A stretch of DNA of 64,000 nucleotides, taken from Candidatus Latescibacterota bacterium (GTDB lineage: Bacteria > Latescibacterota > UBA2968). Below are positions 1-64,000 of this stretch, in pieces (within the stretch, counting starts at the first letter, position 1; each line of letters starts with the position of its first letter). Made by a program: the position numbers and the translations under genes. Location: NCBI GenBank assembly GCA_965205975.1, contig OZ242195.1:1600001-1664000 (forward strand). Reading direction: 5' to 3'. The notes under the pieces are model-generated. The model saw only the letters and a program-made list of their open reading frames with translations, searched no databases and had not been told where the DNA came from.

Positions 1-514
1 TCAGGTCCATCGATACGGTCTCTGTCTGTCCATCTCGCACAAGCCTTGCACGCACCAATCCTATGTCTGTGCCTGAAAAGGCTTCTGTTGTGCGAAAGCG
101 TATCGTGCCGATAAGACCGCTACCTGGACTGTTAGCCGATAGGGTTATCCCGATATTTGCAACGTCATTTCCCGTAAGTGCCGAGGTGCCAGATACGATA
201 TGGGATCGCTTGAAGCCTTCGTAAGTAGCCTGAGAGGGGTCGAATTCAAAGCGGAGGGAGAGGTCGCTTGCAGATGCAATATCTGTGGCGAAGATTTGGA
301 TGGGGACGGTGCGATTGGGTAAGACATCGAGAGAGGAGATTGCTTGATCGCCTTCAGAGCTATTCAGGTCCAGAGAGAGGGAAAAACTGCTCGTCTGGGT
401 GGATAGAGACCACGGAAATAGCAAGAGCAGAAGGCTCAGCACACGGACTATGCCGACCGCGAAGGGGAAAATTTTAACGCGGGAGAGGGGTGTGTTTTTG
501 AGATATATATTCAT
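1..514 (-). CDS. Secreted protein with cohesin-like domain (5' part only; runs off the left edge)
   Basis: Absent from the ORF track because it has no stop in the window. Read by hand from ATG at 514: MNIYLKNTPLSRVKIFPFAVGIVRVLSLLLLLFPWSLSTQTSSFSLSLDLNSSEGDQAISSLDVLPNRTVPIQIFATDIASASDLSLRFEFDPSQATYEGF...GSGLIGTIRFRTTEAFSGTDIGLVRARL. It is open for 171 codons, with a hydrophobic signal region and a beta-sandwich pattern (LRFEFDP, IGTIRF) typical of cohesin-like domains. Confidence 0.75.
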   Translation of the reverse strand, partial: MNIYLKNTPLSRVKIFPFAVGIVRVLSLLLLLFPWSLSTQTSSFSLSLDLNSSEGDQAISSLDVLPNRTVPIQIFATDIASASDLSLRFEFDPSQATYEGFKRSHIVSGTSALTGNDVANIGITLSANSPGSGLIGTIRFRTTEAFSGTDIGLVRARLVRDGQTETVSMDL

Positions 515-538
515 ATTATTCCAATATTTATGGTTGTT

Positions 539-554
539 GGGCGATCATTCGCCC
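539..554. promoter_or_regulatory. 16-bp palindrome GGGCGA-N4-TCGCCC, candidate activator binding site
   Basis: gggcgatcattcgccc abuts the stop of the 554-3745 activator. The same motif occurs three times after the paralogous activator (20386, 20458, 20489). Confidence 0.5.
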
Positions 555-3500
555 TAAGTGCGTTTAAGACCCAGCCTTTTTATTTTGCTAAAAAGAGTAG
601 AAGACGGTAATCCCAGCAGGGCCGCTGCACCCTGAGCGCCTTTTACCCGATAGTTGGTCGCTTTGAGCACTTTGAGGATGTGACGGCGTTCGAGTTCATC
701 CAAAGTCACAACTGCTCGGCTCTGATCTAACTCGTGAGCGAGATCTGTAATCTGGGCATTAGACAGTCCAAGGTCACTTACGCCAATTTGAGAATTGCGA
801 CACACAATTACGGCGTGGTTTATCGCATGCTCCAATTCCCGCACATTACCCGGCCAATCGCAGGCTTGCAACACCTCAATAACCGCTATCGTCAAAGGAG
901 CTATGTCCTTGCCCAGATGCGCTGCCATGCGGGCCTTGAAATACTCCGCCAACTCCGGGATGTCCTCCCTGCGCTCGCGAAGCGGCGGCAAAGACATCGG
1001 AAACGCGTGGAGGCGGTAATAGAGATCCTCCCGAAAATCACCTGTGCCGACCATCTCCTCAAGATTGCGATTCGTCGCTGCCACAATCCGCGTCTTTGCC
1101 ATCAGCGTCTCACTGCCCCCAACCCGCTCATAAGTGCCCTCTTCCAGCAAGCGCAACAGCCTGGCCTGTGTTGCCAGAGTCATATCGCCGATCTCATCGA
1201 GGAAGAGCGTGCCATCTTTGGCCAGTTCCACCTTGCCCAGCCTGCGAGAAACTGCACTGGTAAACGCCCCTCTCTCGTGACCAAACAGTTCACTGTCAAT
1301 TAGTGTTTCAGGCAGTGCACCGCAGTTGACCTGTATAAAAGGCCCATCGCTATGGGCACTTTGTGCGTGTAACACCCGTGCAGCCAAGCCCTTACCCACA
1401 CCTGTCTCGCCCATAATCAGCACCGTAATATCAGTGGGTGCCACCTTCAGGAGTTTGTTTTGAAACTGATACAGAGCAGCGCTTTGTCCAATAAATCTTT
1501 TGTCTCCCTGACTATTGAGCGCCGTTTTCAGGCCTTCGATACGCGGATCTTCTTCTACCGAGATCTGCACCTGCGCGATCTCCGAGTAATTGAGGTCGCG
1601 ATCTATCGCCCGGACCTGAAAGGTGTAGTCTCCCGGCGGCAAGTCCCGGTAATGCGCCCGCGTCTTTCGGGTCGGTAGCTGCCAGTTGGGGTCGTGTCCT
1701 TTTAATCGGCAAACATACAGCATATCGCTGGAATGGGTGGAAAAACTCAGGCCCTTGTACTCTAAAATCACATTCTGATCTGCGGTAGATACGATAATTT
1801 CCTCCGGACTCTCATAGACCTGATTGGCAATCACCTGCAGCAGGCGAATCCGGGGCGGCGTTTGTAGCGGACGGTAGCGTATGACAGTACCCAGCGTCGT
1901 GCCAAACCAAAAAGCGCCGTCGCGATCTTCGAATATCTGAGAAACCGGTCCTATATGCGGTGACTTGATGGCCTGAAAAAGCTGACCATCGTAGTGGATC
2001 ACACCCACATCTGTGCCGAACCAGAGGTGGCCTTGCGAATCCTCGAATAGACAACGGATACGATCACTCGGCAACCCGTCTTCTGTCGTGAAGGTGTGGA
2101 AAGTGCGACCATCAAAGCGGCACATACCGCTCAAAGTGGCGATCCACAGGTTGCCTGCGCGGTCTAAGAGCAGGTCAGTGACCTTGTCGTCGATCAACCC
2201 ATCTTCAATGCCATAAAATTTGAGACCCTCTTCGGGATGCCAGCGCGCCAGACCCCTGTCGCCAGTGTGGCAGACCAAATGAAAATAGATCTCGCCCTTG
2301 CGCCCGACAACCACAGTGCCAATGCGGTCTAAAAAACCTTCCTTTTTGTCCTTTAAAAAAATGGTTTGAAACTGCTCGCCCCGCTGGTAAATGATCTTTA
2401 ATGGCCTATCCAAAAGCCTTTCTTTTTTTGTTTTCATTTCATTAAATTTCTTTTCCCTACAGCCGAAAAGGAATTGACCTTGCGCGTCCTGGGTGATTGC
2501 GCTGATGCTCATGTCGGCTGACCCCGCATCTATTTTTTCCTTTTTAAACTCCTGCCCATCGTAGCGGAACAGGCCGTTGAAGCCGCCAAACCACAGATAC
2601 CCTTCGCGGTCCTCGTACATAGAGAAACAGTTGTCGATATCAAAGCCCTGCTCGGAGCCTAAAAATGCAAAGTGTTCGCCATCAAAACGGGCGACGTCTT
2701 TGTTCAGGGAGGTGAGAATAGGGGAAACATACCCGATCCATATATCACCTCGCCGGTCTTGCACGATCTGCGAGACCTCGCTCGGCTCTTTGTCTTTGGG
2801 AGAAGCCTTCTCGAGGCCAAGAACGCTGATACTATGTTCATCGTAAAGCATCACACCACACCAGGTAGCGAACCAATACTGATGATTGCGATCCTGGAAT
2901 ACAGCTTTAACTGCATTCTGGGGCAGCTCATCAACAGGGGTAAACCTGCTGAACCCATCACCGTTCTGATACCATACGCCTTCCGAGGTGCACAACCACA
3001 TTCGCCCTTCCCGATCAAACTGAATTTTGCGTAGCCCCCACCCCAAACCTATTTGAACGGACTGGAAGGCACCATCGGCATAGCACCAGAGTTCATCTCG
3101 ATTTCCAAACCGACCGATCCACACTTTGCCGGTATGATCTTTATCTACGATATAGGCGGTTCCATCTGGCGGAAAGCCATCTTTCTCCTCATAGCGGTGG
3201 AAGGATGTACCATCGAAGCGGATGAGGTAGTTAAAGCCAAACCACAGGTGTCCTTGCGGATCCTGGGTAATACCCCAACACGGAGGCCACTTATTAGAAG
3301 GAGGCACCTCGTATTGCTGAAGGTAGAGCGGAATCATGTCGTGGAAAGCAGTGCCATCGCAATACCCCAGGGTACTCGTGCCACCAAACCATACACGTCC
3401 CTCACGGTCTTCGTAGATGGACTGCACAGTTCGGCCTGCAATGCCCGTGTCCTTCAAATGGTGAAATTCTGCTCCGTCATACCAGCAGACGCCATTTTCG

Positions 3501-3745
3501 GTGCCAAACCACAACCGATTCTGACTGTCTTGTAAAACAAAAAAAGTCCGGTCACTACAAAGACCATCTCTTTCGGTAAAATTCTTGAATTCGTCTCCAT
3601 CAAAGCGGCTCACGCCGTTGTCCCAGGTGGCGAACCAGATACAGCCCTCGCTATCCTCAGCGATGTGTTCAACGCGCATCCCTGCAAGGCCATCGGCGAT
3701 AGAATAAGTCCGACAGATGCCCGTGTGACCAAGTGATCCGATCAT
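554..3745 (-). CDS. Sigma54-dependent enhancer-binding activator with N-terminal two-component-regulator beta-propeller repeats and YYY domain (paralog 1)
   Basis: Repeated D-x-x-G-x-[LIM]-W-[FI]-G-T blades and F-T-x-x-D-G-L motifs; YYY domain ([19 protein letters not shown]); Walker [21 protein letters not shown]; Walker [27 protein letters not shown]; Fis-type HTH ([16 protein letters not shown]). Confidence 0.93.
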
Positions 3746-3797
3746 AATAAAAATCCTTATTATTACGCGCCTGCATTATCGCAACCCTGCGGACGCA

Positions 3798-3875
3798 CTA
3801 TTTCAGCAGCAAAAGACGGCGTACCTGCACCTCCTGTGCACTGGACAACCGATACAGATAGATCCCACTGGCAAC
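3798..3875 (-). pseudogene. Orphan remnant of the T9SS-type CTD 3' end (VASGIYLYRLSSAQEVQVRRLLLLK*)
   Basis: These 78 bp read identical to the last 26 codons of the genes ending at 9268 and 15190. They begin 27 nt after the TAG of the 3903-9221 gene and are in the same frame. Confidence 0.85.
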
Positions 3876-3902
3876 CAGATGAGACATGCACACGGGGCGC
3901 CT

Positions 3903-6900
3903 CTACCAGCCTATTGTGGCGCGACCAACAATCCCATGATCCGCACCGATAGACAACGGACTCGCACGACGATGGGCATCAACACCCAACTCAAAACGCA
4001 AGCCCTCATTAACAGGCGCACTGATGCCATAACCAACGCGATAATCCCGACCTTGAACCGAGGTCGCAAAGCCCAAACGCGGCGTGCCCACAAAGCGCCT
4101 GCCCAACGCCAAACCATACCCCAGATCCGCATCGAGCCGGTTGCCCAACGTGTAGCTGCCACCCGCTATACCCGACATCGTAGGCCGACCCCACAACGCC
4201 TCGGCTCCGCTCGTCGCCTGATCCCCCCAGGAAGGCGACACACGCATCGTCAAACCCAATGGCGTCGATGGACTCGGATTGTAACTGAAAGACACTGCCA
4301 TACCGCGCTCACCGTAGCCTTCCGCCTCGTGGACCAGCAACGTCCGCACGCGCATATCCACCTCCAGACCCGTCAAAGGATCGGAAACAACCAGACCCCC
4401 TGCAATATCCAGACCCGATCCTGTCTCGGCATCGCCCCCATCGTGACGAAGACCAACCATCACGCTCGGAGATAGAGACAATCGGCTCCGGAACGTCAGG
4501 ACATGAGATCCTTCAAGTGCTGTGCGCACACGGCTTACCACTGAACGCGTCGCTGCCAGATTGCCCGAAGAACCAGATACTGCACCACTCGACGTACCTA
4601 CCCACAACGCATCGGCCTTATACGACAACCTGAAACCATTCCCGCCACTGCCGATCAATTCGCCGCGCGTGCCCACCGCAGCCAGCGACATCGACAGACC
4701 CGCAGACAGTTGCAAGGCGTCTTCTTGACTCAACAGCATATCACCCACACCGTAGCCACCTACTGCCCACACCGTCATCCGATCCGTCAAACGATAGCCC
4801 AGCCACGGATAAAGACCCGTCACCGACGAAGCCACACGACCACCACCCACCCCACCCGTGTAACTGCCCAATCCCCAACTGCGAGACAAAGACAAGCCCA
4901 CCAGAAAAGGTCCCTTCGCGTAGTCAGTACCGAGCATCGCCGTGCGAACAGTGCCATCCAGACCCAGATCATCTTCGCGACCAAAAAAGGACGACCGCGC
5001 ACCACGGCTCCAGAAAGAGAACACGCCTCCCCGATCCATCTCACGGTTAAGCGTAAACGACGAACCCGTCAGCACATCGCCCGTCCTGAAAAGGGAACGC
5101 AACACTCCCGAAAGACCAAAGTCCCTATCGACGTCATCACCATATCTCAGACCGCCAAGACCATACACAAAGCGATCCGCCACGTCTGTAACCATATCCT
5201 CAGCCCCGCGCAACTGATGACCCGCCAAACGTCCCTCAAAACCCGACTCACGCCGTGCCTGCAGACGCTCCTCCACATATTCCACCACCTGCAACGCCGC
5301 CGTCCGACCAAACCGCGCAAGCAGGCCCTTAGGCATTGGATCGATGTTCACGATCGTCCCGGTCGCGTCGCCGTCGTCGATCCACACGTCGCCGCCCGAC
5401 GCGTTGGTCAGCGTCAGCTTGAACGTCTCCTCGCCCTCGTCAATGGCATCGTCGAGCACCGCCACCGCCACCGTCGTCGCCGTCTCGCCGACCGCGAACG
5501 TCAGCGTGCCCGTGGCCTGCGTGTAGTCCGACCCTGCTCTCGCGGAGCCGTTCGCAGTCGCGTAGTCCACCGTCACCGTCTCCGACGAAGCCCGACTCAG
5601 CGTCACCGCGAAGTCCACCGTCGCCCCGGCCGCCTCCGTCACCCGCGCGTCCGCCACCCTAAAGGCCGGCGGCCCCTTGATCTCCGCGGTCGCCGTGTTC
5701 GACAGCGCCTCGCCGTTGGGCATGCACACCGCCCCCTCGTCCGAACACGAGCCGCTCGGGCCGATCGACACCTCCATGTCGGTATGCGCGATCGGCTGTA
5801 TGACGACCACCCAGCGGTCGTTGCGCGCGCTGTCCTCACGCCGTACCCTGACCCTTCCTGGCACGTTGCTCTGCCGCATCTTCAGGGCGTGCTCCTGCAG
5901 CGTCCGGTAGCTCAAGCCTTCCGGGTTCTTGTTGAACACCAACCGGAGCTCCACCTCGTTGCTTCCGTCATGCGTGGCCGGCACGTCCTCGAATCGCACG
6001 GTGAACGGTTCACCCGGGACCACGCCTGACACGGCGGCTGCCAGCGGGCGATTGTCCGACGTGCAGATCGCGTCGCTTGCCGTGCAGTCAGTCGTCTCAG
6101 GCAGCACGATCGACACATCCGCTCCCACCTCCGGCTCCACCCGGATTCGCCAGCGCCGGTTGTTGTCCGCCTCGAAGCGGCTCACGCCGGTCACCGCGCC
6201 GCCGGTCACCTGCACACCGTCCTGCAGCGTCCGGTAGCTCAGCGAGATCTGCTCGCTGAACCGCAGCTCGAACGTGAACGCCTCGTCGCTGTGGGTATCC
6301 GGCAGGTCGTGGAACTCCCCGGACAGCGGCGACTCGGTATCGTTGTCGGAGATGGTCACCACCGCGGTGCCGTCGACTATGTGCGACCCGCCGCCAGCGG
6401 GATTGGAGAACTGCAGCGTAAAGGTCTCGCCGCCGTCGTCGAAGTTGTCGTTGAGCAGCGGCACCGATACGGTCGCCTCGCTCTCGCCCGCCGCGAAGGT
6501 GAGCGTCCCGGACGTAGATATGTAGTCCTGCCCCGCGATCGCCGTGCCGTCGGCGGTGGCATAGTCCACCGTCACGCTGCCAGCGGATGCCCGGCTCAGG
6601 GTGACCCGCACATCCGCGGTCGCGTTCCGGTCCTCGTTGGCCCGCGTGTCGCGCACCGAGACCCCCGGCGGCCCCTTGATTCTCTTGGTGATCTGGTTCG
6701 AGAGCTTCAGGCCTTCTTCCGTACACACCGCGCCCTCGTCCTCGCAGTTCTGGGTCGGGCCGACGCTCACGACGATGTCTTCGTGTTTGGAATTCTCATA
6801 GAACGGCATGAACGGGACGTCGAAGTGCCAACGCCGCCCGCTGTCGTCGCCGATCTTGTACACCCTGGTCGCCCGGATATCCCGGTATCCCAGGCTCATC

Positions 6901-9221
6901 AGCAACACGTTGGCGCGCAGGGTCGCGGCGTCGAGGCTGCTCTTGGGTGCGAGGCTGAAGGCGAGCCGGATGGAGAAGGCGGTGGAACCGTCGTGGGTGT
7001 CCGGAATGCGCTCGAATGCCACCGTCAGCTTTTCTTCCTTTACTACCTCCTCTTCCTCCTCTTCCTCCTCTTCCTCCGGCTCCTGCACGACGACCGGAGG
7101 CGTCTCCGGTACCACCGCCACCACCGACGCGGCGAGCGGTCGGTCGTCTTCCGTGCAGATCGCCCCGTCCGCCTCGCAGTCGTCCATCGCTGGCAACGTT
7201 ACCACCACGTTGCCCGAGCTGATCGGTTGGACGGTGATTCTCCAGCGCAGGTTATTGTCCCGTTCGATCCGCCCGGCCCTTATCACGTTCCCGTTCATGA
7301 CCGTGAACGCCGTACTGCGCAACGTCAGGTAGCTCACCGGCACCGACTCGCTGAAACGCAACTCGAAGGTGAATGGCTGCGTGCCGTGGCTCTCCGGCAG
7401 GTTGTGAAACGTCGCCGTCAACGCGTCGTCCTCCATCTGCTGCGTGGAGGTACCGGGCGACTGATTGGTCACCTCGTGGCCGCTCACCGCCGCGGCCGCG
7501 TTGCCCGCGATGTCCTGCAGCGGGTTGCTCGCCGGCACCGTATAGCTCACCGTCACGCTCTCCCCATGCACCACCGCCGTCGCTAGTGCCAGCGTCACCG
7601 TGCGCCCACTCACCGACACAGGTTCGCTGTCCGCCAGCACGCGCGACGCGCCCGCCACCGTCACCGCGAACGCAGAAGCGGGCGGCGGGTTCCCGTCCAG
7701 ATCCTCGCTGTACGTCAGCACCACGTACTGGCCGTTCGCCGTCGCCGAATGCAGCGTCGGCGCCGTGCTGTCCGACTCCGGGGTCAGGTTGCTCACCGTG
7801 TAGTCGCTCACCGCCGCGGCCGCGTTGCCCGCGATGTCCTGCAGCGGGTTGCTCGCCGGCACCGTATAGCTCACCGTCACGCTCTCCCCGTGTGCCACCG
7901 CCGTCGTCAGTGTCAGCGTCACCCGGCGCCCGCTCACCGCCACCGGATCGCTGTCCGTCAGCGCGCGCGACGCGCCCGCCACCGTCACCGCGAACGCAGA
8001 AGCGGGCGGCGGCGTATCCTCCTGCAGCCCCTCCGCGTAGGTGAGCACCAAGCTCGTTCCCGTCACTTCCGCCCGCCTCACCTCCGGCGCGGTCTCGTCG
8101 GGTGGGCCTCCGTACATGAATTCCCAATGGATCCGCTGCGACAGCTTGCGTCCGTCCGAGGTGCAGATCGCGCCTTCGGCCTCGCAGTCCGTGGTCACCG
8201 GCAGCACCACCCCCATACCCTTGTACGACAGCGGCAGGATCCAGAACACCCAGGTATTGTCCTCGCTGCCCAGCACCCGGTACGCGTTGGTGACTTCGGC
8301 GTTGGTGAGCTGGAAGGCGTGGTTTTTCATGTCCTCCGGCGTGATCGTCACCGGCCAACTGAAATCGATCCTAAGTTCGATCACCGTCGGCCCGAAGTGT
8401 ACGGGCTCGTACCCGTGGCGCGTCCCTGTCAGCGGAACGCTCAGCGGCCCTTCCACCCGCAACTCAGCGGCACTCGACAGCATGCGCCCGTCCCTCGCGC
8501 ACACCGCCCCCCAGGAGTCACACGACGTGGTGGGGGCCAGCGCAACCGTCACGTCCTGAACCGCCGTCGGTTCGATGGAGACCAGCCACTCGTCCGCCCG
8601 CCCGATCGTCATCGTCACCGACCGCACCCGCCCGTTTGTCACGCTCAGCGCCGGGCCGCGCTGCTTCGAGGGGGTAGTGACCGCGCTGCTGAAGTTCACA
8701 TAGACCTCGAACCGCTCCTGGCTATCGTGCGTGTCCGGCGCCCCCGAGAACCAGGCCGTCAGCGGCGGTACCGTCCCCTCCGGCACCGTCACCGTGGTCG
8801 CCGCCGCCAGCGGCCGCCGGTCGGCCGTACACACCGCGTCCGCGTCGTCGCAGTCGGTGGTGGCTGGCACCGTGATCTCCAGGTCCCCGCCGTGAGGCTC
8901 GATGGTGATTCTCCAGCGCGCGGTGAGGTCGTAGCCGTTGACATGTACCATGTCGCTGGCCCGCTGCGCCCGCGTCACCTGCCCATTGGTCACGCTCAGC
9001 AGGCGGTCGCGCACCGTCTTCCAGCTGGCGCTGACTGGCTCACTGAATGCCAGGTCCACGACAATGACCCGGCCCTCGTGCGCGTCCGGTGCTCCCTCAA
9101 TCGCCGCCGTGAGGGGCTCGGCATGCGCTGGCACCGCAGGCCAAGCCAGCATCGCAAGTGCAGCACTGGCAAGCGCGAGCACCGCCGCACGCAGCGCGCT
9201 AAGTCTCAATAAATATCCCAT
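3903..9221 (-). CDS. Giant surface protein: signal peptide, 7 Cx6C Ig-like repeats, 2 SwmB-like domains, 2 Calx-beta domains, C-terminal autotransporter-like beta-barrel
   Basis: RBS GAGGAG before ATG 9221; signal peptide ending AHA; Calx-beta motifs (VTVDYATADGTAIAGQDY...SGTLTFAAGE); SwmB-like motifs (LVLTYAEGL...NPLQDIAGNAAAA). The C-terminal ~480 aa (DPMPKGLLARFGRT...GRATIGW) has amphipathic strands and a terminal Trp. Confidence 0.85.
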   Translation of the reverse strand: MGYLLRLSALRAAVLALASAALAMLAWPAVPAHAEPLTAAIEGAPDAHEGRVIVVDLAFSEPVSASWKTVRDRLLSVTNGQVTRAQRASDMVHVNGYDLTARWRITIEPHGGDLEITVPATTDCDDADAVCTADRRPLAAATTVTVPEGTVPPLTAWFSGAPDTHDSQERFEVYVNFSSAVTTPSKQRGPALSVTNGRVRSVTMTIGRADEWLVSIEPTAVQDVTVALAPTTSCDSWGAVCARDGRMLSSAAELRVEGPLSVPLTGTRHGYEPVHFGPTVIELRIDFSWPVTITPEDMKNHAFQLTNAEVTNAYRVLGSEDNTWVFWILPLSYKGMGVVLPVTTDCEAEGAICTSDGRKLSQRIHWEFMYGGPPDETAPEVRRAEVTGTSLVLTYAEGLQEDTPPPASAFAVTVAGASRALTDSDPVAVSGRRVTLTLTTAVAHGESVTVSYTVPASNPLQDIAGNAAAAVSDYTVSNLTPESDSTAPTLHSATANGQYVVLTYSEDLDGNPPPASAFAVTVAGASRVLADSEPVSVSGRTVTLALATAVVHGESVTVSYTVPASNPLQDIAGNAAAAVSGHEVTNQSPGTSTQQMEDDALTATFHNLPESHGTQPFTFELRFSESVPVSYLTLRSTAFTVMNGNVIRAGRIERDNNLRWRITVQPISSGNVVVTLPAMDDCEADGAICTEDDRPLAASVVAVVPETPPVVVQEPEEEEEEEEEEVVKEEKLTVAFERIPDTHDGSTAFSIRLAFSLAPKSSLDAATLRANVLLMSLGYRDIRATRVYKIGDDSGRRWHFDVPFMPFYENSKHEDIVVSVGPTQNCEDEGAVCTEEGLKLSNQITKRIKGPPGVSVRDTRANEDRNATADVRVTLSRASAGSVTVDYATADGTAIAGQDYISTSGTLTFAAGESEATVSVPLLNDNFDDGGETFTLQFSNPAGGGSHIVDGTAVVTISDNDTESPLSGEFHDLPDTHSDEAFTFELRFSEQISLSYRTLQDGVQVTGGAVTGVSRFEADNNRRWRIRVEPEVGADVSIVLPETTDCTASDAICTSDNRPLAAAVSGVVPGEPFTVRFEDVPATHDGSNEVELRLVFNKNPEGLSYRTLQEHALKMRQSNVPGRVRVRREDSARNDRWVVVIQPIAHTDMEVSIGPSGSCSDEGAVCMPNGEALSNTATAEIKGPPAFRVADARVTEAAGATVDFAVTLSRASSETVTVDYATANGSARAGSDYTQATGTLTFAVGETATTVAVAVLDDAIDEGEETFKLTLTNASGGDVWIDDGDATGTIVNIDPMPKGLLARFGRTAALQVVEYVEERLQARRESGFEGRLAGHQLRGAEDMVTDVADRFVYGLGGLRYGDDVDRDFGLSGVLRSLFRTGDVLTGSSFTLNREMDRGGVFSFWSRGARSSFFGREDDLGLDGTVRTAMLGTDYAKGPFLVGLSLSRSWGLGSYTGGVGGGRVASSVTGLYPWLGYRLTDRMTVWAVGGYGVGDMLLSQEDALQLSAGLSMSLAAVGTRGELIGSGGNGFRLSYKADALWVGTSSGAVSGSSGNLAATRSVVSRVRTALEGSHVLTFRSRLSLSPSVMVGLRHDGGDAETGSGLDIAGGLVVSDPLTGLEVDMRVRTLLVHEAEGYGERGMAVSFSYNPSPSTPLGLTMRVSPSWGDQATSGAEALWGRPTMSGIAGGSYTLGNRLDADLGYGLALGRRFVGTPRLGFATSVQGRDYRVGYGISAPVNEGLRFELGVDAHRRASPLSIGADHGIVGRATIGW
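7481..8012. repeat. Recent tandem duplication of an SwmB-like module (period 324 bp)
   Basis: 7481-7688 and 7805-8012 share long identical runs, e.g. cgctcaccgccgcggccgcgttgcccgcgatgtcctgcagcgggttgctcgccggcaccgtatagctcaccgtcacgctctcccc. Confidence 0.85.
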
Positions 9222-9258
9222 AATCGATTGCTCCTCTTCAAGATTGATTTAAAACCGA

Positions 9259-9898
9259 ATAGACGCGCTATTTCAGCAGCAAAAGACGGCGTACCTGCAC
9301 CTCCTGTGCACTGGACAACCGATACAGATAGATCCCACTGGCAACGGGCGCACCATTATCGTTGCGCCCATTCCAGACCACCCGATAGCGACCAGCCGAC
9401 TGGACCTCCTGCACCAGAGTCCGTATCCGCTGTCCCAGAATATTGTAAATCGCCAACTCTACAGCACCCGACGTGGATAGGCGATAGGCGATATGCGTCT
9501 CGGGATTAAACGGATTCGGATAATTCGCTTCCAGTCCGAAGGTCAGACTCGGCACTATGGGCTTAGACGACTGTGACTCGACGACTGTGATCGTAGCCTG
9601 ACCGCTCCAGTCGCCAGCAGTGCCGTTGTATCGGGCGCGTATCTTCACCTTGTATTCCTCACCCGCCTCCAGACCCGTAATCGCGTAGGAAGGTTCGGTG
9701 GGATAGGCGTTGCCAGTGTTGTCGGTCCAGGTCTTGAAGGACTCATCGACCTTAGCCCACATTATGCGGTAATCGGCTGGAGACTCGCTGGGCGCCTCCC
9801 AGGATGCCTGGATCGTTGCTGGGGTCGCTGCCGTCAGGGTAATCGTTCCGATGTCGCGGGCACCGCGCGGTTCTTCCGGCTCCAGCACAACGGTATTG
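9259..9898. repeat. Direct repeat copy A: FN3 + CTD 3' end, shared with 15181-15820
   Basis: Offset 5922 bp. 9259-9736 matches 15181-15658 with only two visible, synonymous differences; then ~55 bp diverge; then identity resumes. Confidence 0.9.
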
Positions 9899-12800
9899 CT
9901 CGGGGGTGGGTTGTTGACAGGCGGCTCGTCGTCCTCCGGCCCCACGACCGTCGCCGAGACCGCCGCCGATAGCGGGCGATTATCGCCGGTGCAGACAGCC
10001 CCTGTGGCCGTGCAGTCGGTCGTCGCCACCAGCGTGATCGTTACGTCCTCGTCGCCGTCGGGCACGACCGTCACATTCCACGCCTGATTCTTCCCCGTTT
10101 CTTGGCGTCCTACCCCGGTGAGTTCTCCGTTGGTCACCTCCAGCGCGTGGTCTTGCAGCGTCGTGTAGCTCAGGCTGAACTCCTCGGAGAAGCGCAACGC
10201 AAAAGTGAACGCCGACTCGTCGTGGGAAGCCGGCATATTCTCGAAGCGGGCCGTCAGCGGTACGGCCGGCTGGTTGTCAGGCGGAGACTCGGCGACGGTG
10301 ATGGTGGCTTGGCCGCTCCAGCCCCCTGCAGTGCCGTTGTATGAAGCGCGCATCTTCACCTTGTATTCTTCTCCCGCCTCCAGACCCGTAATTGTGTAGG
10401 AAGGTTCGGTGGGGTAGGCGTTGCCGGACGGGTCGGTCCAGGTGAGGAAGTTTTCGCCGACCTTAGCCCATGCGATGCGGTAGTTGGCCGGCGTCTCCGT
10501 TGGCTCCTCCCAGGCGGCCTGGATGGTTCCAGGGGTGTCTGCTGTCAGGGTAATCGTTCCGATGTCGCGGGAACCGCGCGGTTCTTCTGGCTCCAGCACG
10601 ACGGTATTGCTCTCGGGTGGGTCCTCCTCCTCCGGTTCCGCCGTAGGCTCCGTGCCCCCATGGGACAGATCCGCCACAAGCCCGCTCGCTCGCGAAGCGA
10701 TTGTCCCACCGCTCGCCCCCAAGCTGTTCGCAGTGATCCCGATCTGGGTGTGCCTTGCCTGTTCGTCGGCCACCTCATGGACGAACACCAGCGTGGCGCT
10801 CCCAGAACCGGACGCAAGACCCAGTATGGCCGGCCCGCCGGCGATCGTGATCCCAAGGGTCGCAGCGCCCCCCTTAAACGACACCGCCTCGTTGAAGGCG
10901 ACGCGCACCTCGATGGTCTCGCCATGCGTCCAGATGCCGTCGCCCGACGCGTCTGCGACCAGTTCCACACCGGTCACGTACGGCACTGTCGCGAAATCGA
11001 GTTCCGCCTCTTGGTCGTTGTTGTCGCCGAGCACGGTGCCGTTCAACGACAGCCCATTGGCTGCCACCCGCGCCTTCCGCGCTCCAGCATCCGCGGCCGT
11101 CACCGCGTAGCTAAACCGCAAGAGGGCGCTGCCCGAACCTCCTGTGTAATCGGCTTCCCTCCGGGTTCCGTCGAGCAGAATCCCAAGCATCGGGCCGACG
11201 CCCACCGGTCCGGTGACCGCCACCGGACCGCTGAACCGCACCTCGGCCACGACCGTCTCACCGGTGTCCCAGACCCCGTTGCTGCCCGGATCAGAGGTCA
11301 CTGACACCTCCGTCACGTACGGCACGGGCTTCGGCCCCAGCACCGTCGCGGACACGGCCTCGGCAAGGCCGCGGTCGTCCTCGGTGCAGAGCGCACCGGT
11401 CTCGGTGCAGCTTTCCTTGGGCTGAAGCGCGATCGTCACCTCGGCCTGGGACGACGGCTCCACCGTGATCGTCCAGGTCTGGCTCTTGCCTTCCTCGACC
11501 TGCTCGGCTCCCGTCACCTGACCGTTCGTTACATCCAACGCCGAGTCGCGCAGGACGGCCGCGTCCACCGGAAACTCCTCGCTGAACGCCAACCGGAAGG
11601 TGAACGCCGTTTCCGCGTGGTGGGTGGGCACAGACTCGAAGGTGGCCGTGACCGGCTCGCCGGGTACCCGTTGGGCTTCGGGGACGCGGGTGGTAATCGT
11701 GGTCGAAGCCGCGAGGTTGCCCGAGGGGTCTTGCAGCGGGTTGGTCAGCAGTATCGTGTAGCGCACCGTCACTGGCTGCCCGGCTGCCACCGCTGAGGCA
11801 AACGTCAGCGTCACGGTCGATCCGCTTACTACAACCGGATCGGTCTCGGCTAGGCTTTGCGCTTGGTCTGCCACCGTCACCGCAAACGCCGCCGCCACGG
11901 GTGTCGAGGTCTCGTCGAGCGCCTCACTGTAGGTCAGCACCACCGAGTCCGTACTCGCCGTAGCTTCCTCGAGCTCGGGTGCGGTGGTGTCTCCTTCCGG
12001 GGTGTGGTTGGTCACGGCCTGATCATTCAGGGCCGCCGCCGCGTTGCCCGCCCGGTCCTGAATCGGGTTCTCTGTCGGCACGCTGTAGCGCACCGTCACC
12101 GTGTCGCCGTGGGCGACCGCGGATGTGAGCGTCAGCCTGACCCGCCGCCCGTCCACGGCCACCGGATTGCTCGCCGCTAGGCTCCGCGGCTGGCCTCCCA
12201 CCGTCACCGTAAACGCTTCCACCGCAGGCGTGGAGGTCTCATCGAGCCCCTCGCGATACAATAACAAGAGGTGCGCGCCATCTACCTCCGCACGCAACAA
12301 CTCCGGCGCGGTCTCATCTACTGCGTTCGGATCCCTCGGCATGATATCCCACAGCACCCGGTTCGTCAGCGGCCGTCCATCCTCGGTGCAGATCGCCCCC
12401 TCGGCGGTGCAGTCGGTGGTCGGCAGTAACTCGACCCGTATCGTCTCGTTGTACAGCGGCTTGATCCGGAATACCCAGATCTTTGGCTGATTGCGTTTGG
12501 GGAACGCGTTCGTGGCCTCGCCGTTGGTAACCCGAACCGCCTGCTGGTACATAGCCTCGCGCGAGGTCGCCACCGGCCAGCTGAACTCGGCGTTGAGCGT
12601 GAACACCTTCGTGCCGTCGTGCCTGCCGACGTACGTCTGCCAATGCGCCGTCAGCGGAATGTTCGCCGGTCCGGTCACGCGGACCTCCGCACCGGATGAC
12701 AGCTTGCGCCCGTCCGGCGCGCACACCGCGTCCGCGTCGCCACAGGAGGCGGCGAGTGGGGCGAGCACCAGAACCACATCCTCGATCGATGTCGGCGCGA

Positions 12801-15135
12801 TGGTGAGCAGCCACCGGTCGCGGCGTCCGAGCTCGTGCTCGGCCGACCGTATCCGCCCCCAGGTTACGCTCAGCACTTTGGTGCGCATTGCCGTTTCGGT
12901 CACGTTGACTGGACCAGTGAAGTTGAGCCTCACCGTAAAGTCTTCCGATCCGTCATGCTCTTTCGGTGCCTCGGCGAATGCCGCTGTCAGCGGCGGCACA
13001 GTTCTCTCGGCAATCGTCGCCGTCACGGCTTCCATCATGGAACGGCCATCTTCCGTACACACCGCATCCTCGGCCTCGCAGTCCGTTGTCGCCGGCAGTT
13101 GGACTGTCACATCGCCGCCCGACGGCTCGATCGTGATCTCCCACTGCTTGTCCCCGTCGTTGCCGTGTCGGCGCGCCCGTGTCACCCGCCCGTTCGTCAC
13201 CCTCAGCAGGCGGTCGCGCATCGCAGTCCACGAGACGCTGACCGCTTCGCTGAAGCGCACGCGCAGCACGAATGGCGCACCATCATGCGTGTTCGGCACG
13301 CTTTCGAAACTCGCGGTCAGCAAGGGCCTCAGGAGGGTTTCAATCGTCGCCGAGGCGGCCGGATTGCCCGCGATGTCTCGTAGCGGATTCGAGGACGGCA
13401 CCGTATAGCTTGCGGTGACGGAATTGCCCCACGCCAGCGCCGAGCCGGTCAGCGTCAGCCATACTATGTTGCGCTCCAGCCGCACGCTCTCGATGCCGCG
13501 CGAAATCTCATTCACGGTCACCGCGAAGGCCCCCGGGGCAGGCGTAGAAGACGCGTCCAATATCTCGTCGAACACCAGCAACAGCGCGTTTCCGTCCTTA
13601 CTCGCCGACTTGAGTTCGGGACCGCCCTCCTCGTCGACGTCCGCGAGGGTGACGGTCAGGGTATCACCCACCGTGTTCGCACCGTCGCCCACCTGCACCA
13701 CCACTTCGTAGCTTCCGTCGCGATCGGTGTCGTCTGGTGTCTCGAAGTCCTTGGCAGTCCTGAAGGCGAGTGCGCTACCCTCGGTGAAGGTGAGGTGATC
13801 TGCATCCACACCGCCCTCGATGGACCAGACTAGGTCCTGGACCGGCGTGTCCCCGTCGGTCGCCGTCAAGGCGGCCACCGCGGTTTCCCCCTCGTACACC
13901 GTGAACGGACCGGTGCTGGTGATTATCGGTGGCTCAGTCACGAGAAGTGGCTCACTGTACACGGTCTGCTGGGTGTCGTCGGTGTAGATGGCGCGTACCT
14001 TGAGCGACTTGCCTTGGTCGGACGGCCTGATGGTGTATTCGGTCCCGGTGGCTCCGGCAATCTCCGCAAAGGAATCGCCGTCGCCGTCGCTGACCAGCCA
14101 TTGCCACTGGAACGTCGGAATGGTTAATCCGTCCTGGTCATGGATGCCGGTGGCGGATGCGATCAGCGTACGACCCACATTCGCACTGCCCGTCACGGTG
14201 ATCGAGGGAGCATCCACCAACTGGTATACCCGGACCCAGTCCACCAGGGCCTCGTTGGGGAACGTACCGGTATGTGCGTTGCCCGCGAACCAACTCACCC
14301 CGGTGGACAGAATGACGTATCCGTCACTGTGGGATACGGCATCGAACATCTGCTCCTTCCGTTGTCCGTCTGCGTAGAAGGTGTAGCTGTCCGGTGTCCA
14401 CGCGAGCCCGTAGACGTGGAACTGTCCGCCGTGTATCGGAGGGAACTCGGCCTCCTCGACGAGACTGCGGCCGCCGTCCCAATGAACGGCCATGGCATAG
14501 CGGTCGGTAGTGTACACCGACTCGAGGATGTCGATTTCGGCTCCGTCGGAGGGCCCGTCGACACCGCCGTTACTGGCCTTTTTGTTCCGGTTGTCGTTCT
14601 GCAGCCAGAAGGCCGTGTGGACGCCGTCCCCGGTGGGGGCGATCCTGATGCTGGCCTCGAAGTAGCCGTAGGTCTGCTCGAACTTGCCCTTGGTGTCGAT
14701 CGCGGCGGCCTTGACCAGGTCGTATTCATCACCCAACTGCCGGGTATTGCGCAGTACCAGGTGGCTGTTCGCGATACTGACGTTGTCGTGCTCGTATCGC
14801 CACTTGATCCGGTGACCGTTGTGCGAGCGGTCACCTCGAAACGCCTCACTCCGGTGATTCCATTTAGACTCATCGAGCGCGGTGCCGTCGAAGTCCTCAC
14901 TCCACGCAAGGACCCAGCGCTTGCCGTAAGGGGGAGGGGGAAGCTGTGCGTCGGCAGCCCGCGGCTGGAGGAACAGGGACAGCGGTATCACCCACGCAAC
15001 AAGGACCCAGGCACGGGTCCTAGGATGCGAGAATCGCGAGACGTTCCAACGAGATAGCATATTGTCTGTCATTCCCTGAACGGTGAACGGTCTATTTGTT
15101 CGCCGGATGGCCAGCGATCTACTCACATACCCCAT
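9268..15135 (-). CDS. Giant secreted protein: GH16 glycoside hydrolase, cadherin-like, SwmB-like, 5 Cx6C repeats, 2 FN3, FlgD-Ig/T9SS-type CTD
   Basis: RBS AGGAG before ATG 15135; GH16 motifs WSEDFDG, YGYFEA, AFWL, catalytic EIDILE, FHVYGLAWTP, DWVRVYQ; cadherin-like DFETPDDTDRDGSYEVVVQV; C-terminus LEANYPNPFNPET...ASGIYLYRL...RRLLLLK. Confidence 0.88.
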   Translation of the reverse strand: MGYVSRSLAIRRTNRPFTVQGMTDNMLSRWNVSRFSHPRTRAWVLVAWVIPLSLFLQPRAADAQLPPPPYGKRWVLAWSEDFDGTALDESKWNHRSEAFRGDRSHNGHRIKWRYEHDNVSIANSHLVLRNTRQLGDEYDLVKAAAIDTKGKFEQTYGYFEASIRIAPTGDGVHTAFWLQNDNRNKKASNGGVDGPSDGAEIDILESVYTTDRYAMAVHWDGGRSLVEEAEFPPIHGGQFHVYGLAWTPDSYTFYADGQRKEQMFDAVSHSDGYVILSTGVSWFAGNAHTGTFPNEALVDWVRVYQLVDAPSITVTGSANVGRTLIASATGIHDQDGLTIPTFQWQWLVSDGDGDSFAEIAGATGTEYTIRPSDQGKSLKVRAIYTDDTQQTVYSEPLLVTEPPIITSTGPFTVYEGETAVAALTATDGDTPVQDLVWSIEGGVDADHLTFTEGSALAFRTAKDFETPDDTDRDGSYEVVVQVGDGANTVGDTLTVTLADVDEEGGPELKSASKDGNALLLVFDEILDASSTPAPGAFAVTVNEISRGIESVRLERNIVWLTLTGSALAWGNSVTASYTVPSSNPLRDIAGNPAASATIETLLRPLLTASFESVPNTHDGAPFVLRVRFSEAVSVSWTAMRDRLLRVTNGRVTRARRHGNDGDKQWEITIEPSGGDVTVQLPATTDCEAEDAVCTEDGRSMMEAVTATIAERTVPPLTAAFAEAPKEHDGSEDFTVRLNFTGPVNVTETAMRTKVLSVTWGRIRSAEHELGRRDRWLLTIAPTSIEDVVLVLAPLAASCGDADAVCAPDGRKLSSGAEVRVTGPANIPLTAHWQTYVGRHDGTKVFTLNAEFSWPVATSREAMYQQAVRVTNGEATNAFPKRNQPKIWVFRIKPLYNETIRVELLPTTDCTAEGAICTEDGRPLTNRVLWDIMPRDPNAVDETAPELLRAEVDGAHLLLLYREGLDETSTPAVEAFTVTVGGQPRSLAASNPVAVDGRRVRLTLTSAVAHGDTVTVRYSVPTENPIQDRAGNAAAALNDQAVTNHTPEGDTTAPELEEATASTDSVVLTYSEALDETSTPVAAAFAVTVADQAQSLAETDPVVVSGSTVTLTFASAVAAGQPVTVRYTILLTNPLQDPSGNLAASTTITTRVPEAQRVPGEPVTATFESVPTHHAETAFTFRLAFSEEFPVDAAVLRDSALDVTNGQVTGAEQVEEGKSQTWTITVEPSSQAEVTIALQPKESCTETGALCTEDDRGLAEAVSATVLGPKPVPYVTEVSVTSDPGSNGVWDTGETVVAEVRFSGPVAVTGPVGVGPMLGILLDGTRREADYTGGSGSALLRFSYAVTAADAGARKARVAANGLSLNGTVLGDNNDQEAELDFATVPYVTGVELVADASGDGIWTHGETIEVRVAFNEAVSFKGGAATLGITIAGGPAILGLASGSGSATLVFVHEVADEQARHTQIGITANSLGASGGTIASRASGLVADLSHGGTEPTAEPEEEDPPESNTVVLEPEEPRGSRDIGTITLTADTPGTIQAAWEEPTETPANYRIAWAKVGENFLTWTDPSGNAYPTEPSYTITGLEAGEEYKVKMRASYNGTAGGWSGQATITVAESPPDNQPAVPLTARFENMPASHDESAFTFALRFSEEFSLSYTTLQDHALEVTNGELTGVGRQETGKNQAWNVTVVPDGDEDVTITLVATTDCTATGAVCTGDNRPLSAAVSATVVGPEDDEPPVNNPPPSNTVVLEPEEPRGARDIGTITLTAATPATIQASWEAPSESPADYRIMWAKVDESFKTWTDNTGNAYPTEPSYAITGLEAGEEYKVKIRARYNGTAGDWSGQATITVVESQSSKPIVPSLTFGLEANYPNPFNPETHIAYRLSTSGAVELAIYNILGQRIRTLVQEVQSAGRYRVVWNGRNDNGAPVASGIYLYRLSSAQEVQVRRLLLLK

Positions 15136-15180
15136 TGTCGTTTATCTCCTTTCCCAATGATTAGACAGGCTCCAGCGTAG

Positions 15181-15820
15181 ATAGACGCGCTATTTCAGCA
15201 GCAAAAGACGGCGTACCTGCACCTCCTGTGCACTGGACAACCGATACAGATAGATCCCACTGGCAACGGGCGCACCATTATCGTTGCGCCCATTCCAGAC
15301 CACCCGATAGCGACCAGCCGACTGGACCTCCTGCACCAGAGTCCGTATCCGCTGTCCCAGAATATTGTAAATCGCCAACTCTACAGCACCCGACGTGGAT
15401 AGGCGATAGGCGATATGCGTCTCGGGATTAAACGGATTCGGATAATTCGCCTCCAGCCCGAAGGTCAGACTCGGCACTATGGGCTTAGACGACTGTGACT
15501 CGACGACTGTGATCGTAGCCTGACCGCTCCAGTCGCCAGCAGTGCCGTTGTATCGGGCGCGTATCTTCACCTTGTATTCCTCACCCGCCTCCAGACCCGT
15601 AATCGCGTAGGAAGGTTCGGTGGGATAGGCGTTGCCAGTGTTGTCGGTCCAGGTCTTGTAACCCTCGTCCTGCTTTGCCCATGTTATGCGGTAGTTGGCC
15701 GGAGCCTCCGTTGGCGCCTCCCAGGATGCCTGGATCGTTGCTGGGGTCGCTGCCGTCAGGGTAATCGTTCCGATGTCGCGGGAACCGCGCGGTTCTTCCG
15801 GCTCCAGCACAACGGTATTC
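15181..15820. repeat. Direct repeat copy B: FN3 + CTD 3' end
   Basis: Near-identical to 9259-9898 (see that entry). Confidence 0.9.
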
Positions 15821-18800
15821 TCCTGAGGTGGATCGTTGGCGGGTGATTCTGCGACCGTGATGGTGGCCTGACCGCTCCAGTCGCCAGCGGTGCCGCTATA
15901 TGAGGCGCGTATCTTCACCTTGTATTCTTCTCCCGCCTCCAGACCCGTAATCGCGTAGGAAGGTTCGGTGGGATAGGCGTTGCCGGTGTTGTCGGTCCAG
16001 GTCTTGAAACCCTCGCCCTGCTTTGCCCATGCTATGCGATAGTTGGCCGGTGCTTCACTGGGTGCCTCCCAACTGGCCTGGATGGTTCCCGGCTGAGAAC
16101 TGACCAGAGTGATCCTTCCTATGTCGCGAGTGCCACGCTGCTCGGGTGGCTCCAGCACAACGGTATTCTCCTGAGGTGGATCCGCAGGAATGTTCTGGAC
16201 TGTGACGATAACCGTGTCAGAGTCTGTGGCGCCGTGCTCGTCGGTGGCAGTAAGCGTAAAGGTGATGGTGGCATCAGAGTCCACCTGGGGCGCAGTAAAT
16301 GTAGCAGAGAGAGCTGCTGGGTCATCCAGCGAGAGGTCCAGATCATCCTGGTCGTGGGTCCACTGGTAGGTCAGATTATCGTTGTCAGGGTCAGAGGCTG
16401 TTCCGGACAGCGTCACCTCAGAGCCTTCCTGAACGGTCTGGTCAGATCCGGCGTCGGCAGTCGGCGCTTCGTTGGATGGAGACCCTGTGACCGTGATGGT
16501 GGCCTCGCCGCTCCAGCCTCCGGAGGTGCCGCTATATGAGGCGCGTATCTTCACCTTGTATTCTTCTCCCGCCTCCAGACCCGTGATGGTGTAGGAAGGT
16601 TCGGTGGGATAGGCGTTGCCGGTGTTGTCGGTCCAGGTCTTGTAACCCTCGCCCTGCTTTGCCCATGTTATGCGGTAGTTGGCCGGAGCCTCCGTTGGTG
16701 CTTCCCAGGAGGCCTGGATGGTTCCGGGCGTGTCTGCCGTCAGGGTAATGGTTCCGATGTCGCGGGCACCGCGCGGTTCTTCCGGCTCCAGCACAACGGT
16801 ATTGCTCGGGGGTGGGTCGCTGTCATCCTCCGGTTCCGCCGTAGGCTCCGTGCCCTCGTGGGACAGGTCCGCCACGATGCCGGTCGCTCGCGACACGATT
16901 TTCCCACCGGTCGATCCGAGGCTGTTCTCCGTGATCGCGATCCGGATGTGCCTTGCCTCTTCGTCCGCCACCTCCTGTCCAAATACCAGCGTTGCAGTTC
17001 CGGAACCGGACGCAAGGGCGAGTACCGCCGGCCCGCCGGAGATCGTTACCCAAAGAGTCAGGCTGCCCTTCACGGACACCGGCTCGCTGAAGGTGACGCG
17101 CGCCTCGATGCTCTCTCCGTGTGTCCAGGCGCGGTCGCCCGACTCGTCCGCGACCAGTTCCACGGCGGTCACGTAGGGCGCGACCGGCGGTGTTCCCAGC
17201 ACCGTTCCCAAAAGTGCTGCAGACCACTCCCCATCGCCTTCCGAGCTCGTCGCCCTTACCCGCACCTCATATTTAGCTCCCTCCACCAGCCCCGATATTT
17301 TCGCGCGGGTCTCCGCCACATCCTGCGGTCCGTCTCTGAACGGGTCGCCGGCCGGCCACCCCACCAGGCGGTAGCCCAGGTCGTAGTGCAGAATGTCCGG
17401 TTTGCCCGAGTTTGCCGGGGCGAGCCACGACACCGTCAAACTCTCGCGGTCCCGCGACTCCAGCGTCGGCGCGGCCAGGCTGTCGGGTGGTTCGTCCTGA
17501 TTCGAGACCGTGATCGTCAGTCCGTGCTCGGCGCTATCCTCACCGTCCCGCACAATGATCGAAAGCGCGTGCTCGCTGGCCTTCTCGAAGTCCAGCACCG
17601 CCTTCGTCCTCAGCTGCGCAGTCGTCGAATCAATCGCGAAATCGTCCTTGCCGGGCCCGTCCAGAGAATAGGTCAACGCAGCGTTCGGATCCGTGCGGGA
17701 CGCGGTGAAGGGTTCGCCGATCTTCGTGTCCGTTGGCGTATTCTCGGCGACTGACAGCGTCACCGGCAGACCTGCGTCGAATACGAGCGGACGTTCAACG
17801 CGTGCGCCCAGGATCTTCATCTTCATTACATAGTCTCTGGTGCTCCATTCAATCCAGCCGGTTTGCTTCCAATGACTGTCGTCTGCAATCCGCCAGGCGT
17901 CCGTTCCGGATTCGGCGCCACTGTTGGTCGCCTCGATCTTGAACCATCGCTCAGTGCCTGAAGTGTGCAATGCGAACTGGATCACATAGTCGGTATTGGG
18001 CTGAAGAATCCTGCTCTCCTCCGACGTACCATCGACAGGTACGAACGTCACCGGGCCGCCGTCGCCGAGGAACTTGCCGTACGTCGTTGGATTCTCGAAA
18101 TCCAGGATCTTCTCCCCGAGTGGGTCGCTTGCGTCACCGAACAAATGGAGCGATGCCTCCAGATTATCCCCGTCGATCTCTTCGTAGAAGCCAAAGTTCA
18201 ACACGACCGATGTCAGTTCGTAGCCATCCCTTGAATCGCCGGTGGTAAAGACCTGTGCCCCCCGCTGATTGAGGCTAGTGCCGTCTGCCTTGCCGATTTT
18301 GGGTCGCCAGTCCAGCGGTCGATCCAGGTTGCTGACCAAAACATCGCCCTGCGGGACGCCGACGGGCGGTGTCGTCGAGTCATCGTCCGCGATGGTGCCG
18401 GTTGCCGTGGTGTCCGACAGATACGCCCGCCCGCCCGACGCATTGCTCAGCGTCAGCGTGAACGTCTCGGCGCCTTCCTCGACTTCATCTGACAGCAACG
18501 GCACCGAGACCGTCTTGCCGGTCTCGCCCGTCGCGAACGTCAGCGTTCCCGACGTGGCCGTGTAATCCGCTCCGGCGGTCGCCGTCCCATCGGAGGTTGC
18601 GTAGTCCACCGTCACGGTTTCAGCCACCGTGCGGTTCAGCGTCACCGCGAAGTCCACGGTCGTGTTCGCACCCTCCACCTCGCTCGCATCGACCACCGAC
18701 AGCCAGGGCGCCGGACCCGGAACCGTCGCCGCCACCGGCACCGAGAGCGGCCGCCCATTGTCGGTGCAGATCGCGTTGGCCGCCGAGCAGTCCGTCGTCG

Positions 18801-20235
18801 CGAGGAGAGTGATGGCAATGTCCGCAACGTCGCTGTCCGGAGCGATGCGAATCCGCCAGACAAGATTCCGGTGGTTCGACCCGTACCGGTACGTCCGCTC
18901 CAACCGTCCGTTGACCACGGCAAGCGCGCCCGCCCGCCTTCCATCCCCCTTCAGGTTCAAGTAGCTGAAGAGCGAATCCGGTTCTTCGCTGAAGCTGAGC
19001 AGAAATTCGAATGCCGCCCCGTCGTGACTGGTCGGCACCCCGACAAACTCTGCCGTAAGCTCGGCCCCGTCGATCCGCCCTGTCGCTATCGCGTCCAGGA
19101 CTCGCGCGTTGGCGCTCGGGTTGCTCAGCGTCAGCCTGAATTCCTCAAAGTCCTCGTGAACATCGTCGTCGGAGATTGTCACGGTCACGGTTTTCGAGGT
19201 CTCGCCCGCGGCGAACGTCAGCGTCCCCGAAACGGCCGTGTAGTCGGATCCGGCGATGGCCGTCCAGTCGGAAGTCTCGTAGTCCACGGTGGCCGCATTC
19301 GGCAGCGCCCCGTCCATCGTCACGACGAAGGATGCGGTGTAGCCCTCGACAGCCATCGCGTCGGCTACGTACAGACCGCCGGGTCCCTGGGTGTCGGGCG
19401 CCACCTGGAAAACGGAGGAGAGGGCATAGACCCGGGTGGACAATGTGCCGTCGGCACCAGCGCCCCGGTCAACGCTGTACATGGGCATTCCGCCGGAGTT
19501 CAACTTTCCGCCGCCGACCCTTTCGCCCTCGGTCGTAATATTGCGAAACGGCCACTTGGGTTTGGAACGGCCGTCCGACGTGCTGCCGTTGAGTACGCCA
19601 AGTGCCTCGTCCGATCCCGATCCGCCCGCCTCGGTGGTCCAGGATTCGCTATCCCAGTACCCGTCGTACAGGTCCTCGTAGTCGTCCGCGACCCTGACGC
19701 CGCTGCCAAGCCAGTAGATGGGCTCGCCGGGGCCATCCGTGTTGGGGTTCGTACCGGTGTTGTCCCGCGCGGCTACCGCGGCCGTACTGGCCAGGACCCG
19801 GAAGAGTGAACTGTGCGATTGAATGGCCGCGTGGCCCGCCGCCGCGCGGGCCTGCACGAACGCGTTGTAGTCGTCGATGTCGTTGGAGTTGAGCTGGATC
19901 TCAGTGGAGGTCACGAACAACAGGCGGAACGTGTCTCCGGCCCCTACTTCGGGCGGAATCAGCGACCAGTCCGACGGAACCCTGGTCTGTGCCCAGGCTG
20001 GCACCCCCGACAGAAGCGCAGCAAGCGCGAGGAGCACGGCTACAGTCCAGCCCGCAGTGGTGGATCGCGCCCGACCGTGGCGGATCAACAATCCATGCCG
20101 GACCACATCGTCCACCTCGTTGTGAGTGTTCGGACAGGGCTCGAGACAGCTAACTCGCATGGAAGTGCCTTGCTTGTCAATCGGTGCTCCGCAATTCAAG
20201 GTAGCCGTTTGCTGGACTGAAGTTGTCATGCTCAT
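15190..20235 (-). CDS. Giant secreted protein: unassigned N-terminal domain, 2 Calx-beta, 1 Cx6C repeat, cadherin, 4 FN3, PKD/REJ-like, FlgD-Ig/T9SS-type CTD
   Basis: 1681-aa ORF; the start may be ATG 20229 (GAGGT, 6-nt spacing). Signal-like segment ending AWA after a long leader; Calx-beta motifs; cadherin (SVAENT...LDFEKA); PKD-like (PTADAGSDQTVQEGSEVTLSGTASDPDNDNLTYQWT); same CTD as 9268-15135. Confidence 0.88.
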   Translation of the reverse strand: MSMTTSVQQTATLNCGAPIDKQGTSMRVSCLEPCPNTHNEVDDVVRHGLLIRHGRARSTTAGWTVAVLLALAALLSGVPAWAQTRVPSDWSLIPPEVGAGDTFRLLFVTSTEIQLNSNDIDDYNAFVQARAAAGHAAIQSHSSLFRVLASTAAVAARDNTGTNPNTDGPGEPIYWLGSGVRVADDYEDLYDGYWDSESWTTEAGGSGSDEALGVLNGSTSDGRSKPKWPFRNITTEGERVGGGKLNSGGMPMYSVDRGAGADGTLSTRVYALSSVFQVAPDTQGPGGLYVADAMAVEGYTASFVVTMDGALPNAATVDYETSDWTAIAGSDYTAVSGTLTFAAGETSKTVTVTISDDDVHEDFEEFRLTLSNPSANARVLDAIATGRIDGAELTAEFVGVPTSHDGAAFEFLLSFSEEPDSLFSYLNLKGDGRRAGALAVVNGRLERTYRYGSNHRNLVWRIRIAPDSDVADIAITLLATTDCSAANAICTDNGRPLSVPVAATVPGPAPWLSVVDASEVEGANTTVDFAVTLNRTVAETVTVDYATSDGTATAGADYTATSGTLTFATGETGKTVSVPLLSDEVEEGAETFTLTLSNASGGRAYLSDTTATGTIADDDSTTPPVGVPQGDVLVSNLDRPLDWRPKIGKADGTSLNQRGAQVFTTGDSRDGYELTSVVLNFGFYEEIDGDNLEASLHLFGDASDPLGEKILDFENPTTYGKFLGDGGPVTFVPVDGTSEESRILQPNTDYVIQFALHTSGTERWFKIEATNSGAESGTDAWRIADDSHWKQTGWIEWSTRDYVMKMKILGARVERPLVFDAGLPVTLSVAENTPTDTKIGEPFTASRTDPNAALTYSLDGPGKDDFAIDSTTAQLRTKAVLDFEKASEHALSIIVRDGEDSAEHGLTITVSNQDEPPDSLAAPTLESRDRESLTVSWLAPANSGKPDILHYDLGYRLVGWPAGDPFRDGPQDVAETRAKISGLVEGAKYEVRVRATSSEGDGEWSAALLGTVLGTPPVAPYVTAVELVADESGDRAWTHGESIEARVTFSEPVSVKGSLTLWVTISGGPAVLALASGSGTATLVFGQEVADEEARHIRIAITENSLGSTGGKIVSRATGIVADLSHEGTEPTAEPEDDSDPPPSNTVVLEPEEPRGARDIGTITLTADTPGTIQASWEAPTEAPANYRITWAKQGEGYKTWTDNTGNAYPTEPSYTITGLEAGEEYKVKIRASYSGTSGGWSGEATITVTGSPSNEAPTADAGSDQTVQEGSEVTLSGTASDPDNDNLTYQWTHDQDDLDLSLDDPAALSATFTAPQVDSDATITFTLTATDEHGATDSDTVIVTVQNIPADPPQENTVVLEPPEQRGTRDIGRITLVSSQPGTIQASWEAPSEAPANYRIAWAKQGEGFKTWTDNTGNAYPTEPSYAITGLEAGEEYKVKIRASYSGTAGDWSGQATITVAESPANDPPQENTVVLEPEEPRGSRDIGTITLTAATPATIQASWEAPTEAPANYRITWAKQDEGYKTWTDNTGNAYPTEPSYAITGLEAGEEYKVKIRARYNGTAGDWSGQATITVVESQSSKPIVPSLTFGLEANYPNPFNPETHIAYRLSTSGAVELAIYNILGQRIRTLVQEVQSAGRYRVVWNGRNDNGAPVASGIYLYRLSSAQEVQVRRLLLLK

Positions 20236-20271
20236 ACCTCAACTTTTGAAGCTCTGGATTAAGATTATATA

Positions 20272-20287
20272 TGCAAAAAGCGTGCCA
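20272..20287 (-). promoter_or_regulatory. Sigma54 (-24/-12) promoter for the surface-protein cassette
   Basis: Minus strand TGGCAC-GCTTT-TTGCA is an exact match to the TGGCAC-N5-TTGCW consensus, 36 nt upstream of the ORF start at 20235. Confidence 0.88.
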
Positions 20288-20315
20288 CTGTGAATAGAAC
20301 CCAAAATTATACTCA

Positions 20316-20328
20316 CAACACATTGTTT
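20316..20328 (-). promoter_or_regulatory. Candidate IHF site
   Basis: Minus strand AAACAATGTGTTG is one mismatch from WATCAANNNNTTR. It sits in an AT-rich tract between the sigma54 promoter and the candidate enhancer sites. Confidence 0.45.
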
Positions 20329-20385
20329 TAAAAGAATATAGAACTGTAAATAAAAACAAAAAACCAGACTGAATTTTATACCAGG

Positions 20386-20504
20386 GGGCAAGTTATCGCC
20401 CCTGATATAATCAGCCTGGCTCATTTTCTACTTATTATTACAATATTTATGACTGTTGGGCGGCGATTCGCCCTTAAAAATGGCTATCGGGCTACTATTC
20501 GCCC
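20386..20504. promoter_or_regulatory. Three 16-bp palindromic candidate upstream activator sequences (GGGC-N6-TCGCCC)
   Basis: gggcaagttatcgccc (20386-20401), gggcggcgattcgccc (20458-20473) and gggctactattcgccc (20489-20504) lie ~100-220 bp upstream of the -24 box. The last two are 31 bp apart. Confidence 0.6.
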
Positions 20505-23500
20505 CTAAGAGCGTTTAATGCCCAGCTTTTTTATTTTGCTAAAAAGAGTAGAAGACGGTAATCCCAGCAGGGCCGCTGCACCCTGAGCGCCTTTTACCCG
20601 ATAGTTGGTCGCTTTGAGCACTTTGAGGATGTGACGGCGTTCGAGTTCATCCAAAGTCACAACTGCTCGGCTCTGATCTAACTCGTGAGCGAGATCTGCA
20701 ATCTGAGCCTTAGACAGTTCAAGGTCACTTACGCCAATTTGAGAATTGCGACACACAATTACGGCGTGGTTTATCGCATGCTCCAATTCCCGCACATTAC
20801 CCGGCCAATCGCAGGCTTGCAACACCTCAATAACCGCTATCGTCAAAGGAGCTATGTCCTTGCCCAGATGCGCTGCCATGCGGGCCTTGAAATACTCCGC
20901 CAACTCCGGGATGTCCTCCCTGCGCTCGCGAAGCGGCGGCAAAGACATCGGAAACGCGTGGAGGCGGTAATAGAGATCCTCCCGAAAATCACCTGTGCCG
21001 ACCATCTCCTCAAGATTGCGATTCGTCGCTGCCACAATCCGCGTCTTTGCCATCAGCGTCTCACTGCCCCCAACCCGCTCATAAGTGCCCTCTTCCAGCA
21101 AGCGCAACAGCCTGGCCTGTGTTGCCAGAGTCATATCGCCGATCTCATCGAGGAAGAGCGTGCCATCTTTGGCCAGTTCCACCTTGCCCAGCCTGCGAGA
21201 AACCGCACTGGTAAACGCCCCTCTCTCGTGACCAAACAGTTCACTGTCAATTAGTGTTTCAGGCAGTGCACCGCAGTTGACCTGTATAAAAGGCCCATCG
21301 CTATGGGCACTCTGTACGTGTAACACCCGTGCAGCCAGTCCCTTCCCCACACCTGTCTCGCCCATAATCAGCACCGTAATAGCAGTGGGTGCCACCTTCA
21401 GGAGTTTGTTTTGAAACTGATACAGAGCAGCGCTTTGTCCAATAAATCTATTGTCTCCCTGGCTATTGAGCGCCGTTTTCAGGCCTTCGATACGCGGATC
21501 TTCCTCTACCGAGATCTGCACCTGCACAATCTCCGAGTAATTGAGGTCGCGATCTATCGCCCGGACCTGAAAGGTGTAGTCTCCCGGCGGCAAGTCCCGG
21601 TAATGCGCCCGCGTCTTTCGGGTCGGTAGCTGCCAGTTGGGGTCGTGTCCTTTTAATCGGCAAACATACAGCATATCGCGGGAATGGGTGGAAAAACTCA
21701 GGCCCTTGTACTCTAAAATCACATTCTGATCTGCGGTAGATACGATAATTTCCTCCGGACTCTCATAGACCTGATTGGCAATCACCTGCAGCAGGCGAAT
21801 CCGGGGCGGCGTTTGTAGCGGACGGTAGCGTATGACATTACCCTGCATAGTGCCAAACCAAAAGGCGCCGTCGCGATCTTCGAATATCTGAGAAACCGGT
21901 CCTATATGCGGTGACTTGATGGCCTGAAAATGCTGTCCATTGTAGTGAACCACGCCCCTATCTGTGCCGAACCAGAGGTGGCCTTGCGAATCCTCGAATA
22001 GACAACGGATGTGGTTGCTCGGCAACCCGTCTTCTGTCGTGAAGGTGTGGAAAGTGCGACCATCAAAGCGGCACATACCGCTCAAAGTGGCGATCCACAG
22101 GTTGCCTGCGCGGTCTAAGAGCAGGTCAGTGACCTGGTTGTCTGTCAGCCCATCTTCAATGCCATAAAATTTGAGACCCTCTTCGGGATGCCAGCGCGCC
22201 AGACCCTTGTCGCCAACTGAGAAATTGTGGCAGACCAAATGAAAATAGATCTCGCCCTTGCGCCCGACAACCACAGTGCCAATGCGGTCTAAAAAACCTT
22301 CCTTTTTGTCCTTTAAAAAAATGGTTTGAAACTGCTCGCCCCGCTGGTAAATGATCTTTAATGGGCTGGGCGAAAGCACTTCTTTTTTTATAAATTCGGT
22401 TTTATAGGTGCTCTGTTCCCAATAGCCAAAAATGAATTGGCCTTCCTGGTCCTGCGCGATTGCACTAACACTTTTTTTGTCTAATTCTGCGATTGTTTCT
22501 ATTTTTTTAACCTTCTGCCCATCGTAGCGGAACACGCCATTGAGGCCGCCAAACCACAGATACCCTTCGCGGTCCTCGTACATAGAGAAACAGTTGTGGA
22601 TATCGAAGCCCTGCTCGGAGCCTAAAAATGCAAAGTGTTCGCCATCAAAACGGGCGATGTCGTTGCTCTGGGTGACCAGAATAGGGGAAACATACCCGAT
22701 CCATATATCACCTCGCCGGTCTTGCGCGATCTGCGAGACCTCGCTCGGCTCTTTGGAAAACGCCTTACCCAGGTCAAAAACGCTGATACTATGTGCATCG
22801 TAGAGCCCTAAACCGCCCCAGGTGGCAAACCAATACTGATGATTGCGATCCTGAAACACGGCTTTGACTGCGGGATGGGGCAAGCCATCGGCAAGGGGAA
22901 ACCTGTTGAATCCTTCTCCGTCCTGGTATAATACGCCCTCAGAAGTGCTGAACCACATCCGACCTGTACCGTCACACTGAATTTTACGTAATCTACCACC
23001 CAAATCTATTTGAACAGACTGGAAGGTCCCATCGGCATAGCACCGGAGTTCATCTCGATTTCCAAACCGACCGATCCACACTTTGCCGGTATGATCTTTA
23101 TCTACGATATAGGCGGTTCCATCTGGCGGAAAGCCATCTTTCTCCTCATAGCGGTGGAAGGATTCACCATCAAAGCGGATGAGGAAACTACAGCCAAACC
23201 ACAGATGACCTTGCGGATCCTGGGTAATACCCCAACACTTGGCCCACCTATCAGAAGGCGGCTGCTTGTATTGCTGAAGGTAGAGCGGAATCATGTCGTG
23301 GAAAGCAGTGCCATCGCAATACCCCAGAGTTCTCGGGCCACCGCACCATATACGCCCCTCACGGTCTTCGTAGATGGACTGCACGTCTCGGCCTGCAATG
23401 CCCTCGTCATTCAAATGGTGAAAATCTGTTCCATCGTACCAGCATACGCCATTTTCTGTACCGAACCACAACCGATTCTGACTGTCTTGTAAAACAAAAT

Positions 23501-23702
23501 AAGTACGATCGTGAATAAGACCGTCCTGTTTGGTAAAATTCTGGAACTCGTCCCCATCAAAGCGACAGGCACCGTTGTCCCATGTGGCGAACCAGATACA
23601 GCCCTCGCTATCTTCGGCGATGTGTTCAATGCGCGTCCCGGTCAGGCCATCGGCTATCGAATAAGTCCGATAGGTACCCGTGCGGTCAAGTGGTTTGATC
23701 AT
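20505..23702 (-). CDS. Sigma54-dependent enhancer-binding activator with beta-propeller and YYY domains (paralog 2)
   Basis: Same domain motifs as 554-3745. The C-terminal region from RYRPLQTPP onward differs from paralog 1 at about 11 residues by manual comparison. Confidence 0.93.
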
Positions 23703-23797
23703 AGGAAGAACCTTGTGATAGTGAGAATGGTTGAGGGATTTGTCGGTGTTGGCATTGGGGCGCTGACATAATCCGGCTTTATGTCATTGGCTCGGTC

Positions 23798-24391
23798 TTA
23801 TCCTTTATTAAATGTTATTACTTTTTTTGGTGTAGGGATAAAGATGTCAAAGTCTTCGGGTGGTCCGTAAGTAATACCGACCTGAGAAAGAGCAATGGTA
23901 AATTCCTGCGTCACATTTACTTTGGTAACGAACTCGACCCGAGCTAAAAACCCGGACGATGGTAGGCGCACCTTTGGTTGTTCATTTCTCACAGAAAGAA
24001 TACTTTCATTGGCAGATGCTATAAAAGCATTGAAGAAGACATTGTTCTCGATTTTGGAATACGTTAGAATATTTGAATCAAAATCAAACTTAATGTACGC
24101 GCCTAAGAAAGGTCTGTTCACGATGGCGAATACTTCAATGGCAATTTTCTTACCCTGTCCAGACACTTGCCCTGAAGTAACGCGATCATCTCTCTTGTTA
24201 CCTATCCCACCATCGATAATAAAATCAAGTGCTAAGGTGTCAGAAGGAGCAGTCTGTGCGACCTGTTCATCTCTTTCATTTGGCGTATCTGGCTCAACCG
24301 GCTGAGGCCCTGATATCTTGTTACCACCGCAAGACAACACCGATAAACAAAAGAGCAGAACGCAAGATAACCACAATCTATTGCTCAACAT
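23798..24391 (-). CDS. Lipoprotein with cohesin-like domain
   Basis: RBS GGGAGA; lipobox VLSC; beta-sandwich pattern (IAIEVFA...IKFDFDSNILTY...SGFLARVEFVT) resembling the protein at 1-514; AT-rich. Confidence 0.7.
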   Translation of the reverse strand: MLSNRLWLSCVLLFCLSVLSCGGNKISGPQPVEPDTPNERDEQVAQTAPSDTLALDFIIDGGIGNKRDDRVTSGQVSGQGKKIAIEVFAIVNRPFLGAYIKFDFDSNILTYSKIENNVFFNAFIASANESILSVRNEQPKVRLPSSGFLARVEFVTKVNVTQEFTIALSQVGITYGPPEDFDIFIPTPKKVITFNKG

Positions 24392-24439
24392 GTAAATCTC
24401 CCTTTTCTTGTCACAATATAAACTTGCCTTCCGTTATAC

Positions 24440-24455
24440 TGCAAAAAGTGTGCCA
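24440..24455 (-). promoter_or_regulatory. Sigma54 (-24/-12) promoter upstream of lipoprotein + activator 2
   Basis: Minus strand TGGCAC-ACTTT-TTGCA, exact consensus and one base different from the 20272-20287 promoter; 48 nt upstream of ATG 24391. Confidence 0.85.
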
Positions 24456-24457
24456 AC

Positions 24458-24692
24458 GGGTCAAGTCCAAAAAGTTCTGTAAAATAGTAGCTCCGTGAAA
24501 GTGGTGGTCAGAGATAACCAGTTGCACACCCTTTAACCCACGCTTTTTAAGGTCTTTAAACAAATCCCCATACGTGGCTTCTGTCTCGGTGTGTGCCACG
24601 TCAATGGCCAAAATGTCGCGGTGCCCACTCTCTGCGATCCCAGAAACGATTAAGACGGCCTCAGAAGCGACCTGTCCTCGACTACGGATGTG
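24458..24692 (-). mobile_element. IS256 (Mutator)-family remnant: internal transposase fragment plus probable right terminal end
   Basis: Fragment RSRGQVASEAVLIVSGIAESGHRDILAIDVAHTETEATYGDLFKDLKKRGLKGVQLVISDHH (24501-24692) matches the IS256 catalytic-core pattern. It jumps to TILQNFLDLT, i.e. ttttacagaactttttggacttgaccc, an IS256-like end (24458-24485). No left end was found. Confidence 0.75.
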
Positions 24693-24852
24693 GAGAAGGA
24701 ATAACAAAACAAGCCAAATACGAAAAATCGAAATAAAAGACACGCCTTCTACCCACCCCCACTTTCAGACTCGTCCAATTAAGTCTTCAAATGTTCGATA
24801 GCGATTGATCGATCAAATATATCATTGGAGGTGCCTGACAAAACTATGGAGG

Positions 24853-24921
24853 TGTCCCTATTGAGATAGACAATTGTAGGATAGTGTCTCTTTTGAGACT
24901 GACAATTGCAGGATTATGTCT
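24853..24921. repeat. Tandem 32-bp-period direct repeat containing GTCYC-N4-GAGAY palindromes; candidate activator sites
   Basis: TTGAGATAGACAATTGTAGGATAGTGTCT (24861) versus TTGAGACTGACAATTGCAGGATTATGTCT (24893); overlapping palindromes gtccctattgagat and gtctcttttgagac. Confidence 0.55.
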
Positions 24922-24950
24922 ATAACTGCGGAGGCATCCGTGAAAAATCC

Positions 24951-24985
24951 AAAAAAATAGGGCAGACCTTGTGTGGTCTGCCCTA
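24951..24985 (-). terminator. Rho-independent terminator after the ABC ATPase
   Basis: Stem tagggcagacc / ggtctgcccta, followed by a 7-T run on the minus strand. Confidence 0.8.
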
Positions 24986-25035
24986 CTATTGGGATTATTT
25001 TGCTTCAGATGAATCCAGAAATGCCTTAACGCTGT

Positions 25036-25815
25036 TTACTCAGCCGTTGGATCAAAGCCTTCAATACGCCCTTCCTGAATCTCTATCTCATCGCGGCGTC
25101 TCACCCGCTCAACCTGTCCATCGCGCAAATCGACCACGCGGTCAGATACCCCGAGCATCTTGTGGTCGTGGGTATTGGTCACAATGGTCACACCGCTTTC
25201 GCCCTGCATCTTGAGCAACAACTCAATAATTTCCTGCCCGGTCTTCAAATCGAGGTTACCAGTCGGCTCATCAGCCAAAATCAAATCGGGATCATTGGCC
25301 ATGGCTCTCGCAATAGCCACGCGCTGCTGCTGTCCGCCCGACAGTTCGTAGGGTTTGTGATGCAGGCGGTCGGAAAGCCCCACCAGCGACAATTTGTGTG
25401 CGGCTTTTTCTTCGTAATCACTGCGCGACATGCCCGAAAACACCATGGGCAAAGACACATTTTCAAGTGCCGACATAACGGGAATCAGGTTAAACGACTG
25501 GAAAATATACCCCACACTGTGGCAGCGCAAATAGGCAATTTGTCCCTGACTCATATCGCCCATATTGGCACCATTGACCAATACGGTACCCTTAGTGGGT
25601 GTATCCAATGCCCCGACCATGTTAAACATCGTGGTTTTGCCCGACCCCGAAGGCCCCATAATGGACAAATATTCACCGCGAATCACATCGAGATACACCC
25701 CGCGCAGGGCATGCACTTCCTGGTCGCCCATCCGATAGGTCTTCCAGACCCCCTGGACTTTGATAATATAATCTTCAGTATCAACCTGTTGTTCAGCAGC
25801 CGATTCCTGAGCCAT
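25036..25815 (-). CDS. ABC transporter ATP-binding protein (LolD/MacB-type)
   Basis: GPSGSGKT, IFQSFNLIP, ELSGGQQQRVAIARA, ILADEPTGNLD, THD. Confidence 0.93.
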   Translation of the reverse strand: MAQESAAEQQVDTEDYIIKVQGVWKTYRMGDQEVHALRGVYLDVIRGEYLSIMGPSGSGKTTMFNMVGALDTPTKGTVLVNGANMGDMSQGQIAYLRCHSVGYIFQSFNLIPVMSALENVSLPMVFSGMSRSDYEEKAAHKLSLVGLSDRLHHKPYELSGGQQQRVAIARAMANDPDLILADEPTGNLDLKTGQEIIELLLKMQGESGVTIVTNTHDHKMLGVSDRVVDLRDGQVERVRRRDEIEIQEGRIEGFDPTAE

Positions 25816-26005
25816 TGTGTTCTCCTCTTAAACAGTAATTCTACCATTGAACTCCCGTATGGTAGCGAAAACCCATGAGCCTGTCAAGCCATTTTAATCG
25901 CAATAAAATTCTGCGTGATTCCACAGGCGTCTTCTGCTATATTCTAAGCCGCATTGTGCTACTCACCAGTAGCGTCTCCAAAACCACGACAGAAAGGATC
26001 GCATC

Positions 26006-26830
26006 ATGAAACTCGCAGTGTGCAATGAATTTTTTGAAGATTGGAAAATCGAAGACGTCTTTAACTATGCAGCGGAAATCGGCTGTGACGGCGTGGAACT
26101 CGCGCCTTTTACACTCGCGGAAAGCGTCACGGAAATTTCTACCAAACAGCGCAGCGACATTCGCAAAGCCGCTGAAAAAGCCGGCGTCGAAATTGTTGGC
26201 CTGCACTGGCTACTCGCCAGTCCACCGGGGCTTTATCTCACGCATCCCGACAAAGCCATCCGCGACAAAACTGAAGATTATATTAAAGCATTGATCAATT
26301 TCTGTGGCGACCTGAGCGGGCCAATTATGATCCACGGTTCACCGGCACAGCGCAACATCCAAAAAGGTTGGGACCGAGAAGAATGCTGGAAATACGCTGT
26401 CGATATCTTTTCGAACTGCACCTCAGAAATGGAACAAAACAACGTTACCTATTGCATCGAAGCACTCACGGGCAAAGAAACTAATATTTTGAACTCCATC
26501 TCTGAAGCCCTCAAAATGGTTGCCGATGTCGGCCACCCAAATTTTCAGACCATGGTCGATACCAAAGCCGCAGCCGCTGAAAACAAATCCCATGTGGATG
26601 TGATCGCCGAAGCGGGCAAAGCTCTGCGCCATGTCCATGTCAACGACCCCAATTTGCGCGGTCCGGGATTTGGCGATCTGCAATTTGCATCTATTCTCCG
26701 CGCCCTCAAAGACCGCCACTACGATGGTTATATATCCGTAGAAGTCTTTGATTTCAAACCCGACCCACAAACCATTGCCGCGCGCAGCATCGGCTATCTC
26801 AAGGGTATTCTTGAAGGATTGGAAGGGTGA
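26006..26830 (+). CDS. Sugar phosphate isomerase/epimerase (xylose-isomerase-like TIM barrel, ketose 3-epimerase-like)
   Basis: GCDGVELAP, IEAL, MVDT, HVHVND...RGPGFGDL, YDGYISVEVF metal-binding motifs. Confidence 0.88.
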   Translation: MKLAVCNEFFEDWKIEDVFNYAAEIGCDGVELAPFTLAESVTEISTKQRSDIRKAAEKAGVEIVGLHWLLASPPGLYLTHPDKAIRDKTEDYIKALINFCGDLSGPIMIHGSPAQRNIQKGWDREECWKYAVDIFSNCTSEMEQNNVTYCIEALTGKETNILNSISEALKMVADVGHPNFQTMVDTKAAAAENKSHVDVIAEAGKALRHVHVNDPNLRGPGFGDLQFASILRALKDRHYDGYISVEVFDFKPDPQTIAARSIGYLKGILEGLEG

Positions 26831-26890
26831 TTCTCACCCGGCTGCGCGACCTGATTCCTCACGGGACGGGGTGTCTGTTGTTTAGCTTTA

Positions 26891-27736
26891 TCAATCATCA
26901 GAACCTCCGCGTTCTGGCAACCGCTCTGCTACAAAACCCAATTCTTCTTTAATCCGGCTCACATCATAAACACTATCGTATTCATGCCCCGGCCGTTCAA
27001 AATGCGACAGATCTACCTCATCGCCCCACCAGGCGCGAAAAATCTCCGCCACGGGGACAGCAACCCACGCCTTTGGACCGGCGGCATTCATAATGCGAAC
27101 CCCGGGTTTGTGCGGTGATAGTGCAGACAGCGCGAATACCCGAACGGCGTCTGGCAAATCCATAATGGTCATACTGCCCAAACCCCACTGCCGCGTCGGC
27201 GAAATATTTCGCAAAGGCGGCAATCCAGCGTGTGGCACCGAAGACAGCCGCAAATTAATCACATCGATATCGCCATTTTGCCGCGCATAGAACTTTGTGA
27301 TCTCCTCCATCAAATATTTCGACAAACCATACCCATTGCGATCCAGACATGGGTGTTCGTCGGGAATCGGCAATGTCTGCGGACGAAAAGCCTCATTCTG
27401 CATCCCGACTGCTGCGATCGAACTCGCCATCACAAATTTCCGGCATCCGCGATCCATCAAATAGCGCATCAAACACCGCGTGCCCTCCACATTGACAATC
27501 AGCGCGTCGCGCTCCGAACAACCACCAGTCACAGCCGCGAGGTGAATCACAACATCAATCGCCTCATCATTGAGTTGTTGCAAATCTTCAAAAGATCCAA
27601 ATTCGCCATTCACATAGGGCAAATCCAATTCTGGATCTTTTCGACTCATACAAATCACCCTGTGATCTGCTGCCATCGAGACCGACAGTGCCCGACCGAT
27701 AAAACCACTCGCTCCAGTAATCAGTACTGTGCTCAC
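26891..27736 (-). CDS. NAD-dependent epimerase/dehydratase (extended SDR)
   Basis: LITGASGFIG, HLAA, NVEGT, ASSIA, YGLSK. Confidence 0.9.
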   Translation of the reverse strand: MSTVLITGASGFIGRALSVSMAADHRVICMSRKDPELDLPYVNGEFGSFEDLQQLNDEAIDVVIHLAAVTGGCSERDALIVNVEGTRCLMRYLMDRGCRKFVMASSIAAVGMQNEAFRPQTLPIPDEHPCLDRNGYGLSKYLMEEITKFYARQNGDIDVINLRLSSVPHAGLPPLRNISPTRQWGLGSMTIMDLPDAVRVFALSALSPHKPGVRIMNAAGPKAWVAVPVAEIFRAWWGDEVDLSHFERPGHEYDSVYDVSRIKEELGFVAERLPERGGSDD

Positions 27737-27749
27737 AATCCCTCCTCAT

Positions 27750-28208
27750 TTAATCGCTAAAAATATCACTCGCCCCACTTAAAACATCTGCGGTGACCTC
27801 TCCCTCTTTCATCACCATCTTCACCTGCCGCAAGCATGCGATATCTTCAAACGGATTGCCGTCCAGTGCAATCACATCTGCGAACATCCCAACACCGAGA
27901 TGCCCAACGCAATCCGCCATGCCCAACATCTCAGCCGTATTCGTCGTTACCGCCTTCAACGCATCCAGATCGAAATGCGCGCTCAAAGGCAAATGGAACC
28001 GATTGTTAATCGTAATATGCACATGAGAATCAATCAACGCTGGCATTACAGTATATGACGAGCAATCCACCACCTCGGCGTTTGGAGGTACATCTACTTC
28101 CGTTCCAACACCAATTACGCGGCCTTTATCTACCACGACCATCCCCTGCGGAACAGGTACACAATCGGGATGAACAATCAACAAGTTGGATTTAATCACT
28201 TTTGACAT
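27750..28208 (-). pseudogene. Amidohydrolase family gene with a large in-frame internal deletion
   Basis: The N-terminal motif VMPALIDSHVH is followed within ~20 aa by the C-terminal motifs ALKAVTTNTAEMLG...GMFADVIALDGNP...VKMVMKEG. The ORF is 152 aa versus ~400 typical, so the TIM-barrel core is missing. Confidence 0.8.
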
Positions 28209-28277
28209 GATTATTTTGTTTGTATAATGTAGGTGGAACAACAAAACACCGTCATATTGATCACCGGAGATCTATTC

Positions 28278-29543
28278 ATGCAATTTGGCATCTTTTACGA
28301 ACACCAGATCCCCCGTCCCTGGGCAGAAGGCGAAGAACACCAGCTTTTCAAAGACGCACTCGAGCAAGTCGAAGTCGCAGATCGGATTGACATTGAATAT
28401 GTTTGGGAAGTTGAACATCACTTTTTGGAAGAATATTCCCACTCCTCAGCCCCCGAAGTCTTTCTCGCCGCATGTAGCCAACGCTCGAAAAATATCCGCC
28501 TGGGACACGGCATTGTACTCATGCCCCCCAATTACAACCATCCGGCTCGCGTTGCCGAACGCATCGCAACCCTCGACCTGATCAGCGACGGACGCGTCGA
28601 ATGGGGCACGGGTGAATCGGCCTCGCGCGCAGAACTCGAAGGATTCAACGTACCACCCGGAGAAAAAAAAGCAATGTGGGCGGAAACCGTACGGGAAACC
28701 GCCAAAATGCTCGCATCAGACCCGTATCCCGGATATGACGGCGAATTTTTCTCAATGCCCGAACGCAACGTCTTGCCCAAACCCCTGCAAAAACCCCACC
28801 CACCGCTATGGGTCGCCTGTTCCAACCGCGAAAGCATTCGCTGGGCGGGAAAACACGGCATTGGCGCGCTCACCTTCGCCTTTATCGAACCCGAAGACGC
28901 CAAATACTGGGTTGACGAATACTACACCGCATTTGAAAACGAATGCGAACCCCTCGGACAAGCCGTCAACCCCACCATCGCTATGGTCGCCGGATTTATG
29001 TGTCACGAAAACGGGGAAAAAGCGCGAGCACAGGGCCTCGAAGGATTCCAATTTTTCGGCTATGCACTCTCCCATTACTACCGCCACGGGACTCACATTC
29101 CCGGCGAATTTGACATCTGGGCAGACTTCCAGCAAAACAAACCCGAACGGAAAAAAGGTTCGGGATCGGGCTGCATTGGCTCCCCGGACGAAATACGCGC
29201 TCACCTCGAATCAATGGAAGATATCGGCGTCGATCAGGTCGTCTTCCTGCAGCAAGCTGGCAACAACAGACACGATCATATATGCGAATCTCTCGAATGT
29301 TTCGCACAAAATGTATTGCCAGAATTCAAAGTGCGACACGAAATATACGCCGCACAAAAAGCAGAACGGCTCGGCCCCGCCATCGAAAAAGCACTTACTA
29401 AAATTCCACCAATTGACAAACCCAAATCCACACCCTTCGAAGCCTATCCACTCTCAAAATCACCCGACGAAAAGCAAGAAGACCTCGAAATTGTGGAATC
29501 TGTTGCGGGAAAAAGACAAAAGAAGACAGCGAATCAACGATAG
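28278..29543 (+). CDS. LLM-class (luciferase-like) flavin-dependent oxidoreductase
   Basis: RBS GGAGA, ATG 28278; MQFGIF, WEVEHHF, HPARVAERIATLDLISDGRVEWGTG, PKPLQKPHPPLWVA. Confidence 0.92.
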   Translation: MQFGIFYEHQIPRPWAEGEEHQLFKDALEQVEVADRIDIEYVWEVEHHFLEEYSHSSAPEVFLAACSQRSKNIRLGHGIVLMPPNYNHPARVAERIATLDLISDGRVEWGTGESASRAELEGFNVPPGEKKAMWAETVRETAKMLASDPYPGYDGEFFSMPERNVLPKPLQKPHPPLWVACSNRESIRWAGKHGIGALTFAFIEPEDAKYWVDEYYTAFENECEPLGQAVNPTIAMVAGFMCHENGEKARAQGLEGFQFFGYALSHYYRHGTHIPGEFDIWADFQQNKPERKKGSGSGCIGSPDEIRAHLESMEDIGVDQVVFLQQAGNNRHDHICESLECFAQNVLPEFKVRHEIYAAQKAERLGPAIEKALTKIPPIDKPKSTPFEAYPLSKSPDEKQEDLEIVESVAGKRQKKTANQR

Positions 29544-29574
29544 CAGTTGGGTGGTAGGGCGGGGTTGGTCTATG

Positions 29575-29600
29575 AACTGGTCTGGGAAACGACCAGTTTT
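29575..29600. terminator. Hairpin between convergent genes, probable terminator
   Basis: aactggtc-tgggaaac-gaccagtt, followed by tt. Confidence 0.5.
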
Positions 29601-30816
29601 ATCCCGCTCCGTCTATTCGTCCAATCGCCTCGCGCACCGCTTCTATTGTATCTTCAATATCCGCCTCTGTATGGGCAAGAGAGAGAAACATCGGATGCGA
29701 GGGATGTAAGTAATACCCCTGAGCAAGACATCCCCGCAACATCTCCATGCAGCGGTCGCGGTCAGAATCTTCCATCACGGGACGCGGCATTGGCCCAACG
29801 CCAATGAGCCGATAACTCAGCCCTCCTGCTTTGCACACCGCGTTGATACCTTCAATCAACCGATTCCCAATCTTCCATTGATAGGCAATGCCATTGCGCC
29901 TCTGCAGTTCCCCTATCACGACCTCCATAGCCGTCAAACTGAGCGGATCTCCGTGTGCAGTGGCTGTCATCCACACATACTGGCACGCTTTTGACGCCAG
30001 AATCTCGCGCTTCCCGGCAATAAAACTTCCGGCATACCCATTGCAACACGCTTTGCCAAACGTCGCAATATCGGGTACAACCCCATAATACTCACCCGCG
30101 CCGCCCATTGCCACGCGAAACCCCACCTTTGTCTCATCAAACACGCAGATTGCTCCGTGGGCATGCGCCAGATCCACGCATCCTTGCAAAAACCCATCTG
30201 GTGGTCCCCCCGCTTGAATCGTCTCCATCACCACACACGCCACCTGATTGTCATACTTTTTCAAACGCGATTCCAAAGCGTCTAAATCGCCGTAGGGAAC
30301 CGCACAGGTCAACTCGCTGACGGATTTCGGGACACCCTCATCGTCCGGACGCGCCCAATCGTGCCAGCCGTGATACCCGCACATAATCACTCTATCGCGT
30401 CCTGTATATACCCGCGCCAGTCGCACCGCGCTTGAAGTCGCTGCACTGCCCCCAATAAAAAACCCCACCACCCCAGCCCCCGGGATAACTTCGATGAGCA
30501 ATTCTGCAACCGTCAACTCCCGGGGATGAGCCAGACCGTACACCGTGCCATTCGCCATTTGCTCCTGTACTGCACGGCATACAGCAGGGTCATCATACCC
30601 CAGAACAATCGGCCCAAAACCCATTAAATAATCCAAATACACATTGCCATCCACATCCCAAAACCGCGCCCCCGATGCGCGCTGGACAAATGTGGGATAG
30701 CCCATGTCCGCCTGGCGAAAAATATTCTTATGCGGAATGTATCCGCGCAACAGAACATCGTCATAGCGATTCAGCAGAGCCTTTGACTTTTCAATGGTGT
30801 GATTTTCTTTTGACAT
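29599..30816 (-). CDS. Class III PLP aminotransferase (glutamate-1-semialdehyde aminomutase-like)
   Basis: WDVDGNVYLDY, GYHGWHD, FDETKVGFR, PDIATFGK (PLP lysine); RBS GGAGG. Confidence 0.9.
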   Translation of the reverse strand: MSKENHTIEKSKALLNRYDDVLLRGYIPHKNIFRQADMGYPTFVQRASGARFWDVDGNVYLDYLMGFGPIVLGYDDPAVCRAVQEQMANGTVYGLAHPRELTVAELLIEVIPGAGVVGFFIGGSAATSSAVRLARVYTGRDRVIMCGYHGWHDWARPDDEGVPKSVSELTCAVPYGDLDALESRLKKYDNQVACVVMETIQAGGPPDGFLQGCVDLAHAHGAICVFDETKVGFRVAMGGAGEYYGVVPDIATFGKACCNGYAGSFIAGKREILASKACQYVWMTATAHGDPLSLTAMEVVIGELQRRNGIAYQWKIGNRLIEGINAVCKAGGLSYRLIGVGPMPRPVMEDSDRDRCMEMLRGCLAQGYYLHPSHPMFLSLAHTEADIEDTIEAVREAIGRIDGAG

Positions 30817-30987
30817 TTATTGACCTCCCCCACGCGTAAATTGAACCTCTTTTTCTAACAAATAAACTTATCGCACAGACACAAGCACAAAATAGACTGC
30901 TTCCACGCTCCTATTGTACTTGCCCCCCGTCTTTTCTTACCTTATCCTATTTTGATAGGATCGCCCTCACCCCTCACAGGATAATTT

Positions 30988-32022
30988 ATGCCACGCGAAC
31001 TCATCGCAGACCGACCGGGACACACGGCATTGCGAGAATACGATGAAGCCCCCTTAAAACCCGATCAAGTGCGTGCAAAATCCTTATTTTCAGCGGTAAA
31101 ACACGGTACTGAATTTCGGGGATTTCAGGCCAATACCCTCGATGCGTCCGATGTTTTTAGCTGGGAATGGCGCATGCACCTGCGCGGACAAAAACAGAAA
31201 GATGCGTTTCCAAAACGGCTGGGCAATATGTATGTCGCCGAAGTGACAGACATGGGACAAGACGTGTCCAATATTCGGGTGGGAGATCGGATTTTTGGTC
31301 ATGGTCCCGTTCGAGAGACGCATATACTCTCGGCGGATCGCGTAGAAAAAGCACCGGATAGAGTTCCGTGGCAGGCTCTAATGGCTACAGATCCCGCGGG
31401 CGTTGCCCTCGGTGGCATCAGAGATGCCAATATTCGCATTGGGGATCGCGTCGCTGTCTTTGGTCTGGGGGCGATTGGATTGATGTCCGTACAACTCGCC
31501 CGCATTGCCGGCGCGCGCTGGGTCGCGGCAATTGACCCCATTGAAAAGCGGTGTCTGATATCCGAAGCCTACGGCGCGGACCTCGTCCTGGACCCGCGCG
31601 AAGCCGATGTGGGCATGGTCATTAAGCAAGCCACCGCAAAACTCGGCGTCGATGTATCTATGGAAACCAGCGGATCATCCGCTGCAATGACCGACGCCCT
31701 GCGTTCAACGCGCTATCAGGGCACCGTTGTATCCACAGCCTATTACAACGCCCCCATGCAAAATCTGCATTTAACCGGCGAATGGCATCGCAATCGAATT
31801 CGCATTATATCCGTGAGATCCGACAGCGAACCCTGGCTGGATTACGGCTGGGACAAAAAGCGCGGAAATAAAGAAGCCTACGACTTGCTCGTTGAAGGCC
31901 GTCTAAACGCCGAGGGCTTAATCGATCCCATCGTGCCATTTAATCGCGTTGCCGAAGCCTATATGCAAATGAACGAACATCCCGAAACGGGCATCAAACT
32001 CGGTATTGATCATTCCCTCTAA
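30988..32022 (+). CDS. Medium-chain dehydrogenase/reductase (zinc-binding ADH-like)
   Basis: SAVKHGTE, GDRVAVFGLGAIG, GVDVSMETSG. Confidence 0.85.
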   Translation: MPRELIADRPGHTALREYDEAPLKPDQVRAKSLFSAVKHGTEFRGFQANTLDASDVFSWEWRMHLRGQKQKDAFPKRLGNMYVAEVTDMGQDVSNIRVGDRIFGHGPVRETHILSADRVEKAPDRVPWQALMATDPAGVALGGIRDANIRIGDRVAVFGLGAIGLMSVQLARIAGARWVAAIDPIEKRCLISEAYGADLVLDPREADVGMVIKQATAKLGVDVSMETSGSSAAMTDALRSTRYQGTVVSTAYYNAPMQNLHLTGEWHRNRIRIISVRSDSEPWLDYGWDKKRGNKEAYDLLVEGRLNAEGLIDPIVPFNRVAEAYMQMNEHPETGIKLGIDHSL

Positions 32023-34511
32023 TGGGTGATCTCACCACTTTACACATGCCAAAAATTCAAACCATCGCGATATGTCTATCCATCCTGTTGACCTCTACAG
32101 ACCTGCTGGCGAATGAAGGCACAGTGCAGCAAGTCTCGGGGGATCTCGTTTACGTCACCGGCATGAACGGTTTGGCTCCGCTCTGGTCAAATCTCACAGT
32201 GCAAAACGGACAGGACACCGGCGCAAAACTCGAAGTCATCAAAGAATTGTCAGAACTGGTCATAGCAAGAGTCGTAGAGGCCAACGGAACAGCGGTGAAT
32301 ACCGGCGATGCAGTGGTGCTGAGTACCGCACAACCAGACGTATCGGCGCGAAAAGCCAGGCGGACTGTTTACGCCACCCGCGTTGGCGAAAATCCAAATG
32401 TAGATGGCGTACTGGACGACCCCGTATGGTCGCAGGCAACGCCGATCAGGGGTTTTGTACAGCGCGATCCAAACTACTGGATGCCAAGCCCCGAACAAAC
32501 AATCGTGCGGATTATCTACACGGACAAAAGCATCTACTTTGGCTTTGAATGCCTCGTCCCGGACTCCTCTCAATTTATCGCAAACAACATGCGACGAGAT
32601 TCCGAAATCCGCGGCGATGACAATATTCAAATCCTGCTCGACACGTACAATGATCGGCAAAATGGCTTCTTTTTCTCTGTCAATCCCCTGGGGGCGCAAA
32701 GCGATTTGATGCTCTCCAACGAGGGGCGAACCTATAACCGCGATTGGGATTGCAATTGGACCGCACGCACCAAACACTATCCCGACCGATGGACAGTCGA
32801 AATCGAAATCCCGTTCAGCCAACTGCGGTTTAAGCAAGCAGCCGACGTCACCTGGGGCATCAACCTCGCGCGTTATCTTGCCCGAAAAAATGTGGCGACC
32901 CAACTCGTCGTTGGCCTGCAAAGTTCCTCATCCACAGAGCGGTATCGCATGGCGGACATCGGAGAACTGCACGGTCTCCAACACATTCGCGCCAGACGTC
33001 CGATTTATCTCAAACCCTACGCCTTGCCGGGCACGACCATTGACGATCAGGCAACCAATCCCACTGAAAGCCGCACCATTGAAACGGGCCTCGATCTGCG
33101 CTATGGCATCACGTCAAACATCTCGCTCGACCTATCCTACAACACGGACTTCGCACAGGTAGAAGGCGACCAGGAACAAACCAACCTGACGCAGTTCCGC
33201 CTCTTCTTTCCCGAAAAACGCGAGTTCTTCCTCGAAGGCGCCAACCTCTTCCAATTTGGAGAACTGGCGCGAGTAACCGGCAGTGGTACCAGACCCCCCA
33301 CCCTCCTTTTTTATACCAGACGCATCGGTCTTGAACAAGGAAAAAAAATTCCGATTATCGTCGGATCAAAAATTGCCGGAAAAGAAGGGCGAACCAGTAT
33401 TGGCGGCCTCAATGTACTGACCGACGCGGCATTGTTTGAAGACGAGGATGACACAATCCAGGTACACCGCACCAACTACTCGGTCCTCAGCATAAGACGC
33501 GACATCTTCGCGCGGTCAAACTTTGGTCTCATCATGGTCAACAAACAAATCGATGATCCTCACGCGGGATGGAACCAGTACAACCGCGCGGGCGGTATTG
33601 ATTTCAACTATTCCCCAACGTCAACCTTGAATTTCCAGGCTTTTGCAGCGCGAACATGGGATTCACAGGTTGAAAATGCAGACGATGCGCGATTTGTATC
33701 TATGAACTATCGCGGCACCAAGTACTGGGCGCGTTTCAAAGTGCTCGATGTCGAGGAACAATTCGACCCCGCCGTGGGATTCATCAATAGCAGGAGTGGA
33801 TTGGAAGGTTTCAGACGCTATGACCTCTATGCGCGCTATCGCCCCAGACCGAAATTCGGCAATATTCGCTACATGTCGATCGGTCCCGAAGCGCAAATCT
33901 TTACAGACCGCAATAACAATGTGAAATACTGGACAGTCGAACTCTCGACATTTGCCATCTTTAATACCGGTGACTATTGGCGGTTCGAATTAAAGCGTAC
34001 TTACGATGTGGTCGATGAGGCATTCGAGCCATCCACACGCCGCGAAGATGTGAGCATTCCCGCCGGGACCTATACCTTCACGTCAATTGCCACGGGACCG
34101 CGTCCCAGCCGGGCCAGAAAATTGCGCCCCGGCATCGTCTTCGAGGCAGGGACATACTACACTGGAAGACGCTATACCATACGCTCGGAAAGCGCTTTTC
34201 GCCCCTCTGGCCAACTGTCTTATGAAGTGGAATATCAGGGCGACTGGGTCCGACTTCCCCAGGGTAATTTTAACATCCACACACTCAGCAATCGCCTGCA
34301 ATACTCCTTTTCCACAGACTTTTTTGTCAAACTCTTCGTACAGTGGAACAACGACAAAGAGTTCGCAAGCGCGAATTTTCTCCTCAACTACCGGTATCGC
34401 CCCGGCAGCGACATTTTTCTCGTCTTCGACAGCGCTTATGGCACCGATCCGACCTTAACCCGACGAAACCGCTCGGTGCTCCTCAAACTCTCCTATCTCC
34501 TGGGTCTGTGA
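32022..34511 (+). CDS. Outer-membrane protein with CBM9-like domain and DUF5916 barrel
   Basis: Signal peptide; VDGVLDDPVW, LLDTYND, WTVEIEIPFSQLRF, NTDFAQVEGD, LFFPEKREFFLEG, FYTRRIG; C-terminal LLKLSYL. The start overlaps the upstream stop (TAATG). Confidence 0.85.
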   Translation: MGDLTTLHMPKIQTIAICLSILLTSTDLLANEGTVQQVSGDLVYVTGMNGLAPLWSNLTVQNGQDTGAKLEVIKELSELVIARVVEANGTAVNTGDAVVLSTAQPDVSARKARRTVYATRVGENPNVDGVLDDPVWSQATPIRGFVQRDPNYWMPSPEQTIVRIIYTDKSIYFGFECLVPDSSQFIANNMRRDSEIRGDDNIQILLDTYNDRQNGFFFSVNPLGAQSDLMLSNEGRTYNRDWDCNWTARTKHYPDRWTVEIEIPFSQLRFKQAADVTWGINLARYLARKNVATQLVVGLQSSSSTERYRMADIGELHGLQHIRARRPIYLKPYALPGTTIDDQATNPTESRTIETGLDLRYGITSNISLDLSYNTDFAQVEGDQEQTNLTQFRLFFPEKREFFLEGANLFQFGELARVTGSGTRPPTLLFYTRRIGLEQGKKIPIIVGSKIAGKEGRTSIGGLNVLTDAALFEDEDDTIQVHRTNYSVLSIRRDIFARSNFGLIMVNKQIDDPHAGWNQYNRAGGIDFNYSPTSTLNFQAFAARTWDSQVENADDARFVSMNYRGTKYWARFKVLDVEEQFDPAVGFINSRSGLEGFRRYDLYARYRPRPKFGNIRYMSIGPEAQIFTDRNNNVKYWTVELSTFAIFNTGDYWRFELKRTYDVVDEAFEPSTRREDVSIPAGTYTFTSIATGPRPSRARKLRPGIVFEAGTYYTGRRYTIRSESAFRPSGQLSYEVEYQGDWVRLPQGNFNIHTLSNRLQYSFSTDFFVKLFVQWNNDKEFASANFLLNYRYRPGSDIFLVFDSAYGTDPTLTRRNRSVLLKLSYLLGL

Positions 34512-34512
34512 A

Positions 34513-35700
34513 TTACATCTCGCATTTCACATTCTCGACCGCCAGCGCGACGGCCTCGCCTCCGCCAATGCAGAGTGCGGCAATACCAATGCGCTTGTCG
34601 GCGCATTTTAAGGCGTGAATAAGAGTTACGAGAATGCGCGTGCCGCTCGCTCCAATGGGATGTCCCAGCGCGACAGCACCGCCATTGACATTGAGTTTTT
34701 CCGCCGGGATGCCCAGATCATGAGCAGCCGCCATTGGAACCCCGGAAAAGGCCTCGTTGATTTCAAACAGATCGATATCCGAAACCTTAAGGGAGAGTTT
34801 GGACAAAAGTTTGGAGATGGCGCCAATAGGCGCGAGCGTGAACCATTCCGGCTCCTGTGCGTGTGTGGCATAACCCAAAATCTCAACTTCGGGTGCAATA
34901 CCGCAATCTTCTGCTTTTTCACCTGAAAGGACAATAACAGACGCCGCGCCATCGTTGATACTCGACGCATTTCCGGGCGTCACAGTGCCATCTTTTGAAA
35001 ATGCAGGGCGCAGTTGGCGGAGTTTGTCCTCGTCAAATCTCAGGGGTTCTTCATCCCTGTCCATCGTTGTAATTGTCTTGCCAGAGGATACTTTTACGGG
35101 TACAATCTCGCTGCGGAATCGGCCTTCACTATCGGCGCGAAGTGCTCTTTTATAACTGTTGATGGCAAAATCATCCTGATCTTCGCGCGAAAAATCGTAG
35201 CGCTCAGCACATCGGTCGCCACAGGTTCCCATGTGCAGGTCATTGTACACATCCCATAAGCCATCGCGGATCATTGAGTCAACGAGTTCGCCTGTCCCCA
35301 GTCTGTAACCCGTTCGCGCATTTTCGAGAAGATAGGGTGCGCGGCTCATGTTTTCTGCACCTCCAGCGAGAACCAAATCGGCATCGCCGCACTGGATGGC
35401 CTGAGCGGCAAGCATAACGGATTTGAGGCCCGAACCGCAAACTTTGTTGACCGTTGTCGCTCCCACCGACGTATCGAGACCCGCGCCAATGGCAACTTGA
35501 CGCGCGACATTTTGACCCAGCCCCGCACTGAGCACATTGCCAAAAATCACTTCATCGACATCATCGCCGATTATGCCCGCCTGTGCTATCGAAGCAGCCG
35601 CAACAGCACTGCCCAATTCAGGCGCAGATACTTCGGCAAAGCCCCCCATAAATCCACCAATCGCTGTGCGCTTGCTCCCGGTGATATAAATGTGTTTCAT
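34513..35700 (-). CDS. Acetyl-CoA C-acetyltransferase (thiolase)
   Basis: TVNKVCGSG, GNASSINDGA, EINEAF, GGAVALGHPIGASG, LCIGGG; RBS GGAGG 7 nt before ATG 35700. Confidence 0.95.
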   Translation of the reverse strand: MKHIYITGSKRTAIGGFMGGFAEVSAPELGSAVAAASIAQAGIIGDDVDEVIFGNVLSAGLGQNVARQVAIGAGLDTSVGATTVNKVCGSGLKSVMLAAQAIQCGDADLVLAGGAENMSRAPYLLENARTGYRLGTGELVDSMIRDGLWDVYNDLHMGTCGDRCAERYDFSREDQDDFAINSYKRALRADSEGRFRSEIVPVKVSSGKTITTMDRDEEPLRFDEDKLRQLRPAFSKDGTVTPGNASSINDGAASVIVLSGEKAEDCGIAPEVEILGYATHAQEPEWFTLAPIGAISKLLSKLSLKVSDIDLFEINEAFSGVPMAAAHDLGIPAEKLNVNGGAVALGHPIGASGTRILVTLIHALKCADKRIGIAALCIGGGEAVALAVENVKCEM

Positions 35701-35775
35701 AGTCATTCCTCCATTTTGTAAGACTATCAAGATATATCCAAACCGGGAAATGATGCAAGAAATAAGAGGTAATAG

Positions 35776-36126
35776 GTGAAATATTTAATCGCCATTGCCC
35801 TGTGTAGCATTCTGTGTGTATTGATCCTCATGATGGCCTGTTCTGCCCCCCCCAATGGCAAAACCGTATTTATCGAATCGGGTTGTGCAAGATGCCATGA
35901 AATCAACGGCTCTGGCGGATCTCAGGCACCGCGACTACAGGGCTTACAGAGCCAGTGGACACCCGAATCACTGGAAAAATTTCTGACTGATCCCCCTGCT
36001 TATGCAAAAAACAATCCCCGATTACAGGCATATCAAAAAAAATATCCAACACCAATGCCCAGACTTGAAATCGCACCTGCACGGCGAAAAATACTCGTCC
36101 AATATCTACTTAAAAGGTATCCATGA
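35776..36126 (+). CDS. Mono-heme cytochrome c, probably membrane-anchored or lipoprotein
   Basis: CARCH heme motif, APRL, distal PMP methionine, hydrophobic N-terminus ending MACS. Confidence 0.85.
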   Translation: MKYLIAIALCSILCVLILMMACSAPPNGKTVFIESGCARCHEINGSGGSQAPRLQGLQSQWTPESLEKFLTDPPAYAKNNPRLQAYQKKYPTPMPRLEIAPARRKILVQYLLKRYP

Positions 36127-36443
36127 AAAATCAGATCGACAAAAAATACGAGCGGATATACAGAGAAGTTGCCAAAATCCCCGAAGGCACTGTGGCAACT
36201 TATGGGCAAATTGCCGACCAGGTTGGGTGCGGCCCGCGCGAAGTGGGCAGAGCACTATCGGAATTGCCGCCGCATACATCCTGTCCCTGGCACCGAGTTA
36301 TCAATGCGCGGGGAATGGTGTCCATTCGCAGCGGAAATCACCTAGCACATCACGACCAGGAAGCCCGCCTCGAACGAGAAGGCATTGTATTTGTCAATGG
36401 CCGCGTCGATCTCGAAATTTACAGGTGGGAAGCAGATCTTTAA
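36123..36443 (+). CDS. Alkyltransferase-like (ATL) MGMT-family DNA-binding protein
   Basis: IPEGTVATYGQIA...PREVGRAL...PWHRVINARG; Trp replaces the catalytic Cys, as in ATL proteins. Confidence 0.9.
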   Translation: MKNQIDKKYERIYREVAKIPEGTVATYGQIADQVGCGPREVGRALSELPPHTSCPWHRVINARGMVSIRSGNHLAHHDQEARLEREGIVFVNGRVDLEIYRWEADL

Positions 36444-36487
36444 GGCCTGAATGCAATATCACTGGCATGAGCATGCAAATTTGTGTA

Positions 36488-36516
36488 TTGACAAGGATAA
36501 TCGGTTTTTTTATCAT
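36488..36516 (+). promoter_or_regulatory. Sigma70-type promoter upstream of HU/IHF gene
   Basis: TTGACA (36488-36493), 17-nt spacer, TATCAT (36511-36516). Confidence 0.75.
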
Positions 36517-36567
36517 TCACGCGCTTAGGGGAGAAGTACGTCTGTAAATACTGAGAAAGGGGATGCA

Positions 36568-36864
36568 GTGACCAAAGCTGATATTGTCAATCAGATTGCC
36601 GACGCTACGGGGTTGACCAAAACAGATACCTCTGTCGTTGTAGAGGGCTTTCTCACTTCGATCATTGCGGCAATGGAGCAGGGTGAACACATCGAAATTC
36701 GTGGCTTTGGCACGTTTAAAGTCGTTCATCGCGCACCGCGCACAGGTCGCAATCCCAAAACAGGTGAAGTGGTCAAAATTCCCTCGCGCGCAATGCCCGT
36801 GTTCAAACCCTCACGTGAATTGCGTAATTCTATTTCTGAGGTTTCTGTTCTTCCATCCAGTTAA
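36568..36864 (+). CDS. HU/IHF family DNA-binding protein
   Basis: MTKADIV...IEIRGFGTF...RTGRNPKTGE...PVFKPSREL. Confidence 0.95.
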   Translation: MTKADIVNQIADATGLTKTDTSVVVEGFLTSIIAAMEQGEHIEIRGFGTFKVVHRAPRTGRNPKTGEVVKIPSRAMPVFKPSRELRNSISEVSVLPSS

Positions 36865-36885
36865 TGCACCCACAGGAGGTAGCTC

Positions 36886-36978
36886 TTGCCCAGCGGAAAA
36901 AAGCGCAAACGCGCAAAAATCGCAACGCACAAGCGAAAAAAAAGGCGCCGAAGAGACCGACATAAAAAGAAGATCTAA
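36886..36978 (+). CDS. 30-aa basic protein, small ribosomal protein bS22/mS38 (AURKAIP1/COX24-domain) family
   Basis: Below the ORF-track cutoff. RBS AGGAGG, TTG start; translation MPSGKKRKRAKIATHKRKKRRRRDRHKKKI matches the family pattern. Confidence 0.85.
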   Translation: MPSGKKRKRAKIATHKRKKRRRRDRHKKKI

Positions 36979-36983
36979 AGACG

Positions 36984-37113
36984 AGATACTACACTGGTGT
37001 TATGGGTTTAGCCCCTGATCCTGGATATACCGACGTTTTCAGCCCAAAACGGCTGTGGTATAGACCATGAGGGCAGGGGCCTATCCGCAGTCTGCCCATC
37101 AGAGAGATCATCT
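36984..37113 (+). ncRNA. Candidate structured ncRNA, possibly 6S-like (strand assumed)
   Basis: Nested pairings form one long irregular rod: ATGGG 37002/CCCAT 37095, GCCCCTG 37011/CAGGGGC 37074, TGG/CCA, TATACC 37026/GGTATA 37057, CGTTTT 37034/AAAACG 37046. Confidence 0.45.
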
Positions 37114-37190
37114 GCGGCATTAGCTCAGTTGGATAGAGCACTGGTCTCCGGAACCAGAGGTCACAGGTTCGAATCCTGTATGTCGCACCA
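37114..37190 (+). tRNA. tRNA-Arg (anticodon CCG)
   Basis: Acceptor GCGGCAT/ATGTCGC, D arm TAGCTCAGTTGGATAGAGC, anticodon arm CTGGT-CTCCGGA-ACCAG, T arm ACAGG-TTCGAAT-CCTGT, 3' ACCA. Confidence 0.96.
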
Positions 37191-37195
37191 CAACC

Positions 37196-37236
37196 AATGG
37201 GGCGAGAGTCACAAACGACTCTCGCCCCATTTTTTT
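37196..37236 (+). terminator. Rho-independent terminator after tRNA
   Basis: aatggggcgagagtc-acaaac-gactctcgccccatt, followed by a T run. Confidence 0.9.
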
Positions 37237-37257
37237 GCGTCTCACTTTTTGCTACGC

Positions 37258-38238
37258 CTATGCGTCTATCTGCCTTATCAGATCCCGCAACTTCTGAATA
37301 AGCGCGTCCAAACCCTGACCTGTGACAGAGGAAATTCCCATATCTGTTTGACCTTGAAAAAATGGACCCTTGCGTTGTTCCGGCGGCAACAAGTCCAGTT
37401 TGGTGGCAATAAGCATCGCGGGTTTCTCGCGCAATTTGGGACTGAAACGGTCGAGTTCTTCTTTGAGAACAGCCAAATCGTATTCGGGATTGGGGCTGGC
37501 GACATCAACCATAAAAAGGAGAACGCGCGTGCGTTCGATATGGCGCAAAAATTGAAACCCAAGCCCTTTACCGCGATGTGCCCCTTCAATCAAGCCGGGA
37601 ATATCTGCCATAACAAAGCTATCGTAATCGCCGCATTTGACAATGCCCAGATTGGGTTGCAGGGTCGTAAAGGGATAATCGGCAATTTTGGGTTGCGCCG
37701 CAGAAACTCTGGAAAGAAGGGTCGATTTGCCTGCATTTGGGTGGCCGACCAGACCGACATCGGCGATGAGTTTAAGCTCGAGTTCCAACTGGCGTTCTCG
37801 CCCCGCTTCTCCGGGCTGAACATACTCTGGTGCTCTATTTGTCGCCGTGGCAAAACGCGCGTTGCCACGACCGCCACGCCCCCCCTCAATCAAAACAATG
37901 CGCTGACCGGGTTCGGTCAAATCCGCGAGGATTTCGCCTGTCTCTGTATCCTTGATGAGCGTGCCAACCGGTACGGGAATTTCAGCGTCTTCACCCCGTC
38001 GTCCCGCTTTCTTTTGGCCCGCCCCATGTTCTCCATGACCTGCACTCAAGTGTTGTCGATACCGGTAATCGAGCAGTGTGGAAAGGCGCGGGTCTGATAT
38101 AAAAACGACATCTCCCCCATTGCCGCCATCGCCGCCATCTGGCCCTCCTCGCGGCACATGCTTTTCTCGGCGAAAGCTTTTGCATCCAGTGCCGCCGTTG
38201 CCCGAACGGGCATAAATTCTGGTTAGATCGACAAACAT
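37258..38238 (-). CDS. obgE: GTPase ObgE/CgtA
   Basis: MFVD...FRREKHVPRGGPDGGDGG, GHPNAGKST, PKIADYPFTT, DIPGLIEGA, FLRHIERT. Confidence 0.97.
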   Translation of the reverse strand: MFVDLTRIYARSGNGGTGCKSFRREKHVPRGGPDGGDGGNGGDVVFISDPRLSTLLDYRYRQHLSAGHGEHGAGQKKAGRRGEDAEIPVPVGTLIKDTETGEILADLTEPGQRIVLIEGGRGGRGNARFATATNRAPEYVQPGEAGRERQLELELKLIADVGLVGHPNAGKSTLLSRVSAAQPKIADYPFTTLQPNLGIVKCGDYDSFVMADIPGLIEGAHRGKGLGFQFLRHIERTRVLLFMVDVASPNPEYDLAVLKEELDRFSPKLREKPAMLIATKLDLLPPEQRKGPFFQGQTDMGISSVTGQGLDALIQKLRDLIRQIDA

Positions 38239-38249
38239 GGGAAAATTCG

Positions 38250-39008
38250 CTATGTTGCGGACTCTGCCTGTGCGCTATTTTTCAAAAGCAGGGCCTCTTC
38301 AATGGGGATATGCTCATCTGCGCTGTTGATGAGATCCCGCGCCGTATTGTAGGTAAAAGAAATGACTTCAACACGCGGTCCCAGGGTTTTAACGAGTTCG
38401 ACCAGAGGTACAAAATCACCATCGCCACTCACGAGAACCACGACATCGAGTTTATTGACAAATCTCATAATGTCAATGGCCATGCCCATGTCCCAATCGC
38501 CTTTTGCCGATCCATCACTGCGCTGCCGCAAATCTTTTCTTCTCACTTCGTAGCTCTTTTGTTGGAGCATCGAGATAAAATTACTCTGGTCAACATCTGG
38601 CGATTGCACGACATAGGCGATAGCGCGGATCAAGCGGCGTTTGCCCACACTGAGTTCCAGCAGTTTTTCAAAATCGAGACGCGCATTAAATGGTTTTGCG
38701 GCATAAAAGATATTCTGCACATCGACAAATATCCCAACCCGCAATTCGGTCGAGGGAATGGTTGTTCGCCGATCCAATCGGGTGCTGGCCTTGGCCTGTA
38801 GATCGGCGATACTTTTCTGGATGTTATCGAGAATAGAAAAAATTTCCCGGCGTTCTCGCGCACCGCTGATAGCTTCTTTATAGACTCTGTTCTTAATCTC
38901 GCGAAGGTCTCGAATAGCAGCCTGCGCTATGGTCATCTGATCTAATTTTTGCTCGATACGCGCTATGGTTTCTTGCATTTGTTTAATCTGATCGTTAAAG
39001 TCTGACAT
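38250..39008 (-). CDS. NYN (LabA-like PIN) domain protein with N-terminal coiled-coil
   Basis: IFVDVQNI, KGDWDMGMAID, LVSGDGDFVPL; heptad-like first ~75 aa. Confidence 0.88.
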   Translation of the reverse strand: MSDFNDQIKQMQETIARIEQKLDQMTIAQAAIRDLREIKNRVYKEAISGARERREIFSILDNIQKSIADLQAKASTRLDRRTTIPSTELRVGIFVDVQNIFYAAKPFNARLDFEKLLELSVGKRRLIRAIAYVVQSPDVDQSNFISMLQQKSYEVRRKDLRQRSDGSAKGDWDMGMAIDIMRFVNKLDVVVLVSGDGDFVPLVELVKTLGPRVEVISFTYNTARDLINSADEHIPIEEALLLKNSAQAESAT

Positions 39009-39011
39009 TTG

Positions 39012-39869
39012 TTATGAGGTCTCCGATATCATTAGTTTGTGCAACCCTGCGCCAAAGGCAAGGGCAAATCTGCTCGCGTGTCCAAGTTTTGCGCGATCTC
39101 GTTTAGGCAATTGCGCAGTATCTATACCGCGAAATATTGGATATTCTGTAAGGCTGAGGTCATCTGGCGGATCAATGGGCGGTATATCCCCCGATAGATA
39201 AACCTGTTTGCAGGTGCGGTGTGGAGAACAGGCGAGAGAGAGCCAGCGTTTTAAATTTGAAGAATCAGGGCCTGCGGTTTCAACGCCGATTAAAATACCA
39301 TTTTCAACGGAAATGTAAAAAGATCCATCGGGGTCTCTGTGAACGGCCATCTGCCTACCCGACTTCCATACGCCAGCGGGTAGTCCCGTACAAAATAAGG
39401 CCAGCGGAGCGACAGAGAGATGCAGGCGGGTTTCTCCCAGTGCAGAGCACAGGGTTTCGTATGCGTCAATCACCCCGTTGCGTACTGCGGTCCAAAAAGC
39501 CACGCGCCCTACCGGAATAATATCGATTGCGCTATTGTCAACAGGAGAAATGAGTGCCTGCGATGCTTCCCACAAAATCTGCTCGCGGAGGTCTTCTTTG
39601 CCCGCGACTTCGAGAGGAACTTTTTGCATGTGATACAGGCTACCTGAAAGACAAAAAGAAAGTGTGCCGCGCGGTTTTGACAAAATTCCAAGCACTTTTC
39701 CCAATTCCTCAACAAAGGATTCAGGTACTTCTTTTTGGGGATCAAAATCAAACGCCTCCGATACACGTTGGTTAATCAGACCCCTGAGATAGTACGCATT
39801 GTCCAATTTTTCAATGTGAGCCACGCGTAGTGTATTGCCCAAAATATGAATGCCCGTAGCTGTACTCAT
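39012..39869 (-). CDS. Hypothetical protein, possibly a degenerate PilM/GspL-like actin-fold protein
   Basis: GIHI...LRVAHI start, EQILWEASQAL, LSVAPLAL, VYLSGD and FALAFGAGL echo PilM motifs, but weakly. Confidence 0.55.
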   Translation of the reverse strand: MSTATGIHILGNTLRVAHIEKLDNAYYLRGLINQRVSEAFDFDPQKEVPESFVEELGKVLGILSKPRGTLSFCLSGSLYHMQKVPLEVAGKEDLREQILWEASQALISPVDNSAIDIIPVGRVAFWTAVRNGVIDAYETLCSALGETRLHLSVAPLALFCTGLPAGVWKSGRQMAVHRDPDGSFYISVENGILIGVETAGPDSSNLKRWLSLACSPHRTCKQVYLSGDIPPIDPPDDLSLTEYPIFRGIDTAQLPKRDRAKLGHASRFALAFGAGLHKLMISETS

Positions 39870-40309
39870 GGCGTACTCATCGTAAGGTGCGGACGCAAGC
39901 GCTCGAGGGTTTTGGGACCAATCCCCCTGACCTTTGTAATATCGTCAACGCGCTTAAATGCCCCATTTTTTTCGCGATAGGCCACAATACGCCCTGCAAT
40001 TTGAGGCCCAATACCGTGCAAGCGTTCAAACTCTTTTGCCGTTGCAGAGTTGATATTGATCAATTCCCTCACCTGGGGAACATTTTCTTTCGGTGAAGGG
40101 ACTGGACTTTGCCTCTGTGTTAGAGATGTAACCTGTGGAACTTCTGTCTTTTCTTCTGGCGATGGAACTTCCACGGCATTTTTATGCACCTCAAAATCGG
40201 GAATGTGATCCGGATTTTTACTATCGAGATAACGGATGACAATCCCTATAATAAGAACGCCGCAAAGCAGCAATAAGATAATTTGTTCGTTGCGGTTAAA
40301 AGTAAACAT
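39866..40309 (-). CDS. comEA: ComEA family helix-hairpin-helix DNA-binding protein
   Basis: N-terminal TM helix; ININSATAKEFERLHGIGPQIAGRIVAYREKNGAF...VRGIGPKT. Confidence 0.88.
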   Translation of the reverse strand: MFTFNRNEQIILLLLCGVLIIGIVIRYLDSKNPDHIPDFEVHKNAVEVPSPEEKTEVPQVTSLTQRQSPVPSPKENVPQVRELININSATAKEFERLHGIGPQIAGRIVAYREKNGAFKRVDDITKVRGIGPKTLERLRPHLTMSTP

Positions 40310-40321
40310 AGAAAAGTCCAA

Positions 40322-43300
40322 TTATTGAAATCCGATTTCACCCCAGAATCGAAAATCCCAGGTCACATTTGTGAGTTCACGCAGGTGGTCTTTGCGCCGT
40401 TCATGGCGAAACGTCGTACCGCCTGTAAATCGCGAGCTAAAGGCATATTGCGTCCCCAGGCTTACAGACCAGGATGTCGAGTTTTGGCGGATAATGGGGT
40501 CGGCTGGCACATCTGGTTCGGCACTTCGGGGCATTTCGGTTTGCGTATTCGAGGTACGCGAAAAGGAAAGCGTGAGGTCGAGAGTGCCTTGAAATTTTCC
40601 GCGCAGCGAATAGCGCATATCTGCTTGCAATGTACCGTTTTCCGTCAAAGTGGTTGAAAGCAGGCGGTCGGCAAGGGTCGGTTGGACAGAAGCGGTATCG
40701 ACAGTCACATTGCGCTGGTAGCGGATTTCATCTGTGCTCGTTTGTCGGCGGCTAAATGTCGTCTTCACATCGCCTTTCCAGCTCGCGCTCCACTGAAAAA
40801 GTGGATTGTAGGATATTTCTTTGGCATCGCTTGTCAGATAAAGCGGCGAGAGACTGAGGCTGCCATCGCCCCGTCGGGTGCGCGATTCCTGGTATCCAAA
40901 AGTGGCATTGGAACTGACCCATAACCAGCCGATCAAAGGCACGCGATCAAGGCCGCGCCAACTCGCGTCAAATTTGGGAAAGATGACCTGATCGTCTTTC
41001 CCGAGTGTACTGCCCGTGCGTTCGTTTTCAGAATAATTGGCAGAGGTGTTGAAATTCAGGCCCAGAGGCAGTCGAATACCGCTGGATACCTGAGCCTGTC
41101 TTCGCACATTGATAGCATTGGTTCTCGTTCCCGAACCCGTGATTACAATGGGGACCTGCACCGTATCTTGAAAGCCAAATTGATAGGCCAATGAAGGACG
41201 GGCTGTGAGGCCAAATAAATTATTTGATTTATTTTGAGAAACACTGCTCGTCACATTTTGAAGACGACCGCCTACTTTTCCAATCCATTGCAAAATGGAA
41301 AAGCCACCATCTTTGCCGGATCTGCGCGTCCAGCGTTGAAACAACCCGGGCAAGTTGAGATTGACACGCGCATTCGCCGTCTGCTGGTTATTGACAGTAA
41401 GGCCGCGCCGGATACTGCCGTACTGCACGCGCTCCCCACCGATTTCAAAGCGATCCGTGTACGTGGCCGAATACGACGGGTTCACGGTAATCCAGTTGGA
41501 AAAGCGCGGTGTAAATCTGAAATTGAGCGATTGGTTACGCGATATTTCGCGTCCAAATTGGAGTTGGGTCAGGGCATATCCATTTCGCAAATCGCGGTTG
41601 ATCGTGAGCGAATAATCGGCATTTAGACTGCGAAATGGCGAGAGTTTTATAGCGTAACTTTCGGTCAGATTGAATGTTTCTCGCACCGTATCAATCACAT
41701 TTGAAGTGTCGCCAGCGATGGCGCGAAATGAGGTTTGGTCCGACACGCCACGATTAAAACGCAGGTTGTAATTGATACTGGTGGGCAGGTAAAAAAATTG
41801 TGCTTCTTTGAGCGGCTTGTAAAAGGGCAACCACTTAAAAATAGCCAGAGTCTTGCGCTGAGACCACGCCTGATTATAGGTCATGTTGCCGTTTAAGTTC
41901 TGGTTCTGGCTTCGCCTGCGCTGTGTAATCGCACCCGTTGTCGATGCATCAGAACTATAGTTGAGCGACGTGGAGGCTTTGTCAAAAAAAATGCGAGACA
42001 GCAAGCTCGGATCTTCGCGGGCAGGCCGCTTTCTCAGCGAAATGGTAAAGCGCGCCTGAGAGCGCACATCGCTTTCGTTTATTTTTTGTTCGGGAGTGAG
42101 CACAATGTCCGATCCCGGGCGTATGCGAGGGCTTGATGTAAAGCGGTTATAGCTAAATCGGGCGGGTATAGAAGTATTCCATTCTTTAGGGAAAAATTTG
42201 TCGATATTGAGCTGGCTGTCAAAGTTGAAGCGCGTAGTGGTATTGCCCGAAGCTCTGCCTTGCAGGTCTTGAAAATCGCCGCTTCGGCGTTCCAGATTGA
42301 CCGTCAAATTGCCCAGATCGGCGAGGGTTATGCGTGTATCAGCCAGAGCAGATAAAGCTGGTTTTTTGCGGATTTCATCAACGCGCAATTCATCTATCCA
42401 TATCTCGTTCTCACCCAGGAGAATCTCATCACCGCGGTTGCGGATCCCCACAGTAAATGCTCTAATCGAAGACAACGCGGGATTGCCGCGCACAATATAG
42501 GTACGGCCATCCACGTCGGTCTCTATGCGATTGCCCACCTTGTCGTAGCGAGCGAGAAAATCGCCACGGCGAAGCGAAACACTAACGGTATCAGATGCTT
42601 GCTCAATGGATTGAAGGTCCAGTAATTGACCTTTGAGTTGCGACATGATCTCGAGGTCTAAGCGCACGGTATTGGTTTCTTCTGCCCAGCCGCGATAAAC
42701 CCGTGACCGATATTCGTAAAAGTTGAGAGAATCGTCATTGATGGGGGAAAATCGCATGAAAAATTCGATGGGACTGGGGCCAGTGCTCACGGAATCTGCT
42801 GCGTCTGAAAAATTGGTATTATACGTTGGATCAGCCGGGTTTCCGCCGTGTAAAAACAGCGTCATAATGCCGTATTCCGTATAGTCATCACCATCGACGA
42901 AGTTGCGAGACGCAGAGATGGATTCGCCCGGGTAGAGATCGACAAATTCGAGCACCAGAGAATTTTCCGACAAGCGGATACCAGTGGTGGGATCAATTTC
43001 TCGCTCGAGTCCCGGGGGGGACTCGTAAAAGGAATTGTTGGTGCCAATAGTCGAAACCTGAAAATCGCCAGAAGACTGCCCGAAAGCGACCGGGTCTTCC
43101 TGCCATTCGCTACCGGTTGCGCTAAAAGTATAGATTTCGACAGAGGTGGTATCGTTGTGTTCGAACCAGACGCGTACAAAGTCAAGCGCGCTGGCAAATG
43201 TGGTGTCGGGATTACCTTCAAAGGTGCGGGGCGCGTCTTGTCCTTTGAGGGGAATGCGCAATAAACGCCACGGGGGATCCGCAACACCACCCAATTCGGG

Positions 43301-46300
43301 GAAGAGATCGGATTCAGTGCCGGGTACAAGCGTAGATGAGCCGGTAAATGTGCCCGATACAGAGGATAGGCCCCGATTGCTGGACAAATCAACACTGTAT
43401 CGGATAAAACTTTCTCGCTGGTCGAGAAAACCATTGCCGTTGAGATCTTCGGTATCTGGTCGAGATTGGCGCTCTGCCCTGTTGCCCTCTGTTCCGTTTA
43501 GGCCAGAGGGATAGCGGCGCAGGATATCTGTCGTGTTTTGATCTACATCTTCAAAATTATCTCCCGAAGGATCGTTGGGCACAGTTACACCTGGAAATAT
43601 TTGTCGAAAAACCTCGGCTTCTTCGGCATCGGTCAATCCATCCAGACCTATATCCTCTTCTTCGACAACGATATCGTCTCCTGTGGGCAAGCCGCCGATG
43701 GGTTTGTCCTCTGTGCGAAAGCCACTCTGAAATCGCTCTCGATCGCCTGGATCATTGTACAGGGGATGATCGAGGGGCAGAAGGACGCGCTCAGATATGT
43801 CGCCCAAATCGATGTGCAGATGCCCGTCGTCTCCCCGAATCCAGAGTTCGAGAAATTTAGACCGCGACAAATCGAGGCCATTGACATAGCGCATAATACC
43901 CGCCCATGATTGTTGGGGAATGCCACTTTCGCTATTCTGCGAGCGAATGGGAAAGCCATTGCTACGCGCGGGATCAAACCGCAGTTTGAGAACATCGACA
44001 ATGTCTTGTTCCGCGGTTATGTCATCGCGGGTGGGCTGAATTCGGGAAAGAGATGCCCTATCGCGGTCAATGGGATTATACCACGTAAGCCGCCCTTGTG
44101 GCAATGTGAGCGATCTGTTGTTGCGAATGGGAACACTTGCGCGATTCCACCCAATTTTTCCAATTGCAAATGCCGTACTATTCAGAGCGCCTTCAAAATC
44201 ATCGATGTACGCCACATTTTTGGTATTGGGATTTGGCAAACTCTGCGCGATTTCAAAGTCCATGTCGATAGAAGACGGAGCCTGTGTATTCACAAGAGGA
44301 ATGGAGTTGACGAGGTCACTCAATAGTTTGGGTTGCATCCGAAAGCGGGCATTGGCATCCCACAAAATAGTACGCGTGGGTTCCTGCCCCACCCGAACGC
44401 GCGGCGTGGCGGTACTTTGACTGCCGTATAGCAAGGTCATGCCAATAAGTGAATACTGATCTTCAAAAGGCCGCTCGAGGCGCAAGCCCAAAAGGCTTTT
44501 AGACGATTGCCCCAAACCCAATAGATCTTTGGTTTGATACGATATGTCCAATTCGGCCGTGGGGTCTGCAACCTCGTTTTCTGCCTCGCCAATAAATTTC
44601 AAACGGCCTATCTCGTAATTTATTGTGTAGTCTTCATCGCGTCTTAAGGTTCGGCTGTTCAGACGCACGACTTCGCTGTCCTTAACCAGTCCACCAAATC
44701 CGCCGAGGTTGAATTCGGTCGATTGACTCGTCGAACGCACCCGAATAACATACCGCCCTGCGTCCTGGCGGTTGGACACATTGGTTTCGTTGTAAATGCC
44801 CGGCACGCGCACCTCGAGGTCGGGTGCCCCCAAACCCTCCTCGCCAAAAGGCTCGAGAAAGGGAAAAACGAGATGCCCTCTGGGGAGACTCAGGCCGGGG
44901 ATCTCATTCCCCGTGCCAATATCGATGAGCCGATCTGGTGGAGAAGATTCAGAAGAGCCGTTGGTGCGTCGGTCAAGACCAAAAATTTCCAGGAATGGCG
45001 TACCTGCCTGATTATCCTGTTCACTTTCACCCGGCACCTTGCGAAAGATGCCGACGAACAGACCAATTTGATCGATGTTGCGCCCGCCAAGGTAATAGAC
45101 ATTGCGCCACGCGAGTTTCCAGGTCGGGTCTGTGGGGCGTTGTTGTCTGGCTTTGATGAGCTTGAGTTGAATTTTTTTGTCGGGATTTCCCGGCTCGGGA
45201 ATAAATTGTATATCACCAAAATTTTCACCCGACGCGGTTTGATAAGCCACCGCAAGCGTGTAGCCCCTCGATATCCGACCTCGGTCATGGATGAGATAGC
45301 CTTCGGGTAAGGTCGTAAATTCGGAGGGGGCGAGTTCGTGAAACATACCTTCTTCAACGCCCTTATCAAAACCACGCGATGCCTCTTCATCGGGCGATCC
45401 ATTGTTCCACGCGAGGTATGCAACGCCGGGAATGGCCGAGTCTTCGAGGTCGTTTTGCGCGTTGTAGTCGTTTATGAATACGCGCACGCTCTGTTCATTG
45501 ACGCGATCGCCCGGCGCGGGGAACAAGCTGTTGCGGAAATTTTCTCGATAAGTATTATCGAGAAAAAAGTAGGTGTTTTCGACGTACTCGTAATCGTGGA
45601 TTTGATCGGATCTTTCTTGCCCTTGCCCCGTAAAGGTCTGGCGATCGCTCGACGATTTGTCCTGAGATGTGACAACCGTAAAATTGATGGCGCCAACCCG
45701 CCCCCGCGTTTTGATGCCAAATAGCCCACCTCTGTTGCCGCCGCTAAATCCAATCAGGCGGGTACCGGGTAATGCCAGCGACGTGTTGCCCGCTTCTATG
45801 GTTTCAATAATGCCGTCTTCATCGCCTGTGTATTGCAGGCGCAGGCCCTCGGCCAGATCAAAGCCCTGTCGCTCGCTATTTTGCTCCAACGAAACCATGA
45901 TCCGATCACCAATGGTGCCTTCAACAGCGAGTTGGGCCTCTTGCTCAAAATTGATAGTGGGAAAGCGAGATGTGCTCAGGTGAGCCGCTTGCGCCTGTCC
46001 CAAAGTGTATTGCGAGAGACCCGACAATTCGATGCGGCGATGTCCCCTGATGGTAAGATTGGCGGCCCCTTCCCCAGTAATAGCACTCAAACGCTGGGGA
46101 ACGCGAATCGGTATTTTGACATCAATCAATCCATCGCCTTCTTCATCGTCATCCATGCGGCCTCCCAATCGCTCCAGTGCAAGGCGATGGGTATCATGGT
46201 GGAACTTGTAACGCATAAAGTCGCTTAGACTGATAATCACCGGAAGGCCATAAGGCGCGCCCCCCAGGTCGCGGAACACCATCAGTGTATATTCGGCGGT

Positions 46301-46519
46301 TTCTGTTTCTATCAGTTGCGCCGTAGGGGACGCATAAGGGCGTCTTTGAGGAAAATAAGAAGTGGATCCAGGCGTATCGCGCAAAAAGGCTTCAAGCGTT
46401 GACACACCTATTTGCGGGCGCAAACCCGGCGTGGCAAGAGCAATACTCGGGCAGAGAAACGCGAGAAAAAACAAAACACTGAGGTTGCGTGGCCACAGGT
46501 GAATGTGAATAAACTTCAT
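40322..46519 (-). CDS. sprA: SprA/Sov-like type IX secretion system outer-membrane translocon
   Basis: >2000 aa with signal peptide; LQYTGDEDGIIETIEAGN, GLFGIKT, WRNVYYLG, DYTINYEIG, AYIDDFEG, GRLTWYN, LHIDLGDISE, DTEDLNGNGFLD, IWIDELRV; long C-terminal beta-strand region. The start is uncertain (46519 or 46573). Confidence 0.88.
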   Translation of the reverse strand: MKFIHIHLWPRNLSVLFFLAFLCPSIALATPGLRPQIGVSTLEAFLRDTPGSTSYFPQRRPYASPTAQLIETETAEYTLMVFRDLGGAPYGLPVIISLSDFMRYKFHHDTHRLALERLGGRMDDDEEGDGLIDVKIPIRVPQRLSAITGEGAANLTIRGHRRIELSGLSQYTLGQAQAAHLSTSRFPTINFEQEAQLAVEGTIGDRIMVSLEQNSERQGFDLAEGLRLQYTGDEDGIIETIEAGNTSLALPGTRLIGFSGGNRGGLFGIKTRGRVGAINFTVVTSQDKSSSDRQTFTGQGQERSDQIHDYEYVENTYFFLDNTYRENFRNSLFPAPGDRVNEQSVRVFINDYNAQNDLEDSAIPGVAYLAWNNGSPDEEASRGFDKGVEEGMFHELAPSEFTTLPEGYLIHDRGRISRGYTLAVAYQTASGENFGDIQFIPEPGNPDKKIQLKLIKARQQRPTDPTWKLAWRNVYYLGGRNIDQIGLFVGIFRKVPGESEQDNQAGTPFLEIFGLDRRTNGSSESSPPDRLIDIGTGNEIPGLSLPRGHLVFPFLEPFGEEGLGAPDLEVRVPGIYNETNVSNRQDAGRYVIRVRSTSQSTEFNLGGFGGLVKDSEVVRLNSRTLRRDEDYTINYEIGRLKFIGEAENEVADPTAELDISYQTKDLLGLGQSSKSLLGLRLERPFEDQYSLIGMTLLYGSQSTATPRVRVGQEPTRTILWDANARFRMQPKLLSDLVNSIPLVNTQAPSSIDMDFEIAQSLPNPNTKNVAYIDDFEGALNSTAFAIGKIGWNRASVPIRNNRSLTLPQGRLTWYNPIDRDRASLSRIQPTRDDITAEQDIVDVLKLRFDPARSNGFPIRSQNSESGIPQQSWAGIMRYVNGLDLSRSKFLELWIRGDDGHLHIDLGDISERVLLPLDHPLYNDPGDRERFQSGFRTEDKPIGGLPTGDDIVVEEEDIGLDGLTDAEEAEVFRQIFPGVTVPNDPSGDNFEDVDQNTTDILRRYPSGLNGTEGNRAERQSRPDTEDLNGNGFLDQRESFIRYSVDLSSNRGLSSVSGTFTGSSTLVPGTESDLFPELGGVADPPWRLLRIPLKGQDAPRTFEGNPDTTFASALDFVRVWFEHNDTTSVEIYTFSATGSEWQEDPVAFGQSSGDFQVSTIGTNNSFYESPPGLEREIDPTTGIRLSENSLVLEFVDLYPGESISASRNFVDGDDYTEYGIMTLFLHGGNPADPTYNTNFSDAADSVSTGPSPIEFFMRFSPINDDSLNFYEYRSRVYRGWAEETNTVRLDLEIMSQLKGQLLDLQSIEQASDTVSVSLRRGDFLARYDKVGNRIETDVDGRTYIVRGNPALSSIRAFTVGIRNRGDEILLGENEIWIDELRVDEIRKKPALSALADTRITLADLGNLTVNLERRSGDFQDLQGRASGNTTTRFNFDSQLNIDKFFPKEWNTSIPARFSYNRFTSSPRIRPGSDIVLTPEQKINESDVRSQARFTISLRKRPAREDPSLLSRIFFDKASTSLNYSSDASTTGAITQRRRSQNQNLNGNMTYNQAWSQRKTLAIFKWLPFYKPLKEAQFFYLPTSINYNLRFNRGVSDQTSFRAIAGDTSNVIDTVRETFNLTESYAIKLSPFRSLNADYSLTINRDLRNGYALTQLQFGREISRNQSLNFRFTPRFSNWITVNPSYSATYTDRFEIGGERVQYGSIRRGLTVNNQQTANARVNLNLPGLFQRWTRRSGKDGGFSILQWIGKVGGRLQNVTSSVSQNKSNNLFGLTARPSLAYQFGFQDTVQVPIVITGSGTRTNAINVRRQAQVSSGIRLPLGLNFNTSANYSENERTGSTLGKDDQVIFPKFDASWRGLDRVPLIGWLWVSSNATFGYQESRTRRGDGSLSLSPLYLTSDAKEISYNPLFQWSASWKGDVKTTFSRRQTSTDEIRYQRNVTVDTASVQPTLADRLLSTTLTENGTLQADMRYSLRGKFQGTLDLTLSFSRTSNTQTEMPRSAEPDVPADPIIRQNSTSWSVSLGTQYAFSSRFTGGTTFRHERRKDHLRELTNVTWDFRFWGEIGFQ

Positions 46520-46729
46520 AAGGGCTTTGGGTAACAGTCGGAAAGTTGTATTAAGGAGCCGGTGATAGGTCATTGAACAAAGTACATAATAGCACAAGCC
46601 ACATGAAAGTCAAGGTAAAATCCTCAGAAATTGGCGGGGAATAAACATCGGTAAGCGCGTCTTTTTTTTGGAGGAAAAAAGCCGTATATTTCGTTGTCGT
46701 TAAACTCATTTTTTAAAAAAAGGTTCCTC

Positions 46730-48004
46730 ATGCGCTTGCGTCGGTATGTGCTATCCGAACTGATGATGCCATTTTTATTTAGTTTTTCGGTTATCATCTT
46801 TCTCCTGATCATCGATCTCATTTTGCAAATGCTCGATCGAATTCTGGGAAAAGGCGTCCCCATAAGTGTGGTTTTTGAGTTGTTTTTTTTAAACACAGCC
46901 TGGATGATTGCCCTCGCCGTTCCAATGGCCGTGTTGGTCAGTACCCTGCTGGCATTTGGGCGATTAAGTGCCGCAGGCGAAATTGTGGCCATGCGCGCAT
47001 TGGGCATTGGAATTCACCAGGTTGTAGGACCGGTACTACTCGTCGCCGTACTGCTGGGAATTGGGCTGGTGGTTTTTAATGACCGCGTGTTGCCCGAATT
47101 TAATCACCGCGCCCGCGTGTTGATGACAGACATTCACCGCAAACGCCCCGCAGTCGCGCTGGCCGACAAGGCCGGAGTAATGATTGGCGATTTCAAAAAT
47201 TATCAGATCTTGTTTGATCGCGCCAATACAGGTGGCAATATTCTTTACGACTTGCTGGTATATAGCTTTAATAGCAATGGGTTCCCCGAAACAGCGGTTG
47301 CCGATTCGGGCGTTGTCGAATTTGATGAAGCGCGAGACGAGGCTCTGCTCTATCTTTTTAGTGGGGAAATGCACCGCATTGATCCAGATGATCCCACAGT
47401 CTATGCACTCACGACATTTGCCAAAGCCAGATTGCGGCTCGGAGATGCGGGCCAACAGTTGTCGAGGTCTTCATCGGCATATCGCAATGATCGAGAAATG
47501 GATATCGCCACCATGCGGCATAAAATTTCTCAGTATGAAAGCGAATTGCATCAGGCGAAGGTCAAAAGGGCGAACCTTTTAGATGCGTTTGTGCGTGAAG
47601 TATTAATAGATTCCGCAGATGCAAAACCCGTGCAGTCGCTGCGCGCTGTATTGGGGCGTGGAGCAGCCGATACGCGGATTGCACGCCATAAGTCGAGAGC
47701 CGCAGATCGATTGCGCGTGGAAGTACACAAAAAATTTTCAATCCCCGCAGCCTGTGTTGCATTTGTACTGGTGGGCGCGCCTATCGGCGTGTGGGCGCGC
47801 AGCAGCAGTGCGGCAATTGGCGCGGCGATTAGCATTGGCTTTTTTTTAATCTGGTGGATCTTTCTTATCGGTGGTGAAAAATTGGCTGACCGAGGTGTAC
47901 TCATGCCCTGGTTAGCGATGTGGATGCCCAATGTATTGACCGCCCTTATAGGTGCTATCCTATCTGCGCGAATTATATGCGAGTGGGGCGCAAAAAGGAA
48001 ATAA
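46730..48004 (+). CDS. lptF: LPS export permease LptF family
   Basis: LRRYVLSEL, ALAVPMAVL, GEIVAMRALGI, EVHKKFSIPAAC, WMPN. Confidence 0.88.
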   Translation: MRLRRYVLSELMMPFLFSFSVIIFLLIIDLILQMLDRILGKGVPISVVFELFFLNTAWMIALAVPMAVLVSTLLAFGRLSAAGEIVAMRALGIGIHQVVGPVLLVAVLLGIGLVVFNDRVLPEFNHRARVLMTDIHRKRPAVALADKAGVMIGDFKNYQILFDRANTGGNILYDLLVYSFNSNGFPETAVADSGVVEFDEARDEALLYLFSGEMHRIDPDDPTVYALTTFAKARLRLGDAGQQLSRSSSAYRNDREMDIATMRHKISQYESELHQAKVKRANLLDAFVREVLIDSADAKPVQSLRAVLGRGAADTRIARHKSRAADRLRVEVHKKFSIPAACVAFVLVGAPIGVWARSSSAAIGAAISIGFFLIWWIFLIGGEKLADRGVLMPWLAMWMPNVLTALIGAILSARIICEWGAKRK

Positions 48005-48006
48005 CT

Positions 48007-49077
48007 GTGCGTATTTTGAGCCGCTATGTCGTCGTCCAATTTGCAATGCCCCTTGGCGTCAGTTTGATGGCTTTTGCCGTTGTTTTTGTCGTCATTGACC
48101 TGGTAGATCGCCTCAGCGCATTTATAGACCGCGAAGTGGGCCTGGGAACAATTCTATCTTATTATCTCTGTTATTTGCCATATATTGTCGTCCTCGTGCT
48201 TCCAATGGCGGTCTTGCTCGCGGGGTTGTTCTGTATGGGCGGGCTGATACAGCGCGGAGAATTGCTGGCAATGAAAAGTGCCGGCATAAGTCTTTATCAA
48301 GTCGTGATTCCATTGCAAATGCTGGCTCTTGGAATCAGTCTTTTGGCTGCTGCGATGGCCGATCAAGTCGTACCGCGAGCAAATCGGGCACGATCGAAAA
48401 TTGAACAACCGCGTCAATCGGCAATCGGGCCTCAGTCCGTCCGCGTACAGGTCGCGCTGCGAGATACGGGCAGACGCGTTTTCTCAATGGTAGAATACGA
48501 CGCCACGGCTATGAAAGGGCGGCAGGTCGTCCTCGACAAACATGAAGGCGGGGTGCTCACAGAGCGCATTCGCGCCGAAGAAGCTATTTGGGCCACCTCA
48601 GAATGGCATTTTATGAATGGAGATCGGCGCGTATTTTTAGATGGAAAAGAATTTTATCGCGCATTTCGCGTGTGGGCGGCAAAAGATGTAACCCTGACGC
48701 CCGAAGACCTCGTCCGCGATGTCGTGCCCGAAGATCAGATGACGTATTCCGAACTGACGGACTTTATCCATCGCAAAGCGCGCAACGGCAGTCAGACGCT
48801 TCGAGAATCTGTGGCGCTCCACATGCGATTGGCCTTTCCATTTGCGAACTTCGTTATTGCCCTTTTTGGCCTGCCTCTGGCCTCTCGTATGCGACGAACA
48901 GGACGCCCCATTCAAATTGGCATGTGCTTGCTTATCTGCTTTGCATTTTACGGATGTATTCAACTCGGGCGCGCCATGGGTTGGAACGATGTGCTATCCC
49001 CTGCCTGGAGCGCGTGGGGCGCAAATGCGATCTTTGGCACAATCGGGATAATCACGCTTCTCACAACGCGCAAATAG
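48007..49077 (+). CDS. lptG: LPS export permease LptG family
   Basis: GTG start 48007; ILSRYV, GELLAMKSAGISL, RLAFPFANFV, SAWGANAIF. Confidence 0.86.
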   Translation: MRILSRYVVVQFAMPLGVSLMAFAVVFVVIDLVDRLSAFIDREVGLGTILSYYLCYLPYIVVLVLPMAVLLAGLFCMGGLIQRGELLAMKSAGISLYQVVIPLQMLALGISLLAAAMADQVVPRANRARSKIEQPRQSAIGPQSVRVQVALRDTGRRVFSMVEYDATAMKGRQVVLDKHEGGVLTERIRAEEAIWATSEWHFMNGDRRVFLDGKEFYRAFRVWAAKDVTLTPEDLVRDVVPEDQMTYSELTDFIHRKARNGSQTLRESVALHMRLAFPFANFVIALFGLPLASRMRRTGRPIQIGMCLLICFAFYGCIQLGRAMGWNDVLSPAWSAWGANAIFGTIGIITLLTTRK

Positions 49078-49103
49078 TTAATACCTCAACATCTGAGGAC
49101 CAC

Positions 49104-50561
49104 ATGTCTGAAAAATACAATATTCTCTTGATGATCTCCGATCAGCACAGCAAATATCACATTGGTGCTTATGGAGACCCTCTCGTGCGTACGCCCAATC
49201 TCAACCAACTCGCAGAAAACGGTACGCGCTTTACCAGCGCGTACTGCGCCTCACCCGTTTGCGTACCCAGTCGCATGTCATTTATGACGTGTCGCACACC
49301 TTCGGCCAATCGCGTGTGGAATAACAATCATTTGCTACACTCGGGCATTCCCACCTGGGCACATGCCATGGGACTGGCCGGGTATGAAACATCGCTTATT
49401 GGGCGGATGCACTTCAACGGCCACGACCAGCGACACGGCTTTGAAAATCGGCCTTTCGGAGAATACGGTGCCATACATCCGGGTGCAAACAGGCGGGGCG
49501 TACCCCTCTTTAAAAGCATTTCAACGGCGACCACCGGACAAAATCGCACAGCCGTCGAAATAGCCGGACGAGGATATGGCTCGTACCATGTCTTTGATGA
49601 AATGGTCGCGGAAAGAACCAGCTCGTATCTGCGCCACAAAGCGAAAAATCCAGGCAATCGTCCCTTTGCTGCTGTGGCGGGATTTCTTTTACCTCACTGT
49701 CCCTTCATCGCGCACAAAGAGCTTTTTGATTATTACTACGACCGCGTCGATATCCCTCAACACACGCCCAATGAACCCGGACCTATTCGCAAATTCAAAC
49801 AGATTCGCGGCCTCTATCCCCCCCTCGACGAAGAACGCATCCGCGTTGCCCGCGCCGCTTATTTTGGCATGTGCGAATACCTCGACCTGCAAATCGGGCA
49901 CATCCTTCAGACCCTGCGGGAAACGGGCCTCGATCGCAACACTCTGGTCATTTATTGCTCGGACCACGGCGAAATGGCCGGGGAACACGGCTGCTGGTGG
50001 AAAAGCAGCTACTACGAAGGATCTGTTGGCGTCCCCCTCATCGCAAGTCTCCCCGGCGTGATCGCACCAAATGCGGAAAGCAACCAGATATGTAATCTGA
50101 TGGACATTGGCCCTACCCTGCTCGACATGGCAGATGGCGATCCCATGCCAGACATTCACGGATACTCACTCTGGTCACTACTTACAGGGCGAGGGGCAGG
50201 CGACCATCCCAACGAAACCTACAGCGAACACCTGGGGCAAGAAGGCATACCCTCGCGTATGATTCGAACGGGGCCCTGGAAATGTTACACATACCACGAC
50301 AATACCGCGCCCGTCCTCTACAACCTCGAAGACGATCCAGATGAAATGCGCGACCTGGGCAGCGATCCCAATTACGAACCCATCCGCGACCACCTCCTAT
50401 CCCGCATTTTTGAACACTGGGACCCCGAGTACGTACTCAAAGAAAGCGCGGATGCTGACCGCGATATACGCCTGATTACCCGCTGGGGACAGGCCATTCA
50501 ACCCACCTTGCCCGACAGCGTTCCAGTGCCCGATGACGCCGAAGATATTGAATGTCTGTGA
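49104..50561 (+). CDS. Formylglycine-dependent sulfatase (choline-sulfatase-like)
   Basis: RBS GAGG, ATG 49104; NILLMISDQH, CVPSR, GRMH, PHCP, SDHGEMAGEHG, YEGSVGVPLI. Confidence 0.92.
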   Translation: MSEKYNILLMISDQHSKYHIGAYGDPLVRTPNLNQLAENGTRFTSAYCASPVCVPSRMSFMTCRTPSANRVWNNNHLLHSGIPTWAHAMGLAGYETSLIGRMHFNGHDQRHGFENRPFGEYGAIHPGANRRGVPLFKSISTATTGQNRTAVEIAGRGYGSYHVFDEMVAERTSSYLRHKAKNPGNRPFAAVAGFLLPHCPFIAHKELFDYYYDRVDIPQHTPNEPGPIRKFKQIRGLYPPLDEERIRVARAAYFGMCEYLDLQIGHILQTLRETGLDRNTLVIYCSDHGEMAGEHGCWWKSSYYEGSVGVPLIASLPGVIAPNAESNQICNLMDIGPTLLDMADGDPMPDIHGYSLWSLLTGRGAGDHPNETYSEHLGQEGIPSRMIRTGPWKCYTYHDNTAPVLYNLEDDPDEMRDLGSDPNYEPIRDHLLSRIFEHWDPEYVLKESADADRDIRLITRWGQAIQPTLPDSVPVPDDAEDIECL

Positions 50562-50761
50562 AGCGAGTTGTCGGTTGTCAGCCCCAACCGCCCAACCCCG
50601 GTATGGCGGTGCGGGGTAACTGACTACTTTTATTTTAAGTGACAAATGATTCTTTTTTACTTTACTTAACATCCCGAAATTATTCGCTACCGCATTATAC
50701 ACCTTTTGACTGAACAGTTCTGCGAGATGTCTCGGTCATTATTTTTTTCGAGGGCATATTT

Positions 50762-53569
50762 ATGCAACGCAAGTTTTTAATCCCAACAATATTTGTCATT
50801 GTCATTGGGTTTGGGTGGTTATCATCGTATTACACCGATTGGCTGTGGTTCTCGAGTCTCGATTTTCAGGCTGTCTTCTGGACCACCCTGAAAGCGCGTT
50901 TCCTGTCTGGCATATTTTTCGGTCTGATTGCCGCTGTGGTCATTGGAATCAATCTCCACTATGTCGGTCGATTCACCCGCTCCGCGCTCGAAGCAGACGC
51001 CTCACTTTATGAAGGTGAAATGCCCGGCGCAAGCCTGTTGCGCTCAAATACTGGCTATTTGTTAATCGCCGCCGTTCTCGTCCTCATTATGGGCAATGTC
51101 GGATCCTCACAATGGCCCACCCTGTTGCGTTACTGGTACGGTGGTTCATTTGGCACTTCCGATCCCATTTTTGGACGCGATGTTGGATTTTATGTCTTTG
51201 AATTGCCCTTTTACCAGTTTACAGTCGGTTTCCTCATCGGCACAGTAATCGTATCAGCCCTGGCATCAGGGGTTATTTACATGGCCACAGGCGGTATTCG
51301 CTTGCAGGAACGCATTCAGGTCATGCCGCGTCCCGTCGCACACCTGTCTGCCCTTGCCGGGCTATTCTTACTGTTTTCGGCTATCAATTATTACCTCAAA
51401 ATTTATGGCTTGCTCTATTCTCCAGGCGATGTCTTTTTCGGTGCTGGATTTGTCGATGTCAACGTTCAACGCTGGATATACTGGCTCCTCATCATTGCTT
51501 TTGTCGCAACTGGCATCATGCTCTTGCGAAACATCAAAGCACGTGAAGCACGCCCGCTTCTCATCGGTGTTGGCGTCTTTCTCATTGGAACCATCGGACT
51601 GGGCAGTATCCCGGGTGCAATTGTGCAAAAACTCATCGTAGATCCCACCGAACTTCAGCGCGAAAGCCCCTACATCAAGAATAACATCGAATTCACGCGA
51701 AAAGCTTACGCGCTCGACAGAATTGTGGAACAACCCTTTGAAGCATCCGAGAACCTCACCGCAGCAGACATCGCCGCCAATCCTTTGACCATTCGCAACA
51801 TCCGCATCTGGGATGAACGCCCAATGGTGCAAACCTATCAGCAGGTTCAAGAAATCCGTCCCTATTATGTTTTTCCCAGTGTTGACGTGGACCGCTACAC
51901 CGTTGACGGCGTGTATCGACAAGTCATGCTCTCGGGCCGTGAACTCGACACCAATCGCCTGCCTGCCCAGGCGCGCAACTGGGTCAATGAAACCCTGCAA
52001 TACACACACGGGTACGGCGTTGCCATGAGCCCGGTTACGCAAGTCACTCCCGAGGGCTTGCCAGAGTTTATGGTCAAAGATATCCCCCCGGTATCCGAAT
52101 GGGCAGAGCTACAGATTTCCCGTCCGGAAATCTACTATGGCGAACGCACCTACGGCAACGTAGTCGTCAAAACCAGCGCCGAAGAATTTGACTATCCCAA
52201 GCGCGATGGCAATGCATTTACCACTTATGAAGGCAATGGCGGAGTCCCCATGGGAAATTTCATCAACCGCCTGGCATTCACCATTCGCATGATGGATCCC
52301 AATTTGCTCTTGAGTAGCTACATCCTATCCGAAAGCAAAATCATGTACCACCGGCAGATCGCCCAACGCGCCCGCGAGATCGCGCCCTTCCTCTTCTTCG
52401 ACTCCGATCCCTATCTCGTTATCTCCGAAGGCCGTCTGTACTGGATCTTAGATGCGTACACAACCACCAACATGTATCCCTATTCCAAACGCATGGGTCG
52501 GTCGCAGATCAACTACATCCGCAATTCGGTCAAGGTCGTCATGGATGCCTATCACGGTTCTGTCACCTTTTACCAGGCTGAAGATGAACCCGTGATTGCC
52601 GCTTATGCCGCGATATTCCCCACCCTGTTCAAATCAATTGACACCATGCCTGCTGATTTGCGCGCCCATGTGCGGTATCCCGTTGACCTCTTCCGCATTC
52701 AAGCGACGATGTATCGCGAATATCACATGCAGGAAGTGCAGGTGTTTTACAACCAGGAAGACCTGTGGGAAATCCCAAATGAAATCTATGGCCAAAACGA
52801 CCGCACACAGCCGATGGAACCGTACTATATCATCGTCAAATTCCCCGGCGAACAACGCGAAGAATTTCTGCTGCTCGTGCCCTTCACACCCGCCCAAAAG
52901 GACAACATGATCGGCTGGCTTGCCGCGCGATGCGACGGGGAAAACTACGGCGACTTGCTGGTCTATACCTTGCCCAAAGAAAAACTCATCTTCGGTCCCA
53001 TGCAACTCGAAGCCCGCATTGACCAGCAACCAGATATATCGAGTCAACTCACCCTGTGGGGACAGGGCGGCTCCGAAGTCATTCGCGGCAACCTTCTCGC
53101 CGTGCCCATCGAATCATCTTTCCTATACGTTGAACCCATCTACCTCCAAGCCCGCCAGGAATCCGAGCAATTCCAACAACAGGGTTTTGAGGGCGAAGGC
53201 GGTGGACAGCCTCAGCAAGGACAACCACCGCGTCAACTCCAGCAAAGCACAGCCATCCCCGAACTCAAGCAGGTGATCGTTGCATTTGGTGGACAGGTCA
53301 TCATGCGCGATACATTTGAAGAGGCTCTCAACGAACTGTTTGGCTCTGGCGCGGGGAAAACCCTGGAATCCCCAGGTTCCGAAGAAACACCCGCGACCAC
53401 ATCAGAACAGCCCGCTGAACGCACCGCAGTAGCGTTGGCCTCAGAAGCTGATATGCAATTCCAGCGCGTGCGGGAATCGCTTCAAAAGTGGGATTGGACA
53501 ACCGCGGGCGAAGCGATGAAACAGTTGGAACAATCGATTCTCGAATTGAAAAAAACACTGGAGCAATAA
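50762..53569 (+). CDS. UPF0182 family membrane protein
   Basis: YTDWLWF, DPIFGRDVGFYVFELP, NIRIWD, YTHGYG, RPEIYYGE, NYIRNSVK, GNLLAVP. Confidence 0.93.
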   Translation: MQRKFLIPTIFVIVIGFGWLSSYYTDWLWFSSLDFQAVFWTTLKARFLSGIFFGLIAAVVIGINLHYVGRFTRSALEADASLYEGEMPGASLLRSNTGYLLIAAVLVLIMGNVGSSQWPTLLRYWYGGSFGTSDPIFGRDVGFYVFELPFYQFTVGFLIGTVIVSALASGVIYMATGGIRLQERIQVMPRPVAHLSALAGLFLLFSAINYYLKIYGLLYSPGDVFFGAGFVDVNVQRWIYWLLIIAFVATGIMLLRNIKAREARPLLIGVGVFLIGTIGLGSIPGAIVQKLIVDPTELQRESPYIKNNIEFTRKAYALDRIVEQPFEASENLTAADIAANPLTIRNIRIWDERPMVQTYQQVQEIRPYYVFPSVDVDRYTVDGVYRQVMLSGRELDTNRLPAQARNWVNETLQYTHGYGVAMSPVTQVTPEGLPEFMVKDIPPVSEWAELQISRPEIYYGERTYGNVVVKTSAEEFDYPKRDGNAFTTYEGNGGVPMGNFINRLAFTIRMMDPNLLLSSYILSESKIMYHRQIAQRAREIAPFLFFDSDPYLVISEGRLYWILDAYTTTNMYPYSKRMGRSQINYIRNSVKVVMDAYHGSVTFYQAEDEPVIAAYAAIFPTLFKSIDTMPADLRAHVRYPVDLFRIQATMYREYHMQEVQVFYNQEDLWEIPNEIYGQNDRTQPMEPYYIIVKFPGEQREEFLLLVPFTPAQKDNMIGWLAARCDGENYGDLLVYTLPKEKLIFGPMQLEARIDQQPDISSQLTLWGQGGSEVIRGNLLAVPIESSFLYVEPIYLQARQESEQFQQQGFEGEGGGQPQQGQPPRQLQQSTAIPELKQVIVAFGGQVIMRDTFEEALNELFGSGAGKTLESPGSEETPATTSEQPAERTAVALASEADMQFQRVRESLQKWDWTTAGEAMKQLEQSILELKKTLEQ

Positions 53570-53591
53570 TCGCTCCCCATTTTCTCAGTTC

Positions 53592-53633
53592 AAACATGGA
53601 TAGACGGGATTATTCTGTCTATCCATGTTTTTT
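53592..53633 (+). terminator. Rho-independent terminator
   Basis: Stem aaacatggatagacggga / ttctgtctatccatgttt, followed by Ts. Confidence 0.75.
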
Positions 53634-53656
53634 ACAACTTCACAGAAAGGAAAAAA

Positions 53657-54634
53657 ATGGCTGTAAAAATCGGATTTATCGGAACTGGCGGCATTTCGCG
53701 CCCCCACCGGAAACATCTCAAAAATATGGATGACGTGGAAGTGGTGGCAATGTGCGATTTGGAAGAAGACCGCGTCGCAGAAGCCGCCGAAGAATGGAAT
53801 GCAGTTGTCTATACAGATTACAAAACAATGCTCGAAAACGAAGAAATGGACGCGCTATACGTATGCATTCCGCCCTTTGCACACGAAGACCAGGAAATCA
53901 TGGCCGCCGAAAAAGGCATTGCCCTCTTCGTAGAAAAACCCGTGTCTGTCACAATGGAAAAAGCCCGCGAAGTCGATGCGGCCATTCGAAAAAACAATGT
54001 GGTATCGTGTGTTGGATTTCAAGGGCGCTATTTAGATATTATCGCTCAGACAAAAGATCTGCTCAAAGATCGCCCCGTTGGCATGGCAATGGGATACTGG
54101 ATGGGCGGCATGCCGCAAGTGCCCTGGTGGCGGCGCAAAGAAATGTCGGGTGGGCAGGCCGTTGAGCAAACCATTCACGTCACCGATACGGCGCGGTATC
54201 TCTTTGGCGACGTAAAATCCGTCTATGCGGCAGGGCGCACGGGGTTAATGACCGACGTGCCCGACTACAACATCGAAGACAGCAGTGCAGCCACACTCGT
54301 CTTTGAAAATGGCCTGGCCGCCACCATCTTCTCCGCGTGTTTTCTATCAGGAGGACGGGGCAGAGGCGGCATTGACATCTTCACCAAAGACATGAACATC
54401 GAATATCGAGAGCGCAGATCCATTACCATCATTCAAGATGGCAATTCAGAACTGGTCGAAGTGCAAAACGATTACTGGCAAGAAATGGACAATGACTTTA
54501 TAGATGCCGTGCGAAAAGGCGACGACTCATCACTCAAAACCACCTATTCCGATGCCGTCAAAACACAAGAAGTCGTCATGGCCGTAAATCGTTCAATAGA
54601 AACGGGTGAAGTCGTTCAAATATCGGATATGTGA
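53657..54634 (+). CDS. Gfo/Idh/MocA family oxidoreductase
   Basis: IGFIGTGGIS, CIPPFAH, FVEKP, EQTIHVTD. Confidence 0.92.
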   Translation: MAVKIGFIGTGGISRPHRKHLKNMDDVEVVAMCDLEEDRVAEAAEEWNAVVYTDYKTMLENEEMDALYVCIPPFAHEDQEIMAAEKGIALFVEKPVSVTMEKAREVDAAIRKNNVVSCVGFQGRYLDIIAQTKDLLKDRPVGMAMGYWMGGMPQVPWWRRKEMSGGQAVEQTIHVTDTARYLFGDVKSVYAAGRTGLMTDVPDYNIEDSSAATLVFENGLAATIFSACFLSGGRGRGGIDIFTKDMNIEYRERRSITIIQDGNSELVEVQNDYWQEMDNDFIDAVRKGDDSSLKTTYSDAVKTQEVVMAVNRSIETGEVVQISDM

Positions 54635-54638
54635 GGCA

Positions 54639-55778
54639 TCACTGTAAAAACCGCTCGAGGCGATATCGTCTCAAAAAATCTATCCGAGCGCCATCCAAAA
54701 TCTCAATCGCCGCGCATTCGCCAATTAAAGGCGCGAGCGTCACCCCGCTGTGGGTCACAGACAAATAGAGATTTGGAATCCGCTGAGAAAATCCGAGAAT
54801 CGGGTGACCGTCCTTTGGAATTGGCCGTCGCCCGCGTCGGACCTCGCGCACGGGCACGCCTTCAATTGCAGGTAAAAAACGCGCCACCGCATCGACCACT
54901 CGCTGCACTTCTCGATCATCCTGCCCAAGCGAACCGCCATCGTACACCCGACCGTGTGCCCCGCCGTGAAGCATCACCGAACCATTGGGCAACTGCCTGA
55001 CATTGGTCTGCGGGGGACAATCTCGCGGCGAATGCACCACCGATACATTTTCAAAAACAGGTGGCACAGGCTCTGTCAAAATCGTACATCCAAATGTGTA
55101 ATACATAGGCACATCAACATCTGCCATTGCCGCGAGATCTGCCGTATCTGCTCCCCCTGCAAGCACAACCGCATCACACGCAATCTCTCCCCCATCAGTC
55201 ACCACAGCCGCTATATCCGACCCCGAACGCGCCAGCCCTGTGACGCGCGTTTCAAAAAAAATATCCGCATCCCATTCCTTTAACCGTTCAACACATGCCC
55301 CAACAACAGCCCCCGTATCCGCGTGTCCTTCTATATCCGTATAAGAAGTTGCCGTCACAACGCCGGGTGTCAAACGCGGCTCTAATGATTCAACATCCTC
55401 CCCATTCAACAGACGGATGGGATATCCCCACGACTGCAAAATGCCCGCGCGATTCACAATTTCCCGCGCGCCATCATCCGTAGATGCCCACCGCAATTCA
55501 CCACCCCATGTCGCACTTTGCGGGATACCCAGTCGCTCGACAAACCGCGTCCACATATCCAGCGAGCGCCGGTTGAAAAGGTGATAATGTCTGGGATTTT
55601 TGTCGCGTGCGTTCATCCAGGCAAAAGATACAGCAGTTGCCGGTTGAATAGTTGATCCCTTCCCGGGTTCACCCGCATCGATCAACGTGACCTTTGCGCC
55701 GCGTCTCGCCAGATGAAATGCGATTGATACCCCCACGATACCCGCACCAATCACAGCGATATTTGAAAAATTGTTCAC
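54639..55778 (-). CDS. FAD-dependent oxidoreductase (DAO/glycine oxidase family)
   Basis: IAVIGAGIVG, RPIPKDGHPILG, HSGVTLAP; GTG 55778 follows GGGGAG (alternative ATG 55799). Confidence 0.9.
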   Translation of the reverse strand: MNNFSNIAVIGAGIVGVSIAFHLARRGAKVTLIDAGEPGKGSTIQPATAVSFAWMNARDKNPRHYHLFNRRSLDMWTRFVERLGIPQSATWGGELRWASTDDGAREIVNRAGILQSWGYPIRLLNGEDVESLEPRLTPGVVTATSYTDIEGHADTGAVVGACVERLKEWDADIFFETRVTGLARSGSDIAAVVTDGGEIACDAVVLAGGADTADLAAMADVDVPMYYTFGCTILTEPVPPVFENVSVVHSPRDCPPQTNVRQLPNGSVMLHGGAHGRVYDGGSLGQDDREVQRVVDAVARFLPAIEGVPVREVRRGRRPIPKDGHPILGFSQRIPNLYLSVTHSGVTLAPLIGECAAIEILDGARIDFLRRYRLERFLQ

Positions 55779-55803
55779 TCGCCTCTCCCCTTTAACCATA
55801 CAG

Positions 55804-55836
55804 AAAACGGGTTCGCCTTTTGTGGTAAACCCGTGT
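55804..55836 (-). terminator. Probable terminator after the TA operon
   Basis: Minus strand acgggtttacc-acaaaa-ggcgaacccgt, followed by ttt. Confidence 0.55.
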
Positions 55837-55875
55837 TATTCAGCTATTTAATACTTATAAATGAACAAAACTCAA

Positions 55876-56223
55876 TTAAAGAAATTGAATATTGTTTTTC
55901 ATTTCTTCAGCAGATATTATCTGTATTAAATTTATTACGCGCCTTATTTGTTCTCCAATAGAGTAGCGTTGCCGATAAACCACGATAATGCCCGCATGGT
56001 TTTTCCCTTGAGCGATAAATTCTGTGTGAAGCTGACAAAAATGACCGACATTAAATGTATAGATTACTCGCCCTTGCTGTGTTGCATATTCAAGTTGAGC
56101 CTCATCACTTTGTCCCAACATTCCTTCTTCAAATACGGTCTTTAAATCCACATTCCGAGCGCGAAGCCCGCTGACAAATGCACGAGCCATCGCATCTTCA
56201 TCTATATACAACCTGATGGGCAT
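55876..56223 (-). CDS. DUF5615 family PIN-like toxin (VapC45-like)
   Basis: RLYIDED, SDEAQLEYA, RVIYTFNVGHF, HAGII; directly follows the DUF433 gene. Confidence 0.88.
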   Translation of the reverse strand: MPIRLYIDEDAMARAFVSGLRARNVDLKTVFEEGMLGQSDEAQLEYATQQGRVIYTFNVGHFCQLHTEFIAQGKNHAGIIVVYRQRYSIGEQIRRVINLIQIISAEEMKNNIQFL

Positions 56224-56514
56224 TTAAACCGGCCTTGATATTTGCTTGTGTGCTTGTTCAAGCTGGTCAGATTTTTTTTCCTCAGTCGCCAAAGACGCTT
56301 CTACTTCTTCTTTGTTTGCGTGGTAATACGCCAATGCCGTATAGACTTGCGATAGCGTCAAATGTGGATATTGATCTGCTATTTCTTCCGGGCTATACCC
56401 TTGTTTATACCACACGACGAGTTGATTTACTGTCATGCGCGTACCATCTATGCGTAAATGTCCACCACATATATCCGGGTCTTTAACCAGTAAAGTGCCA
56501 ATTTCTATACTCAT
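56224..56514 (-). CDS. DUF433 family antitoxin
   Basis: DPDICGGHLRIDGTRMTV...GYSPEEIADQYPHLTLSQVYTALAYY. Confidence 0.92.
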   Translation of the reverse strand: MSIEIGTLLVKDPDICGGHLRIDGTRMTVNQLVVWYKQGYSPEEIADQYPHLTLSQVYTALAYYHANKEEVEASLATEEKKSDQLEQAHKQISRPV

Positions 56515-56681
56515 AGTGCTAACCTGTATTTTTTCTTGCCGACACGATTATGATAGTATGACGTAATAGACAACAGGAGGTTCCTGTGTTATTTGATATT
56601 AGTCCAAACAAAAGGAACCTCCCATGTGCATGATAGATCAAAATACATTTACATGTATTGAAATATCAAAAAATCAACCGG

Positions 56682-58229
56682 TTATTTATACACCGTCAAC
56701 TCCCCCGCCTTGTAACGCGCCCAGTATTCTTTGAGCACAGCCTTGATCTGTGGACTCAAGATAACGCCGCCAATAATATTCGGGAACGCCATGCCCAAAA
56801 TCATCATGTCTGAAAAATCGAGAACATTCTTTAACGCAGTGACCGATCCAATGAACACAAAGCAAACAAAAATAATGCGATACGCCAGAATAGATTTCAT
56901 ACCAAAAAGATATTCCCATGCACGCTCGCCGTAATAGGACCAGGAGATCATCGTCGAATACGCAAAAAGCATCACGGCAACCGCGAGCACATAACGCGCC
57001 CCGGGAATAAACGAATCAAATGCCGCAGCCGTCATTTTGGCACCAACTACCCAGTCTGACTGACCTTGAAACTCTGCAAGCTGATATGCACCAGTGATCA
57101 TACAAACCAATGCCGTCATCAAACATATAATAATGGTATCGATAAAAGGCCCGATCATCGCGACCATACCTTCACGCGCGGGTTCATCAGTTTTGGCTGC
57201 TGCGTGGGCAAATGCCGCAGAACCCAGACCAGCCTCATTGGAAAAAGCCGCCCGCTTAACCCCGTTAACCAATACCCCAATAAATCCACCATACATAGCC
57301 TCTGGGGTAAATGCCTGTGAAATAATAGTCGCAATAAGAGCGGGAACTTCTGTAATGTGGGATAAAATAACCAGAATAGCTGTAAGAACGTATAACCCGC
57401 ACATAAAAGGTACGATGCGCGATGTTACATTGCCAATGCGCTTGATGCCACCAATGATGACAATGGCTACAAATGACGCCATAATAATACCCATCAGCCA
57501 GTTATATGTTATAAAGCTCTCTGATACTGTGCTGAGAATTTCAAGGGTCTGGTTGGCTTGAAACATATTGCCGCCACCCAGAGAACCGCCAATCGTCAGA
57601 ATCGCAAAAATCACAGCGAATGTGCGCCCCAATGGCCTGAGGCCTTTTTCGCCAAGACCGTGTTCCAGATAATACATCGGGCCACCCGACACGCGACCAT
57701 CGGGATGGATTTTCCTGTGCATCACCGCCAGCGTACAGGACGCCAGCTTTGAAGCCATGCCAAAAAACGCCATGCCAATCATCCAGAAAACCGCACCAGG
57801 TCCCCCCAGACTTATCGCAATTGCAACCCCAGCGATATTTCCCAACCCCACTGTCGCAGACAGCGCACTGGTCAGTGCCTTAAAGTGCGAAATTTCACCC
57901 GGGTGATCGGGATGGTCATACCTCCCGCGAATCACGTCAACCGAATGTTTGAAACCGCGCAGCGTAATCCATCCAAAATAAAAAGAGTAATAGACGCCAC
58001 CACCAAACAAGACAACGACAATGAGAGGAATATTTGTACCGAAATCCTGAAATAAAACATTGCCCAAAAACCCGACAACCGTACCCAGGTGTTCATTCAA
58101 AGCCATTGTAAATGCTTTAATTCCTCCCGGCGATTCACCCGACGATGCTTCCTGTGCAAATGCATAACCGACTACAGACAGACCCAGAAGCCAGGCAAAC
58201 CAAAAAAACGTGCGATTCTTGAAAGACAT
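56682..58229 (-). CDS. Alanine/glycine:cation symporter (AGCS family)
   Basis: RBS AAGGAG, ATG 58229; ALSATVGLGNIAGVA, GGPGAVFW, GGPMYY, FSNEAGLGS, FAYSTMISWSYYG. Confidence 0.94.
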   Translation of the reverse strand: MSFKNRTFFWFAWLLGLSVVGYAFAQEASSGESPGGIKAFTMALNEHLGTVVGFLGNVLFQDFGTNIPLIVVVLFGGGVYYSFYFGWITLRGFKHSVDVIRGRYDHPDHPGEISHFKALTSALSATVGLGNIAGVAIAISLGGPGAVFWMIGMAFFGMASKLASCTLAVMHRKIHPDGRVSGGPMYYLEHGLGEKGLRPLGRTFAVIFAILTIGGSLGGGNMFQANQTLEILSTVSESFITYNWLMGIIMASFVAIVIIGGIKRIGNVTSRIVPFMCGLYVLTAILVILSHITEVPALIATIISQAFTPEAMYGGFIGVLVNGVKRAAFSNEAGLGSAAFAHAAAKTDEPAREGMVAMIGPFIDTIIICLMTALVCMITGAYQLAEFQGQSDWVVGAKMTAAAFDSFIPGARYVLAVAVMLFAYSTMISWSYYGERAWEYLFGMKSILAYRIIFVCFVFIGSVTALKNVLDFSDMMILGMAFPNIIGGVILSPQIKAVLKEYWARYKAGELTVYK

Positions 58230-58319
58230 GTAAACTCCTTTGTTTGGTAAGGCACCTGTAAATGGACTTTCTCGCTTGCACAAACATTAAATAAACAATG
58301 CAACCTTAACCCTCTTAGC

Positions 58320-58721
58320 CTATATGCAGAATGTGTAAGTGCCGTTGAAGTTCATCGTGAAGACGCCCCGACACAGCACATCGCGCCCCAACAACATTTG
58401 ATAGGGAGACTGTATAGCCTGAGCAAATTCCAGCATTTGCAGACTGGGCAACACTATCGGTGGATTAAATGGCAGCAACAAATCCACGATATATTGATTA
58501 ACTGGCTCTGCGCCGGTAGCCGACACCATAGGTTGCTTGCCCACAGGCTGTACACCTATCGCTGTGGCCGCCGAGGCTGCTATACACGTACAGGATGCAC
58601 CGGTATCCATCAAGGCGGCGAACCATCTAACCTGCCCTTGGACAGCCGTACCGGGGAGGGCTATCCCCACATTTGCCATCGGCCCCAACTCGGTTTTATA
58701 TTCCCCGGTGAAACACGGCAT
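58320..58721 (-). CDS. Retropepsin-like aspartyl protease
   Basis: ALMDTGASCTCI and MLLGRDVL motifs; probable ATG 58721 overlaps the upstream gene by 26 nt. Confidence 0.85.
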   Translation of the reverse strand: MPCFTGEYKTELGPMANVGIALPGTAVQGQVRWFAALMDTGASCTCIAASAATAIGVQPVGKQPMVSATGAEPVNQYIVDLLLPFNPPIVLPSLQMLEFAQAIQSPYQMLLGRDVLCRGVFTMNFNGTYTFCI

Positions 58722-58956
58722 GCGAATAAAACCCCAATTCAATTGGTCCCTGTACAACTTCCTGAACAGAGAAGTAAGAATCCTGCTTATACAACGCCTG
58801 TCCAGCTACATAAGCATCGCGGGCAGTGTCGAAGAACGCTACAATTTCACCATCGCGCATCAAGGCAAATTTGCCTCCGTGGCTCTGCATCAACTCGGGC
58901 AACCGCTTCACAAAAGCATTGTAATTGCGATCCACCTGGTCTTGTTGTTTGGACAT
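58696..58956 (-). CDS. Small protein (DUF5678-like) paired with the aspartyl protease
   Basis: RBS AGGAGG; NYNAFVKRLPELMQSHGGKFALMRDGEIVAFFDT...AY...FSVQEV. Confidence 0.7.
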   Translation of the reverse strand: MSKQQDQVDRNYNAFVKRLPELMQSHGGKFALMRDGEIVAFFDTARDAYVAGQALYKQDSYFSVQEVVQGPIELGFYSHAVFHRGI

Positions 58957-59103
58957 AATAGCCTCCTTCTTTTTTCAATAATACAAACAAATTGAAGGGA
59001 TGTATAGCACTTTTATACCCTCCGTGACTTTATCCTTGCACTTTCCCCTCGCGTTGAGCAGATTAAATATCTGGATAGAACAACCATACAGTATGGAATA
59101 CAC

Positions 59104-60876
59104 ATGTCAAATTCACTACTCCATCGCTACCTGCCTTTTCTCAACTGGATTGGAGAACTCAAAGATCGGCACATCCTGCGCGCCGATATTATTGCGGGCA
59201 TCACCCTCTCGCTGGTATTGATCCCACAGGCCATGGCCAATGCCCAACTGGCTGAGATGCCCCCCTACTACGGCTTCTATGCGTCATTTGTCCCCATCAT
59301 CGTCAGTGCCCTCTTCGGATCCTCTCGCCAACTCTCCACAGGACCCGTCGCGCTCGTCGCCTTGATGGTCGCTTCTGAATTGGGACAACTCGCAGTTGAT
59401 GAACAGGCGTATATCGCCTATGCCATTCTGCTGGCTCTCATGGTTGGCCTCTTGCAATTCGGACTGGGTGTATTGCGCCTGGGCGTATTGGTGAACTTTC
59501 TCTCCCATCCGGTGGTACTCGGCTTTACCAATGCCGCAGCCATCATCATCGGCACATCGCAAATCGACAAATTATTCGGCGTCACCGTAGAACGCGGCGG
59601 CGCACATTACGAACGCATGATACGCATGTGGGACGTGATCTCTGCTGGCTTTCACACCCCCACCCTGATCATGGGCCTCTCTGCCATCGCATTATTATTT
59701 ATTTTGCGCCGCATCAACCCGCAAATTCCGGGTGTGCTAATTGTCGCCATCACAACAACAAGCGTTTCGTGGCTCATCGGATTTGAACAAAATTACGGCG
59801 GACAGGTCGTGGGCAACATCCCCGAGGGCATCCCCGCATTTGCACTGCCAATAATTGATTGGGGTATCGTACCACACATTATCAGCGCCACCATAACCAT
59901 CGCACTCATTGGATATCTGGAAACCATTTCAATTGCCAAAGCCATTGCCACGCAGACCCGTCAACGCATTGACGCCAATCAGGAATTGCTCGCACAGGGC
60001 TTGAGCAATATCGCCGGTAGTTTTTTTCAGAGCTTTCCCGTCTCCGGCTCTTTTGTCCGTTCAACCGTTACATTGCGCGCTGGCGGACAAACCGGCTTTG
60101 CATCCGTCATTGCGGGGCTGGTGGTCATCCTGCTACTCCTTTTCTTTACCCAACTCTTATACCACATGCCCCTATCCACCCTGGCGGCAATTGTCATCGT
60201 CTCTGTCACCGCGCTGATTAACGTCAAACCCATTGTAAGCGCGTGGAAAGTACACAAACACGATGGCATTGTCGCCATATCGTCATTTGCGCTCACCCTC
60301 ATCTTCGCGCCACACCTGGACCAGGGCATATTAATCGGCGCATCCTTATCAATCGCCCTCTATCTCTATCGCACGATGAAACCGCGCGTGGCCTTCCTCG
60401 CCCGCCACCCCGATGGCGCGTTTCGAGACGCAGTAGAACACGATCTGGAATTGTGCGATGCAATTGCCACCATCCGATTTGATGGCTCATTGTATTTTGG
60501 CAGCGCAGGAGCTTTTGAAGACACGGTATTGGAACGGATTCGCGATCCCAAATTGCGCTATGTGATTGTCGATGCAGAAGGGGTGAATGAGATTGATGCG
60601 ACTGGAAAAGAAATGCTGGTCGGCGTGGTGCAGCGGCTACATGAGGCTGGCATTGAGGTACTATTTACACGGACCAAAAAACAGATCATGGACGCACTCA
60701 ATCGCGCAGGCGTACTCGAAGAAATTGGTCCTGACCGATTTCACGCTACTCTTGACCGCGCAGTGGCTCATGTTTGGGAGGCCCTGGAAGATCAGTATCC
60801 CTGTACCAGATCGTGTCCCGCCGAGTGTCCACTCCACCGCCCCAGACCAAATGGGGACGTATTTTATCGCGTGTAG
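59104..60876 (+). CDS. SulP family anion transporter with STAS domain
   Basis: ADIIAGIT...IPQAMA, LFGSSRQLSTGP, DANQELLAQG, STAS RFDGSLYFGS...VNEIDATG. Confidence 0.94.
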   Translation: MSNSLLHRYLPFLNWIGELKDRHILRADIIAGITLSLVLIPQAMANAQLAEMPPYYGFYASFVPIIVSALFGSSRQLSTGPVALVALMVASELGQLAVDEQAYIAYAILLALMVGLLQFGLGVLRLGVLVNFLSHPVVLGFTNAAAIIIGTSQIDKLFGVTVERGGAHYERMIRMWDVISAGFHTPTLIMGLSAIALLFILRRINPQIPGVLIVAITTTSVSWLIGFEQNYGGQVVGNIPEGIPAFALPIIDWGIVPHIISATITIALIGYLETISIAKAIATQTRQRIDANQELLAQGLSNIAGSFFQSFPVSGSFVRSTVTLRAGGQTGFASVIAGLVVILLLLFFTQLLYHMPLSTLAAIVIVSVTALINVKPIVSAWKVHKHDGIVAISSFALTLIFAPHLDQGILIGASLSIALYLYRTMKPRVAFLARHPDGAFRDAVEHDLELCDAIATIRFDGSLYFGSAGAFEDTVLERIRDPKLRYVIVDAEGVNEIDATGKEMLVGVVQRLHEAGIEVLFTRTKKQIMDALNRAGVLEEIGPDRFHATLDRAVAHVWEALEDQYPCTRSCPAECPLHRPRPNGDVFYRV

Positions 60877-61177
60877 AAAATCCGATCCTTTTGAGTGTAC
60901 AAACCATAAAAATTTTAACACTTTATTATAGTTTCATGGGAACAAAAATAATCTGTCGCTTATCTAAAATATTGTAATTGTAAATGAGACTAACTGCTGT
61001 TCGCTGGTCAATAAATAATAATTATCATAAATTGTATTGATTTTTTAAAAAAATTTGATAACTTACGGCAGTATGGCTTTTGTACCGTAACAGATTGTCT
61101 CCCTTCAATTTCAGACAATCTGATTCAGTTCTAATACGAAACAGCGCAACTGTCCCTTTCACCACAGGAGGAAGTCT

Positions 61178-64000
61178 ATGAGACGGACGAGTCTGTTTTT
61201 ATTTTTATTCATAGCCCTGGCATTCTCAGCCAGTGCTGTTTTTGCCGGATCGACCGGTAAAATTTCGGGCAAGGTCGTGGAGAAATCCACGGGCGAAACC
61301 CTGCCCGGTGCTAATGTCGTCATCGAAGGCACCACATTGGGCGCAGTAACAGATTCCGATGGCAATTATTTCATCATCAATGTGCCGCCAGGTACTTATA
61401 CCGTCAGCGCGAGTATGGTCGGTTATCACAAAACAACACAGATCAATGTGCGGGTCTTTATCGACCTGACCACGACGATGAATTTCTCCGGTGACTTCGG
61501 CCTCGTCGAAGAGACCATTGAACTGGCAGAGATCACAGTGGTTGCCGAACTCCCGGTGGTGCAACCCGATATTTCCGCCAATGTCGCCAATATCTCCGCA
61601 CAAGATGTCGAAACCCTGCCAGTGACCAGCGTGAACGAAGTCGTGCGATTAGAGGCAGGGGTTCTCTCCTCTGCCAATGGCGAACTGTCGATTCGAGGCA
61701 GTGCTTTTAATGAGATCGCCTTTTCGGTCGATGGTATGTCCATGCGCGATGGGCGCAATAACGAACCGTATTCAACGGTGAGTTATACCTCAATCAAAGA
61801 AATGAGCGTGCAGTCGGGTGGGTTTAACGCCGAATATGGCAACGTGCGCTCGGGCCTGGTCAATATCGTGACCAAAGAAGGCGACAGGCGGCGCTACAAC
61901 GGCGATGTGTTGTTGCGACACAGCGGCGCACAGCGCGATTATTTTGGCCCGTTGCCGAACCACTCCAATGGCTTTTTTTGGCGGCCATTTACAGATCCCG
62001 CTGTGAAGAACGTGGGCACCCATTCGCCCGAAAGCCCCTGGGATGTGTACACGCGGCGTCAATATCGCGTCTGGACCGGGTGGAATACCATTGTACAAAG
62101 ATGGGCTGCCACCCCTACTGATCCGTATCACGGCGTGGGTGTGAGAGACACGGGTGCAGATGAATCGACTCTACCAGCCAGTGAACTGCAAGTTGATGAC
62201 GCAGTGATTGCGGAATTGTTCGAGTGGTATCGCCGCAAAGACCTGGAAGTTCGCAATGCGGATTTCGATATCGACCTGGGTTTTGGCGGTCCGTTGATTC
62301 CGGGATTGAGCGAAAAACTGGGCGGTCTGAGGTTTTTTGCTTCGGGCAAGCGGGAGCGCAGGGCCTATATGATGCCTCGCGTGATTGATGAATATGAGAA
62401 CGACTGGGGCCGTGTAAAGCTCACGTCGGATATTCGCAACAGCATGAAATTGAGTGTCGAGGCGATGTCGGGTGAAGAATTTGGTTTGAATCCAAACAAG
62501 AGTGGTTTTCCCAACATGTGGCGCGGCAATCAGGAAATGGGGCTTAATGGACTCGCTGCTATTTGGGGAAATCACAACGATAACACACTTTCGATCAAGC
62601 GCAATAATATTGGTCTGAGTTTTTCACATGTGTTGAGTCCCCAGACATTTTACGAGTTTCGCTTTCAGAGGATGCAATCGGACTTTTTGACCGAAAAGTA
62701 TCCAGACCGAGATTTGACGGCTGTTGAAAAGACTATTCCCCGCAATCCGGACTTCGCGCCTCCCAGTCCGTCTTTACAGGTTTCAGAGGTCACGCAGAAC
62801 CACATCGGGTTGACTGCTGCCCCTGATGAATATTTTATGAAAAATGAAGTCTTTGTTGACGGCCTGTATTTTGGGGGGCACTGGGCCAATGGACGCGATA
62901 ATTCTGAAGTCGTAGCCTATACGACGCGCTTTGACATTACCAGCCAGCGCAATCAGGTCGCGCAGTTTAAGGCGGGTTTTGAATGGATCGCCAGTGATTA
63001 CGATGTCAATCACGAAAATGCACAGCCTTTCTTCAAAAACAATGCGGCACCCAAATACATCTGGCAACGCGATCCGAACCAGTTTGCCGGATACGTGCAG
63101 ACCAAGCTCGAATTCAATGCGATGATCGCAAACCTGGGGGTGCGTTGGGATCGCTGGAATGGGAGTGGCGAATGGTGGGTTTATGAGGATTTCTCCGGTG
63201 CGTTTGGGCCTAAAATTGGCAAAGACAATCTCGAGGAAGCACTCGACCAGGCGCCTGTTAAGACCCTGTCTTATTTAAGCCCGCGCCTGGGTATTTCGTT
63301 CCCGGTAACAGCAGATAGCAAATTGTTTTTTAACTACGGGCACTTCCGCCAGATGCTGAACCCGCACAATCTCTTTCTCGTAGATGAAATAAATACGGGC
63401 GCAGTCTCGCGGATTGGCAACCCCAATCACCCCATGCCGCGCACGATCAATTACGAACTCGGCTTTGAGCAGAATTTGTTCGACCGGTATTTGCTGCGCC
63501 TGACCGGATATTACAAAGCCAACAACGACCAGTCAATTGGTGTGCGCTACACCAATCTGGACCAAACCGTATCTTACAACCTTTTTGAACCCCTCAACTA
63601 CGACGATATCCGGGGCTTTGAAATAACCATTAGAAAGCGCAGGGGCAAGTGGTTTAGCGGATCAGTCAACTATACGTATCTGCAAACTAAGGACGGCAAT
63701 TTTGGTCGGCGCCAGATGTACGAGAACCGCTTAGAGCAAGCCACTTATGACGCGACCTCAACACAGCACTATCAAAGCCGACCCGCCAGCAGACCCTTCG
63801 CCAGATTGTCGCTGGAATTTTACACGCCGCGCGACTTTGGGCCCCAGGTCTCAGGGTTTTATCCCCTGAGTAAATGGGATATGTCTTTCGTGGGCAACTG
63901 GCGAACGGGTCAGTACAGCAACTGGTATGGGCCAGAAGGTGGAGATATCCCCGGTTTGATCAGAAATGTCCAGTACAAGAGTATCAGGAATATGGACCTG
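61178..64000 (+). CDS. TonB-dependent receptor (truncated by window end)
   Basis: Absent from the ORF track. RBS AGGAGG, ATG 61178; MRRTSLFLFLFIALAFSASAVFAGSTGKISGKV...LPGANVVIEGTTLGAVTDSDGNYFIINVPPGTY; plug motifs IRG...VDG, SGGFNAEYGNVRSGLVNIVTKEG; later SPRLGISFP. Confidence 0.92.
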   Translation, partial: MRRTSLFLFLFIALAFSASAVFAGSTGKISGKVVEKSTGETLPGANVVIEGTTLGAVTDSDGNYFIINVPPGTYTVSASMVGYHKTTQINVRVFIDLTTTMNFSGDFGLVEETIELAEITVVAELPVVQPDISANVANISAQDVETLPVTSVNEVVRLEAGVLSSANGELSIRGSAFNEIAFSVDGMSMRDGRNNEPYSTVSYTSIKEMSVQSGGFNAEYGNVRSGLVNIVTKEGDRRRYNGDVLLRHSGAQRDYFGPLPNHSNGFFWRPFTDPAVKNVGTHSPESPWDVYTRRQYRVWTGWNTIVQRWAATPTDPYHGVGVRDTGADESTLPASELQVDDAVIAELFEWYRRKDLEVRNADFDIDLGFGGPLIPGLSEKLGGLRFFASGKRERRAYMMPRVIDEYENDWGRVKLTSDIRNSMKLSVEAMSGEEFGLNPNKSGFPNMWRGNQEMGLNGLAAIWGNHNDNTLSIKRNNIGLSFSHVLSPQTFYEFRFQRMQSDFLTEKYPDRDLTAVEKTIPRNPDFAPPSPSLQVSEVTQNHIGLTAAPDEYFMKNEVFVDGLYFGGHWANGRDNSEVVAYTTRFDITSQRNQVAQFKAGFEWIASDYDVNHENAQPFFKNNAAPKYIWQRDPNQFAGYVQTKLEFNAMIANLGVRWDRWNGSGEWWVYEDFSGAFGPKIGKDNLEEALDQAPVKTLSYLSPRLGISFPVTADSKLFFNYGHFRQMLNPHNLFLVDEINTGAVSRIGNPNHPMPRTINYELGFEQNLFDRYLLRLTGYYKANNDQSIGVRYTNLDQTVSYNLFEPLNYDDIRGFEITIRKRRGKWFSGSVNYTYLQTKDGNFGRRQMYENRLEQATYDATSTQHYQSRPASRPFARLSLEFYTPRDFGPQVSGFYPLSKWDMSFVGNWRTGQYSNWYGPEGGDIPGLIRNVQYKSIRNMDL

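Follow-up and report, generated by a model that had tools for sequence, protein, structure and literature searches.

The window analyzed here, 64,000 nt of a Candidatus Latescibacterota contig, holds a tandem pair of a genus-wide unit that consists of a propeller-Y_Y_Y-sigma54 activator, the activator's own sigma54 promoter, and a surface-protein cargo. We consider it probable that the bodies of two giant cargo genes, B and A, which are shared with Longimicrobiales, were received by this lineage, that a host tag replaced the donor tail, that the activator drives their expression, and that cargo arrives by recombination.

Architecture of the locus

Every part listed in the first-pass annotation of this DNA was found in the window, on the minus strand (Table 1). 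The window covers part of a larger locus with ~25 kb more to its left; there, past the 833-aa gene, a second copy of the activator 3′ end is followed by the full promoter of a further giant gene, D. Copies of the B-A-C promoter stand before the giant genes D and E (90% nucleotide identity) and before a 5,846-aa gene (74%). The three 16-bp palindromes lie at -217, -186, and -114 relative to the 20287 sigma54 site, and the inverted repeat around the third likely serves as activator 2 terminator and enhancer site at once, judging from its sequence; the strict pattern of inverted repeat and T run occurs at 25 of 61 promoters. The sigma54 site ahead of the lipoprotein is of doubtful activity, since the enhancer and hairpin arrangement typical of the family is missing there. 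Scans for sigma70 promoters and terminators at 20200-25100 stayed at chance level, the intergenic gaps of 46-54 bp have no common hairpin by eye, and neither promoter nor terminator was found at 3600-4000. Co-transcription of activator 1 with B-A-C appears plausible. The orphan tail behind C is a relic of a CTD gene.

The first-pass statement that no recombinase is present did not survive: an IS256/Mutator remnant (PF00872, E 7e-19 on ORF 24411-24743) lies within the annotated array, and an intact IS256 of another sequence family is located at the island's left side. Pfam hits of the scanned ORFs in 1-30,000 include no integrase family, and no IntI, attI, or attC was identified at the locus. 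A tyrosine-recombinase-like ORF was observed 25 kb to the left.

Table 1 Features of the locus, in window coordinates
Feature	Position	Strand	Remarks
SprA-like T9SS translocon	40322..46597	-	TIGR04189 over cut-off
IS256/Mutator transposase remnant	24501..24696	-	just upstream of first sigma54 site; 99.5% nt to two other genome places
sigma54 -24/-12 site, lipoprotein	24440..24455	-	starts 24455
Lipoprotein, 197 aa, cohesin-like domain	23798..24391	-	lipobox in sequence; GC3 0.39
Activator 2	20505..23702	-	Reg_prop propellers, Y_Y_Y, sigma54 AAA+, Fis-type HTH (Pfam)
Palindrome 1, GGGCGA-N4-TCGCCC type	20489..20504	.	directly at activator 2 stop; predicted enhancer site
Palindrome 2	20458..20473	.	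predicted enhancer site
Long inverted repeat, then T run	20361..20422	-	palindrome 3 (20386-20401) at centre; fold
IHF-like site	20316..20328	-	one mismatch to the IHF consensus
sigma54 promoter of B-A-C	20272..20287	-	-24/-12 site, starts 20287
Giant protein B, 1,681 aa	15190..20235	-	DUF1554-like head (lead only), Calx-beta, cadherin, FN3, PKD, unnamed Ig repeats, CTD
Captured part of B	16822..20069	-	92% nt to Longimicrobiales genes
T9SS type A-like CTD of B	15193..15462	-	GC3 0.63
Giant protein A, 1,955 aa	9268..15135	-	GH16, SwmB repeats, unnamed Ig repeats, FN3, CTD
Captured part of A	11679..14965	-	82% nt to Longimicrobiales genes; 88-92% in GH16 windows
CTD of A	9271..9540	-	protein identical to B's CTD; GC3 0.60
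Giant protein C, 1,772 aa	3903..9221	-	unnamed disulfide Ig repeats, SwmB, Calx-beta (GC3 0.84-0.92), then autotransporter-like barrel
C barrel	3906-5339	-	GC3 0.52-0.66; common to D and E at 88% nt
Orphan CTD tail, 84 bp	3792..3875	-	in frame behind C stop codon; 99% identical to other two
Activator 1	554..3745	-	head of next tandem unit
Palindrome	539..554	.	left over from truncated promoter copy
833-aa cohesin-like, cadherin, FN3, LRR protein, 5′ end	2..514	-	gene continues beyond window

Composition, repeats, and assembly

The giant genes are GC-rich, as first described, with GC3 of 0.74-0.80 in A, B, and C against a mean of 0.55 (sd 0.07) over 2,575 ORFs, only 0.6% of which reach 0.74. 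The lower-GC termini reported along with this hold for the ends of all three genes and for the starts of A and B, less so for C. The C-terminal 90 aa of A and B, their CTD, are identical, within a 658-bp stretch of 96% nucleotide identity. Short-read contigs span the junction of activator 1 and the orphan tail in 4/4 runs, and that of the tail and C in 3/4 (two samples, one study). The common tail contig has ~3x the depth of these junction contigs, so the tail repeats are real and not an assembly artefact. Other contrasts in depth, of C with A/B and across the orphan tail (114 v 93, 22.5 v 20, 164 v 141), were left aside, as the depth of a contig does not measure a fraction of cells.

On a larger scale, the region could be an assembly or binning chimera in which Longimicrobiales DNA of the same metagenome was joined at the repeats. 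It is repeat-rich, contamination of the genome is given as 4.1%, and none of the listed contigs runs across the entire region. However, donor identity is 92% and not ~100%, with a directional loss of G/C, the fusions are in frame, a 469-bp contig joins A's donor-like body to its host leader in two samples, and A-type proteins are encoded by other assemblies, one with the full CTD (P0251). We regard a chimera as very improbable.

A tandem pair of units

The two activators form a direct repeat with the annotated spacing of 19,951 bp (91% nucleotide identity over 3,231 bp, including a 484-bp identical run), and had been taken to bracket a cassette that the repeat might excise or amplify. Tandem activators with a sigma54 site between them do occur at other loci (L047, L069, L076, L077, L083). 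Activator 1, however, heads a second tandem unit, predicted to drive gene D beyond the window: it is followed by a remnant of its own promoter and, 2.8 kb on, by a full promoter and gene D. The cargo is found in 0/20 congeners, and no relative examined has B, A, or C between two activators, a survey of 20-kb loci that could miss such a bracket. The only circle-like joint, 23703 to 3750, was rejected, since it is the 5′ end of activator 1 itself, aligned to activator 2; a joint from 3790 to 3898 was likewise rejected as a rearrangement, being the end of gene D. Neither excision nor amplification was seen in the contig data, and contigs cannot phase such hybrids. We therefore give a bracketed, excisable cassette hardly any credence.

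Activator and promoter travel together across the genus

Activator matches were obtained in 22/41 genomes, among them 15/20 congeners, with up to 10 in each; the other 5/20 congeners have none. Of 64 full-length activators, 51 have a sigma54 motif beside them, at most 450 bp away on the downstream side or 350 bp on the divergent side, with an expectation of 0.0096 each (~1%); the motif is missing beside 13. First cargo ORFs start with an N-terminal hydrophobic stretch in 47/53 cases, compared with 31% of 3,150 genome ORFs. Across the relatives compared, activator and promoter are kept together and the cargo varies, as had been anticipated. One congener (G005) repeats the case described here, with an activator, its own palindrome, a sigma54 site, a gene body of GC3 0.67-0.94, and a different CTD. 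The unit of activator plus promoter likely switches surface-protein genes on.

The window's activators carry a sigma54 AAA+ domain (PF00158, E 3e-63) with Walker A GETGVGK and loop GAFTSA, and a sensor that, in activator 2, matches Bacteroides HTCS sensor structures (E 3e-40 to 3v9f, 5e-40 to 4a2l). Their Pfam hits include neither kinase nor receiver domains, and they score below every listed NCBIfam equivalog cut-off. No signal peptide or membrane helix was detected; in a crude scan the peak 19-residue hydropathy was 1.59 and none of 65 activators exceeded 1.8, from which we infer soluble, cytoplasmic proteins. The genome encodes rpoN. Activators 1 and 2 share 97-100% of nucleotides in the output half and are mosaic in the sensor half, with pS of 0.02-0.04 and 0.14-0.34, respectively; as the genes are mosaics, the activator tree was not used to order events.

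A single genus-wide enhancer was considered and rejected, GGGCGA-N4-TCGCCC being confined to this genome and a few relatives while others have other palindromes. Promoter sequence appears to track the activator's DNA-binding end and not its sensor. In divergent cases, where the HTH is 3 kb away, the nearest promoter was among the two nearest HTHs in 19/20, compared with 6/20 for the adjacent propeller. In the 35 downstream cases, whole-matrix correlations were weak (rho 0.10-0.25) and kin are non-independent.

Gene bodies shared with Longimicrobiales

Capture of foreign modules was borne out for B (3.25 kb, 92%) and A (3.3 kb, 82%), both matching at the nucleotide level genes of three Longimicrobiales (Gemmatimonadota) genomes (G041, G263, G340). 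In 19.8 kb of control flank the longest donor match is 273 bp. At sites where the three donors agree and this genome differs, 97 changes run from G/C to A/T and 29 in reverse, a bias suggesting that this genome was the recipient; both bodies were likely received from Longimicrobiales. Since the donors are 95.5-99% identical to each other and this genome is 92% identical to all three, the actual source may be a third lineage outside the sampled ones. The bodies of B and A occur in 0/20 congeners. The FN3 repeats that separate the captured body from the CTD matched no donor, which makes B and A chimeras of at least three parts.

For C, nothing close was found in genome contigs, metagenome contigs, or 301 Longimicrobiales genomes (two candidates scored each), and its protein matches reach at most 52%, a strain variant aside. 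Gene D matched 1 of 401 Gemmatimonadota genomes (76% over 1.5 kb), and no donor was found for its body, nor for that of G005. Shuffling is visible in P0246 and P0131, which combine an E-type head with an A-type middle; both come from related assemblies and are known as proteins alone.

Host-type export tags on foreign bodies

Secretion tag and promoter are of host type and the gene bodies are not, in line with the first-pass view. The donors' C-terminal tail has 7-8 matches per donor and none in this genome and in G015, which have 13 and 15 CTD matches, respectively, against one weak match per donor. By sequence, the donors' own tail is gone from A and B, and a host-type T9SS-like CTD stands at their ends (TIGR04183, 42.4 bits against a cut-off of 23). 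A hydrophobic leader is clear in B and recognizable by eye in A. PorV-family matches in this genome are over cut-off in 15/18 cases, and SprA is present as well. The SprA-like translocon is the likely exit route for CTD proteins.

GH16 of A retains an intact ExDxxE motif (EIDILE; PF00722, E 2.6e-16; laminarinase structures, E 2e-15). The C barrel ends in Trp and has no direct family match; it is homologous to proteins annotated PF03797 or PF13505 and aligns to the C-terminal part of a PF03797-annotated protein (E 1.5e-23). For the Ig repeat, sequence comparison with the PDB gave nothing below E 0.14, and Foldseek gave nothing at E ≤0.001. The label "cohesin-like" holds at family level (PF00963 in 8/23 homologues; best PDB hit a cohesin, E 0.011), and not for the window's left-hand protein, which has no match; as whole ORFs, neither of the two cohesin-like proteins in the window has a Pfam hit.

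How cargo may enter and be expressed

That the locus is a "dedicated" platform, as opposed to selection acting on ordinary recombination, is not demonstrated. An integron-like system for capture and shuffling that dispenses with an integrase would use the duplicated gene ends as recurrent integration or excision sites, and cassettes would come and go within populations at rates that can be measured. Copies of the 84-bp CTD tail flank both A and C, two activator 3′ end copies flank the 833-aa gene, the end of gene D keeps just the last codons of a tail, and the site is a hot spot, the left core gene lying within 20 kb of the right flank in 9/19 congeners compared with ~55 kb here. Yet no fetched locus ties a site-specific recombinase gene to the unit, the repeats are unequal (84, 658, and ~50 bp) without a common core, tandem duplication and deletion leave the same scars, and the contig data contain no deletion or circle joint. 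We regard such a platform as unlikely.

We retain the reading of an activator-driven unit with recombined cargo, for which we propose the following mechanism. By analogy to HTCS sensors, the propeller-Y_Y_Y domain would bind a cytoplasmic small molecule, likely a glycan fragment that has been imported. The AAA+ domain would then assemble on the palindromes, which start at the stop codon of the activator itself and continue behind it, and, helped by IHF-induced bending, open the sigma54 polymerase. The long B-A-C transcript would likely extend into activator 1 and so create a relay or a positive feedback, and the same activators probably act on the promoter copies in front of D, E, and the 5,846-aa gene as well. 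Predicted export is via Sec and T9SS for A and B, and via their own barrel for C, D, and E. Donors and resident genes have Ig-repeat modules in common, and it is likely through these modules that new cargo is taken up, by ordinary recombination, homologous or short-homology; only in-frame products gaining host promoter and host tag would be kept.

More tentatively, the unit may represent a modular display system of this Latescibacterota lineage, with three parts that can each be swapped independently: a cytoplasmic propeller sensor swapped between paralogues, an HTH-enhancer-sigma54 promoter pair that remains matched, and a cargo slot for adhesin bodies captured from other phyla and re-tagged for host export. 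The duplicated ends would be recurrent entry points, making it an integrase-free counterpart of integrons, devoted to giant surface proteins, that draws on a module pool shared across the symbiont community.

Discussion

A foreign surface-protein gene is useless without expression and export in the recipient, and this locus shows the fix at base-pair level: the foreign body is kept, the donor anchor is dropped, a host tag is set at the end, and a host promoter stands ahead. This bacterium has likely put the adhesion genes of a neighbor to its own use, and adhesin transfer among symbionts, a general observation, becomes testable gene by gene. Three putative families appear without description in the literature found: a soluble HTCS-type sensor-sigma54 activator, whose natural HTH-enhancer variants lend themselves to work on specificity; an Ig-like repeat of 110 aa with a disulfide, which occurs in three phyla; and a lipobox-like tail at the C-terminus of Longimicrobiales proteins. 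In our search, to which subscription papers were mostly and supplements wholly inaccessible, neither the activator family nor the tag replacement was described; adhesin transfer in sponge symbionts is already published.

Like known T9SS type A CTD proteins, A and B have a CTD over the TIGR04183 cut-off in a genome with SprA and the PorV family. In Porphyromonas, adhesin domains are shuffled among gingipains and HagA, and adhesin modules are here, too, exchanged between paralogues. Unlike known cases, the proteins are found outside Bacteroidota, the passenger likely comes from another phylum, the original tail is replaced, and the same module pool is also mounted on barrels. C shares with autotransporters and giant adhesins (SwmB-repeat, Calx-beta, LapA-like) a signal peptide, a long Ig/Calx-beta/SwmB stalk, a putative C-terminal barrel ending in Trp, and a passenger and barrel that differ in GC3. 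Its putative barrel, however, matches no Pfam or NCBIfam model directly, and the unnamed repeat that dominates it, a disulfide beta-sandwich of 110 aa, has only weak Ig-like fold matches. In outline the locus resembles an integron, in which acquired genes that vary stand in tandem behind a promoter that stays fixed; it differs in that no IntI, attI, or attC was identified and in cargo fused in frame to host parts.

With NtrC/NifA/NorR-type activators, the family shares the AAA+ domain with Walker A and GAFTSA loop, the Fis-type HTH, the -24/-12 promoter, palindromes 110-220 bp upstream, and an IHF-like site. It differs in its 730-aa propeller sensor, its up to 10 copies per genome with patchwork sensors, and an enhancer at the gene's own stop codon. 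HTCS have a kinase-receiver-AraC output. HTCS and BguR (bioRxiv 10.64898/2026.01.10.698779) possess the same tandem beta-propeller and Y_Y_Y sensor, and BguR, like the activators here, is a one-component regulator whose targets have a motif upstream. As presented there, HTCS and BguR have a signal peptide and a membrane helix after Y_Y_Y, neither of which our crude hydropathy scan detected, and control sugar-use loci, whereas the cargo here is a surface protein; BguR has a GerE output in place of sigma54 AAA+. Finally, the accessible text of Robbins et al. 2021 (PMC8163846) reports that sponge symbionts pass attachment genes of the cadherin/FN3 kind laterally to one another, with Latescibacterota, Gemmatimonadota, and Chloroflexota among the lineages covered, and that secretion systems are encoded in few lineages; our locus points to T9SS as an export route in one of the lineages covered. 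Cross-lineage transfer of attachment proteins is common to both studies, while partial-gene capture, tag replacement, and regulation, unresolved in that text, are seen or predicted here.

Origin of the gene bodies and their export tags

The genome G000 consists of one 5.56-Mb contig with a GC content of 51%. All parts listed in the first-pass annotation were recovered, comprising the open reading frames (ORFs), both sigma54 sites, the palindromes, the 19,951-bp activator repeat, the shared C-terminal export tag (CTD, T9SS type A-like) and the 84-bp orphan tail, and the giant surface-protein genes A, B and C are indeed GC-richer, with a GC3 of 0.74-0.80 versus a genome mean of 0.55. An IS256 remnant had been overlooked.

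Coordinates of features in and around the array (plain positions count within the window)
Feature	Position	Remarks
Activator 1	554-3745
Orphan CTD tail	3792-3875	84 bp
Activator 2	20505-23702
IS256 remnant	~24501-24696
SprA-like T9SS translocon	40322-46597	16 kb from the array
TonB-dependent-receptor-like ORF	61178-64000	start resembles activator-promoter cargo in the related genome G019 (L044)
Gene encoding a 5,846-aa barrel-ended protein	G000:C1:1412679-1430219	host-like GC3 (0.52)
558-aa ORF, left of the window	G000:C1:1573401-1575077	putative tyrosine-recombinase-like motifs joined to an ATPase-like part; hydrophobic C-terminal end
Two short ORFs	G000:C1:1577967-1579020	taken to resemble CRISPR type III RAMP fragments; adjoined by a truncated dockerin-LRR gene
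Gene E with promoter	G000:C1:4488945-4500089	neighbor, labeled from sequence, presumably a glutamyl-tRNA synthetase gene
Donor-type tail (G041)	L131:9756-10100	homologs in G263 and G340

Nucleotides 167-3414 of gene B are 92% identical to genes of the Longimicrobiales genomes G041, G263 and G340 (Gemmatimonadota), and nucleotides 171-3457 of gene A are 82% identical to genes of the same three, rising to 88-92% across the GH16 windows. Of 301 genomes from this order, each scored on two candidates, only these three gave long matches, and a control flank of 19.8 kb gave matches of at most 273 bp. A B-like gene stands ahead of A-like genes in one array in G041 and G340, whereas the two are separate in G263. 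The bodies of the giant genes were found in none of 20 congeners, two of which matched via CTD or barrel only. Where G000 departs from a base common to the donors, 97 changes run from G/C to A/T versus 29 in reverse, as expected were the 51%-GC G000 the recipient. The actual donor probably lies outside the sampled genomes. A search for a donor of the gene C body found none.

The donor genes end in a tail of ~115 aa that is Arg-rich, hydrophobic and Cys-bearing. It matches seven to eight times in each donor genome, versus zero matches in both G000 and the congener G015. A and B instead end in a CTD scoring above the TIGR04183 cut-off, of which each donor has one weak match. The GC3 of this CTD is 0.60-0.63 versus 0.76-0.79 in the bodies, and its nearest relatives (71-74%) cap congener genes with the same Ig repeat. 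Gene C is split likewise, with a GC3 of 0.52-0.66 in its barrel versus 0.84-0.92 in its body. The FN3 repeats linking the captured body and the CTD were traced to no source. G000 carries SprA and rpoN together with 15 PorV-family matches above cut-off, a number exceeded in G015. An independent case was observed in the congener G005, combining an activator, its own palindrome, a sigma54 site and a 2,045-aa high-GC gene with a different CTD. By pattern rules, the 53 Ig-repeat protein matches end in a barrel (30), a donor-type tail (6), a CTD (1) or other or broken sequence (16). A literature search found no published account of tag replacement.

The donor-type tail caps seven to eight large proteins per genome and is built of an Arg-rich part, a hydrophobic stretch, a W-S-C lipobox-like motif and ~90 further residues. 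NCBIfam contains nothing that matches this tail, which may serve as an anchoring or sorting signal not yet described.

Tandem units and module exchange

The locus continues to the left of the window, where it contains a cohesin-like/LRR gene of 833 aa, a copy of the B promoter (90%) and the giant gene D (3,826 aa, barrel-ended); this left part also includes an intact IS256 as well as a third activator. Behind activator 1 come, in turn, 45 bp from the start of a promoter, the 833-aa gene and a repeat of the final 50 bp of the activator, here with a full promoter ahead of D. The array therefore comprises two tandem units, and the repeating unit is activator, promoter and cargo. C and D share the barrel at their end and the same 18-bp downstream sequence, the CTD-tail remains being 84 bp behind C and only the last codons at D. 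Contigs from two samples cross both junctions of the orphan tail, whose depth is ~3x that of the crossing contigs.

Gene E and its promoter, 2.9 Mb away, are a 95-97% copy of D; as no activator adjoins E, it is likely controlled in trans. A fourth promoter of B type, a more diverged copy, precedes the 5,846-aa gene. A sigma54 site also lies upstream of the 558-aa ORF, likewise at the same site in several congeners.

In G000, genes B, A, C, D and E contain windows matching between genes at 80-100% in differing orders, and a block of ~220 aa distinguishes D from E. Four database proteins from other assemblies, known here as protein sequences, extend this pattern: P0246 and P0131 join an E-type head to an A-type middle (81-97%), P0246 also bearing a barrel, P0121 joins the body of C to a D/E-type barrel end, and P0251 has modules of A in another order. 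Any of the four may be an assembly chimera, though the E/A junction is the same in two assemblies.

Capture, tag replacement and module exchange are backed directly by sequence. The original interpretation is supported in part: capture and reshuffling stand, neither the activators as a bracket nor excision finds such backing, and regulation by the activators is inferred.

Comparison of 20 regions from 19 congeners revealed nothing like B, A or C beyond the right flank. In 9 of 19 congeners no more than 20 kb separates the right flank from the left core gene, versus ~55 kb in G000, and three of the 19 have a full activator there. The site is a hot spot.

Activators, promoters and cargo

Activators matched in 22 of 41 genomes, with up to 10 per genome. 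Matches to their sensor part spanned three families and 39 of 168 genomes within the phylum; no activator was found in five genomes from two other phyla. From 13 genomes we compiled 60 regions surrounding activators and promoter matches, a set that leaves out the fragmented G003, G005, G007, G013 and G035 and partial matches in G024, G025 and G029. A sigma54 motif adjoins 51 of 64 distinct full-length activators (expected 0.0096 each), 35 downstream and 20 divergent, including four with both. The promoters are built alike, combining 16-bp palindromes with a long inverted repeat that has a T run, an IHF-like stretch and the -24/-12 site. Palindrome sequence varies by lineage, and 25 of 61 promoters fit the strict repeat pattern.

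The nearest promoter fell within the two nearest HTHs in 28/35 downstream and 19/20 divergent cases, versus 12/35 and 6/20 for the first propeller, counts in which kin are not independent. In the downstream set, correlations over the whole matrix are weak (0.10-0.25). The divergent set is cleaner because its promoters abut the gene at the propeller end and the compared stretch is free of coding DNA. At loci L069, L076, L077, L083 and L047, from four congeners, a relay layout was seen, the activator's promoter aiming at a second activator directly or via one or two short or cargo genes.

Between activators 1 and 2, pS is 0.34 and 0.14 in the two propellers versus 0.02-0.04 in Y_Y_Y, AAA+ and HTH, and several of their sensor windows are nearer to other species' activators than to each other. 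With sensors diverged and outputs nearly alike, two sensors would feed one output.

Cargo is varied (cohesin-like, dockerin-like, LRR, FN3, cadherin), and by a crude test 47 of 53 first cargo ORFs have an N-terminal hydrophobic stretch versus 31% in the genome. The commonest module, which has no Pfam name, is predicted to fold as a beta-sandwich (pLDDT 94.8), with no more than weak Ig-like structural matches (best E 0.005). Dehalococcoidia proteins (L104-L109) carry the unnamed Ig repeat as well, at 45-58% identity, with no long DNA matches alongside. The catalytic motif of GH16 is intact, and the head of B resembles DUF1554 proteins (scores <0.9), a lead only. At the cell surface, cargo would presumably mediate adhesion and bind or cleave glycans.

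Comparison with known systems

All parts of the locus belong to known kinds. Attachment-gene transfer among sponge symbionts has already been published (PMC8163846), and PMC10947273 contributes nothing further; from the former and the taxa involved, a sponge habitat is suggested. The activator sensor matches Bacteroides HTCS sensor structures (E 3e-40). Top hydropathy among the activators is 1.59, with 0 of 65 above 1.8, and for lack of a more hydrophobic stretch they are likely cytoplasmic, whereas the related one-component regulator BguR is membrane-bound (bioRxiv 10.64898/2026.01.10.698779). A literature search found no published description of the activator family. We tentatively entertain, as a rather doubtful reading, a modular display system with a swappable sensor, a matched HTH-promoter pair and captured, re-tagged cargo, which would be an integrase-free counterpart of the integron.
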